Below, in pieces: positions 1 through 64,000 of a DNA stretch of 64,000 nt; position 1 is the first letter of the stretch; every line of letters starts with the position of its first letter. Under the pieces are notes generated by a model, which worked only from the letters and a program-made list of their open reading frames with translations, did not search any database and was not told the origin of the DNA. Source of the DNA: a virus (taxonomy: Duplodnaviria > Caudoviricetes); the IMG/VR virus record IMGVR_UViG_3300021387_000299, positions 64,001-128,000 of that record, one strand, 5' to 3'. The position numbers and the translations under genes are program-made.

Positions 1-1459
1 AATTATTGTTCGCATGATTATACAATTTCTTAATACTTTTTGCTCCAGTATTATTAACATTTAATGTTAAACTACCAACTGTTCCGGTATTTGTATTAGT
101 AAATTTAACAATCATAGTATCACCAACTTGCATTGACGTATAATCCTCACAAGTAACCACTTTTGCTGTCGTAGCTGCTGCTGTTGAACATGTTCCATAA
201 AAAATTCTAGCATTACCATTGTCTACTTGAACTCCGCCAGAACTACTTACAGTTGCCCATGATGGTACTCCATTTGCAAGTGTTAATACTTGTCCATTAC
301 TACCTTTAGCCAATCTTTCTGGAGTTCCAGAAGCACTTCAATATATAATATCACCTGCTGCTGTGCCAATAGATTTAGCAACATAGTCATCTGTAGAAGC
401 TGTTGCCATACTTCCAAATTGACCTAATTTACAGTAAGCCAAATTAGAATTAGAACTATTATATTTACCATTTCAAAAAGCTAATGTATTTATCGTTGGA
501 ATATCTATATCAGTTGCTTTTGCCGTTCAACCTAAATCTCCATTATTAGTTATATTTTTAATAGTTCTTGTGCCAATAGCATTAGTACCATTTCCAATTA
601 ATAATTCACCAGAAGTAAAAGTAGTTGCCCCAGTTCCACCCGCGGCAACAGGAATAGTTCCCGCAGCAAGAACTCCATCGGTAGTTGTATATACGCCCTT
701 ATTAGCAGCCGTTCCAATAGCGCCAGCATTAGTTATATTTCCATGGACATGATTGCCTGCTGCCGCATTTGAAGCTTCTGTGCCAATCGTTAAAATTGTC
801 GGTTTATTTTGAATATAACTTCAATCTAAATTGCCTGTAAATGTCGCTGTATTATTTTGATCTATAGAAATAATAGTTTTTCCAGTTCCAGCATTATTTT
901 TAGCATAAAGTCCTTTATTACCGGTTGCAGAACCAGCAGATCATAAATAAATATCTCCAGCCAAAGCTCTAGCCATAACTTCTTTTTCGCTAGTATTAGT
1001 AGTTGAATTTCCTGCAATAACATGACCACCTGTTACAACATTTCCACCGTCACAATTTAAATTTAAAGCTGCTGTTGTAGTTCCAGTGGCTTTAGCTTGA
1101 ATTTCATTTCCATCTAACTCCAAATGGGCTGCAGTTGCGGCTCCACCAACAATTAAAGCCGGATTATTATTTGCGGTTCCACTAGCATCTTGACTTCTAG
1201 ATAAAACCAGCGTACCAGTAACAGTTCCGCCAGACAATGGCAAATAATTATCATGAGTATGGCTTGTTGTGGCGTAATTAGCAGTATCTAAAGTTCAAGC
1301 ATTTTCCGCGGTCTTTTTTAAAATTCCAGATGTTCCACTTAATTCTTCAATTGCTTTTAAATTATCAGCATCTGTTAAATCATCCAATGGAACATCTCCA
1401 TATATTGTACCAGTGACGCTTAAATCACCAGTTACTATTGTATCTTTCAATTGCGCCAT
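1..1459 (-). CDS. Tail fibre / receptor-binding protein, partial (runs off the left edge); TGA=Trp
   Basis: RBS AAGGAGG, ATG at 1459 (MAQLKDTIVTGDLSVTG). In frame with track ORF 941..1243 and continues through TGA at 941 (IYL-W-SAGS) and 821 (NLD-W-SYIQNKP). Fibre motifs HTH, YLPLSGG and GTCSTAAATTAK. Shares modules with the fibres at 5895..9227 and 9241..13197. Confidence 0.8.
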
Positions 1460-1479
1460 ATATCTGGCACCTCCTTATT

Positions 1480-1572
1480 AAAAAAATAAAGCAAAAAGAT
1501 GGAGATTTTCCAGCAAATATATTCCAATCCATTTTTTAAACTTTTCATCTGGATTCAATCCATCTCTTTGCT
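1480..1572 (-). ncRNA. Candidate structured leader / small RNA ending in a terminator-like U-tract
   Basis: Begins just after a consensus promoter. The 5' arm AGCAAAGAGATGGA (1572-1559) pairs with TCCATCTTTTTGCT (1503-1490), 14 bp with one G-U, and is followed by TTATTTTTTT. Confidence 0.45.
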
Positions 1573-1578
1573 AAATAT

Positions 1579-1608
1579 ATTATATCAAAAAATATTTTTT
1601 GTTGTCAA
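1579..1608 (-). promoter_or_regulatory. sigma70/sigmaA-type promoter
   Basis: TTGACA (1608-1603), 18-nt spacer, TGaTATAAT (-10 at 1584-1579). Perfect consensus with extended -10, intergenic. Confidence 0.8.
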
Positions 1609-1616
1609 AAAAATTT

Positions 1617-3440
1617 TTAGAAAAAATTTGCACCATCAATTTGAACTCAGTCTTCTTCTTGAGGAGAATTGGGTCATGCTTTATTTATATAAACATATGC
1701 AGTTTCCAAATCATCTCCATTATAAATATAAATATTTGATGGAGATTTTCAATGAGCATATAAATTTATTTCAGCCTCTTCTCCTTGATAATCTCAAGTA
1801 TAAACAGTAAGATCTTCAGTTGTAGGTGGATCTGAATAAAATTTTACATTACCTTCATCTAATACTTCTTCAGTTCCAATGCTCGAAGTTGAAGAAAAAT
1901 ATAATCCATCACCAACGGCTTTTGCCGCAGATGGGGTGATCGTGCTATATCAAGCATTATCATATGGTTCATAAACTTTTCTTCCATTATTATCAAAATA
2001 TCCTAAAAATGCTCAACCTTTTGGATGTTTTGGTTGACCTCTATATGCATAAATATATGATCCACCCGTATAAGTCGCACTTTTAGGACCGATGTCAGTA
2101 GTATCATTACCAAAATATCCGCCATTTGCATATAAATTTACCGTTGTTTCAATTTGAGCATATTGAGCTTGAAATGTAAAAACTGTTTCTCCAAACTTAC
2201 CTAAATAATAAGTGTCACCCGTTTGATACATTTTATTATCATTTGTACATTTCCAACCAACAAAACGTTTGCCTGTAGGGGTATAATCTTCAAAATTCGC
2301 AGGTGGAGTAATAATAAAATCAGTTCATTCTGATACGTTATCATTGCCTCTATTAGTAATATTTACTGTTGAGTTATCCCCAAATTGGAAACTAGTAGTA
2401 AAAAAAGTACCTCGAAATGCTCATAAGGCATATAAATGAAGCGATTCTGTTAATCCACCTTTTCATGAAGGAATATTAGGAAGAGGATTAATTACTGTTC
2501 CAGAATTTTCTGTGGCCCATGTGGTTGTAGAAAGAGTTCCAGTAGCTGGCCCGAAAAAGTCAGTATTTTCTACTGCCACAGTAGCATAATTTTGAATACT
2601 GGAATCACTATTTTTTAAATATTCTTCATTATATTGATATAAATCATAAATTTTGACAGCATTTTCAAAAGTTGGAGTAGTATAATATCCTTTAAAAGAT
2701 TTTAATTGATCAGTATTTTCAATTAAAGGAGTTCCTCTAATTCCATATTTAGTTCCGCTATCATCCGGATATGCATGTGCTACAATCTGTAAAGTTTGAT
2801 CATGAGCAAATACTCGGCCATTTCCATCTAAGATAACTACTGGGCCGCTATCTTTTCATTGAGCGGTAAGTGTTAAATTTGCATTAACATTATAGGTATC
2901 TCCTCCAGAATAAGAATGATTATTATTTCCTTGTCAATGATCAAATTCTTTTCCAACTGGCGCAGAAAAGCTAAAAGAATTAATTCCTTTAATTGTATAA
3001 TTTTTATTATATTCTTTACTTTCATTTCTAGAAGATCCTGTTCCAGAACCTGGTTTATATGTAATAGTATAAGTTGAAGCAGGAACGCTAACAGAAGTAC
3101 TATTACTTGCTGTTGGTGCATGTCCTGAGGTTTTTCCACAAGCAATTCTTATGGGGATATCTGCTGCGTTTCCGGCTCCGAGATTTACTGTTCCATTATT
3201 AATAAGAAAGTCTTTTGTTTCATATCCAGAATAATCACTACCGTCTACTGCATCAACAACTCTTGTTCCATTTATTTCTAAATAATATCAAAAAGTACTA
3301 TTCATTCAACGCTGATAATTACTTGCATCAGCATAATATTGTCTAACATAAAAATTTCAATTAATAGTTCTTGCGGAAGCATTAACTGTATAGTCTACAT
3401 ATACGCCACCATTATATTCAAAAGCCGTAAGTGTTGCCAT
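1617..3440 (-). CDS. Putative virion/tail-associated protein with InlB-B-repeat-like segments (607 aa, TGA=Trp)
   Basis: RBS GGGGAGG, ATG 3440, TAA 1617. At least 14 in-frame TGA (3357, 3306, 3288, 2934, 2856, 2463, 2421, 2325, 2013, 1950, 1794, 1749, 1674, 1647), in contexts such as LTLTAQ-W, LYAL-W, LYAH-W and FDH-W. Almost invisible in the standard-code track. Confidence 0.7.
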
Positions 3441-3463
3441 ATTCTTAATTTACCTCCCCACTC

Positions 3464-5827
3464 TTATTTTTCTATAAATTTATTAGCATAAATTTTTAAA
3501 TCTTTTGCTATTCTAGCCAATCCATAAACGCGTATATATAAATCAATATATCCAGTAGATATATTAGAATTTGGGAAACCCGGTATTTGATTTGTTTGAT
3601 ACACAGTTCAAGAACCTAATGCTCCATATCAATTACCCGAATTAGTATTTGCAATAGACATACGCGTACCAGTAGCTCTTCTTCATAATCCACCCATAGT
3701 GCTATTTGTATATCCAGAAGAAGTGTTATAAGTAACAGTTCCTGGTTTAACATCTTCTCATACAGCATCATTTGGATTTATATTTTGTGTTCAACGATAT
3801 TTTTGTTCTGTTGCGGTAGAGGTTGTTTTTTGTTTAACCATAAATTCATAAGTTGGCATATAAGGTATTTGCTCTACATTATATCATTTATTTTCATTTA
3901 TATAAACACCATGTTCTCAATCTGCGCTTTGCGCAAAATATCCACTTGTAGTGGGATCATTATGATGGAAAATTCTTATTCAAGTACTGCCATCTGGCTC
4001 TTCATAAATATTAGTATCATATTTTATAAATGGGTTCTCAAAAATTTCACCTGTTTTTACTTGTCCGTTTTTATTAATGGAGTTTTCTTGATTTTCTACA
4101 AATTCAAAACCATGAATACCATTTAAATTATCAATATTTGCAGGGGTATTATATAAAGCTAATACATCTTCTGCGGAAAGTGCGGTTGCATAAATTCTAA
4201 AATCTGACATTTCTCCTTTGTATGGGGTATTGTCTCCAGATCGAGTATCTCTACCAATTCTAAATGTAGTAGGAAATGTTAATGTATTATGCGCAGCAGT
4301 CGAAGCTCATTTTTGAGTTCCATTAATATAAACTTTAATATCATTAGAACCATTTTTTACAATACAAATATGTTGCCATACTCCATCAGAAATTGTTGCC
4401 CCAGTACATGTTTCATCTGGAGATCCATTTCATCATAATCTAAGTAAATTTGTAGTAGTTTTTTCTATTGACCATGATATCCCTGGATAGCTTCCAAAGT
4501 AAACAGAACGAACATTATTTTCTCCATTTGGTTTAATTCAAAATGAATATGTAACAGAGCTATTTATTATATTTGAAATATTTAAATGTTCAACTAAAAC
4601 GCCATCATCAATTCCATCAAAGCTAGTAACGACACCATATTTTCCAGAATTTGATGATATCGTAATTGGTAAACTTATTATATTACCATTGTGTTCATAA
4701 CCAGAAGAGTCTTTTATAGTATCTTTAGCATCCCCAAAATACGCCCTAATATTTGAAATAGTGAAAGAAGCACCTTCATTTGAAGTATTTAGTCTTACTC
4801 TTATTCTTGATTGATAAGTTAATGCATATGTAGCTTGTGCGGCAGTAACTTTAAAAGTACCTTTATGATGACCAGAAGGCGTATTTGTTAATGTTGTATA
4901 ATCTATACGATCAGAAGGAGAAACAATGGTTGTATTAAGCTGAGAATATAAATATGAAGTACTTGCGGTTACTCCGGTAACACTGTAATCATATTCTACA
5001 GTAATTGTTGTACCTTCTGTTATAGCATGAGTATATTTAGTATCTATATATCAAAAACCGGTATAAACAGCCGTTGATCCAGAGGCAATTGTAGCTGTTT
5101 TAGAAGCAACTGAAGTGAGAATATTTGGTTGAACTCCTTCATCTAATTTATAATGCAGTATTAATCCCTGACTTATTTCTTTTACTTCTAAAGCAGATAA
5201 ACAATGATCATAAATACGGACATCATTAAGATAGCCATTTAATCTATAATTCCCATGTAGAGCATTACCAGAGGTTCCATTAAAAGATCAAGCAAAAATT
5301 CCAATATAATCTTCTGGAACAGACATTACTCCAATGTTATGAATTCCATCGACCTTTCCATTTACATATAAAGTTGCTATAGATCCATTGTATGTAAATC
5401 CAACATGATATCAAGTATTTGCTGATAATAATGTGCTTCCACAATAAGTATTAAATGTTCTGCTTGAACCTGTACCAGTATTTATAGATAAATATCCTGT
5501 TGTGGTAGATACATGTTTTATTGTAAGTCCCATTCCCGTATTATTTCCATAACGATGTTGAGTAATCATTGCTCCACCTAAATTAGAACCACTTGTTAAA
5601 GAAGTAAATTTTACTCAGCAAAACATTGATTGATTTATACCTAAACCAATAGTTTTTGAAGAAACTAATCCGCCTCCAGTACTTGAATTATTACCATAAC
5701 AACTACCTATTTTTCCATTAGCATTTTCTGTAGTGCTAGTTGTATTTGCCATAGAAAAAGTAATACTTCTATCAGTTCCTATATTTTTAAGATCACCATT
5801 AAGCGGCAACCATATTTTTAATGCCAT
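3464..5827 (-). CDS. LamG/concanavalin-A-like multi-domain putative receptor-binding protein (787 aa, TGA=Trp)
   Basis: Joins track ORFs 5615..5827 and 3980..4210, TAA 3464. LamG-type motifs C-W(TGA)-VK, T-W(TGA)-YHVGFTYNG..LYVNG, NDVRIYDHCLS, SF-W(TGA)-IKP, VW(TGG)QHI and SDFRIYATALS. Confidence 0.8.
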
Positions 5828-5850
5828 AATAGCAACCTCCTTTTTCTCTT

Positions 5851-5880
5851 ATTATATCATAAAAGTTAAAGGAGAGTCAA
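5851..5880 (-). promoter_or_regulatory. sigma70/sigmaA-type promoter overlapping the upstream terminator
   Basis: TTGACT (5880-5875), 18-nt spacer, TGaTATAAT (5856-5851), upstream of RBS AAGGAGG and ATG 5827. Confidence 0.7.
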
Positions 5881-5893
5881 ATTGACTCTCCTT
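5861..5893 (-). terminator. Hairpin / likely intrinsic terminator
   Basis: AAGGAGAGTCAA-T-TTGACTCTCCTT then TAACTTTT, directly after the TAA of 5895..9227. Confidence 0.6.
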
Positions 5894-5894
5894 A

Positions 5895-8800
5895 TTATGC
5901 AAATATAAAATCTAATGATTCTGTTGTTGAATTGTAATGAAGGGTTGCGTTATCAGCCAAAGTAATATCATTTACTTTATCCACATTTCCTGTTTTATCT
6001 ACAGAGAAAATATTCTTTCGAGCTGCGATGCCTCCACCTCCAATAACAAAAGAATGTGGCTTATCTGTAGTATCAGGTTCGTTGCTTTGTCCAATGATAA
6101 AAGTTCTCTTAGTATTAACATTTTTTAAATTGGCACCAAACATTACTACATCATCTTTATTATTAGTGTTATTTAAAAATGATCCATATAAAAAATTACC
6201 TCAACCATTAGTAGCTGAAGGTCCACCATTTCCAAAACAAACATTATACTGTCCTCCAGTTATATTTGCCATGATTCCACCTATATTAAAGTCTCCTAGT
6301 ATGGTTGCACCAGCTATCGCAAAATTTTTTGAAGATGATAACGCTGCTGAAGATAAAGTTGTATCAGTTGTTATTTTAGGATAAGCCCCACTAGTATCTA
6401 CATTAGTAATAGTTGCGCAGAAAGTATGAGTTGTTCTATTTATTACTTTTTTCCCAATTCAAGCCTCAAGTCCAGGATAACTACTAGTTGGTCAATTTTC
6501 CACTGTATAAATTGTTGCATTAGCGGCCCCTGTTAAAGTTATTGGCGTAGTACCAGAAGTAAGAACTAAATTATGACTACCTTCAATATAACCTGTTGAA
6601 CCACTTAATATCAATGAATTTCTTCCGCTAATATAACCATTTCCAAAAGCAATAGAATAATTTCCTGTAACTTCTGTTGGAATATCAATACCTGGTTCTG
6701 AATTTCTATCTAAATACATTGAATTGGTTCCAGTTCCTCTTATAAGAGGTAAATTATTGCCCAATTCAGTTTTTGTTGCATATGTTGAAGTAATGACGTT
6801 GCCATCGCCATCTTTTTCTGCATTACCAATTAAATTACCAGTAAAGGTTGGCGCGGTAACTGTTCCCTTAAATGTAGCATTACCCGTTGTATGATTTAAA
6901 ATAAGTGCATTTACAGAATAAGTTGTTTGCAAAGTAGAGTTTCAATTAGATCTAAGATAAAGATTCCCTCCACTATTTGCTATTTGCCAAGAGGCATTGG
7001 TTCCTCTTCATAATTCAAGTGCTACAGCTTCACCAGCGCCACTATCACTAGAACTAATAATTAATTGAGATGATTTGTTCGTTGTTGTAGCTGCATCTGC
7101 ATCTCTTCCAAGCCAAATATTTTTTGCTACAGCAAAACCTGAAGCAGTTCTTACTCCAGCTGTAGTTGAACCAGTTGCTTTTGTAGTAGGACCAAAATAT
7201 ACATCTCCACCATCATTATTAATGCATAAAGTTGCTGTTGAAGTTCCGTCTGTTTTAGCTTGAATTTCATTTGAATCAAATTCAAGATGTGTGGAAGTGG
7301 GTTGTCCGCCAACAATTAAAGCAGGTCTCCTATCTACAGTACCACTAGCATCTTGAGTTCTGGATAGAATTAAAGTGCCAGTAACAATTCCTCCGCTAAG
7401 AGGTAAGTAATCATGCGTATGATTACCCGCTGCTGCAGTGGTTGAAGTTGTGCCTAAGGTTAAAATAGTTGGTTTATTTTGAATATAGCTTCAATCTAAA
7501 TTACCATATAATGTTACATCATTATTTTGATCTATCTTAAGAATAGATTTGCCTGTTCCATCATGATTCTTTGCATAAATACCCTTATCACCAGTTGCAG
7601 AACTAGCAGATCATAAATAAATAGATCCAGCTAAAGTTCTAGCTATAACATCTTTTTCACTATCGGCGGATTCAGAGCCAGCAATAATACTTCCACCTGC
7701 AGTAATAGTTCCATTTGTAATTAACTTTGCCGGGAATGTCGTATTTAATTCAACATCTCAATCATAAATATGATTTTTTTCAACCATATTATTAGGTGCA
7801 GTTCAAGCACTCATACCATAAAAACGAATATCTGAGACATAAGCCGATCCATAATTTGCATTTATTGCAGTTTGTTTAAATGTTAATCTATATTTATAGT
7901 AATGGTCTGTTTGATTAGTAGTGCCACCAAAATGAGCTTGAGGAAAATATCTAATATTATTATTAGGTCATCCATCAAGTAATTGATTTGTAAATATAGT
8001 AACAAAAGTTTCTTTTGCTGCAATTGTAGAACATTCTAAGTCCATTTTTACCGTATTAGCAGAATCGGACAGTCAAACATAAACAGAATCCATACTAGTA
8101 TATCTGTCTGTTGGTTCAATTGTGACTCTTAATTGATTATTAATATTATTGTTTGCTTTTGCACTAGCTTTTCCTAAATAAAAATTTTTACCTTTTGTTT
8201 CAGAAAATAACGCTACTTTTTCAGCATTTGTTGCGCCATAATCTGTTCAAGTATTGCCACCATCAGTAGAATATTCTACAGTAATAGCTTCTGCTGGCAA
8301 ATTAAAAGTTTTATTACTTGCCGCACTTCCAACTAATGGTCGTGTAATGTGATCTAAACTACCATGTCTAGCATCTGTATCTTTTCCAATTTCCAAACGG
8401 CTATGGGTATGATTAACTGTTGCATATGTTGAAGTGATAATATTACCATCGCCATCTTTACCGGCTTTTAAATCAGCAGTTGCAATTTTAACTGGTTCAC
8501 CATTTGTATTAAAATAAACAGCTTCAGAACTAGACCCCTTAGAAGCTCAAAGTGGTGCATAAGTATGATCTCCAGCTGTATTATTATAAATAATTCAGGT
8601 TGATTTAGTTCTATCATAAAGTCCTCTATTAGTAGAAGCTAAAATAGAAACAGTTCCATTATCATTAACAGCTTTTATTTCAGCGCCATTAGTTCCACTT
8701 GCAGTAGTTATTAAATTATGTGTACTTGGATTATAAGTCAATCCAGATAATTTATTAACACTACCAGTTTCTTCATTGGCGTTGGCCGATAACCCACCCA

Positions 8801-9227
8801 ACAAATTAAAAGAACCATTTGTTGTAATTGCTGCATTTTGATGAATTGAATATTCATTATAATCAGTTATGACTCAATTAGTACCGTCATAAATAAATAA
8901 TATAACTGCGCCAGCCCTCCAGGCGGTTCCGCTAGCATTTCCAGCTTTAGTTGAACCATAAGCCATAATTGACTTAGCAGCAATAAGATTTGTTGTATTT
9001 GCATTTCTTTGTATTGTTAAAGTTGGATTAGCTACTGTATTACCATTAGTAAATTTTACCGCTAATAACATTCCAGTTATTAAAGTTGCAGAATCTGGTG
9101 TGGCATCAGCCAATTTAACTATTTTAGCAGCTGTACCTGCAGCTGTAGTACAAGTGCCATAAAAAGTTGAAGTAACTAAATGGGTTCCACCCCCAGCAGT
9201 TACTTTTCCTATAACTCCATTTGCCAT
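5895..9227 (-). CDS. Tail fibre protein (1110 aa, TGA=Trp)
   Basis: Track ORFs 8874..9227, 8595..8804, 6492..6932 and 5895..6143 share one frame and are joined at TGA (e.g. YDGTN-W-VI). Gly/Thr-rich, with HTH, YLPLSGG and DGDGNIITSTYAT motifs. RBS AGGAGG, ends TAA. Confidence 0.8.
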
Positions 9228-9240
9228 TTAATTACCTCCT

Positions 9241-12200
9241 TTAATTTATCGCTCCAGTAGCAACTGTAGTATTTGTTACTGAAATATTTGGAATTGTTCT
9301 TGATGTATGTTGCAATGTAGCTGCAGTTCCTGGTGTAACATTAACACTATCTCCAGTAGATAATGTTAAAACACCACTAGCATAACTAGCGCTAGTTACA
9401 ACGGTTTTTTCTTCTACTACAGTTGGAGTATTTGGTATCCAGTCTGTAATGTCATCTGCTGATATTGCCGTTCCTGCACTCGCACTACCAATAGAAGTAG
9501 TTACTAGTGATCCAGTTGTTCCTGCCGTCACATGACCAAATTTATCTGTTGTAATTGTTCTAATTAATTTACCTGCATTATTAGTTCCACCATTATAAGT
9601 TGTGGCTGATGCTCCTTCTGATGATGCATGTGTAATAGTTCGAGTTCCTGATGTAGTTATTGCTGATGTGCTATCAACAGTAATACCTTCACCGCCCTTA
9701 ATTGTAATACTTGTAACAGTACCAGTATTTGTAGTATAACCTTGATTAACAGCGCCAGTTACTCTACCATATTTATCAACAGTAATTCCTTGATAAGTTC
9801 CTGCAGTTACAGCTGATGTCGGGAATCTTTCTACTGCTACGGTACCAGAAGCCAAATTTGAAGCATTTAAACTAGTTAAACTTGCACCGTTACCAGCAAA
9901 TGAAGTTGCCGTTAGCTTTCCTGCGGTTGTATCAAGATAAACCCCAGTATCTGCAACCGCCGTGACGCCTTGCGCAGTTGATGTTGGAGTTGTTGAAGTT
10001 CCAAGTAAATATGCTTTTGTTGTTGTAGCAAGAGTTACATTTACTTTTGTATCACTATTAGTTACAGTTTCTGTGCCTGTTGTGTATCCAGTAATATGAC
10101 CATAATCATCAGTAGTAATAGTTTGTAAATATGTTCTTCCGGTTGAACCTTTAGATCCAGCAGAGGCTCCAGAAGGTACTGTATGTGCGACACTTAAATT
10201 TCCACTACTATCACTAGTTACACCTATTACGTTAGCGCCACTAATTTTATGTGCGCTTCTAACAGCCCCATTTTCAATTATATTATAATAAACATTTCCA
10301 TTAGTTAATGCAGATGTTGTTTGTGAAGTTTTCGTAGCTGAATTAGTTACAATACCTTTTGCTTGATGATGAGTATCAGTAACTGTTTCTGTTCCTGTTG
10401 TATAACCAGTTACATGCCCAAATTGATCTGTTGTAATGGTTTGGATATAAGTTCTACCAGTAGTTCCTTTTGTGCTTGCGGAAGCACCAGAAGGAACAGC
10501 ATGGGCAATTGTTCTTGATCCAGAAGTAGTAATAGCTGTTCCAGAATTTGAAATAGTAATACCATCTCCTTGGTCTAGTGTTACGCTAGTAACTGTACCA
10601 GTATTTTTAGTATATCCAGCATAATATAAAGTTCTTGCTGTAATTAGATTAGTGTCAGTAGAAGTTACCGCTTTTGATGCGCTATTATCTGTAATACCAA
10701 CAGATAAAGCACCTGTGATATGACCTTGATCATCAAATTTTATTTTATATAAGTCTTCTGTTGTAATAGCAGTTATACTATTACTATGGCCTATTGTTAT
10801 ATTCCCTGAAGTTCCACCGCCAGTTAATCCAGCTCCAGCAGTAACTCCTGTAATCGTACCTACATTAGAAGTTTTACTAGCCGCTAAATCATATGCTTTT
10901 TTAACTGCATTTGCGGTTGCTGCCAATGATGTAGATGTACTGTTGATCGCATCCGATAATTTCGTTGTGCCATAAACTCCAGTTGTAGCAGTTCCAATAG
11001 AAGCAGATGAACTTGTTTTTCCTCCTACGCTAATGGTGAATTGTGGCGCTGCTGACGAAGTTCCACCGGTCATATTAATTGTAGGATTGATATTTACCGC
11101 TTTAACCTTTCCTACAGTCCCATCAGCTAATAGCATGTATCCATCGGTAAATGTATTAATGCCTTTAAATAATCCATTATCTAAATTGGTTTGAACAACT
11201 ATTCAGTCGCTATCTTCTGCGGTTGCGCCACTTCCCTTTTCATGAACGCAAATTAATAAATCGCCTGTTTCACATATTTTTCCTACATAAGTACCAGTTG
11301 TTTCTATTTTATAAGTTCATCCAGCATCATATGGAGGATTAGGAATATCAGTTTGTGATGTAATAGTTCCTTTAAATATCATGGCATCATTTAATGCCAA
11401 TAAGTCATTTAATTCTGCTTTTGTCGCATAGGTTGAAGTAATTGTATTTCCTTCACTATCTTTTCCAGCTTGAATATCGGCTACAGATGTTTGACCTGTA
11501 CCGCCTCTTGCAACTGAAAGGGTTCCAGAGGTAACTTGACTTGCCGCAATAGCAATATTACCAAAGGTTGCAGAAACCTTTCCATTTGTTTGACTAAAAG
11601 CTGTTAATGTTTTTGCCGCACTTGGAGTACCAGATATTGTTCCATCTAAGGTATTAATAGCTGTTCATACTCCTTTTGGAGTTGCCGCAAGTCCTTCTTC
11701 AGTGGTACTGCTTGTATTAGATAATTTAGTTACACCATAAACACCAGTAGTAGCGGTATTTAAAGATTGCGCTGTTCCACTGTTGCCAGCAACAGTCACA
11801 TTAATTTTCGGCGCACCTGAATTATCTCCAGAAGTAACTGTAATACTAGGATTAAATAAAGCTCTGCTTACAGCAATTTTACCATTACTTTCTGAAACTG
11901 CTGATACATATTTGGTACTGTCTGCACTGTCTGAAATATTTAAAGTATTAATTGCATTGGTGACTGCAGTGTTAACACCTTTCGGAGTTGCAGCTAGACC
12001 TTCTTCAGTAGAGCTTACTGTGCTAGAAAGTTTTGTTGCACCATAAACTCCGGTTGTAGCGGTATTCATTGTTGATTCAGTACTAGTTTTACCTCCAACT
12101 GAAATTTTAAATTTTGGCGCTACAGATGAGGTTCCAGCAGTTAAAGTTAATGCAGGATTAATAGCAACTGATTTAACCTTTCCATCAGTGCCATCTGCGA

Positions 12201-13197
12201 GTAACATATGTTCATTAGTAAAAGTATTTTCATCTTTAAATAATGCATTATTAACATTTTTTTGAATAACAATTCAATCATCGTCATCTGCGGTTGTTCC
12301 ATCAACAACGCAAATAACTAAATCTCCAATTTCACATTTTTCTCCCGCATAAGTACCAGCGGTAGCGACCTTGTATGTTCAGCCAGCTTCATGAATATCG
12401 GGTATATCTGTTGCGGAGGTAATAATTCCTTTATATATCATTGCATTATTATCTGATAATGAATCTGATATACTATCTGCAATAGTGTCATGCAAAACTT
12501 TTGCTGTAATTACGCGTCCAGTTGTTGCTGTACCGGCGGTAGCTTCAGTTTGAGACATAACAGAAAATGTACTATTATAGTCTAAGCCAAAAGCAATTCA
12601 ATAAGTTCCATTGTACACAAATGGAATTATGCTATTTTCAACTAATTCGTTTACATGTGTTAAATTGTTTATAGCCCTATTATAATATTTTTTTATAGAT
12701 TTTGCGCCTGTATTATTAACATTCAAAGTTAAACTATCGACAGTTCCGCTATTAGTATTATCAAAAGAAACAAGAATAACACTCCCTTTAACCAAGTCAT
12801 TAGATGTGAACTCTGCACAAGTTACTTTTTTTGCTGTTGTTGCACCTGCAGTTGAGCACTGGCCAATAAAAATTTTGCCATTACCTAATCCTAAATTAGA
12901 ACGTGCGGTAGAGGCTGTTGTACCACCGGTGCCGCCATGATCTATTCCAATAACTCCACTTACGTTTTGAGCAATATTGGCTTGTTCTGCATATTCAGCC
13001 TGAGTGCTCATAACAATACGATCTGTCCCGCCTGATATGGTAGGAGCATCATATACAATTTTGCCTAAATGATTTGATGTGTCTATAGCAAAATATACTG
13101 TTCCTTTTTCCAATGAAACTACTGGTGTACCATTACTATTTTTTTCTTCTAGTTTTGATATTGTGCCAGTTTTCATTTTTATTAAAGTATCTGCCAT
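9241..13197 (-). CDS. Long tail fibre protein with internal repeats (1318 aa, TGA=Trp)
   Basis: Track ORFs 12598..13227, 11665..12207 and 9241..11136 in one frame. ATG 13197 after AAGGAG. Repeats ATTGVYG.TKLS..AATPK, ITTD.FGHVT and GTVTS.T, plus a duplicated MI(Y/F)KG...AG-W-TYK...DW block. Confidence 0.85.
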
Positions 13198-13305
13198 CTG
13201 TGCTCTCCTTTCTCCTATATTATACAAAAAATTATCTCTAAAGAGATAATAAAATTTCTCTAAAGTAATTGAAAAAATAATTAGTTTATTTAGTGGTATT
13301 TGGCC

Positions 13306-13339
13306 AAAAAAAAAGAACCTCCCTTAAAAGGAGGTTCTT
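13306..13339 (-). terminator. Intrinsic terminator overlapping the stop codon
   Basis: AAGAACCTCC-loop-GGAGGTTCTT followed by a T-run. Confidence 0.8.
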
Positions 13340-14136
13340 AATGTTTGAGCAGTTGCGTTTTCAAGACCATCTGAATAATCTTCTACATCATCTGTTTGTG
13401 TTTGATTGTAATTATTTGTCAACGTAGGAATATCATAGCTTGGTAAATCAGTCCAATAAATAGTAGAATCTGCTTGATCTAACTTGTAATTAATTTGTTC
13501 TACCAAATTAGCCATCAAATCTACATCTAAATCTGCCTCAAGAGTAGTTTCATCCATTCCTTGAAGCACTTGCGCGACTGCTGTTTGCGTTCTTAAATTA
13601 TAAATAAAATTCTTATTTTCTTCATCTAATTGATAAAATCTAATAGCAAATTGAACTGGTCCAGATCCTTTTGTCGCAGTGCCTTCAATACATCAAGGAA
13701 TAAGCATTTTTGCTTCATGCGCATTGCCATCATCATCTATATAATATGGATATGATGTTATATCATAAAAAGGCACTATATAATATCCGCCTTCACCTTC
13801 TGCATTGATGAACTCAATTAAACAAGAAGTCTGAGATAAATCTTTATATTCATAGTATCTATCTACTAAAAAATAAATTGTTTCTGCTCTGTGGTCTTTA
13901 GAAACGCTTAAAAAAGTTGGAACTGAGATTGTTCTAGAATCTAAATCAACCTCAAATGTTTTTTCATCAGTTGGTAAAATAACAGATAAAATTGGCTGGT
14001 TATTATACGGATTTACTAAATGCATAATAACTTCATTATTTTCATCATATTGTATATTACCATTATCATCTAAAAGAGGTTCTCATTTTTCAATCCCCCA
14101 TAGATATTTAGCATATTCTTCAGGAGTTGTAATCAT
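13324..14136 (-). CDS. BppU-like baseplate/fibre-attachment protein (270 aa, TGA=Trp)
   Basis: ATG 14136 after AAGGAGG, TGA at 14083 and 13693 (LIP-W-CIEG), joining two track ORFs. Paralogous to the N-half of 14158..16299 (FE...RTISVP...D..AE...F..DRY...FAIRF). Confidence 0.65.
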
Positions 14137-14157
14137 TAATATTTACCTCCTTTCAGA

Positions 14158-16299
14158 TTATTGTGCTTCAACGTAAATTACGCCATAATTTATTGCTGAA
14201 TTAACAAATACACTTGCACCATTTAATTGATTTTCAAGAATTAAATAATATCTACCATTTGTTAAAGGCTTAAATGGAATAGAAGCTGCGCCATTTACAA
14301 ATGTAAGTTCTCCAGTAGCTTGTAACATATTTTCTGTAGCAATTGGATCTTCATCTTCTACGTCCGCAGAAATCTTATGCCACTCATAAGTTACTTTATC
14401 ATGATCGCCAACAGTAACATTTAAATCTGGAATATTTACTCTGCCTGCAACGATTGTTTCTTCCCATTCTGTCCAATTAATAACTGGAACTTCTGGCATT
14501 GCAGTAACACGACATACTCCTGCATCCAATAGTTCAGTTTCTGTATCATCATTATTAAAGTGATTATTAATTTTTACTGCATAGCAACCTGGCGCACTTG
14601 CTTCATAAGTAGCCTCTGTTGCTCCTTCAATCATGGCTGCATTCGCCATATTAACATCATAAATATCATCTGATTTATACCATTGATAACTTAAATTTTC
14701 AGTCTGATCTGCGCTATTTCCATCACTAGCAGTTGCGGTTGGTGCTAATGTAACAGTAGCAGGGCCAGTTGACTCAATATTATATTCAATATTACTTGTT
14801 GCAGCTGCGCCACTTTGACGAGTTTCTGGATTAATAAATTTAGTGTAATCAACCTGGTTAATAACGAAACGTTGAGGTTTATCTACATTTTCCTCATCCT
14901 GATGCATTGTGCGAGTAATTTCTGGCTTTGCTGCATAAGGAATATATAATGTAAAGCTATTTGCTGAATTTGTTTTAAATCCTGTAGCTCTATTTCTAGC
15001 ATTTACTCTATAATAACCAGGTTTTGTAATAACTGCTGATGCAGTTCTTTCATAAATCTGAACATTTCCATCTAAATTAGCAATATCTGTTTGTGTAACT
15101 GGTTGGAAAACATCATTTTCTTTTTTGATATAATATAATCTATTTGCATCACTATGATCTGAAACTTCAATAAAATTATAATTTTCAGTCTGAAGACCTT
15201 CAACACCACTATCTTCAGTAGCTTTATAATTAAATTGATACCAAATACTTCCACTATCATTAGTATATGCTTCAGCAATTAGTTTTAATAAACCAGCTGG
15301 CTGGTTCTTTGCGCCACCTTCTAAATTACGTGTATATGTTTCTTCTGCTAACAATGTTGCGTCAACATCTAAATTGCGTACAAATATAGGCTTTGCAGCA
15401 GGAGTTAGCGCACTAGCTGTTTCAGAGTCTGGATCTGAATTTTCAAAAATTCCACGCATTGTGGCAATAGCTGAAGAACTATTTAAAGTATTATATTTTA
15501 ATTCTTCATCATCCTCAAATAAAGTATAATGTAATGAGTCAGAAACTGTGATAGTTGCTGGTAATGAACTAAAACTATACAATAATTGGGCATTAGTATT
15601 AGCTTCATCACCTCTATCAGTCCATTCAACGAATCTAACTGCAAATCTAATTGTTCCTGTCTGTGCAGTTAAAACATCGTCAATTAACCAACCAAAAATA
15701 ATTTTGTCTTTTTCTGATTGAGTGTCTCTTAAGAAATCTCTTGATATACCCCTTGTGCCATCAGGCAATTCCCACTCAATATAAATATGACGAGTGTCTA
15801 AATCAACGGCATCAAAATATCTGTCAATTCTAAAGAAAACAACTTCTGCAAACTTATCTCCAACGACGCCTATTTGACTTAATTCTCCTGGAACTGTAAT
15901 TCCACGAGTATTTGCATTAATTTCAAAATAAGGCTCATCAAGAGGAAGTCTTAAAAAATAAGGATCTGACCCAGTTCTTCCATCTCCAATAGCTAACTCT
16001 GAGAGTGCTTCAATATTTTGGAAATATTCATTTAAAGTATTAATTCCAGTTGAAATAACACGTTCATTATTTTTTACGATTAAAAAATTGCCATTTTCAT
16101 CAAAATCGCTATCTTCACAAGGAACTAAATCCCAGCCACCGCCAGCAACTGAAACATACTTATAATTTTCAATAATTGGAGTTCCATCTGGATTAAATCC
16201 AACTTCTTTTTTAACTGGAGCTAAACCCAATTTTGCAGAGGCCATATCAAACAATACAGTATAGTTTTGTTTGTTATCACTATTAATATAAGTAATCAT
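14158..16299 (-). CDS. BppU-like baseplate protein with C-terminal Ig-like domains (713 aa)
   Basis: Intact ORF. N-terminal BppU-like region and LSYQWYK...GAT..TY...G.Y Ig-like motifs. Nine Trp, all TGG. Confidence 0.7.
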   Translation of the reverse strand: MITYINSDNKQNYTVLFDMASAKLGLAPVKKEVGFNPDGTPIIENYKYVSVAGGGWDLVPCEDSDFDENGNFLIVKNNERVISTGINTLNEYFQNIEALSELAIGDGRTGSDPYFLRLPLDEPYFEINANTRGITVPGELSQIGVVGDKFAEVVFFRIDRYFDAVDLDTRHIYIEWELPDGTRGISRDFLRDTQSEKDKIIFGWLIDDVLTAQTGTIRFAVRFVEWTDRGDEANTNAQLLYSFSSLPATITVSDSLHYTLFEDDEELKYNTLNSSSAIATMRGIFENSDPDSETASALTPAAKPIFVRNLDVDATLLAEETYTRNLEGGAKNQPAGLLKLIAEAYTNDSGSIWYQFNYKATEDSGVEGLQTENYNFIEVSDHSDANRLYYIKKENDVFQPVTQTDIANLDGNVQIYERTASAVITKPGYYRVNARNRATGFKTNSANSFTLYIPYAAKPEITRTMHQDEENVDKPQRFVINQVDYTKFINPETRQSGAAATSNIEYNIESTGPATVTLAPTATASDGNSADQTENLSYQWYKSDDIYDVNMANAAMIEGATEATYEASAPGCYAVKINNHFNNDDTETELLDAGVCRVTAMPEVPVINWTEWEETIVAGRVNIPDLNVTVGDHDKVTYEWHKISADVEDEDPIATENMLQATGELTFVNGAASIPFKPLTNGRYYLILENQLNGASVFVNSAINYGVIYVEAQ

Positions 16300-16318
16300 C
16301 TATTTTCCTCCTTCTTAT

Positions 16319-16353
16319 AAAAAGAAGGGAGAAGAAGTCATCTCTCCTCCCTT
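16319..16353 (-). terminator. Probable intrinsic terminator
   Basis: Imperfect stem AAGGGAGGAGA / TCTTCTCCCTT followed by CTTTTT. Confidence 0.5.
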
Positions 16354-16385
16354 AACTATTATATTTAATTTTTTATTAAATTAAA

Positions 16386-16604
16386 TTATTTGGAACTGAC
16401 CACGTTATATACTTCTTTCCAATCATCAACATCATCTGCAAAAACTGTTATCATTTTAACAAAACTTTTATTATCTTTTGTTAAAAATTTATTAGTATCA
16501 GCTTCTAAACGATATTTTACAATAGAAGGAATTCCTTCAAGATGAACTGGAGAAGTAATTATTCCATTAGTTCCAACATATGTATAAATAGGTGTTTTGG
16601 TCAT
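16386..16604 (-). CDS. Small hypothetical protein (possible tail-tip chaperone), 72 aa
   Basis: RBS GGAGG, ATG and TAA; directly follows the giant tail protein. Confidence 0.7.
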   Translation of the reverse strand: MTKTPIYTYVGTNGIITSPVHLEGIPSIVKYRLEADTNKFLTKDNKSFVKMITVFADDVDDWKEVYNVVSSK

Positions 16605-16621
16605 AAAAAATCCTCCAAATT

Positions 16622-19600
16622 TTAATTAGCTGCAATATAAGTTTTAGTCTCAATATTAGAGAAATAACTTTCAATCAATGCAAATCCTTCATATTGAGTT
16701 TGAGATTTATAATAGAAAGTCATATTTGAAGTTTTTCCACTACTATGATTATATACTTGCCCACTAACAGTACCGCTATTATCTAATAAGTTTCTACTAC
16801 TTACTAAATATAGATTAGATCCTTCTGTAAGAGATCCAATTTCAAATTGTTCAACTGAGCAAAGCTGATTACCAAAGCATAAACTTCCAATTTTTACAAC
16901 AGAAGCTGGTACTTTAACCAAATCTAATGTAATAGTACGTGCAAATCCACTATTAAATGCGGAATCGCCAATTCTGGCAAGAGTAGAAGGTAAAATAATA
17001 CTATTTTCTTTTGGAGCGTCTGTAATTGGAGTAATTGTTTCAATACTTTCAAAACTCATAAAATATCTATTTCCAATTACACGTAATCCTTCAGGTAATT
17101 CAATATATTTTAAATGCATCGCAGTATAACTTGCAGGAGTAGAAGAAGATTCTAACATTCTTAATTTGCAAGGCTCTGCTTCGCTACTCTTTCAGAAAAT
17201 ATGAGTAATTTCTTTTGAATCTCCTCTGCTATTACTATTATTAAATGTTGAGCCTAACGTAATAATAGGTAAACCATTATAATAACTAGGCAAAGTTATT
17301 TTTCCAGTTAACTTATATCCATTTTTAATATTAATAGTATATCCATTTGATACATTATAAGCAGAATTTCAATAAGCTTCTGGTATAACAACTTCACTAA
17401 CACCTTCAACATATGAAGTTGGGGTAAAATCAAAGCAATTTACATCAGTGGATTCATCATAAACAGATTGCTTCATATAAACTGCGTAAATTCTAATATC
17501 TTCTTCTGTTACTGAAGTAGCATCTAATTTTAAAAGAATAGAACTTAAACGGTTTTTATTTGTTGGTAAAGCATCTGCTTGATTTCTAGTATATCCTTTA
17601 AAAGAATAGATTTCTGTTAAACCTAAATTACCTGGGTCATATACCGGTAATTCTTGAGGATCTGGAATTGGTTTACCATAAGTTGTTTTTCTTGTGGTAA
17701 TTTCAACACCATCTGGATTTATATAATGAATTGTATATAAAGTTTGAGTAAATACTGCGTATAATTTAATAACTGTTTGCTCGGCTGAGAACACTTTGCT
17801 TAAACCCAATGAAGTCCAAGAGCTAGTTTCTGCATTATATGCAAGTTTAGATTCTACATCTAAGTCAGTTGGATTTACATACTCAAAAGCCCATCCTCTA
17901 AAATCATAAGTTTGTGGAGCAGAAATAACCTTTTGCGGTAAATCTTGAACTGGTTGTCCAGTAACAGCATCAGGAGAGTATCTAAATGTTTCAATTTCAA
18001 CTTCTTTGCCAGTATTCATATCAACTTGAACATATTTTCCTAAATATGCTTCATTGATATATCTTGCAGTAATCTTTAGTTTATTCCAATACTTATTATA
18101 TTTTGAAGTTAATTGATCTTCATCAATCTTGTGGTCTTCATCATTATTAACATATAATTCACCAGTAATTGCTGGAACAGAAGCTGAAATAGTGCCAACT
18201 GCATTATTAATAAATTGGTTAACATTATTACCTGTTACTGCTTCTCTATCAGCAATAAAATTATCTAATAAATCCAAATTGGTAATCATATCTTTATTTA
18301 ATGAATCATCATATGTATAAATTCTACCATTTAATGTATTGTTTAATCAATCATTAATATTATTATTTGTATATGGCTCATATGTACTATGATCTGTTAA
18401 ATAATAATAATCAATACCTGTTAATTGACTTTCACCATATTCAACTTGAGTATAAGGAGTCCATTTTACATTAAGAAGATTAGCTTTTAATCTATTTCCT
18501 ACACCAGTACCATATTTCAAATTATAAAGATTCTGTAAAATTTCATAAGAATCATAACCTAAAGCGTCACCTTCAAAATCAATGGTATTAATTAATGAAC
18601 CAGTTCCTGCTTTTGAAGAATCATAATCAGTTAAACCTTCAACATATAAACCTTTATATGTTTCTTTATCTCGATAAACAGCTTTTCCATCTACCATATC
18701 TAAGATAACTGGTTTTTCTCTTAAAATTCTTGTTAAGTTTTTATTTTCTACTAACTTTAAACTTTCAACAGTGTTTGGTAAATGAACAATATCTAAAGGT
18801 GCGCCATCTGCAAATGTAACACCCTGTAACTTAGTACCAAGAGCTCTAAATTCTTGTAATTTTCCAGCACCAGTTGCATCAATCTTACGATCTAATGAAC
18901 GAAGATTTGATAGAATAATTTTTTGTAACAATGGTTTCTTTTCTTCATTTGTATCTTCATCTCTTTCAGTATGTAATTCAAATGGATCGAGAGTCTCATT
19001 ATTAAAATATTCTGGAACATCACTGCCTAATGTAATATCAAGTAAATGTGGTGCATTAGCATATTTAATCTGATTAGGATACTTTGTGCTTAAATCACCT
19101 AAACTTGAAATATAAGGAGAACCTGCAAAATAGTTTAATTGTTGATCTACTGAACCAGATTTAAACGATTCTAAAATAGAAGGCGAAATAACCGTAGGAA
19201 TACCATTTGGATATTTTGCAGCATCATAAGATTCATTTGTTTTATATAAAATTTCATCTACAAATGTTGTTACATAGAAGTCTAAGAATGGAGTTACATA
19301 GAACTCAGGAGTTGCATCAATATAAGGAACTGGGTATGTTGCCACAACCTGACCTGCCGCAGGTGTACTACTATCAATATATTTATCAGATGTGGCAATC
19401 TGTTGGTTTGCAGTAACACGGAACATAATGCCAGCCATACCACCAGTAGAAATGGTAAAATCACCACCACTTCATTTAGAATCCATATAAAGAAGTCTAT
19501 TATTAATTAATAATTCTCTAGAAAGAATTCTATCACCTTGACATGCATATAAATAATCTGCTGTAGAATAAGTACCATCTTGATGCTTCCATCTCTGAAT

Positions 19601-22600
19601 TGTCGGTAATACATACTTATAATATTCATCAAGTCCAATAGCAATAATTGGTCTCTTACCTCTCATTGCATAAGAAGATCTAAATACATCAGGATCACAG
19701 GTATAAGCACCTTCAATACGTTGATATGTTAATTTACTGCGTCTTAAAGCTTGATAAGTAGAAATAATTTCTGATTTAAACAAATCATAGAAGTTAGTCC
19801 ATAATACACTTGTTCCAGTAGAGAATGTACGGTTTTCAGTACAATCTTCATTATAATCTCATAATCAAGCTCCAACGTTATTTAAACCTAATTGAGTATC
19901 AACATCATAAAAGATAGGATACCAAATATAATCCCCACCTTTTTTGTGCGGTCCAAATGTTGCCATCATCATATTTTTACCACGTGAATCATAGCAAAGC
20001 AACAATTCAGTCATAATGAAATAAATAGTGCAATAATGTTTATCAAAGTGATCATTAAACTCAGAATAGAATTTCTGTTTTCTATATTCAACAGTATCTG
20101 CTGAGAATTCACCATATAATATTACTGAATTTGCGCCAGCATCAAATCATTGACCTTCTGCATATTGATACCAAGATCCTCTTTGATTAGTAACATTTTC
20201 TGTTACTTCATAATGACCTACTGGTAATGTACCAACAACAGTTGGTTTCTTATTTTTTGGATCATCTTCTGATAAAGGAGCGTCAACCAAATCGACTGGA
20301 GTAGTAATATTAATAGAATAAACATAAGAAGCTGTTGGATCATCTGATTCTCTCGAAACAATATATCTAATAGGCTCATCGAATGTATTATTTGTTGCTG
20401 ATGTGCCATCTGTTGAATCTAATCAATTAAATACACGTTCAAAATTAGCGAATTTAGCACGCAAATAATTACAAATTGCAGCATTACTTTCGTTTGCAAT
20501 ATATTGAGGAACGAAACTCTTTCCATCATCATCTGTTGTCTTATATTTTTGAGCAGCCTCAATTTGATCTGCTTCAACGTTATAACGAGGTTCAAAATGT
20601 AATGAGACTTCCAATTTAGGATTTGTTGCATCAGAATCTTCTGTTAAAGCACCAAAACCAGCTGCGCGCATCTGCTCATTTGGATATCTAAACGAACACC
20701 AAGTACCTTGATTATCTCTTAATTCTCAACATTCTGCTACATCTTTTATATAAGGATGCTCATGAGTTGCAGCAATTGTTTCGCCATCATCCTCATATTC
20801 ATATCAAGTTTTATCTACATATGGATGTTCAATCTCTTCTTCGAATCCATAATATTCATTTGAACTCTTATCAAGGTTCATATTATATCTACCAATATAT
20901 GTATATTCATTTTCAGCAGTTTTATGGAAAACTAACATTGGGAATCCATAAACACTTGTTCGATATACTGAACTATCCAAATCTCTTAAATTTAAATCTT
21001 CAAGAGGATGTTTGTCATAAATACCATTACCCATAAGATTAGCAAAACCAGTATTGTAAGAACCAGAAGATTCCATATAGTCAATCTTTCAAGTAAATTT
21101 ATTAGTACCTAAAGTTTCACTATCCATATGTCATTTTTTAGAAATTTTTTCACCAGTTTCAAGCGTAGCTCCATCAGCGATAGGTTTTCCTGCTAAAGAA
21201 CCTTGCGTATAAACTCAAGTCTTTTTTGCGCTCTTAAATTTGGTTTTAAAATTACGTCTTGGATAAATCTGTGAAGATGTACCTTGTACATTCAAGTCAA
21301 CATTATCTGCTGTAAAACTAGGACAATGTGTATAATATTCATACTCAGAAATTCCACCCTTTTCTGGACCAAGGCTCAATAAATAATCCGCTGTCGGATT
21401 AACAAATTCAATTGTTACATTTTTATTGCCGCCTTTAAAATGTGGTAACTCTCTATCGGCCTCAGATAATTTTGTCATATCAATAACTGCATATGGCATT
21501 GTAGGAGCATCTGGATGCTCAGCATTATACTGAACCAATAATTCATATGATAATTTAGTATCGTCATTTTTATCAGTTAATAAATTTTCATCATAAAGTG
21601 CAATACTCTTTAAGTCAGAAAGATAATTGTGAATTACTTCTGGCATTGTAAGAGCAATTTCATAAAATCTTAATTTATATAAATCAAAATCACAATATTC
21701 TGAATTAATTAAGAATGGAATGTTTACCATATCAATTGCGGCAACGTTACTTAAATTAACAGCGCCTGATAAAATACCATTCAAATAAATAGATAATGTT
21801 TTTCTAATACTATCTATTACAAATGAAATATTAATGATTTCGTTTTCTTTATAACGTACGTTAACTGTTTTCCCAGAAGTTCTAAAGTAAGCTTCTTGAG
21901 TACCAATACAGAATCCTTCATTATTTTCATTAAGATACTTCATGGCAACATTATTTTTAGTTTCAACAACTTTATCTGTTGTATCTTTTTCATTCATAAC
22001 AGGGTTGCCATCACCATCTCTATATAATGTTCCACCTCTAGCTGCAATCTGATCTAAAGTTAATGGAGCACCAGTTGCTTCAACTTTATTTCCAGATTCA
22101 TCAACATAATCAATACCAATGATTTTTCCATCTTGATCAATTCAACCATATTTAGGAATTTCTGTAACTAATGTGCCATATTTTTTAGCATTTCTTACTC
22201 TAAATCTAATTTCAAAACTATGTCCAACGCTACCAGTATTCATCGTAACTGTTTTAAATGGAATTTCTACGCTTGCGCCATTAGCAACAGATAAGAAAGA
22301 ACCAAAACCATCTTGATTATCTTGTCATCCATTGTTATACCAGTTAAAATTATTTAATTGTGCAGTATATGTCCCTTTAATTGTAGATTCCCAAACGCCT
22401 CTTGTTGTTTTAACTTCTCTACTAGAACGTCCTGCCGCATCAAAATTAAGAGCTAATGAAGAAATATTCTTTAAAGATAAATCTCTTGAACCTTCATCTG
22501 TAATATTAATAATAACTTCTTTACTTGAAACACCACAAGCAATAGTAAATCTATTTTCTCCTAATTGGTATAAAGATGTAACATCCCAATACAATCATCC

Positions 22601-23839
22601 ATCATCATGATATCTTTCTTCTGCTTCTCCAACTTTTACACCATTTCTATAAAAGATAATTTCAGTATCAGTTGCCCCTGCCTTTGGATCAAATATCATA
22701 TATGGAATTACAGCGTTTTCATATTGGATAACAGTCTCTGGAACATCGCCAATCCAAATAATTGGAACTTCTTCTCCGCTTCTTGCTCAAGCAGCTTCAT
22801 AACTAATAAATGAAGAAGTTAATTCTACTCCTCCAATTTCTGCACTTAGGCTTAAATCAATTGTATGAGTACCATGAGACTGTTCTGGAATACTAACATA
22901 TGAAGAAGTTCCATTTAAATCATTCGCACTCAATGTTTTTGAAAGAGATTCTACTTCATTGTTATCAATCATAACATGTAAGGTTGCTCTAGATAAACCT
23001 AAACCATAAGGAGCATATTTTAACTGTAAATCTCCAGCAGTTGTAATAGAAATATAGTTATTCGGATTATTTGGATCTACTGGTTTTTCAAGATGCATGT
23101 CAATAAAACGAATATTGCTAAAAATACGAGTAGCAGGAGTTTCTGCCATTGCAGATTCGGCTGTAATTCTTACATACATTCCTGTTCCAACATAATCTAC
23201 ACTACCAAAATCAACCGCAAATTGTTCTCCAATTGGAACTATATTTTTAATAGTAGCAACTGGCTCTTGCTTTAAGTCGGATGATGCAAAAAATTCTACT
23301 GTAACATTTGCTTCATCGTCTTCTGTCGTGGAAGTAATTGTAAAAAGAACATTAAAATGTTGTTTAGAGATGTAAGAATAACTACCAGTAATAGTAGAAG
23401 TATCTGGAATAATAGTTAAAGCAGAAACTTTAGTTCCTCCACCACCACTACCAGAGCCACTAACAGCAAGTAATGATGCTACTATAATTTTTTCAGCTGA
23501 ATTAACTGATTCTACTCTAAAGAATCTACCATCTGAATTAAGAATTAATGCATCTCTTTGAGGTTCAACTGCTGCATTATCTAAAGCGTCCATACTAATA
23601 AAATAAGTTGTATCGCTATCATCTTCAGATTTTTTTCTAATTTGTTCTTCCGTTCCATCCGCATAAACAATACCTGAACCTGTGGCTCCGCCACCGCTCA
23701 TTATATGCTTAGAACCATTTACATCAAGAATAATTTGATTAGTATCATATGCAAAATAAATTTTACCATCATAATAATCTTGTTCCATGATTTGATCATA
23801 AGTCCCACGGATAGGCCAGAACTTAATTTTATCAGCCAT
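16622..23839 (-). CDS. Giant putative virion protein (2405 aa, TGA=Trp): LamG-like, CotH-kinase-like, LRR-like, InlB-B-like and BspA-type LRR segments
   Basis: Nine track ORFs (22787, 22325, 21215, 20804, 20423, 19472, 18347, 17369, 16622) share one frame. Motifs VQGTSSQIYPRRNFK, T-W-KIDYMESS, YIGRYNMN.DK, DSRGKNMM and WYPIFYDVDTQLG. C-terminal IELPEGLRVIG / ILPSTLARIG..AF / VPASVVKIG repeats. Confidence 0.75.
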
Positions 23840-23862
23840 ATATTTTCTCCTTTCTCTTAATA

Positions 23863-23898
23863 TAAAAAATAGGGAGAAGGAATAACCTTCTCCCCTAT
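23863..23898 (-). terminator. Intrinsic terminator
   Basis: ATAGGGGAGAAGG-TTATT-CCTTCTCCCTAT followed by TTTTT. Confidence 0.75.
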
Positions 23899-23960
23899 GT
23901 TATTATCCTTCAGATAACCTAAAGGATAAGAAAGTTTTATTATCCTATTTTGTCCTTAGA

Positions 23961-25709
23961 TTAAAATGATCCTCAAACAAAATTAGCCGTAATTGCAGTT
24001 CCAGATGCGGTTACTGTTAAATTATCAGACCCAAGACTAAATCCTAAAGTGTCACGATTAATTTCAACATTATTCTCATCTTGAAGAACAATAGTTGAAG
24101 CAACTGTTGCAACGTTATTAGATGCAGATACTTCTGTTTTTGTATTTGTAGTATCAATCTTAGAAACAGTATCAACTACCTTAATAGGAGTAATAGTTGT
24201 CCCTGTTACGTGTCCATTATCTGTAGTAATGCCAGTTACAACATTAAATGTTTTCTCGTCATGAACATTCTGAGTATTTTCTGCTGTTGCGCTTGCAGCT
24301 GGAATATTTGCATTACCATTTGTAGAATTAGAAATAGTACCATGCGCAACTGTAACTACTGCTTGGCTACCAGTACTACCTGAATGTGTTGAACTAACAG
24401 AAACTTGATTGCCCGCTTCAATTTCAATAGATGCTAAAGTAGTATTGGTTTTATCTTTAATTTCAATGCCATTTCCAGTATTATTAGCACCTAATCCATA
24501 ATAAACTGTTACTTCATCACCTGCTGGAATTACATCATATTTAATTGCGCTTCCAGTGAATGGTTCTGTTGCTCCATTTGTTTTATTAGCATTAGATACA
24601 ATTAAAATATCACCCGTCTTAACATGAATCACTTCATTAGGATCAGTAGCAGTAGCAGAATTTGCTGCATATAAATCGAAATCTTCAGCTGCTTTAAATG
24701 TATCGCCAACATATACGCCATTAGTTTGATTTATAAGATCGTCACCAACAATTGTGCCTTTGTATACCATGGCATCAACATCACTCATTAAAGTGTCAAC
24801 TTCAGTTTTAGTATAAACCGGTAAATTTGCTACTCCACTAGCAAAAGCAATTTCATCTGCGCTTGCAGTGTGGTTTCCTAAAGTAATTTTAGGATTAATT
24901 GTTCCAGTATTTCCGTTATTTTCGCTATCCTTAACTGTAATATCAAAACCTGATACTGCATTATTACCAGCAGAAACTGAAGAAGGGGTTAAAGTCGTAT
25001 CTTTTGCCGCAATCACAATATTATCTGCTGTTCCAGTAATTGTTACATTATCACCTGCGGAAACTGTAATAGCGCCAACATCAGTTAATGTTCCAGAAGC
25101 ACTACTTTTACTCTGAAGCTTTACTGTTGCTCGATTACTATCTTGAGCAACTGCCGCAGAATGCATTTCATACGCTGTTCCAGTAATAGTAATATCTGTA
25201 CCAGAATTTGAAACATTTACTCCATTCGCACCAGTCATTGTAATAGCTGGAGTTGTAGTATTATCGTTCTGCTTAATGACATTATTATTTTGATCACACA
25301 TTGTCCATGTAATGGTAGCAACCCCATTATTTGTTGCAATGCTAGGAGTAAAATTTTTAATTGCTCTAGAGTCTGGAGCGTTAATTTGTGTCCATTGATT
25401 ATTATATTTGACCGCTAAAATATTGCCATTTGTAACATACGCAAAATCACCATCATTATACTTGGCTGCAAGAGTTGTGCCAGCAGTATCTTCTAATTCA
25501 GAAACATTTGTAACGACCGCAATGTTACTATTAACTGGTAAGGCTTTATTTGAGGCAGTACCAATATACAATCTACTGGTCTCTTTTTGATCATCAATAG
25601 TTAAATAAAAAGTACCTTCTTCAATAGCACCAACACCGTTATTAGCAGTTTTTAATGCATTAAGACCAGCTAACGTACCTTTTTTAAAATTAATTAAATT
25701 GAAAGCCAT
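23961..25709 (-). CDS. Tail fibre/spike-like structural protein (582 aa)
   Basis: Track ORF 23973..25709 extended through TGA to ...ANFV-W-GSF-TAA. Thr/Asn/Ala-rich beta-type protein with a TDNGHVTG fibre motif. Confidence 0.7.
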
Positions 25710-25727
25710 ATATTATCTCCTTTCTTT

Positions 25728-26606
25728 TTATTCTTCTCCCAATTCATGCCATCTGAGTCTATCATTAATTTCAGTTACACTAGAATTGAGATAAGTAATT
25801 GCAGAACCTACATCTAAGAAGCTTCCTTCTACTGGAGTAAAGGTTCCCATTGTAGTTTCAAGAGAAGAAACTCTATCTTCTAGTCCGTCAACATTTTCAG
25901 TTCCATTTAAAGCATCTTCTAAAGCTGCTACTTTCGTTTGTAGCACTGTGATGTTTGAATTCATTGTCGCAGCATCATTAGGATGATCTTGAATTCAATC
26001 AGCAATTTCCTGCAAAGTATCTAAACTTTCAGATGCATCTTCTGGAATTAATAATTCTGCTACCTGTTCTGCCACAATAGTAGCAACAGATTTATTTGTA
26101 TCTGTGCCTATTAATGTGGCAACCTGAGTTTGGAGTAAAGTAATATCTGCTCTATCCTGTGCCGACATTTCAGCAGTTACTGTTGCCCAACTTCCATCTC
26201 CTCTTAAGAATTTTAGTTGGTCTCCTGCTACTGGAACTGGAACTAGTCCACTAATTCCATCTGTAGAAGCGGTTGCGCCAGTCATTACTGGAACTTGTAG
26301 AGCTTCAGTGACTGGCTTATTTACTCAAGCTCCTTCGCCATTTTCACCTGCAGTAGGATCATAAACGAGTAAATCGCCATCAGCTAAAGTTTCATTGTTG
26401 ACAATGATATCAGCAACATCATTGATACTAATATCGCCACTTGGATTAGAAGAAGATCCAGAAATTAATTTATTTCCAAGATATAGCTTACCAGTTTCAG
26501 CATTTGCACTTTCATATATAAAATATAAAGTATCTTGATCTTTAGTAGCTAAACTGTCATATAAAGCTTGCGTACCACGCATAAACTTTACATAATTAAT
26601 TGCCAT
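25728..26606 (-). CDS. Fibre-like structural protein with C-terminal coiled coil (292 aa, TGA=Trp)
   Basis: Three track ORFs in one frame, with junctions GEGA-W-VNKP and LDTLQEIAD-W-IQDHP. Also GLVPVP.AG..KFLRGDG.W, a common phage fibre motif. Confidence 0.75.
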
Positions 26607-26680
26607 ATTTTTATCCCTCCTTTTTCTTTTTTCTATACTATTTAAATTTTATATTAAAAAAATTAATAGTTTTTGTCCTT

Positions 26681-26725
26681 AAAAATAAAGAAGCAAGAAT
26701 CTTTAATTTTCTTGCTTCTTTATTT
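26681..26725 (-). terminator. Long hairpin terminator overlapping the last codons of the upstream gene
   Basis: 17-bp inverted repeat aaataaagaagcaagaa (26683-26699) / ttcttgcttctttattt (26709-26725), with the TAA in the loop. Confidence 0.75.
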
Positions 26726-29700
26726 GAATTATTGGAGCATTATCTGAATAAATGGTAAATATTTGCTCAGTAGGATCTCAATTAAATGAAATTGAATTTT
26801 CTGTCTCACTATAGGCTAAAGGATGATTATTATGTTTAATAGATGAATTATTTACTTCTAATACATTTATAGGAACTGTAAGATCATATGAAAGTGGAGT
26901 TATAGTATAATTAAATACTCCTGCATTTCCGCTTCCGCCTCCTCCACCTGATCGTTGATATTCAATAGTAATTTTTGCTATCTTGGTATTCTTTAATCAA
27001 GTTCTATTATTATAGGTTGTTTCAAAATCTCCGACCTCTCCATTTCAAAAAATTCTATCAATTATATTATTACTGTTATCATAAAAAGTGAAAATAAAAG
27101 GCATATTTCCGCCATATACATAAGATCCACTAAAAGAAACAATCTCTTCTGCAATATTTGCTTTAATAGACAATCCACTAAACACAGATATATTTGCGCT
27201 ATCTTGTAAATTTGAACCACTATAAATCGTTTGAGGGTTTGTCGGTACCTTTTCTTGCGCAAACGTAAAGCCTTCTCCTCGGATTTCAACATTTTTATTA
27301 TCATAAGCAAGAATTTTTCCAGTTGTATTTTCTTCGTCATCCAAGAACGAAAGCATAGTGTTTAATTGATCTCTAATAGGTACAACATATTTTCTATATT
27401 GTTCTGGTAAATCTAAATTAATTTCATCTCCATCTAAAGACAACTCAATACTATTTTCAGCAGATTTTAATTTAATTGCAGATTCTGAACTTTGAGCAGT
27501 AAGTGTTTGAGTTACCCCATCTTTATCTCTAATATTAACGATTCCATAAGCATAACCCTTATCTTCTAATTGAGCCAATACATCTCTACATTGATTTATC
27601 ATACCTTGAATAGTATTAGAATCTCTAATATATTCATTATCTGACTGCAATATTTGAGATGTTTTTAATATCAATCCATACATTGTATTAAAATCTTCGC
27701 CCAATCCTTTAATTTCTTTAGCTGTCCAGGTTAAATTTCTAGATCCTAAAATACCATTAGTTGGAACGCTCTCTTCATTTCATTCCATTCCATTTGGTCA
27801 CTTTGGTTCGCTATCGCCAATAATATTACCAATACGTTCATAATAAACACCACTATCAGTATATTTAGTAACTTTTTGTTGTCCTGTTGTATCAATATAA
27901 TATGTATTTGGTGCAAATCAACGACATTGTTCTAATGGAATTTCTTGGAAATTTACGTTTAAAATACGAGTTTCGCCAACTAAAGGTCCGCCATTTTCTG
28001 TTAAATTAGCTTCATTAGGATCTGTTAAATGAAGTGCCGGATAATACTTATAATCTCCTTCAACTGTTAGATAATAAGAACCTCCAATAGAGAAGAAGAA
28101 TTTTTTTCTCGCATTAAAATCGACAATTCTGTAATATACTAATGACTCGCTACGATTTCTACCTTGAGAAGTTTTTAACCTTTCTAAATTTTCTAATACA
28201 AAAATTGTTTCTCCACCATAAAAATAAAAGTATTCTCCTTCTACAAAATCTTGCAATGAACTAAATCTAGAGCTTTCTACTCCAGCTAATACTTCTGCGG
28301 TGCCACCAGTAGGATTTCAATACTGATATAGTTTTACTTGCTGCGGTGTTGTTTTAGTTAAATTATTTCTACTTATTTCATCTAAAGTATAATATCCGCC
28401 TTCATCGCACAAATACATCGAAGCGTAATAATAAATTGGTGTCTCTTCTTGTAGATCGCTAAATTCAATTAAAGGTTGATTATAATAAGTTCCATTAGTA
28501 ATTCTTTCAACAATAGTAGTTTTATTACTATTTGTAAAAATTGTTAATATTCCCGAATTTCCTTCTTTAGAATACTCGTATCTATTTGCTGGTACTTCCA
28601 TACGCTTTTTTGCTTGACGAATAGGATCTGTTATATAAGCGCCTACTGTTCCCTGGGTAGGTTCTGCTTCTTTATAAAAAACATATCTACCATTTTCAGA
28701 ATATTCTCACTGAGAATTTCCAGTAATCGCTTTTAATGTAGCTTCCGTTGCCAAACGAGTTAATCCTGTTTGATTATCTTTAACATAATAAACATCTGGA
28801 ATATAAAAAGGTTTATCTATTTGATAATTAGCATAATCTGTTAAATCATAATAAATACCTTTTTTTGCAGAAAGATTATCATTATCTTTAATATAACAAA
28901 CAGTATTTACACCATATTGCTTAGAAGTATCATAATAATAATAAGAATGACCATCTTCTTTTTTATCTTGAGATTGACCAGCTTTTCATATTGGTGCATT
29001 TGTAATAAATCCATATGTTGCACCTTCAATAATGTCACTAGAATCTTTAACTTTTATATAATTGTTATACCCAGTTTTAAAAGCATCAACATAATCTTCA
29101 TCATAAGTTTCTTCATCCAATATTTCTGGATATTCTTCGGCAGTTTTTCTATAAAGATAAGAATATATATTATACTCTCCTTCATCTTCACCAACTATTA
29201 CCGGTATTTTATCAACCAAAAATTGTTTCGTATATTTTCCATTTTGATCAGGCTCTTCATCAATCATATATAATTTTTCATTAGAAAAATCTGAAACTAT
29301 ATCTGTTGGTAAAGTATAAATTTGTCTATAAGCATCAGCATTACTTACTATTGCATTGGTCTCATATTTTGTTCAATTATACTCTTTATTTTTTATATAG
29401 TATTTTCCATCAACAAAATAAATTTTTGCAGGATCTCAATTTTCAACGTTATCTAAAGAATCATATGATCTAATAATCATACCCATTAAATCATGTGCAG
29501 AATTAATAGTTCCAGCCATTGTTTTTAATGCATCATGATCAAGTACCTTATTACCAGCTACTTTTGTATACGCTCTTAATCCTTGAGTTGAGTTTCAGTA
29601 TGTATCAATATTTCTAAATCCTCTATTTTCTGCTTTAGACGCAAAAGCACTAGCCGTTTGATCTGTTAAATCATCAGGATTTTTATAATATAAACGAAGA

Positions 29701-30827
29701 CCATCGGTATTATAATAACGATTTTCTCCATAAATTAAATCTCAAATTTTAGAAATAGTTTCGCCAATAGATGGCAGCATAATACTTAACTCATACATAT
29801 CTGGAGCCATATCGGAAACACCACTTAATAAATCTTTATAAATTTTTCCGGATTTACCAGTAGGAGTAATAGAAATAAAATTCTTTGCTTTTCCATTTTC
29901 ATTAATGGCAGTTTTTTCACTTGTCTTTAACGAATCTAATGCATTAGAAGCACTAATAAATTTATTAAAGCCCTTCTTATTATAATAAATCGCTAAAGGA
30001 GAAGAACTAGAATCTCCTTCCAACGTATCATATCCACCTATTACATCAGAAGGATAATAATTTAAATCTTCTGAATAAGTAGCATTAACCTCTCTGCCAT
30101 TTATATATTTCTGAAGAGTTAAAGGAACTGCTCTTTTTACTCGCATACCCCAATTAGGTTGCATATGCAATCTATAAAAATTAATTGTAGAATCTGCTCC
30201 AAAATAAGGACTGCTTGGAATTACTGTCGGAGCGTCTATCCCTAAAGAAAAAGCAGGACTAAGTGCATTTAACTCGGCAATCATTATATATCTAGCTTTT
30301 CCGCCTTGATATGTTTTTTGCCATACGGTAGAATCTCATCCTCTACCAATATTCGTATATTGTTGTCCATCAACAATTAAATTCTTTTCATATGTAGAAT
30401 AATTTGCTGATACTTCATTACCAGATGTATAACTTATCTCTTGTGATAAAGATGGATAACGATACATTTTAGGAATCGTATATGAGGTATATTCATTATT
30501 ACTATTATACTCTCCAATAACTGTAATAATATCTCCATCTGAAATTGGAACTCCGCCATCTCCAAATGGAATATCTAAAGCCGCCATAATAGTTCCATTA
30601 ATTTTGTATCCAATTCTAACAGTTTTATCTATAACGTCGCCTTCGTGATAATCAACTAAAACATATCTACCATTTAATACTGGTTCAAGTTTTTCTGAGC
30701 CATCTTCTGTAATATAGTAGCCAAGCTCAGCCTCTTGGTCCATTGTTGCTCTATTGGGGAATATTCTATCAAATTGAAAATTTATTTTTTGTAATTTAGA
30801 TAAACTTCCATAAAATCCGTTACTCAT
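26703..30827 (-). CDS. Large tail/baseplate-region protein of unknown function (1374 aa, TGA=Trp)
   Basis: Six track ORFs (30336, 29742, 28986, 28317, 27918, 27045) in one frame. ATG 30827 after GAGGGGG, TAA 26703. Tyr-rich. Confidence 0.65.
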
Positions 30828-30828
30828 A

Positions 30829-31164
30829 TTATGCCCCCTCTCCATATAAAATATCTACTATAAGATAATTATTTTGTTCTTTTTCAATTCTACTTAAACT
30901 AGAAGGATCAAAATCTAGTTTTCCAATTCTTAAAGTTCCAGTAGACATTAAATCATAAATTCCACTATTTCCCATAATAATCGGAAATACAGAATCATTT
31001 AAATAAAATTTGACTCCAGGGATTGTTTGCACACCCAACTGCATTATTGGCAAATAATTATAAAAAGCTTCTCCCGTTGATAATGATTCTTTTGTTAATT
31101 CTCTAGGAAAATTACGTTCATCGCCATCACCAAAATATCTCAATTGTATAAGATTTTTAGCCAT
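30829..31164 (-). CDS. Hypothetical tail-region protein (111 aa)
   Basis: RBS AAGGAG; intact ORF packed between two large genes. Confidence 0.7.
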   Translation of the reverse strand: MAKNLIQLRYFGDGDERNFPRELTKESLSTGEAFYNYLPIMQLGVQTIPGVKFYLNDSVFPIIMGNSGIYDLMSTGTLRIGKLDFDPSSLSRIEKEQNNYLIVDILYGEGA

Positions 31165-31178
31165 ATCTCCTTTCCCTC

Positions 31179-34100
31179 CTAATATATACGTTTTGTTGTC
31201 TGAATAGCACTAATATTCATTTGAGAATTAAGACCTAGCTGTATTGAAAATTTTTGTAAAATATATTCTCCAACCGCGCCAGTCTTCTTATCGTTCAAAT
31301 ATATTAATGTATTTGGAGATAAATAATATATTGGAATAGAATTAAAGGAAATAGTATTAATTGGATAAGCATATTGATATAAATAATCTTCAATTACATC
31401 CATAGCATTTTTTCCTCTTGTACTTAAAGTAAATATTCCTTTATAAATATTTGGAATTTTTATATAAGAATATCCTGGTTTTAACCATTTCTTTTGTACA
31501 TCTTCATCCCCAAAATCAAAAATAACATTCGGCGTTTCTCTAAAATAAATAGATTTTATTGCTGTATCATTTGCGGCTTTTGTCCTTTGACCTATAATAT
31601 TAACCCCATATTTATTAATATTATTACCATCGCCCGCATCCAAAAAATCAAATCAAAAATTTAAAAGTTCTGGATTATTTAAAATATTTATATTTCATCC
31701 ATCGCTATTAAAAGTGAAATTTCCATCAGATTTAAGCCATCTCTTAGGATCTTTTGTAGGCTCTGACTTATTGTTATTAGCTAAAGATAAATATACATTA
31801 GTTTCATCTTTATCAGATTTATATTGAACATAATCGCCTTTTTTATAACCTTCAGTATTATCTTCATCTCAAAAAGAATAACTATCATCTTTTATAAAAG
31901 CTGTTTTTCCACCTTCTTGAATAGTATATCTTCCAGTAGAAAATTCACCAGCATCGTTAATAGCATCTGGATTATATAACTCTCTCCAATATGCGACAAC
32001 GCCTTGGGATAAGTTCATTTCAAAATCTATATAATATTTTTCGTATCCAGTATAGCCTGCGGGATACAAGTAATCTCTTCCCCAAACATTATTATCTCTA
32101 ACCTTAATTAAAAAATCATCATCTCTATAATAACGACGATAATCTTGCGCCATTTGATAGATAATTTCTCTTCAATCTACAAGCTGATATGTTTCTGGAT
32201 AATAACTAGATAAATCTACAACTATTGGTTGTTCTGGACTTATAGTTGAATAATCATAGGGCATTTCACCAGGAAATGTAGGTTTATATACATACCAATT
32301 AGCTGTTCCATCAAGATTAAATTCTTGATAAATTCTTCCACCTGGAAGAAAATCTTGATACTTATGACCGCAATTTAAAATATGAGTACCTCATTGTTTA
32401 GTAATGTCATCTACTCAAATAACTTGAGCATTGGTGCTTTGACTATATCCTAAAGCATATTCATTACCAAGCATTTTCTGATTATCTTCTTTTGAAGGAT
32501 AAAAATCCTTTTCTGAAGAATATCTATAATTTCCAAGATGTTTAGAAGGATAATATTTTTTTAATTGTTCTTCTGTAAGATCATCAGGGAATTCTCCATC
32601 TTGTAATGCGGCAATAATAGCGTAATATTTCGCTCAGTCTAATACATTTCACCACTCTTCTGATAATCCATTAGGATTACGAGTTTTAGTATAATAGGCC
32701 GTTCTTTTTAATTGATTAATTAATCTGACATCCTTTTCTTGTGCATATTCATCCATTCTTTTAGTATATTCGCTCATGCCCTTTTCTGTAACATATATCA
32801 TGCCATCAAAATTTTTATATCACATAGGCTTATGATCTATGGCATAGCGCATATGAATAGGAATTTCAACATCCCCACTTTTACGACTTCCTCAAAGGGA
32901 ATAATCGTTTTTAATATTACCTACATTTGGAGTATTTGAAATGGTAGAAATTAAAGTATTTTCATCAAATACAAAACCATATTTAGAATTAAATTCTTTA
33001 TCTTCTACTCAAATTTCTCTATTAATATCATGTTCTCCAATAATGTTATTATAATTAACGTCTAGATATGTTCTTTTTCGTTGAAAAATAAAATGTCCAT
33101 CAACATCATAAAAATATTCAAAATTACCAAGCATTTTTACTAATTTGTCTAAAATTGACGTAATTGTTTCTCCAGGAGATCCAATCAAATCATAAGGATA
33201 TACAATATCACAAATGCGGTAGCCGCATACCTGCAACCCATTATCTCGTTCAATTTTTGCAACTGTATATATAGTATTGCTTCCTTTTAACTTCACTCTA
33301 GCACGGTAGTAATTCTTTGTCTCTGTAACAGCTCCAGAAGGATCTAATTGTTCTAATAATTTTTCATAACTGTAAGTTGGTGGGTTCAATGCGCCGGCTG
33401 CGGCCAACTTGCCCGTTTCTGCGATCTTTTCTATCTCACTAATTTTTATATCAAAATCAGTCCAATCCAAACTTTTTGGAGAATCGTTTACTCAATCTAC
33501 CAGCTCAACAGAAACTAATAAATCTGGATTAAAAACCATTTGGGCGACTTCTCTTGAGTCATTAGCACCACTTGCATCGTATTCAATTAAATAATAAAAT
33601 GGTGTCTTACCTTGATATTCCAATAATTCAATTCCATAATCATCTAAATCATTAACAATGATATTCTGTCAAGGTTCTTGCGCATATTCATGTACTGCTT
33701 GTAAAATTATATCTTTAATTGGAATTTGTGTATTTTTAATAGTACCATCTTCTAGGGTTTCATCCATTGTTCCAAAATCCCAAGAAGATGGAATAACTCC
33801 ACCAAAATCACCATTCAATAAAGCCATCTTATCTTTCCCCTGAAGAGAAATCGTATAGTTGTTTGCGCTTAAAGAACAAGAAAATGAAGATAATAAAAAT
33901 ATACCTTGATTAAATCAAATAATATCTGGATAAGTAGGATCTATATGATTTTCTAATCCTATCTCAATTTTAACCTTACTCTTTAACATTCAATAATAGT
34001 CATTGATATTTACTTCGTTTGCAACTAACGTCAAAGAACAAGTACGACGAACAGCAGAAGATCCATCAATGTTAATAGATCCTGCGGTTATACGTCCGGT

Positions 34101-34220
34101 GAATTCTTCTATTGGATATTCATTAAAATCTAAAGAGATAACTTTTGCCCAAGTAAATTGATGCTGATATTTACTCAATTGTTCTAAAAAATCTTCATTT
34201 AGCATAGGATTTTTTTGCAT
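31179..34220 (-). CDS. Putative baseplate hub / tail-tip protein (1013 aa, TGA=Trp)
   Basis: Track ORFs 33990, 33009, 31869 and 31179 in one frame. GSINIDGSSAVRRTCSLTL, GETITSILDKL..MLGNFEYFYDVDGHFIFQ and IPIYYL.PN..I motifs resemble hub proteins of Bacillota phages. Ends TAG. Confidence 0.65.
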
Positions 34221-34231
34221 AAATTACCTCC

Positions 34232-37200
34232 TTACTTCTTTGACATATAATCATTTAATACTCTAGTTAGCTCTGCAATATATTTTGAATATATTTCTAA
34301 AAGACCACCCGGTTTGCGCAAACGCACAGTTTTCTCTTCTCAAGTTAAGACTTTTTTATTTGCTACATCACCATTGAAAGCATCTAAAGCGTCCATATAT
34401 TTTTGTCGAATAGAAATAAAATCAGCATCAGTAGAGCTACTTTCTAATACATAATCAGTTGTAGTTTTTTGATAATATATATTAGCATAAACACCGTTAT
34501 TTAATAAAACATCTAAAGAATTTGCATCAAGATTATTTAATGTATATTTTTCTAATTCTGCAATACTAATATTTTCATCACCATGTTGGAAACTTGGGTC
34601 ATAGATAAAATCTTCTCCGACCTTATAAACATTACCATTTCATCCATCAATAACATATAAAGGTTCAGCATCCAATATTTCTCGTATTTCTTGATTATCT
34701 TCTAGTGCTAATTGCGCATATGCTAACGATTTATTTACAAGCTCTTCTTCAGCTGTCGTTGCCATTAGCAATCTATCTATAAAATATCTTTCAAGTAAAT
34801 GCTGATAATCATGATTTAATTCTGATACGTAATGATTGTTATTATCTAATTTTAATTGATGCTCAAAAACATTATTACCATCAATTGTCAGACCCTTTAC
34901 TACATAAAAGGCAAATGGTGCAAAGTCCATCATATTTTTATGCGTAAATGGAATTGGATTCGGCTCATAATCTAAATATAAATCAGTTCTAGTTTGATTA
35001 AAATAGCCAAAATTTTCATTATCTTGATCATCCACAATAGTGCCTCAAACATTTCCACTAGGAGCAAAAGAGGATACACTTCCATCATAATAGACATATT
35101 TAATTGGTCTACTAAAAATATCAATTTGATTAATATAGAAAACTTCTTCCTTTTTAGAAACATCTATTCCTTCCAATGTTTGTAATTCTTGGAAAATAGA
35201 TTTTTTGGTTGCCCCAACTAACTGTTTAGCTACGCCTATATTTGTATGAATATTTTCCATTAAATTAAATTCATTTCTATAATTATCTTCGCCCATATAG
35301 GAAATAGTAGGACTAGTTCCCATAAACACATTATTATTACCATCCGCAGATCCTAGAATATAAATACCATAGATTGGAGTTATATCATCAGCAATATAAT
35401 TTCCAGTTGCGCCAATAGTAATAATCAATCCATTATTGCGATTAATAGGTTCTCCCGGAATAAAAAGTCCATCTTGATTAAAAACTAACTGCACCTTTGT
35501 TCCAGGTTTTAAATCAAATAATCTTATAGAAGTTGTAAAAGCACCTTTTCTATCTGCAAAAAATAAATTATTAGAATGTCCATCTTTAAATGAAATATCT
35601 AACAATGATTGTTGTTTTAACGAAGTAATTTGTGAATATACCTGTTCTGCTGGAATTTCTTTTAATATTCCATATTTTATATAATTATTTCTATTTAAAT
35701 CTGCACACTCATATGCGGTCATTGTAACATTGTGTAGCATACGCCCTAAACTCTTTTCAGGTGATAAAGAAACATCCATTAGTCGCACAAGATAATTTCC
35801 TTCTGCGGGTGACTTAAATAGTTTTACTTGTCCATTATTTAGCCAATCTAAAACTTTTAATTTAAATAATCTTTCAGACTGAAGATTTCTTGAAACAAGA
35901 TCAGTATATTTATAAGAATTATGATCATGTTCATTATCATGTCTATGCTCGCGCAAATCTTCTCGATTAATTTCTTCATATGTTGTAAACAACTCATTAT
36001 CATCACTTAACATTGAAATTAATCCTGTAATTGGAAATGATTTATATCCAATTCTTGCGTTTCTAAAAAAGAACGGATATTTACTTCCAATAGTTTCAGA
36101 TCTGGCTTCAGCTAATTGTGTTTTAAAACTAGCAACTTGAGGATTAAATCTTAATTTTAATTGACGAGTTCCATCATATAAAAATATATCCTCAAAATCA
36201 GCATAAATTAAATTACTTTTCTTTCTATTTGTAAATAAACCTTGTTCATTGTATTGTTGCAAAGAATATGTGTAATATTTTCCCTGTTCAATATAAAAAT
36301 CTTTAAATAAAATTTTAGATTCGGTTATCTCATTATTGATAGAAAATTTATATAATTCTTCTCAATAACCAGGATTTAAAGAATCTTCTCTAGAAATTAC
36401 ATACATACCATTAGAAAACTCTGCACCCTCTTCATTATAAAGATATAAATCAATATAACCTTCATCATAATTTAATTCTGCTACAAGATTTCCTCCAACA
36501 GTAGTATCATAAGTTTGAATATTAGCTATAAAATATAGTGGACTAGATTTTATCAAACCATTTGTTGTTGTTACGGTGTATTTAATAGAATAAATTTCAT
36601 CATCTGGAATATCTCTATTAAATGCATAAGTTTCAGTTGCAATATATTCTTTTGAATCGTTTTGAATATTATGTAATAAATCTCCACTAGTATAAGCTAA
36701 AGTACCATCAGGATAAAAAATTTCAAATTTACTAGAATACACTTTTTCAGTAACATCTTTTCCTTCGCCCTGTTCAAAATAACCAACAAACTCTGGTGCA
36801 TTCTTATTAATTTCTGTATTTTCAAAACCTACAATTTTTACAACAGGATCAGAAGTACACTTAATAACTCCAACAGTAGAATAATAACCTTCATTTCCAT
36901 CTTCATCAAAAAAAGCTAATTGAATTTTATAATATTGTCCTATCTTAAATGAAAATAAATTTTCATCCTCATATAGTTTTCAATTTGTTATATAAAAAGT
37001 TACCTGCCCATTAGCATCAGCATCTAAAACTTCATAACGTCCTCCACAATCTGCAGCCTTTACAGAAGCTAAAAGAACATCATTTTGAACTGTTTTAATT
37101 TTTATTTTTGCTGATGTAACATTAGCGACATTAGTTGCTCTATTAAAAGTAAAGGGAATGGTCATTACTCCATTCCCTTTATCATCTAAGCTAAAAGCAG

Positions 37201-37240
37201 GCAACACTCCCTCAAGATAAGGGGGATACAATTTTGCCAT
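34232..37240 (-). CDS. Putative distal-tail/baseplate protein (1002 aa, TGA=Trp)
   Basis: Track ORFs 36980, 36362, 35045 and 34640 in one frame. ATG 37240 after GGAGG, TAA 34232. Contains ETIGSKYP...F.I.G and WLNNG..KLFKS..GN..V.L, reminiscent of Dit-like domains. Confidence 0.6.
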
Positions 37241-37255
37241 AACTTTTACCTCCAA

Positions 37256-37429
37256 TTACTCTGCATCTTCTGAAATTGGCTCAGCTGCTCTCTCTTGTGC
37301 CGCAGCCTCAGCTTCAATAATAACTTGCTGAAGCGCTTGCATACAATTACTCATTGTAATTGCATCATTACCCTTTACACTTATTTCCATAAGAGCACTT
37401 AAAATATTCTTTAACACCTGTGTATTCAT
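37256..37429 (-). CDS. Small hypothetical protein (57 aa, MNTQVLKNILSALMEISVKG...)
   Basis: RBS AAGGAG, ATG 37429, TAA 37256. Fills the gap exactly and falls below the track's length cut-off. Confidence 0.65.
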   Translation of the reverse strand: MNTQVLKNILSALMEISVKGNDAITMSNCMQALQQVIIEAEAAAQERAAEPISEDAE

Positions 37430-37455
37430 ATATCTTTCTCCTTTTTCTCTATATA

Positions 37456-40400
37456 TTAATTACCAGAATTTCAATCTTCTGGTATATCTACATCTAATTC
37501 TCTAAGCGCAGAAATTAATTTGTCAAACATATTATCAACTTCTTGCTTAGAATAATAATTGGATAAATTTACTGATGACGATGCTGGTGCTTGAATTATA
37601 GTGTTGCCAATTTGCGCAATATTGACAGCATCTCCCTCCAATTCATAAAGCGAAACATCACTTTCTCTTAAAAACTGATCATTTGTTTCATTTTTAAAGA
37701 AAGCTAAATCTTTTTCTTGAATAATTTGATTAACGGTTCCTTCTATTGCTGAGCTTGGAACAGTAACAACATCATTATTTGAAATTCAAGACTGATCATT
37801 ACCAATCTTTAAAGATCCATTTAATCTAATATCACCATTTACAATAAACTCTGAATAAGATTCAAGTTTACCATTTGATAAATTTAATCTTAATCCACGT
37901 CCTCCCTTACCATTATTTGGCTTCTGGAAATCTCGTGTTTGTAAATAATAATTTCCTTCACTCAGCACATCAGCTGGACTGTCTCCAATACTAATTAATC
38001 TAGAAAATGTACTATATCCTTCTGTACCGTCATTTTTCATACTATAAGAATCAATAGAAAAATAAGCACCGTTATTATCATCTCTTGGAGTAGCATCTAA
38101 AGTAATTTTAACACAATTTTCTTTATCATCTTCATTAAACATCTTTAAAGAATTTTCAGTTAAATGAAGTTGTAATCCAGTTGTTCCATTAGATTTTTGC
38201 CAGTTAGCACTTTCAATAGTTCCTTCATTTCCACTGAAATAAATTCTTCCGGTTCCATCTTTACCTAAAAAGGCTTCACCATCAGTGCCAATTCTGAATA
38301 CCGTTTCTCCACCATCAAATCCAAATAATCCACTTTCTGTTGGTTTGATATCACTTTTAGAATCTGTAATTGATCCAATTAAAACTCCAGATACGCTACC
38401 TTCTTTATTAATCTTTAAACTACTAGCCGCAGCATGTTGAATAACTTTACCACTATTATTTAACTCAGTATTATAAAAGCTACCATCATCAGCAACTAAC
38501 AAAGTGTCAAACCATCCTGTTATACCTGGAACATTAAATTTATTTTGAACTACCGCAATAGGAAAAGCAATAGTACAATTATCTCATTCATCGCTATATC
38601 TTAAACTAATTCCGATTTGCGGATGATCGTCATCTTGTTTAAATGTTTCAGTGGGTCGAATAATTCCATTTTCCGCAATTTTTAAATAACGTGCGGCAAA
38701 CTCTTTATCAATTTGCACTTCATCTTGAATTTCATAACGTGATTCTAATACACTGTTCGATGAATTAATAGGGATTGCGCATTGATCAATAATTTCTTCT
38801 AATTTTTTTTCATGCTCAGCCTGTTTTGTTTTAAATTCTTCTTTTTTTTGTTCTAACTGTTCGGCATTATTTTCATGATTTATTCATTGTAAAATAGATA
38901 ATCTATCAATCTCATCTTGAATACTTTGTTTTTCAATTTCTCATCTAGTATTTTCTTTTGAAATTTCTTGCTCATACCACAATGAAGCTTTAATTGCCGT
39001 ATTTTGTGGTAACATACAAGATAGATTAGAAGAAGTATCATAAACTATTACATTTGGCCCAAATACTTTGTATCCTAATTTAACAATAGGAATTGGTAAT
39101 AATTGATGATAAAGGATGTCAGTTGCACCATCCTCTTTTAAATACTGAGCATCAAGAATAACACCATAGGTATTATCTCATTTTATTCCAGTATTACCAG
39201 TAAATCAATTATTTCTATTATATTTAACAGCAACTTTAACATGTAATGGTGTTTCACCATTTTCTTTAAATTCTATTACTGTTAAAAATCTTAATTCTTT
39301 TGGATTACCATAGAAGAAGTTTTTTCCTTGTATCCATGGTAATATTATACTATTTTTTTCTTCGCTTGTCAAATTGATTTCTTTATTTTTTGCATCATAT
39401 AAATGAATTTCAATTTCTCGATAATAACTATTTTCATTTCCGATATAATCAGTAACAGCATTATCTTGTTCTCCAACAGCTTTAAACTCAATATCTCTTG
39501 CTATTCCAGTATTCAAACTACCAGCGCTTCAAATTTCATCATCCTCATAAAAAGCCCCTTTTGCTTTATCTAAAGTACCTTTTGAAATTGGACGAATCAA
39601 TTTGCCTAAATTTAAAGTAAACATATAATCAGAACCATCATAACTAAATTGACTAAATAAAAGTTCTTGAGTTACTTTAATTACTCCGGTTTTTTGAATA
39701 ATATAACATGCTATTGTATTGCGCGTTGCTGATGCTCTATAAGATTGCGCAATTTGATATTTTAATTGATACTTATCAACGCCATTTTTCTTAATATATG
39801 TGCTTGCAATATTATACGATATAAAGCTTGAATGACGTTTAAATAAATCATCATCTCTTTCCAATACTATATTATCTTCTAATTCAGAAGGTAAAATTGA
39901 AATCATTGATCGGGTATTTGCTACTGGAACTTCTCAAATTACAATATCGTCTGCGGGAAATAAATATGATCCAGCAGTATCCGATATGCAAACAGCTTCC
40001 ACTGTTCTAATTTCATTTGCATATTCCGAAGACACTATCATTCCAGTATTTCCATCGTATACTCGATATTCACCATTTAAACCATCGCTAAATGAAAAGT
40101 GAGCTAATTCATTTTTCTTAGCAGCTTCATCTAATATGTCACCTTCATTTGTAAATTCGATAACTGCGGTTTCACTTGGTGTTCTATAATATTTAGGACT
40201 TGCTATATCATAAGTTCCTTTTTTAATTTTGGTATTTCCTCAATCATCTATTTCTGTTGCTCAAGGGCCATATTCAATTATTACCTGATATTTAGTAGAT
40301 TTGCTATTAAAGTCTGGTAAAATTCCATCTTTTATAAAAAGATCTTCATCAATTAAACATCAGTCCTTCCCAGCTAAATTATTTTTAAAAGTTCTATTAT

Positions 40401-41829
40401 AAATTTCTTTTCAGCCATTACCACTATTTTCTTCTCCAAGAGCAGATTTATCATTAGCTAATTTTTGCGCCAATAAATCTTTTCCTTGTGAAGTAAATCA
40501 TTCAGAGGAAGTTAATTCTTCATCTGAGTTATAATAAATAATACTATTGCGAAATATATTTTCTTTTATATATTGAGTCTCTTCTAATTGTAAAGCATTA
40601 TCTTTTGTTCACTCTGGCATTTTATCTTCTTCAAGTTCTGGTTTATTATTTTCAATCCATTTATTCCATTCATCTCAATGTTCTAATATTAAAATATCTG
40701 CTTCATATTGAGCAATTAAATTTTCTAAAGACTCTTTTTGATATATAAAATCAGAATCGCTAATATTTTTATATCAATGAATATTAACATTTTCTAATCC
40801 GAGATCTTTTGCTTGAGAAGCGCTTGTGATTGTAATGGGTTTTTGAGATCCATCTCCATTTATTAAATCAGTATATTTTCAATCTATACGAATATCTTTT
40901 TGATTGTAAAGATCAGCATCCTTAGAGTTATAAGTATTACCACTAGTAGTATATAAAGTAATTGCATTTTCAGAAGTTGGTTTATCGTTTCCATAATATA
41001 AAGAAATATTCTTTACATATATGTTATCTTCCATTACACTACCATCTGGATATAATCCAGTTATTAACTCACCAGATCCATCTTTAAAATTTCCACCCTG
41101 GAAAAAATAAATTTCTATTGCAGAGACATTTCATTTTTCTATATTAAATAATGCCTGCTGTTCTATATAAGATCTAAAATTATAAATATTACCAACCATA
41201 TTATCTGAACTTCTTAGATAAAATGATTGTCTTACAGGCTCATTTGTTTCTTTATTTGTTCCTATTACTGTAAATTGTAGGCCATAATCTCCTTCAGTAT
41301 TTTCTCCAACCATTACTTGGAATTCTGCGGATACGCCTAAAAATTTATATAAATTTCCATTTGTTTGAATGGTGTCTATTAAAATATAGTCGGGTGTTTT
41401 ATCTAACTTATGGGTTTTATCATAGTTTGCCAGTAGAGAATATTCAATATCATCTTCTGTCGTAAAAATTTGATCTATTTGTTGATAAGAACTTAATGGC
41501 AACTCATAGTCATAAAATTCTTCATCATTACTAGATTCTCCTCTATATAAACCGCTAATCTCTTTCTGTTGGGTAAAATCATTATTGCGAATTGTCACAT
41601 ACACTTTAGTTCCAATTTTATATGTTTTATTTTCAGAAGTAGCAATATATCTAGCTGAACCATTTCAAACTATATATTGTCCCTTATCTCGATTAGTAAT
41701 ATCTACAATCTCGACCAGTTCTGTTCTATCAAAAGGCAAATTTTCAACCGCCCTTTTTGCGTGAATAGCCATGGCTTCATTTAAAAAATAAACATAATCA
41801 TCAACAGTCTTCTTAATTTCATCTGCCAT
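37456..41829 (-). CDS. Large tail-tip protein following the tape measure gene (1457 aa, TGA=Trp)
   Basis: ATG 41829 after AAGGAGG. In frame with track ORFs 41131, 39529, 39205 and 37786. Ends ...IPED-W-NSGN-TAA. C-terminal Gly-rich beta region (GLFGF..G...F.I..DG.A..G) resembling tail spikes. Confidence 0.65.
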
Positions 41830-41904
41830 ATATTCACCCTCCTTTTTCTCCTTATATCTCTTTATTCTTTAAAAAGAAAGTTATTTTTTTATTTATATTT
41901 GACC

Positions 41905-41935
41905 AAAAAAATAAAGGAGGACTAAGTCCTCCTTT
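41905..41935 (-). terminator. Intrinsic terminator after the tape measure gene
   Basis: AAAGGAGGACT-T-AGTCCTCCTTT followed by ATTTTTTT. Confidence 0.8.
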
Positions 41936-41938
41936 AAA

Positions 41939-44900
41939 TTATTTTCTATTTACATATTGAGTAGCTGAATTAATTAAATTATTTAAAGCTAATTCAATTT
42001 CAGTATGCGATTGCACATTAGGGAATGAAGCTTCAATATGAACGTTTTGATTTAACTCTTCACTACCAATAGAGTTAATACCATTATAATTAATATTATT
42101 CTTAAATACTGATTGCAATTTTGTAGTTGCCTGTGAAGCCATTTGTCTGACGAAACCAACAACTTTTAACATATTTGAAGTATCATCTTTATTTAATACG
42201 AGTTCTTTCTGATGAAGAACTGCCAAGCGTCCAGAATCAGTAGATCAATTTCCAGTATATCCACCAGTATCATAAATACCCTGGGTTGGAATATTTTTAC
42301 CTCCTGGCATAATATAACCAGTAGAAGGTTCTCCTTTAATTGTTTTTGAATCAATACAAGTTGAATCTTCATATAAACGATAAGTACCTGTTACCGTACC
42401 ACGAGCTTTAGCTTCATCAACAACTTTATTAAATGCCGCTTTTGCGCTTGCTCGAGTAGTATACGTTTCGCTTGTGCCTAATGTATAAGCATTTCCACTA
42501 GGAGGATAAATACTATATACCTTTATAGATCCCGTTGGTCCTGATGGTCCAGTGCCTCCAGTGTAAGGTCCTCCTCCACCTGCTCCGCCGCCAGAATCAT
42601 TACCTCCTGCAGCTGCACTATTTGCTGCTGCAACTGCCGCCGCAGTAGCTGATGCTTGTTGAGCTAGTTTAACTTGTGCTTGATATGTTTCACTTAATTT
42701 CTTTAACATTTCATTCAATGCACTAACGGTCGCCTGCGTAGCATTTTGAATACTGGTCATATATTTACCATATTTATCATCAAAATCTTTTGCTGCTTGC
42801 TTTGCATCTTCTAATGCCTTCTTTATGCCATTTTCTTCATTATTAACCATGTCATAAATAGCTTCCTTTGCTTTCTGGCTATCTTCTGCAACGGAATTCA
42901 TATCGGTTTCAGCCTTAGTCGCGAATTCATCGACAGTTGTTCCGGCTTCTTCATAAATAGCATAACAATTATCCTGCCATGTTTGAAGTGCTTCTTCTCC
43001 GGCCGCAAGCATATCTTCTCAAGCTAATTCTCCAGCATCCATTAATTCAGTTAATGTATCATATCCAGTAATTGCACTTAATACTGTTCTATCAAAACTT
43101 GTAATTAAGTCTTCATCGCTTAATAGTTTCATCTGAACAATATTTTCAATGTCTGCTCAATCATCATCTCTAAAGCGCTTTTGCTCATCAAATAATACGC
43201 CCATTTGATCTGTTAATCAACTAAGTTTTGCAATACGTTCTTCATTTAATGCTGCCATTGCTTGAGCATATTCTTCAGTGCCTTCTTTATACTTAGCTAA
43301 GATTTCAGCTTCGCGTTCAGCAAAGTATTGATTTCATTCTAATCATTTAGATTGTAAATCATTAGACATTGAAACCATATAATCTTGATAATCATAGACG
43401 GCTTCAGCGTAATTTTCTTCAGCATCTCCAATAGCATCTTGATCAGCCGTGTAAGTATAACTGAAGTTACCCTCATTATCTCGGGTCATTCTTACTGCAC
43501 TCTTGGCCTGCTGCGCATCTCTTAACTGAGCTTCTGCTTGCAATAATGCAATTCTACGTTCAATAATTCCAGCTTCATATTCTGAAATTTCAACACCGGC
43601 CGCCATTTTCGCATTAATTTCATCAAGAAGATCATTCATCTTGCCTTTAATTAACGTGTTATTAGTATCTTGTAAACTCTTATTAAGTTTTCTTACAGAT
43701 GCATTTAATTCATGATATTTCTTATAATCTGGCAAATATAATTCATTTAACTCTTGTTGAGTTTTAAATTGTTCCGCCATCCAGGTTAAATCCATATCTC
43801 CAAAAGCGTTCTCATAATCTTCCTTCATTAAATCTATAGATTTTTCGAATGCATCATTAGCTGCTTGTAATGCTTCTTCTCAAGCGCTGTAATAATTTTC
43901 TGTAGCGTCAGTATATAATTCTTCTAATTGTTCAAAATGCTCTTTCCAATATTTATAGCTTTGCTCATCACCTTCAAGTTGATATTTCAACATTAGCTTT
44001 TGAGCATCTTCCATTTGCTCGCGCCACTCTTCCATCTGCGCCTTTGCAGCACCGAGCGCATCTTGAGCATTTTTAACAATTTGCTGACTCATCTTTCTTA
44101 ATTCAGAAGATGAAAGTTTTAATAATTTTCTTCCAGTTAAATCAACAATGCTAGCATAATGCTTCATAATATTGCCAGCCTGCTCAATCTTTTCACTCTG
44201 TTTTTCAAACTCTTCTGCCATTGTGGTAATAGTATCTGATAAAATTTCGTGAACTTCATCGGCAGTGTCTTTCATACTGGTATATGTTGTCATTAAGCCA
44301 GATAAGTAATTTCTCAATTGTTCGGCTTCTTTTTCAGTTAACTCACTAGCTAACTGTTCATTTTTCATGAACTCTTGAAGTTGTAAAACCAATTGATCTG
44401 AATTTAAATTATCAAAATCTAAATCAATACCATGATTTGAGAATATTTCTTTAATACCTCTTCGATAATTCTCTCAATCTTGATCGAAAGTTTTCATTTG
44501 CTCATTTAGATTTGCAATTCTATCGGCAGCGCGATCTGCACCATCGCCCATATTATCAAAAATCCATTGTAGCAATTCTCTATCTTTATCATCAAAATCT
44601 AATTGCAGTTTTACTTGTCAATCAATTTTCTCCAATTTAGCATCATAAATTGCATTAATTTGATCTATACGATTATCAATCTGCTCTTGAAGTAAATTGT
44701 AAGTATCTTCATACTGCTTTAAAATTTTCTTATTTTCTTCATATGTTTTTTGTGCTTTTTCAAGAATTTCCTTATCAGCTTCTTCTTGCGCACTTTCGTT
44801 ATAGGTATCAATAGCTTTATTATATGTGGCAGTGATATTAGCCAATACTTGTTCATAGTTAGTAAGCATGCCATTTTCGTCAAAGATAGCACCCATACCA

Positions 44901-47900
44901 ATACCCTTTAGATTACCTAAATCTAAAGCCAAGTATTTTTTAATTTCAGCTATATATTCATCAGTTAGTTTAACTTGTTTTTCAAGAGCTTCAATCTCAT
45001 CATTGATATATTTTAACTTAGATTTGCCATAAGTACGCTCTCTTGTTTTATTTAAACGATCAGTTGATTTATTCAAATCATCAATACGTTCTTTTATATC
45101 ATGATAACGATCTTGATCTTTAACGTGTTCTTTAACTTCTTTCTTTTTGGCAGAGCCGCCTCCGCCGCCTTTTCCACCAGAAGATTTAGGAGATACTCCA
45201 CCGCCTCCATGAGTAGCTTGGCTAAATTTGAAATTACCACCAGTTGATTTGTGTGCTGATTTTACTTTTAAGGTAAATCCAGTTTCTTCTTTTGGCTCTG
45301 TTAATGTTGTTTCATTTCTTTCATATTCAACTCCATGCACGACAGTTCTAAATGGTTGCGCTTTTGTGTTACCTTCTCCATCAACTGTTGTTGTAAATCC
45401 GTCTTCTCGATGCTCTGTTATATGTGGAGTAAATCCTGCAACAACCTTTTGATCTGTTGCTTTGGTTTTATGTTCTTCAATTTCTGCATCAATACCCATA
45501 TTAGCAAGATAAGCAGTAGCTTGTTCTTGTGTCATATGAGCAGCATTAACCAAATTAGTTAACTCAGTTAAGAAACCTTCATCATTTAACTCTGCGCCAA
45601 TTTGCAATTTACCGAATTCTTCTGAATTAACAAAATTTCGCAAAGCTTCAGCTCTATCATAAAAGTCATCATCAATTAAAGTTAAATGGGCAACAATATC
45701 TTGATTTGCTCTTTCTTGTAAATCAGTATAAGCTTTCTCATTTCCTTCAATTGCTTGTTTCATTAAATCAAGATTTTCTGCATTTCGCAAGAAATCAGAT
45801 GACAAAACAGAACCATCTATATCTAATAAATTGGCATAAGATTTACGCATTTCATTGGCAGCTTTAGTGGCTCTTTGCATGCTATTACTATTTAAGGCTT
45901 TATTTCAATCTTCATAGCTTTCTGTAACATCTTGAATTGCATCATCAAATCTAATTATTGCCGCCGCGACTCTTGAAGATTCTCTTTGGCATTCACTTAA
46001 ATGATTATCTAACTCATCAATTGCAGTTGCATTTTTATAAATATAATCAGTTAAATTTTTAAATTCTTCCTGAACTTCGGCCGCCTGTTTTTTAGTTAAA
46101 CCTTCTGTATCAAACTCTATTGGAGTATTATCTAATACTTTTTTTTCTTCCGCTTTAAGTTTTGCAACTTTCTCAGAATCTTCTTCAAATTTTCTAATTA
46201 TTTCAGTATAATTTTTATCAAAATCATCTCTCGCATTTTGTAAAGCTTGTTGATAAGCCTCTGCCGTAATCTCATCTAAATTTTTTAATTCTTCATTTAC
46301 TTGTTCAATTAAATATTGTTGAATTTCTTCATTTAGATATTCTTTATCTTGACTTCATAAAACATTAGATATATCTTCACCAATTTCATTATTAACACCA
46401 GTAGAAATTAACGCATCTAATGAAGATTGTTCAATTTGATTATTATTATAAAGAACTTCACTTAATTTACGAATTTCCTCTTGATGAGCTAATAATGCAT
46501 TAACGATTTCTGAATTATCTATACCAAGAGCTTCTTTTAAAGATTCAGAATTTAAAAAAGCATCGCTATTCTCTTTTCAAACATCAATTGCTTTTTGCAA
46601 AATTTCTTCACTAATTGTATTAATAGAAGGTACTGCTTCACCATAACCAGTTGGCACATACGATGATGTTTCTCCTGTTTCATAGGTCATTCCCCTAGCA
46701 GCCTCTGTTAAATCCCTAGTATAATTCGCATCTCTAGAATTTTTATCTGCATTTAAACTATCTATATATTTAGAAATTGAGTCAAAATATTGAAGATTTA
46801 CTATTTTCTCCATTTGTTTTTGCTGAATTTCTAATAATCCATTAACATTTTTTAAACCAACCGCTAAATCAGGATATTTAGAAATTAAATCCAATGTTTC
46901 TGCATTTAAATCTTGAACAGATTTTAATCATTCATCAGACCCTTCCTTCAAATCACTTAATGCATTTCGTGCTTCTAAATGATTTTCAAGAGTAGACTTT
47001 AACGATTTAAAAGCATTATTTACTTCATCATATGCCTGCTTTGCTTCCTCTGCTTTTTTTGCTGCTTCTTCTGCAGCCTTTGCTTCCTTATTTCATTCAT
47101 TATTAACGGCATTAATAGCCAGAACTAGTGCCGTTAATGCTCCAATAATAATTCATACCGGTATTGGCATCTTTATTATAAAGTCCAAAAAAGACATACC
47201 TTTTACCGAAGCTAATGTAGCGCCAGTAGCCAACATAAATAAGCCTTTTGTTAAAGCGGCTACACCCGTAAATAAAGCAGGTAATCCCATTAAAATTGCT
47301 GGTAAAGCTTGTTTTATTCGATCTAAAGGTTCTAAATCCTGATTATCTAAAATTTCAATAGCATTTGAAAGAGTGGTAATTCCCATTGTTAATTGAGTTA
47401 TTCCAGCAAATGCTGTTGTTATACCATCGGCAAAAGACTCTCGTAAAAAGAAAGGTAAATTATCATCAGAACTTCCACCTGGAGACGATGATTTACCACT
47501 TATACCTTCTCGATATTTTTCTTCAGCCCCGTTAAGTTTTTCAGTAACATCATCTAAATCTTGTGTGGCTTGCTCTATATCACGAGTAGCTTCATCTAAT
47601 TCTTCATTTAATTCTGTTACTTCATTATTAACATTATCTAAATCTTTCGTTGTTTTATCTATATTATGAACAACTCTTTTTTTAACATTTTCAATAATTT
47701 TATCTCTTTTTGCAGTTAATTCATCAAGTTTTTTATTATACTCTGCAATTTCAGCTTCAAGAGCATCTCTTTTTGCTATAAGTTCTGCGCTCTCTTTTGC
47801 ATCTGTAGGAGTTTTATTTATAACTGTTTCCAAACGAGCTTCAGCATTTCTCTTTTGTTTTCGCGTATTAACAATTTGTCCTTGGATTTTTTGATAATTC

Positions 47901-50341
47901 TTTTGCTGTGCAGCCAATTTATTTATCTGAAATTGTTGTTGTTTATAAGTTTCTAATTCTGCTTCTAAAACTTGCTTATTATTTTCTGAAGCCTGCTTTT
48001 TTTGTTCTAATGCTTGTTTATTTTGTTCTAATGCTTGTTTATTTTGTTCTAATGCATTTTTTTCATCCTGTATTTTAGATACATGTTTTTCAACAGCTTC
48101 CGTTAAATAATTTTCTGCATCAGCCGCATCTTTAGTTAAACGTTTCTGATATTCTAAATGCTGCTCTACAATTTCTTGATTTTCCTTTTCCGCATTTTCT
48201 GCAATTACTTTTTCTGTTGTTGCTCTAGTTGCAGCAATTTTATCTTGAATATAAGCTCTAAATTCTTCTCTTGTTGCTTTTATTGCCACTCTTTCAGCAT
48301 CATATTTAGTAATAATTTTTTCAATCTGTTGAGCAACAACTTCTTGATCTTGTATTTTAGCCAAGCTAGAAAAATCATCCGTTAAAAAATTTCTTAATGA
48401 ATCATTAATTTCATCATTTACATTTCCAGCCTTTTTGGCATCAGTTCACTTATCTGTTATTTTATGCGTTGATTTTCTCGATGTATTATTTGCAGCAAGC
48501 ATATTTTGAATAGTTATATCTGTCTGTTTAGCATATTCTTCTGTTGTTTTTATCATTTGATTACAAATTTCAAATTCTTGTTCTCCAACTTTACCTCTTA
48601 TTTCAAATAAATATTTATTTAATTTTATTTGCTCTCTTAAATTAGTTAAAATAACATCATCTTTAGGAGTTGAAGAAGTAGCTTTTCTTGCACTAAAGGC
48701 GGCTTGTAAAGCCTCTATTTGCATTTTTTCTCCCTGTAATTGAGCATAAGTTTTATCACTACCAAGCGGTTTTAAGATTTTAGATAATTGAAGTTGAGCA
48801 TCTTGTAAACCTGCAGTAAGCTGAGGTGTAAATTTAGACGCAAAAAATGCAGCAACAGTACTTAATACACCTGGTAATCCACCAATGCCGTCAATTAATT
48901 TATCAACGCCATTTAGAATTTTTTCAATATTATTTAATACACCAACAAAAAAATCTTCATCAATTAAATCTTGATAAATTGCCTGTCAAGCTGCTTGAAC
49001 CCTCTTTCTTGCAGCTTCTCAACTTTCAGCATAAATATCTGCTTGTTCTTGTAAAGTTCCCTCAGCATTCGCGACAACACCTAAATTATCTTGGAACTTG
49101 TCAAAATTATCCATTCAAGCAATTAATGTATTAGAATTTCTAACACCACCAACCGTTTGCGCCAAAGCGTTTCTTTGCGCCTTGGATAATCCTTCTCAAG
49201 CAGAACCTAAATCCATAATAACATCATGCATATCGCGCAAGTCGCCATTGGTATCAAGAACTTGAACTCCAACTTTAGATAATGCTTCTGAATATTTAGT
49301 TAAATCAACGCCATCTTCAAGGGTGTCTCCTAAAGACAAACTTTCAATTCTTTGGAATAATGTTCTAAATGAATTACCAACAGTTGATGCTGACTGACGA
49401 GTTTGAGCAACAACAGTAGCCAAAGCAGCAGTTGCATCATCATATGTTAATCCTAATGAACTACCTAATGCCGCAAATTGATTTAAACCATTCGCAATTT
49501 CTTCTGAACTTGAAGCAGTTGCCGCACCTAATGCAGTAATCTTATCTGCAAATAATTCAAGATCATCACTGCCTTCTGCGAAGTTATTTCAAATAGCAGT
49601 CATATAACTTGAAACATCTTCTGCAGATTCGCCAGTAACATTAGACATTTTTAAAGTAGTTTCGACGCGCTTTTGGACTTCTTCATCACCAAGACCTTGC
49701 TGATAGTAAATTAATGCAGCATCAGTATATGCCAATGTGCTTGTACTTAATGTTTGCGCAGCTTTATTCGCATTTTCTGCCAATACAGCCATTTGATCAG
49801 CAGACTGCCCCGTAACAATTCGAATACTATTTAAAGATTTATCTAAATCTTGTGCATATCCATATGCGCCTTGCAAAGCACCCACAAATCCATGTAAAAT
49901 ACTACTTGATAATTGCCATCTTGCAGTATTTTTCAACGCAATTCACATGCTATCTAACAACTTGTTAGATTCTACCATAGGTTTTTGCGCAGTAACAATA
50001 CTATTAGCTAAATTTAAAAAAGCTTTTTGACCATCAGCACCCATCGCAGTCATATCTCTAGCTAATTTGCTTAAACTTAAATCAGAATTATTTAATTGTT
50101 GATTAAATTTAGATAAATCTAAACGACCGGTATCCGCATTTAACGAATTATTTAAAGCTGTTTTAAGTTTTAAGACTGACTGTTGCGCATTAGAAATTTG
50201 TTGGTCAAATCCATTTGTAGCACCATTTTTAATAGAACCACTCATTAAATTATCTAATGAATTTTGTAAATCTTGGATTTGCTTTTTCGCTTGCGTTGTA
50301 TCTGCTTGAAACCCTAATTTAACATTTATCTGTTTTGGCAT
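41939..50341 (-). CDS. Tail tape measure protein (2800 aa, TGA=Trp)
   Basis: Eleven track ORFs from 49943 to 41939 share one frame; all but the last end in TGA. TP901-family-like TMP core (LDKSLNSIRIVTG...QQG...MTAI-W-NNF...VGNSFRTLFQR), long coiled coil, and a YDTGGYTG...AVLHQKELVLN C-terminus. Canonical position in the tail module. Confidence 0.9.
48000..48055. repeat. 21-bp tandem repeat (about 2.7 copies) encoding ALEQNKQ heptads in the TMP
   Basis: ttttgttctaatgcttgttta repeated directly. Confidence 0.85.
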
Positions 50342-50365
50342 GTTCTACTCCTTTCTCTCTTCCAT

Positions 50366-50405
50366 AAAAAAAATACCCCATGAAGAAAATATCCTCATAG
50401 GGTAT
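50366..50405 (-). terminator. Possible intrinsic terminator between chaperone and TMP genes
   Basis: Imperfect stem ATACCCTATGA / TCATGGGGTAT followed by a T-run. Confidence 0.55.
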
Positions 50406-50450
50406 AAAATAACTATTCTTCTTTATTCTTTTAAAAAGTAAATAGATTGA

Positions 50451-50975
50451 TTAACCAAGTTTGGTCACAACTTCATTTACAAGTTCAACACCTTTACTTT
50501 GATTAAGTTCGTTAACAAATTTTTGAACGTCTAAATCTAAATTCTTATAATCCTCATTTATAGCATCTAAAATTCCATATGCAGAATCTTGATATTTATA
50601 AAATTGTTCGATAGTTTCTTTTAATAAAGTATATAGATATCCAATATCGCTTTCTGGAATCGCAGTAAATACAGCATGATAAAAACCAGAAGAGATAAAA
50701 TCGTCATAAAGTTTTCCAGCGTTTTCTTTCTGTTTATCAGTAATTGATAAATTAGTATAATATTCAATTACTTTTAAATGAAAATACATATCTACTTTTC
50801 CTGGATTATAAAAACGATTTTCATCCGCTGCTAAATTTAAAACTTCAGTAATCAAATCTAATTTCTTTTCAATAGATAAATAAGGTTTAACTTCAATTTC
50901 CTGTTCATTTCAAATTAATGTTTTAACAGGATCTTTTGGAGTTAACTTTAATTTGTTCAATGTTGGTTTTGCCAT
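50451..50975 (-). CDS. Putative tail assembly chaperone (174 aa; codon 22 is TGA)
   Basis: ATG 50975 after AGGAG. Reads MAKPTLNKLKLTPKDPVKTLI-W-NEQEIEVKPYL into track ORF 50451..50855. Directly upstream of the TMP gene. Confidence 0.6.
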
Positions 50976-51006
50976 ATGATATAATTCTCCTATTATGTTC
51001 TATTTT

Positions 51007-51035
51007 ATTATACCAAAAATTTTTTATTTATACAA
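51007..51035 (-). promoter_or_regulatory. sigma70/sigmaA-type promoter
   Basis: TTGTAT (51035-51030), 17-nt spacer, TGgTATAAT (51012-51007), intergenic. Confidence 0.6.
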
Positions 51036-51043
51036 ACTTGTTT

Positions 51044-52582
51044 TTATTTTAACGCATTAGAAGAAATTGTTATTAATAGATTCATCGTTTTCATTTTATT
51101 AGTAAGTCTTGTAATTCGCCTTGCAGAAGACGCCCTATTTCTTTTAGATTCTGGAGCAACCCAATCATTTTCTGTTCAAATACCATCAGGATATTTGGAA
51201 AAGTTCATTAACTCTATATTTCCAATTATTTTATCTAATAATTCAGATAAATAATAAACCTTGTATCCCTCATTAGTACTATTATCATTAACTATAAATA
51301 AATCAACTTTTTCACTATATCCTTTATCTGTAAACACTCCACCAGAAATAGCTTTTACAAAAGCTGTGATTTTCATAGCTTCATGCATTTTATTTACATC
51401 ATTCAAACTAAAATTTGTATCAGTATGAGTTCCAACAATATTTAAAAAATGATTTATAAAATACGAGTAATCTTGAACTAAACCTAATAAATTTTTACCT
51501 TCTAATAATTTCAAGTGATCAAACCCTGTACTTAAATTATAATTTTTTATAGAAGTATTTATATTTTCAAAACCTTTAAAATATAAAGTTGCATCTACTT
51601 TATCTTCAGTTAAGTTAACGGTAAACTCATCTTGCTGCAATTGCTTAAGAGAAAGTCTGTTACCAGAATCATCAAACATTTTATCTTCATCTCTATATAA
51701 AGCATAATAACTCAATAAAGATCCTTTTACTCCTTTTCGACTTTTGTGTGGCTTATTTTTTGGATCATTTAAAAACTTTAAAAGTTGATTTTTAGAAACC
51801 CTTCCTTTATGATTTAAGACATAATTACTTGCTTTTGCCACAACTTCACCAAATTCGCCCTGAGCCTTTCCCGCAGAGGTTAATTTAAGAGCCCTTATTA
51901 ATTCACTTAATTCATCATCAAATCTTTGATATTTTTCATTTTTTCTAAGCCAACGACGCCATATTACTTTAGTATTTTTAGTCTTTTTTGTATATGCTGC
52001 AACATCATCTTTAAAGTTCGTATATTTTAAATCTAAATCTTCTAATTTTTTATAAAGATCTGCGGAAATTTTATCTTTTGCTATTTCTTTTCTAAATGCA
52101 ACCAATGCCTTATATCTATCTTCTATTGATTGAATAGAACGTTTATCTGCTATTTGATAATTACGAAATTTTTTTACCTTTTCTAAAAGCTCTTTTTCTT
52201 TTTCTGTTAAACTTGCTACATCCACACCAGAAGAAACTGATAACGTATTATTGTCTAAATATATATGACTACCGAACATATTTTCCATATATTCTGAAAG
52301 CGCTGCCCGCATTGTTTCAACATCCTTTTCATTCAATTCACCCTTTTCTATATTTGTTTTTATTGCAGGATTAAAAAATAAATTTAACATTTTTTCAAGT
52401 TTTTCTTTATTTCCAGCCAAATCATTTTCAAATTTTTTCCTCGCCATTTCTTGTTTCATCATTGCTATTTGAGTATCGTATATTTCTTGCGGACGAGGAG
52501 GGGTTTCTTTTTTATATAAATTAGTTGAATAATTAAGATAGTGTACTCTTGTTGCATGAATATAATCTCCAATACCCGCCAT
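51044..52582 (-). CDS. Lys-rich hypothetical protein, possible PD-(D/E)xK-like fold (512 aa)
   Basis: Track ORF 51176..52582 extended through TGA to TAA 51044. Motif spacing GEFGE...KVD...SIKNY. Confidence 0.6.
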
Positions 52583-52606
52583 ACTTTATCACCTCTTAAA
52601 TAAACA

Positions 52607-52635
52607 AAAAAAGGGAAAGACTATTCGTCTTCCCC
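52607..52635 (-). terminator. Intrinsic terminator after the major tail protein unit
   Basis: GGGGAAGAC-GAATA-GTCTTTCCC followed by TTTTTT. Confidence 0.75.
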
Positions 52636-52806
52636 TTCATTTTCTTCAACCATAATTTTTAAACCAGCTTCAGGCTTAATAATAGTAATTTTAGCTTTAG
52701 ATAAATCTAAAACAGGTTCTTTATTTTCGCTCTGTTCTGGTTTGATAATCTTAATAGTAGCCGGTTTAGAGACTACTCTTTTTCTTTTACTAGAGCGAGA
52801 AAACAT
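52621..52806 (-). CDS. Small hypothetical protein (61 aa)
   Basis: RBS AGGAGG, ATG and TAG; internal I.IIKPE duplication. Confidence 0.55.
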   Translation of the reverse strand: MFSRSSKRKRVVSKPATIKIIKPEQSENKEPVLDLSKAKITIIKPEAGLKIMVEENEGEDE

Positions 52807-52820
52807 AATTTACCCTCCTA

Positions 52821-53945
52821 CTAGTCATCATGGTTATCAGATGACATGCTTACTAATTCATCTGAATATGTTTCACCATCATGCCATGTACGACCACGAT
52901 GTAGGTCATTATTAGCATCAGAAGCTGTTGTAGCACTCTCAATAATCTGAATAACAGCAAATACTTTATGACTCTTATCGAATCTTGTGTAGTCTGGGAA
53001 TGCATCCATTGTAAATGTAAATGTTGATGGATCACCAGTAGCAGCCATAGTAAATGTAAATGCTGACTGAATCTTACAGTTAGGAATGATAAATTCAGCT
53101 GGATGGTCTACACCATTTGTATCTCTCCAAAGTGTTGAACCTTCAAGATAATATGTACCAGCGAATTTTTCAGCATCAATTTCAATCTGTTTAGCGCCAG
53201 AACGAACTGGTGTATAGTAATCAATTAAAACACCATTACCAATACCAGCATCAACAGCAAGATTTGTCTTACCATCATCACCTTTACCGACGCCAATTTC
53301 ATACATATGATTCATATCAGTATCATGGCAATTTAATTCTTTTCCAAAATTACATTCATGACTTTCAACAACCATCTTATATGAACCATCTTCTTGAGGT
53401 TCAATTTTTGCATAAGTCTTTGAAGCTGCATCAAATGCAGAACCTGTCTGCTGATTAACAATATAAGGTTCAGAAATAACTTCACCATCTTTTGTGATCA
53501 TAATGCAAGCGTAATTTTCATTTTCAACTGCGCCATTAGCTGTTGGAACAGGTAAGAAAGGTTCTTTATCTACGAAAACAGTTAAAGTCTTTCCATCTTC
53601 ACTAACAGTATATTCATCTGTTGTTTCAACAATATGCTGATAAATAGGCTTATCTTCAGAAGCTTCAATTAAACCAGCACCAGTTAAAACTGATAAACTT
53701 TCTGGAGAAATCAATGCATCTTCCATAGTGAAAGTAACTGTACGTTCACCTTCCCACGCCATTAAACGAGCATTACCTTTACCACCCTGCGCATAAACAG
53801 TTGTAGAAGCACCCTCTAATGTTGAAGTAGTCAGTGTGTCGAAATATAATACTGGTTCATTCTTATAGAAACGCTTGTTTCCCAAATTCATTGTACCCTT
53901 GGCTCTAAGTACAACGTCAACTACGTCACGAACACCATATTTCAT
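52821..53945 (-). CDS. Major tail (tube) protein (374 aa)
   Basis: Motifs LYFDTL..S.LE.....YAQGGKGN.RL..W and F.IPNCKIQS.FTFTMAA.GDPSTF.F. Acidic, no TGA, located between the neck genes and the TMP. Confidence 0.8.
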   Translation of the reverse strand: MKYGVRDVVDVVLRAKGTMNLGNKRFYKNEPVLYFDTLTTSTLEGASTTVYAQGGKGNARLMAWEGERTVTFTMEDALISPESLSVLTGAGLIEASEDKPIYQHIVETTDEYTVSEDGKTLTVFVDKEPFLPVPTANGAVENENYACIMITKDGEVISEPYIVNQQTGSAFDAASKTYAKIEPQEDGSYKMVVESHECNFGKELNCHDTDMNHMYEIGVGKGDDGKTNLAVDAGIGNGVLIDYYTPVRSGAKQIEIDAEKFAGTYYLEGSTLWRDTNGVDHPAEFIIPNCKIQSAFTFTMAATGDPSTFTFTMDAFPDYTRFDKSHKVFAVIQIIESATTASDANNDLHRGRTWHDGETYSDELVSMSSDNHDD

Positions 53946-53963
53946 GGGCTTTTTCCTCCTTCT

Positions 53964-54686
53964 TTAATCTTTATGGATATTTCTCATTCAATCTTCAGGC
54001 TTGCCATCAGCTTTTGCCCCAGCAAGTCTTGATCGAATATCAAGGTCTCAATTAGTATAAAGACCAAATCTTTCTAATGAATCTAATACTTGATATACAG
54101 TATAGTCCACTAAAGTTGTAATTGGTATTTTTAATCCAATAGATAAAGCTGATAAATATCGTGCATAAACACTTCCAATATCATCACCTTTTAATTTAGC
54201 AATTCGTTCTCTACCTTTTTTAATTTTTTCAGCAATTTTTCGAGCTTGCTCATTTACTGGATTAAAATCATCCTCTTTTTTCTTTAAACAAAAAACTTGC
54301 CGCAAGATAGTCTGGAAATATTCAAAATTTCCTTCATCTATTATAATGTTTGTGCCATTATAATTTAACAATAATGCCCTTGGAGTAAAGGTTATTTTTC
54401 CATTTGGTACAACTAAAGATAAGGCTTCTTTTACTGCTTCTTTAGTTTCTTTAGCATCTTTCTCTGACATTATTGTCATAAATATTTGAAAATTTGAAGT
54501 ATTAGATAAATCTGATCCGCCCTGCTCAAATTGTTCTTTATCTATACAAAATACTTGTATTCCTGTTAAAAATTGTTTTTCTCCAACCATTGATATTTCT
54601 TTAATTGTCGGTTGATGAATAATTAATTGACATTCTGGAATGGGAATATCCACTCCAGTAAATAGTGCAAGATCAATATCTTTCAT
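53964..54686 (-). CDS. Tail-associated protein (possible assembly chaperone), 240 aa
   Basis: Track ORF extended through two TGAs: YTN-W-DLDIRSRLAGA...PED-W-MRNIHKD-TAA. Confidence 0.6.
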
Positions 54687-55282
54687 TATTCTTTAAACTG
54701 CTTTTGTTTAAATAATTCATTAAAATCATCAACCATCTTCTGCTGATCATCTGGATTAGGAGTATCTTTCTTATCCTCTCCACCATGAACTGCTTGATAC
54801 ATTAAAGTTAATCCTGCAAATTCATCATTAAGAATAATCTGACTTGCGCCTAAAAAATGTAATTCTCCAATCCCTGTTAAATGCTCATTATCAAACATTG
54901 AATCAATTTCCGCAGCAATACGATATGGACGCAATTGGAAATCCTTTAACTGCCATTGATCGAAATGACATATAATATCAAAGGTAATAATATTATCTCT
55001 AAATTGTGGATTCGCACTTGGCGTAAAATTATCCATAGATATAATTACATAAGCCAACACACTTCCATCTACATAAATTTTTGGAATAATTTTTATTTGC
55101 TTTCCAATCATATTTGCACGTTGTTCTTCAGTCAATGCTGGTCGATCCAACGCATCTCTATCCGTGTAATATAAAATTTTACATAAATTCTTATTCTTCA
55201 TCATTCATTCAGTTATTAAAGCTAAATCTTTGTCGACCGACATAAATGATGAATGCGGAATCGTATATTTCTTAATTATCAT
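54686..55282 (-). CDS. Putative tail terminator/completion protein (198 aa)
   Basis: ATG 55282; TGA at ITE-W-MMKNKNL; FDIICH...W...RPY.I...ID..F motif; assignment supported by synteny. Confidence 0.55.
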
Positions 55283-55300
55283 AATACTCCATTTTCTCCT

Positions 55301-56293
55301 TTAAAATAAAGATTCTGCAACAATAGTTTTTTCAGCATCGCCGCATTTTAATACAAACTGACCATGATAACTTGATTGTCAGCTAATAACACATTTACGA
55401 CCGTCTGCTTTCATTTGAACAGGAACTTTCTTTCCTATAATCTTCCATTGTGCAAGATCTTTTCCTCTATAGTAATAAGTATATTCAATTCTTGGTTTAA
55501 TAAAAGTATCTCCTTTAATTAAATCATCGAGTGTAGAATCTGCGTTTGGATCAATCGGATCCATTACAAGACCATCTACCAAATAATTATTAACGTCATC
55601 TTTAGTCTCATTTGCATAATATTCTACAGCTACAACTTGTAAAATTCCAGGCATACTAATACTATCAGTTGCTTCAACTCTTCAGCAAATATTCTTATCA
55701 GCCTCATCAATACCCTTTAAATAAAACTTTGCATAACGTCTAAAATATTTTAATGCTTCGGGTGTTTTAGTCATAAGAATATCTAAAGAGTGATTCGGTT
55801 CATCTACACTTATACCATTCTTTTGAATAAAATTAATCTTAGTTTCTACTGGACCTCTTACCGCAAGATATTGGGTAAACTTCTCTTTATCTTCATTTAA
55901 CCAAGATACAGTATAATTACAACGTCTAATTTCTGCTCTAAAATAAGCAAGTTCAGTTAAATCTTGTAAATAAATTATTCATTTAGTTCCAGTATTTAAT
56001 CAATCAAAAATGTCTCCCGGTTTATAGCGATACTCATATCCAACAGAGAGAACTTTATCATCATAATTTTGTTTTGTCTTATCCGGATTAATTAACGCTG
56101 GTGCTTGTTCTTGATCTACCGCATCAGTATGTTTAATTTTTGCCGCTTGATAAGAGTATTTTGTTGCATGATCTAATGTTCATCTTTTATCGCGAATCAT
56201 TCGATCTTGTTGCGGTTTTCCGCCATGCCAATTTATTCTATTTGCCATTAAATTTATTCCAGAAAATTGAGATCTATCAGTACTATATGGCAT
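55301..56293 (-). CDS. Putative head-closure/neck protein (330 aa, TGA=Trp)
   Basis: ATG 56293 (MPYSTDRSQF) after AAGGGGG. Several TGAs; includes track ORF 55379..55654; TAA 55301. Confidence 0.55.
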
Positions 56294-56588
56294 TTAACGT
56301 CCCCCTTAATAAAGAAATTGATTCAAATACTGTCTTTCTATAAATACTAAATTCCAAATCTTCAGATACTCGCAAACCTTCAAGTTTACTTAGTAAAATT
56401 AAGAATTCATCATTTGAAGCAAATATCTCTGATAATCCCCTAATTTCAATAAGGACAGTATTTAATTGTTCCAATCAATTTTCTCCATTTTCTCTCATTG
56501 GAATTAATTTTCAAAGTTGATTTGTCAATCTATTTATATCAGATTCAAAACTAGACCTTGAAATATTAATGCCTAACTTCGTAGTCAC
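56283..56588 (-). CDS. Hypothetical head-tail region protein (101 aa)
   Basis: Probable GTG at 56588. Reads NQL-W(56511)-KLIPMRENGEN-W(56475)-LEQLN into track ORF 56283..56474. Confidence 0.6.
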
Positions 56589-57162
56589 CAAAGATTCCAT
56601 TTCTTAGCACATCCCAATTTGACTCAATATAGCCATCGCTATTTATTCGTCTACGCTTATAAAGGCGTTGCATATGGAATGATTGTCTCTGACATTCTGC
56701 TAATAAATTTAATAATTTGGCAAGATGATTGGCTTGGGAGGTCATTTTAAAATCAGACCCACTATATTTCATGCGGGTATTTTCAATAGATGTAACTTGG
56801 CGTTGAAGCCATCCGCACATCATTAATAATGCAAGAATATTAATCTCTTCACTCGTTAAATCTACATTAAAATGCGAGCGTTCAATATATACATCAGGAA
56901 TTCCCTCATCTTCCTCTTCATCTGGAGTGTTTCAAACAACTCCAATAACAAAATCCCCTTCTTCAACCTTATCTTCTCGAACAATAAGAGTTTCAATAGA
57001 AAAGTCGTCTAAAATTTTACGAGGGAATTCAAATCCAGGAATTGCATCAATTAAAAGGGACCTTAAGTCCCTCATTGTGTCTTCTGGAGTTAACTCCATG
57101 TACATATCATCTGTGATTTTACCAAGAAAGCGATTATATATATCTGTGAACTGAGTTCCCAT
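56566..57162 (-). CDS. Putative head-tail adaptor (198 aa)
   Basis: ATG 57162 after AAGGAG. One TGA at 56932 joins two track ORFs. F.DIYNRFL.KITD and DLTSEEINILA..M...WL motifs. Confidence 0.6.
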
Positions 57163-57186
57163 AATATACACTCCTTTCTTATTTAA

Positions 57187-57765
57187 TTATTTCTTAATAA
57201 TCTTAGGTTTATTTGCGGCGACTGCTTCTGCTGCAACCCCTCCAGCTGATCTACGTGTAGTTGTCTGAACTCTACGAGTCTTTGGAGCCTCTGCCGCAGG
57301 TGCTTCACCGTCATCATTAGCTCTATTTTCTCTATCATGAGCAATTGCTGCATCAACATCAAATCCTGTCATTTCCTTAAGAGCCTGTCTCTTAGAAAAA
57401 TCATTTAAAGGAATCTGGACGCTTAAATCTTTAATCATATCTTTAACACCATCTGGCGCAAAATCAAGAGCATCCTTAAATTCGTTTAAAGTACCCTCTC
57501 TAATAAGCTTAGCGACATTATCAGCATTCATATAATACTCAGGTTCTCTATGAATATTTAAATCATCTAAAACCTGTTCGTCTTTAACCAAGAGGTGGTT
57601 TCTGATTAAGTCAAGTCCGCCAGCTGTATATGATAAAGCTTCAATTTCCTCTTTTGGAACTCTGATAGCCTGTCTAGGAGCTAATTCTCTGCGAATATGT
57701 CTATCGGGAATTTGATAAACAATTTTTCCAGCTGTTCTATTTTCAACTGTTACTAAATCTGCCAT
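57187..57765 (-). CDS. Hypothetical head-associated protein (192 aa)
   Basis: Intact ORF downstream of the capsid unit; ATG 57765 after AAGGAG. Confidence 0.7.
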   Translation of the reverse strand: MADLVTVENRTAGKIVYQIPDRHIRRELAPRQAIRVPKEEIEALSYTAGGLDLIRNHLLVKDEQVLDDLNIHREPEYYMNADNVAKLIREGTLNEFKDALDFAPDGVKDMIKDLSVQIPLNDFSKRQALKEMTGFDVDAAIAHDRENRANDDGEAPAAEAPKTRRVQTTTRRSAGGVAAEAVAANKPKIIKK

Positions 57766-57798
57766 ATTGTAATAATCTCCTTTTTCTCTCACTTAATG

Positions 57799-57835
57799 AA
57801 AATAAGGGGAGAGGGGATTTACCCCTACTCCCCTT
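57799..57835 (-). terminator. Intrinsic terminator closing the capsid unit
   Basis: AAGGGGAGTAGGGG-TAAAT-CCCCTCTCCCCTT followed by ATTTT. Confidence 0.75.
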
Positions 57836-57849
57836 TAACTCTTAAATAT

Positions 57850-58260
57850 TTAGTTTTCTTTAAATGTTACTGTTAATGTAACACTTTCGCCCTTAGCACC
57901 AATTGTAATTGTTGCTGGTGTTGTGGCAATTGTTTCTGCCTTAGTCCAGAATACAATATGTCCTGCTCCAAGGCCTAATCCAGCTGCTTCCTCTACGTCA
58001 GCATCTGTTAATTCAGCACCATTCCATGTAGCACCAACGATTGTCTCAAGACCTGTATTAATATCTAATCCAATCCACTTATGCTCTCCTTGAGCCGCAT
58101 TAGAAGATGGGAATGTAACTAAGTCTTCAAGTTTACCTTTGATGACAATGGAAGTACCACTTTGTTCAACCTCAACGGCCCCATTATTGACTACCATGCT
58201 ATCATAGCTGGCGTCCCATGATGGAAGAGTGGCCAACTTACTAACCGTTGTTGTTACTAC
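57850..58260 (-). CDS. Beta-rich (Ig-like) domain, probably a -1 frameshift extension of the major capsid protein
   Basis: The track start is a TTG with no SD. The frame is open back across the capsid stop: GCA GGG GTA GTA ACA ACA ACG GTT AGT AAG TTG GCC. Confidence 0.65.
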   Translation of the reverse strand, partial: VVTTTVSKLATLPSWDASYDSMVVNNGAVEVEQSGTSIVIKGKLEDLVTFPSSNAAQGEHKWIGLDINTGLETIVGATWNGAELTDADVEEAAGLGLGAGHIVFWTKAETIATTPATITIGAKGESVTLTVTFKEN

Positions 58261-59408
58261 CCCTGCTGGCCGTTACCGCCTTGATTGTCGCCTGCACCTT
58301 CGCTACCGCTTTGGAAATCAGATGCATTGTCAACAACGACAACGTTCTTAACTGTATCAGCAAGCTGGAATGAACCTTCCTTAGATAATGAAGTATCCTT
58401 ATAAACGCACATTGCATTGTTCATCATGCAAACTACGCCGACCTTCTTATATACCTGGATCTCACGGCTCCAGTCACGATTAGCTCTTTCGTCAACAAGT
58501 GTATCGCCTTCGAAAGCAACCTTAACTGGCTTCATATCTGTGCCTGATGGGATAATCCAGCAGAATGAAGGATCAATAACCTTTTCCTTACCTTCAATAA
58601 TGTCCTTATAAGCGTTAGGAAGAATGACAACATTCTTATCTCTATATCCGCTTAAACGACCTGTTCTGTAAAGTTCATCCTTCATAGCTTCTGTGTATCT
58701 CCAAGCTTCTTGAGGAATCATCTTAACAGCAAATTCGTTAGTGCAGTAAATTGTTACATTACCATATGATTCAGCAAGGCGAACAAGTTCGTCAAATGAA
58801 GCTGCATCAAATCCGTTTGTAACAACGCGGTTCATTGCAGGAAGCTGGTTAATAGCACCTTCAAGAGCCTTACCAATTTCTTCGTAAACAAGGTCATCCA
58901 TACCTTCCATTACGATATTTGTAAGTTCAGCAAAGTCAGCACGACCATCAAGGAATTCCTCAAATCCGATCTGTGCAGCTCCGCCAATTGCACTTGTTGG
59001 AACTTCGAAGCTTTCAGAACTCTTAGCAAGCTTGAAGACTTCATAGTTACCTGCAAGTCCAACTCTTGTAATGAACTGCTTAGCACGATTAGTGCCATCA
59101 ATCTTTCTACGGAACATAGGTCTGTCGCCCTGCGCAAATGTCTTTACTTCTGCGAACTGACCATAGTTCTGAACGACTCTCTTAGGAAGAACATCATTCA
59201 ATGTTTCTTCAATAATAGAGAATACTAAATTCTTATTTTCACGATATAACTGGTATGTTCCAGCAATCTCTCTGAACTCATTACGAAGTGTTTCGTTAAG
59301 TTCATTATAGCTGAAATCCTGTCCATTATAGCTATACGCCTTAGGAGCTTTAGGATCAGCTTTAGCTACAGTCTTAGCTAATGCAATAAAATTCTTCTTA
59401 TCTAACAT
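58257..59408 (-). CDS. Major capsid protein (383 aa)
   Basis: Size and position after protease/scaffold and decoration genes. Strongly biased codon usage (AAG, TTC, AAC). Gly/Gln-rich flexible C-terminus; ends TAG TAA. Confidence 0.85.
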   Translation of the reverse strand: MLDKKNFIALAKTVAKADPKAPKAYSYNGQDFSYNELNETLRNEFREIAGTYQLYRENKNLVFSIIEETLNDVLPKRVVQNYGQFAEVKTFAQGDRPMFRRKIDGTNRAKQFITRVGLAGNYEVFKLAKSSESFEVPTSAIGGAAQIGFEEFLDGRADFAELTNIVMEGMDDLVYEEIGKALEGAINQLPAMNRVVTNGFDAASFDELVRLAESYGNVTIYCTNEFAVKMIPQEAWRYTEAMKDELYRTGRLSGYRDKNVVILPNAYKDIIEGKEKVIDPSFCWIIPSGTDMKPVKVAFEGDTLVDERANRDWSREIQVYKKVGVVCMMNNAMCVYKDTSLSKEGSFQLADTVKNVVVVDNASDFQSGSEGAGDNQGGNGQQG

Positions 59409-59427
59409 TTCCTTACTCCTTTCTTAA

Positions 59428-60153
59428 TTATTTAACGCGCATAACTTTTACGCCAGGCTGCATATCAGGCATTGTGTAAACCTTAACAACCTGCATTGTT
59501 GGGTGAAGAGCGTCTGCGCCTTCGCCCGGTGCAAGATAACCATCAGCGCCAGGTGTAAGCATATCGCCAACCTTTAGGCTACCTGGTTCAGCAGCAATTG
59601 TATTTGTTGTCCAAATATCGCCAATATTAATCTTGAAAAGACGAGGAACCATTCTTGTTCCCTGTGGCATTAACTTATGCTTCTTGTAGTTTTCAACTAC
59701 ATGGAATGGATCATCTGTAGAATCTACTTCATAAGGAGAAGCTGGCTTTGTAACACGTTCAACATTGTCATTGCCATCTCCATCTTTAGCTCCGTAGAAA
59801 CGAGCCTGCCATTCTGTTAAAGGCTGTGTTCCATCAATTGGACTATAAACACGAGCAACATAATCTTCTTTCTTCATAGCAAAATCGCAGTCCTGTTCCC
59901 AGTCACGATAAAGCTTGATTTCATTAAAGACCATCATCCATTCGCCTTTGCCTTCAAAGTCTACTGCTCCGCCATCATCAGCTGCATAGTTATATGTAGC
60001 AAACTGTCCATTCTCAAGAATGTCAATATCTGCTGCTGCAGGTAACTGAGCATAGATCTGAGCAGTCTTCTGGGCAGATAGATGGTTTGGTTCAACCTGA
60101 CCATAACCACGAGCGACATATGTGGCCTTTTCACTTAATCTTTCTCTAGCCAT
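59428..60153 (-). CDS. Putative capsid decoration/cement protein (241 aa)
   Basis: Between scaffold and MCP with the same high-expression codon bias. GYGQVEPN.L and LENG motifs. Confidence 0.6.
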   Translation of the reverse strand: MARERLSEKATYVARGYGQVEPNHLSAQKTAQIYAQLPAAADIDILENGQFATYNYAADDGGAVDFEGKGEWMMVFNEIKLYRDWEQDCDFAMKKEDYVARVYSPIDGTQPLTEWQARFYGAKDGDGNDNVERVTKPASPYEVDSTDDPFHVVENYKKHKLMPQGTRMVPRLFKINIGDIWTTNTIAAEPGSLKVGDMLTPGADGYLAPGEGADALHPTMQVVKVYTMPDMQPGVKVMRVK

Positions 60154-60170
60154 TTACTGTCTTCCTCCTA

Positions 60171-61451
60171 TTATTCCATCTCTCTTTTCGTAGCCATAGC
60201 AGCTTTGATCCAAGCCGGTATCATATCATCTTCAATTCCCTGTTCATCTAAACTGAAAACTGTGTTACCATTTTGCTCTTCATCTTTTTCTTCATCAAGA
60301 TCAAAACTAACCTTGTTACGAACACAAATTACAGAAAGCTTCGCTTCGATATCATCAATACTGTAGTTGTCAATATTCTTAACTACATCCTGCTTATCTT
60401 CATCAGATAGCATGTAGAAACTATCAATCATTGCCTGCTTTTCTTTACGATCGGCCGCATTCTTAAATTCTACAAGTTTATCATAATCAGCTTTCATATT
60501 GTTGAACTTAGTTTCTAACTCTTCATAGTCAGCCTTTAGTTCTATATATTCTTGAATATCATCAAGATTATATTTAACGCTTTCGTCCTCAGAATTTTCT
60601 TCAGGTTGCTCGTCTTCCTGAACTTCTTCTTCGGTTTCAGCAGGAGCTTCTTCTGCTTCTTCTTCTGGAGTTTCTTCAACTTCAGGTTCTGCAGGAGCTT
60701 CTTCTTCTGGTTTTTCTTCTTCGTTATCTAAAACTTCTTCTTCCATTTCTGGTGTCTTTACTTCTTCCACAGAATCTGTCCCTCCTTTTATTTCCATCTC
60801 TTTAACTTCTTTCATCATAGATAAAATCTTTTCCTGGAAAGAAGGTTCAAATGAGAATTGCACTCTGGTGATTTGCGCACCCTCGAAGCAAGGTTCAACA
60901 TCCTCACCAAGAATACAAAGTTTAGAGATTATTGCTTCATTTATAATGAAAAAGCTCAAATTTTCATTATCATTTTCTGACCAAAAACCTTTTAAAGTAG
61001 ATTCATCTAATTCCATAGATTGATTATTACCCTTGGTAATAACTCTTTGAGTTTCTGGATATTGGCCTGTTCATAAATATCCTTCTGTCATCAAATATTC
61101 ATGTTCAACGCCATCATCAGAAAATTTTTGAAACCACACCTTTGGATTTAAATCAACAAATCCATAAGGCTGTGTAGTATCTTTAAAGAACCAATCTCCA
61201 TTGCGAATATCAATGCTTTGATTATGTGCCTCAAAGTCCTCAGTGTTTTCGTTATAATATCCCACAATTGGACAGCCCGGTAAAGTTTTTGCCATATCTG
61301 TGGCAACAGCTTTAGTAATAACGCTACCATTACGATTAGGGCTATCTCCTACATAACATACCTTAATTTGGCATTTTGAAATAAGAGGATTTAATGTTGG
61401 TGTAACATTGATAAGCTCAATAGGAGAATCTACTGCTATACTATTATGCAT
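60171..61451 (-). CDS. Prohead protease / scaffold fusion (426 aa, one TGA)
   Basis: Two track ORFs joined at LMTEGYL-W(61071)-TGQY. Motifs NRNGS.I, PIVG, QSMEL and LCILG.DVEPCFEGA, then an acidic linker and coiled coil. Confidence 0.8.
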
Positions 61452-61464
61452 TATCTAACTCCTC

Positions 61465-63108
61465 CTATTTCATACTCTCTCTATTTGCAATTGTTTTGTC
61501 GGATAATTGATCATCATCCTTTTTAGGACGACCTGCTTGTTTTGATTCTCCACCTACCGCAGATCCTCCTCCTGTAGAAGTTTGCGAATTACCACTATTT
61601 GTTTTATTTTTTCTGCCCAAATTTTGAATATCTTCACTACCAATAGTAGATGACATCATAGGCGGAATCATAATTTCACTTAATCCTAAAATATCATTTT
61701 CGAAATAAGCGGTGCTCATGATTGTATTTTGAGAGTGTCCAAGAGCAATCTGCGCAAACATCTTACCATAACCAATTTGCATTTGTTCTTTATACATTTT
61801 TGATAATTCTTTATAATTATATTGTGTAGTATCTAATATGTAAAATCTAAAATTATATTTCTTCTTATTCTTGACTTTTCTCTGTACTATTGTATCAAAT
61901 AAAATCTCAAATTGCAACTTTAAGTCCCTCATGACGCCCTCATCTTGCAAAATCGAATTGGTCTGTGCAAGATTTCCATCCGAGTTAAATATATTTTTAG
62001 ATACGCCGGCCGCATTATATACAGTACGTTCAACTCTCTCTAAATCGTCATTATCAACATTTCTTGCATCCGATAAATCAATAGAATCAATATCCGCGAA
62101 TGTTGTAATAATATCTGTTCCAACAGAATGTTGTAACATCGCAACAGCATTATTATGAATATCTCTTGCTTCATCAACATCGAAAATTAAATCACCATTT
62201 TTATCTATTGGAAGTTTCTGCACAATAATTTTTAACAGATCTTGCATCTGTTTGCGGCGATCAAGATCCTGCGCGGCATCAAGATCAAGTAATGCTGGAA
62301 TTACGTTAAAGAATAATGGTAGATCTCCAGCTCCACTTAAACTAAATTTAACTGCATATCCAGGATCTAATAAGTATCATGTGCCAATATCTCCTTGGAA
62401 ATCTGGTTGCAATCTTCTTTCTTTATATAGCATATATCCTTTTTGGAAATCTTTAGGGAACATTTTAAGAACTCGCATTCTATAATTAATGTCCTTAAAT
62501 TTTTCATCAAAATATGCCATATTAAATTCAATAGCAGGAAGATTATTTATATAATATCTGCAACGGCAATATTCTGGAGGTAACTCTTGGAATAACACTC
62601 CATTCGTTCCTTCAATAATATAGCCATAGCATACTCCATATTTAAGAACCTTTAACGCAATATCACCGCATAATTTCTTAATATGAGTATTATCTAAATA
62701 ATCTAAATTTTTAAAAAATTCATTAGTAATTTTTAAACAGTCTTTTTCACTGTCCAAAACAGATTCATCATAGATTGTTGGAACGGTATACCAGTCCCAA
62801 CGATACATTGTTGCATAGTAATTAACAAGTCTTTGATAAATACCGTCTATTCTATAGAAATAATCTGAAATCATTCTAATTGAATGATAATCTCTGTCTA
62901 TAATGGCACGCATTACAGCACGTTTATCAATACATCTTCGACCATCTATTTTTTTATAAAATCCTAAATCTATAATAGCATCTTCAAGAGTTTTTATACC
63001 TACTTTAATTTTCCCATAGTCAGCGGCGCCATTCATATCAAAGCCTTTATCTCTAATGGCCTCTTGTCTATCCTTGTTTTCCAAAAGCTCCACCTCCTTA
63101 GCTTCCAT
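61465..63108 (-). CDS. Portal protein (~540 aa, one TGA; may start at TTG 63084)
   Basis: Two track ORFs joined at GDIGT-W(62377)-YLLDP. Lies between terminase and protease. C-terminal GRPKK...SDKT motif. Confidence 0.8.
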
Positions 63109-63457
63109 ATGCTTTATTAATTATGTAATCGTAACTAATAAGATTTTCGTCAGTATATGGAATTTCTATTAATTTAATATCATGTAATTGACAAAATCTA
63201 CGTTTTTTCGCATCATTAAATTGCTGCTGATAAAATCCTTTTTTTCCACCAAATTTACTACTTGGTTCATAATGTTGTCTGCCTTGATATTCAATTAAAA
63301 AATCTATATTACCGTCATCATCAAAGACCGCAAAATCAAAACGAAGAGGTCTACCATTTGAACTATTTAATCCTTCAAATGATAATTCCATCTTAAAATT
63401 TAATCCCGCTTCTTTTAAAATTTCTTCTATTTTAATTTCTCCTCTACTTGCTCTCAT
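63098..63457 (-). CDS. Small Vsr/DUF559-like PD-(D/E)xK endonuclease (119 aa)
   Basis: S.GE..I...L, LRFDF, LIEYQGRQHY, D..K..FC...I.LIEIPY pattern. Confidence 0.75.
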   Translation of the reverse strand: MRASRGEIKIEEILKEAGLNFKMELSFEGLNSSNGRPLRFDFAVFDDDGNIDFLIEYQGRQHYEPSSKFGGKKGFYQQQFNDAKKRRFCQLHDIKLIEIPYTDENLISYDYIINKAYGS

Positions 63458-63467
63458 ATTAATTCTC

Positions 63468-64000
63468 CTATCCTATATGTGAACTAAATCGTCATTCAGC
63501 AGCATTAAATTTCTTTTTCTTTTTTCGTTTACTGTCTTCAACTTGTTTTATATAATATAATCCATATTCAAATGCTGAAAATTTATCTTTCTTAATTCCA
63601 CGATTAGCTTGTTTTAAAATAATATTAACACCTTCATTTTCTTCACGAAGATTTAACATCTCTTCTTTTAATATAGAAGTTAATGTATATGGTTTTAAGT
63701 AATCTGCCCTTTCTTCTGGAGTCATTTGTTTTCCTTTAGATGTTCCTAATAATTTTGTTTTAGCAATTCTTTCATCAATTAAAAATTTAATTCGTCCAGA
63801 AATAAGTTGCGTTTGAACATTAGAATGTGCTTCAGTATTGATAGGTGCATTTGCTTTCATTAAATACATTGCATCTTGTTCTGTGCGAGGTGTTCTAAAT
63901 TTTTTATATTGTTGTTCAATATCTGGGGTAGTTCCACCAATAACGCCAAAATCTGGATATTCATCTCCAGTAATAGGGTCAACTTGTGATTTGACCATAA
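63468..64000 (-). CDS. terL: Terminase large subunit, C-terminal nuclease portion (partial)
   Basis: L.EEMLNL...KKDKFSAFEYGLYY C-terminal motif, upstream of the portal. Extends through TGA 63492 to AAE-W-RFSSHIG-TAG. Confidence 0.75.

Follow-up and report, generated by a model that had tools for sequence, protein, structure and literature searches.

The phage analysed here appears to use one codon in two senses: TGA would be read as tryptophan in its late genes, by means of a tRNA(UCA) that the phage itself encodes, and as a stop in its early genes, within a host that uses the standard genetic code. We place the probability of this reading at roughly 85%. The sequence is that of a tailed phage of ruminant-gut origin with a genome of about 178 kb (34% GC; estimated completeness 95%), and the window, the whole stretch of 64,000 nucleotides under analysis, contains the virion module of this genome. 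The labels early and late are assigned from gene function throughout. A megablast search with 14 kb of the phage against GenBank phages returned no matches.

Under table 11, the window falls apart into dozens of fragments; once TGA is read as sense, 34 tightly packed minus-strand genes emerge. The in-frame fragments that the sequence-only reading had joined across TGA codons prove to be real, as read-through restores full-length conserved genes with matching domains. The following genes, all on the minus strand and given in window positions, bear on the argument:

2..1459 (genome 63336-65459), minus strand: 3' part of a 707-aa late gene, 6 TGA inside the window
1617..3440, minus strand: 607-aa late protein, 14 TGA and 2 TGG
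3464..5827, minus strand: 787-aa protein with two Laminin_G_3 domains, 16 TGA and 3 TGG
5895..9227, minus strand: 1110-aa late protein, 15 TGA
9241..13227, minus strand: 1328-aa tail-fibre protein with Phage_fiber_2 repeats, 6 TGA
16622..23839, minus strand: 2405-aa protein, weakly matching a BspA-type LRR, 17 TGA and 14 TGG
25728..26606, minus strand: 292-aa protein with a phage tail tip domain, 2 TGA
26703..30845, minus strand: 1380-aa late protein, 14 TGA
31179..34220, minus strand: 1013-aa late protein, 15 TGA, partly alignable to the unrecoded relative G004
34232..37255, minus strand: 1007-aa late protein, 5 TGA
37456..41829, minus strand: 1457-aa late protein, 20 TGA
41939..50341, minus strand: 2800-aa tape-measure protein with a PhageMin_Tail domain, 22 TGA and 6 TGG
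52821..53945, minus strand: 374-aa virion structural protein (phrog_2729), no TGA
55301..56293, minus strand: 330-aa head-module protein, 5 TGA
58257..59408, minus strand: 383-aa head protein (phrog_4088), no TGA; from its position probably the major capsid protein
60171..61451, minus strand: 426-aa protein whose N-terminal half resembles annotated prohead proteases of Bacillus phages, 1 TGA
61465..63108, minus strand: 547-aa portal protein (phrog_2739), 1 TGA

The merged 2800-aa tape-measure protein and the 2405-aa protein stand as first proposed, but the 11 and 9 fragments counted for them were too few because short fragments had been left out; the TGA breaks number 22 and 17. The portal and the protease-like gene had likewise been described as interrupted by TGA, and each contains a single such codon. 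Searches of PDB sequences with three of the head and virion proteins gave no match.

Across the 20,835 codons of the 34 window genes we count 171 TGA and 94 TGG in frame and not a single TAA or TAG, whereas the other two frames of the same genes contain 1,246 and 1,707 TAA and TAG codons. Every complete gene ends in TAA (26 genes) or TAG (7 genes), in agreement with the earlier claim; the remaining one is truncated by the window edge. Over the whole genome, open reading frames cover 0.59 of the sequence under table 11 and 0.81 once TGA counts as sense; in the late block, the coverage per 10-kb bin climbs from 0.36-0.81 to 0.93-0.99. Reading TAG as sense brought no comparable gain in the phage genome. 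Tryptophan frequency behaves in the same manner: TGG alone gives 0.51% in the late block, and TGG plus TGA gives 1.33%, compared with 1.16% for TGG alone in the replication block. Some 60-65%, about two thirds, of the tryptophans of the late genes would be written TGA.

One might take the TGA codons at face value, as true stops within pseudogenes, as products of assembly errors, or as sites edited to TGG in the mRNA. Nothing beyond the table-11 reading itself speaks for this view, and the frame statistics given above (no TAA or TAG in frame against more than 1,200 in either other frame) contradict it. Across many samples, 36 related loci keep the TGA positions, and the source DNA run shows 0 differences from the phage sequence. 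RNA libraries of two studies gave contigs with unchanged letters across the TGA-bearing genes, so that there is no sign of editing at TGA. We consider the probability of true stops to be practically negligible.

To which amino acid TGA corresponds was read from an alignment of the phage with 79 related IMG/VR loci. Because each TGA of the query was rendered as X, the alignment is free of bias toward tryptophan. Of the 1,536 cells that the relatives contribute at the TGA sites, 52% are TGG and 18% TGA, together 70%, and this profile equals that of the phage's own TGG codons. No glycine or serine codon exceeds 2% at these columns (GGT reaches 1.3%), and GGN, TCN/AGY and TGY codons are not enriched there in the relatives, while the control codons GGA, TCA and TGT pair with their own synonyms in the same alignment. 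Numerous TGA columns consist purely of TGG and TGA in the relatives, and in the comparison with the unrecoded relative G004, TGG stands at 20 of 56 TGA sites.

Individual genes illustrate the same point. The TGA of the portal gene (codon 244; window 62377-62379) falls on an invariant tryptophan column; at codon 127 of the 426-aa protein, 70 relatives have TGG and 7 have TGA; and three of the five TGA columns of the 330-aa head-module protein are nearly pure TGG/TGA among about 59 relatives. In the Laminin_G_3 protein, the conserved W-x-H is written with TGA at codon 139 of the first copy (N-T-w-Y-H-V) and with TGG at codon 484 of the second (V-W-Q-H-I), as had been pointed out before. The placement of TGA in tryptophan slots was thereby borne out. 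Since TGG and TGA prevail at the TGA columns and glycine and serine are not enriched, the comparison supports the assignment of TGA to tryptophan in the late genes.

The sequence-only reading had predicted a suppressor tRNA(UCA) encoded outside the window; we found it about 5.5 kb before the window, next to lysis genes (genome positions):

c[58412-58506] (L001:513-607), minus strand: suppressor tRNA(UCA), 5,495-5,589 bases before window position 1
57989-58390: holin gene, adjoining the tRNA(UCA)
59562-60293: endolysin gene, near the tRNA(UCA) and TGA-bearing

The tRNA gene is placed between a pair of TGA-free small genes and the holin gene; all open reading frames of this cassette of two small genes, tRNA and holin lack TGA, and the cassette is flanked by a predicted sigma-70-like promoter (11/12 match) and a terminator. 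The tRNA, 95 nt long, scores 62 bits against the Rfam tRNA model and is Trp-like, with a 7-bp acceptor stem, a 4-bp D stem, the anticodon loop CUUCAAA, G73 and an encoded CCA end. The scan of the full genome that had been recommended thus yielded the tRNA(UCA) but no gene for TrpRS, RF1 or RF2: searches for RF1/RF2 (PF00472) and for TrpRS through the class Ib synthetase family (PF00579) gave 0 matches in the 178-kb genome (about 95% complete), and the controls were detected.

In the relative G001, a tRNA(UCA) occupies the same site and is interrupted by a group I intron. It was located by genome alignment and intron-aware ARAGORN; Rfam missed the intron at E<=1 on 801 bases, and a narrower search found it. 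ARAGORN runs over whole genomes with introns and a low threshold produced hundreds of false calls and were discarded. The literature searched contained nothing relevant on suppressor tRNAs with group I introns. Among five related phage records, BLAST with the tRNA(UCA) recovered T-arm fragments only, and a holin homologue was matched once, with no adjoining tRNA.

The features of this tRNA also bear on the idea that TGA specifies another residue, be it glycine (code 25, as in Absconditabacteria/Gracilibacteria hosts), serine, or selenocysteine/cysteine. Phages using code 25 exist, ARAGORN calls the tRNA 'SeC', and it resembles class II Ser/Sec tRNAs in having G73 and a variable region of 25 nt. 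Its 7-bp acceptor and 4-bp D stems do not, however, have the 8/5 geometry of Sec tRNAs, its extra arm differs from those of Ser tRNAs in bearing a 7-nt loop that is anticodon-like, and 171 sites in the window are far too numerous for selenocysteine. With the TGA columns showing no enrichment of Gly, Ser or Cys codons, we regard a residue other than tryptophan as very improbable. As the long class-II-like variable region and G73 are SerRS features, the charging of this tRNA with tryptophan rests on the codon evidence.

The variable region itself forms a second hairpin that copies the anticodon arm of a Trp (CCA) tRNA: the stem has 5 bp, and the 7-nt loop presents U-CCA in anticodon register. 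IMG/VR yielded 58 distinct long-arm tRNA(UCA) sequences, of which 34 show this two-arm design, its stem fully covarying. We tentatively propose, at somewhat less than even odds, that the extra arm is a handle by which a host TrpRS that reads CCA might accept a UCA tRNA, so that the phage would need no TrpRS of its own. The tRNA(UCA) of the close relative G001 lacks the arm, which would therefore be an enhancer and not a requirement. In the surroundings of other two-arm tRNAs, translation in code 4 gave a mixed coding gain (9 of 25 loci), because these tRNAs often lie among early genes. The literature searched contained no description of tRNAs that carry a second anticodon arm.

The distribution of TGA follows gene class. 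In-frame TGA occurs in the genes for virion proteins, the endolysin, a second endolysin-like protein, a RuvC resolvase and LRR/fibre-like proteins, and those TGA-bearing genes that lie outside the late block have late-type functions. The replication genes contain no in-frame TGA and spell tryptophan with TGG only; topoisomerase II, NAD ligase, DNA polymerase, NrdD, RecJ, DnaB and a Dda-like helicase are all free of TGA. The gene for the large terminase lies at genome 127468-129252. Moreover, in at least four early genes the TGA stop aligns exactly with a TAA in the relatives (genome positions):

135067-135420: early gene with terminal TGA, TAA in relatives
135809-136066: early gene with terminal TGA, TAA in relatives
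146537-146980: early gene with terminal TGA, TAA in relatives
163318-164067: early gene with terminal TGA, TAA in relatives

In a fifth early gene ending in TGA, the stop of the relatives is 1-4 codons away. These alignments identify TGA as a true stop in early genes.

Two settings had originally been considered for the recoding, a phage that switches codes in a code-11 host and a phage that simply shares the code of a code-4 host, such as a Mycoplasma-type Mollicute. The latter would agree with the alignment of TGA to tryptophan codons, with the low GC content of 34%, with the presence of certain relatives in metagenome-assembled genomes (MAGs) labelled Tenericutes or Anaeroplasmatales, and with Mycoplasma and Spiroplasma being the hosts of most cultured code-4 phages (PMC11210395). 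If the host used code 4, however, a GC content of 34% would favour TGA in all genes, whereas no real in-frame TGA is present in the early and replication genes, which spell tryptophan with TGG only, and the TGA stops opposite TAA are at odds with such a host as well. The endolysin carries choline-binding/cell-wall repeats, and code-4 Mollicutes are wall-less; the tRNA(UCA) is supplied by the phage itself; and the portal family to which the phage belongs also includes TAG-recoded and unrecoded members. We accordingly regard a code-4 host as quite improbable and favour a switch within a code-11 host.

The most likely host is a walled, standard-code member of the Bacillota, the group infected by all cultured relatives of the phage. 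A search of 185,579 species genomes with the endolysin found no relative. Phages related by portal profile turned up only in MAG bins whose labels were mixed, and at least seven contigs, from different relatives, share one of these bins (G008), so that binning does not constitute host evidence. No spacer-like exact match was seen.

These observations lend themselves to a model of infection by a two-code phage. Early and replication genes, devoid of in-frame TGA and in some cases ended by it, would be readable in the standard code. The Trp-type tRNA(UCA) of the phage would then make the switch: we infer that it accumulates, is charged with tryptophan by the host TrpRS and competes with the host RF2. 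UGA would consequently be read through and full-length late proteins would be formed, presumably with an expression timing that separates the early from the late set.

The study of Borges et al. was reportedly published in Nat Microbiol in 2022. In the preprint version (10.1101/2021.08.26.457843), a code switch was already described for gut phages; the TGA-to-Trp switch matches this known phenomenon, to which our phage adds one case. Shared with the code-4 phages of that text are in-frame TGA for tryptophan concentrated in structural and lysis genes, replication machinery in the standard code, a tRNA(UCA) beside lysis genes, low GC, TGA as a rare stop and a predicted Firmicutes host. By description, the phage resembles the Agate clade (154 +/- 27 kb; cattle and other animal guts) in its large genome, its habitat and the occurrence of codes 11, 4 and 15 within one clade. 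Unlike the Jade phages portrayed there, it has no RF1/TrpRS 'code change module' accompanying the tRNA. In the passages of the preprint consulted, we found no mention of the extra CCA hairpin, and our analysis adds single early genes whose terminal TGA stands opposite TAA in relatives.

A further comparison, within the portal family, is phAss-1 of the proposed Phassvirus (OQ749652; PMC10607447), with 34% identity in the portal and 50% in the head protein. It too comes from the gut, measures about 136 kb and combines suppressor tRNAs with late genes that are recoded, but it recodes TAG (NCBI 'code 15 clade') instead of TGA. Phages of Mycoplasma and Spiroplasma also read TGA as tryptophan, yet in all genes and through host decoding, in contrast to the late-type genes, early TGA stops and wall-targeting lysis enzyme seen here. 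The TAG-to-Gln recoding of crAss-like and Lak phages follows the same logic, with late genes awaiting a suppressor tRNA, and was validated by metaproteomics for crAss-like phages (PMC9523058; Borges et al.); these phages differ in stop codon, amino acid, lineage and host phylum (Bacteroidota).

For practical purposes, the window is unreadable in table 11 and needs TGA as tryptophan, and other parts of the genome must not be so translated; with two codes in one genome, gene callers that use a single code will be wrong on one half. The tRNA with its built-in copy of a Trp anticodon arm could inform work on tRNA identity and genetic-code engineering. The phage provides a clean case of one codon with two senses, with homologue evidence for each, and its portal family, which comprises 36 TGA-recoded, 34 TAG-recoded and 5 unrecoded loci, is consequently a good system in which to study genetic code change.

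The window spans bases 64001-128000 of a single contig of 177,819 bp (34% GC; a virus record estimated to be 95% complete), and several studies have bovine or goat gut metagenomes containing the same DNA. Among cultured phages, its closest relatives are large siphoviruses infecting Bacillus, Enterococcus, Lactococcus, Staphylococcus, Brevibacillus and Clostridioides. Every real gene of the window is carried by the minus strand.

Products encoded in the window, all on the minus strand
portal (phrog_2739)
protein resembling annotated prohead proteases in its N-terminal half
head and virion structural proteins
tape-measure protein, 2800 aa (PhageMin_Tail)
tail-tip protein
tail-fibre protein (Phage_fiber_2 repeats)
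double Laminin_G_3 protein
several very large proteins with no family assigned

Read with the standard code (table 11), the window yields 57 ORFs of at least 100 aa, many of them fragments, which join into 34 tightly spaced genes once TGA is treated as a sense codon. These merged genes comprise 20,835 codons with 171 in-frame TGA, 94 TGG and no TAA or TAG, and the two remaining frames of the same DNA contain 1,246 and 1,707 TAA plus TAG; complete genes end solely in TAA (26) or TAG (7). ORF coverage of the whole genome rises from 0.59 under table 11 to 0.81 with TGA as sense, a gain to which TAG as sense offers nothing comparable. Given the lack of in-frame TAA and TAG, the exclusive use of both as gene ends, and the gain in coverage, the pattern is real and far beyond chance. 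The sequence-only reading had thus rightly described genes interrupted by TGA and closed by TAA or TAG, as well as a conserved Trp of the laminin-type protein that is TGA in its first copy and TGG at the matching position of the second.

In order to avoid a bias toward Trp, the phage genes were translated with X at each TGA and compared by tblastn under table 11 with 79 related IMG/VR loci, retrieved with the portal, and two whole related genomes, the subject codon being read beneath each query codon. Among the 1,536 cells beneath a TGA, 794 are TGG and 269 TGA, in keeping with the Trp slots proposed earlier; the next commonest codons (AAA, TTT, TAT) each account for less than 3%. The profile beneath the phage's own TGG codons is the same (TGG 55%, TGA 9%, then Tyr and Phe codons), and the control codons TCA, GGA and TGT align, as expected, with Ser, Gly and Cys codons. 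Rather than being Gly or unconserved, homologue columns at TGA are dominated by TGG and TGA, many exclusively so; portal codon 244, for instance, has 72 TGG and 7 TGA and is an invariant W among 10 aligned sequences. Even the unrecoded related genome G004 has TGG at 20 of 56 aligned TGA sites, every other codon occurring at most four times. With TGA counted as Trp, the late block has a Trp content of 1.33%, as against 0.51% from TGG alone; replication genes reach 1.16% from TGG alone. Collectively, the composition of the TGA columns, the behavior of the controls and the restored Trp content indicate, at the level of sequence comparison, that TGA is Trp in the late genes of this phage. Gly (code 25), Ser, Cys and Sec are ruled out by the codon alignment of relatives.

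The use of TGA tracks gene class across the genome: the minus-strand block at 58.5-131.7 kb contains 191 TGA and 118 TGG, and the plus-strand block of replication genes has no genuine in-frame TGA. TGA-bearing genes outside the late block have late-type functions in every case.

Genes relevant to the distribution of TGA (genome coordinates unless stated)
20-57 kb, plus strand: both subunits of topoisomerase II, NAD-dependent ligase, DNA polymerase, anaerobic ribonucleotide reductase, RecJ-like nuclease, DnaB helicase and Dda-like helicase
13.8-19.9 kb: LRR and tail-fibre-like proteins, TGA-bearing
56793-57311: RuvC resolvase, TGA-bearing
26132-26677 (17132-17677 of L109, a piece of this genome), plus strand: ORF of endolysin type (phrog_15001); five TGA and two TGG in frame
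window 52821-53945 and 57187-60153, minus strand: TGA-free, probably abundant virion proteins

The endolysin-like ORF stands alone amid TGA-free replication genes; hence, recoding follows gene function, not genome position. TGA stops of early genes align exactly with TAA of relatives at 135067-135420 (TAA in five relatives), 135809-136066, 146537-146980 and 163318-164067, and for the TGA-ended gene at 133297-133797 the relatives' stops fall 1-4 codons away. These alignments indicate that TGA acts as a stop in early genes. A homing-endonuclease gene of the HNH type in the replication block (22374-22952; L109:13374-13952, plus strand) also ends in TGA, followed by two further TGA and one TAA within five codons.

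TGA is absent from the probable most abundant virion proteins (a 383-aa head protein, its 241-aa neighbor and a 374-aa structural protein), which fits avoidance of a suppressed codon in highly expressed genes. Contig depth, a weak measure, peaks in two RNA libraries over 57.1-60.5 kb, and DNA depth is flat.

The suppressor tRNA that had been predicted to lie outside the window is present: one of the 29 tRNA genes of the genome has the anticodon UCA.

tRNA genes and neighboring features
genome c[58412-58506] (513-607 of L001, a piece of this genome), minus strand, 5.5 kb before the window: suppressor tRNA(UCA)
genome 57989-58390: holin (phrog_13712), flanking tRNA(UCA)
genome 4485-4560: normal tRNA-Trp(CCA)
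genome 9813-11366: DUF2828/DUF7788 protein (phrog_850, RNA-binding), adjoining the tRNA clusters
16747-17015 of L095 (a piece of the TGA-recoded related genome G001), plus strand: intron-containing tRNA(UCA), syntenic with the suppressor tRNA

The suppressor tRNA(UCA) of this phage scores 62 bits against the Rfam tRNA model; its acceptor stem is 7 bp and its D stem 4 bp long, its anticodon loop reads CUUCAAA, its discriminator is G73, and the CCA end is encoded. Its body resembles bacterial tRNA-Trp, unlike tRNA-Sec. An Hsp20-like small gene flanks it opposite the holin, and an endolysin with choline-binding repeats lies just upstream. Two small ORFs, tRNA(UCA) and the holin form a cassette that has a promoter-like site (TTGACT-17-TATAAT) on one side and a strong terminator on the other, and none of its ORFs contains TGA. 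A search of the phage genome for release-factor and TrpRS genes yielded none. A hairpin, GTAGAG...CTCTAC, directly upstream of tRNA(UCA) (genome ~58510-58540, L001, minus strand; L095 ~16705-16745) is kept between this phage and G001 despite their differing tRNAs and may serve in processing or attenuation. The other 28 tRNA genes form clusters at the two ends of the contig (175-8256 and 170453-174379).

The 25-nt variable region of tRNA(UCA) folds into a hairpin whose 5-bp stem closes a 7-nt loop, GUCCAUA, setting U-CCA in anticodon-loop register. Scanning IMG/VR for a tRNA(UCA) anticodon arm followed by a long variable region retrieved 74 loci with 57 distinct inserts, 58 with that of this phage, and UCCA is present in 34 of the 58. 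With the UCCA motif as the sole anchor, the five bases on each side are paired in 94% of cells, as against 56% in shuffles and 27-52% when slid; compensatory changes occur at all five stem pairs, and twelve loops are exactly CUCCAAA, the usual tRNA-Trp anticodon loop. The UCCA register and the covarying stem indicate that the extra arm copies the Trp anticodon arm and is conserved; its likeliest purpose would be to preserve TrpRS recognition. Our literature search found no paper describing such a second anticodon-like arm in a tRNA of this kind.

At the syntenic site G001, a close relative that is likewise TGA-recoded and has a portal 85% identical, carries another tRNA(UCA), one that lacks the extra arm; this indicates that the arm cannot be indispensable. 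The anticodon loop of this G001 tRNA is split by a compact group I intron of ~180 nt with the conserved elements AGACUA and GAAGAUAUAGUC (22.7 bits, E 7e-4 against Rfam Intron_gpI, under the gathering score); the need for self-splicing may add an extra layer of timing control. In G004, a tRNA-like remnant at about 119185-119290 has an aberrant anticodon region, is not called by ARAGORN, and shares 95% identity with the suppressor tRNA in its D arm.

Two settings had been proposed for the recoding, a code switch driven by the phage in a standard-code host and infection of a code-4 host. Five lines of evidence support the former: TGA ends early genes; early genes spell Trp by TGG only; the phage has its own tRNA(UCA); the endolysin binds a cell wall, which code-4 Mollicutes lack; and the portal family mixes 36 TGA-recoded, 34 TAG-recoded and 5 unrecoded loci. 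The early TGA stops and the endolysin likewise speak against a code-4 host. As RNA-library contigs from two studies are identical to the DNA throughout TGA-bearing genes, nothing in them suggests RNA editing. In the phage-driven switch, the standard-code genes would most probably be expressed first by host RNA polymerase and ribosomes; tRNA(UCA) would then build up and be charged, probably by host TrpRS, whereupon UGA would be read as Trp and virion proteins, endolysin and resolvase be completed. In the species-representative MAG G008 (JAEEHF01, 'Bacillota bacterium Tb.RUG.116'), at least seven contigs, the piece L190 among them, come from several different relatives of this phage (64-90% nucleotide identity), so that this bin carries a heavy load of phage DNA.

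Gut phages whose structural and lysis genes are recoded from TGA to Trp, with replication genes in the standard code, are reported by Borges et al. (preprint 10.1101/2021.08.26.457843), as are suppressor tRNAs near the lysis cassette, predicted Firmicutes hosts, and the 'Agate' clade of large animal-gut phages with members of code 11, 4 and 15. Our phage is a further example of this phenomenon already described, as the sequence-only reading had noted; the Jade phages have RF1 and TrpRS, both of which this phage lacks. The TAG-recoded relative phAss-1 shares its portal and head protein with our phage. The recoding itself is thus unremarkable in a field that is already known, if still rather young, and the two-arm suppressor tRNA is the feature that deserves attention.
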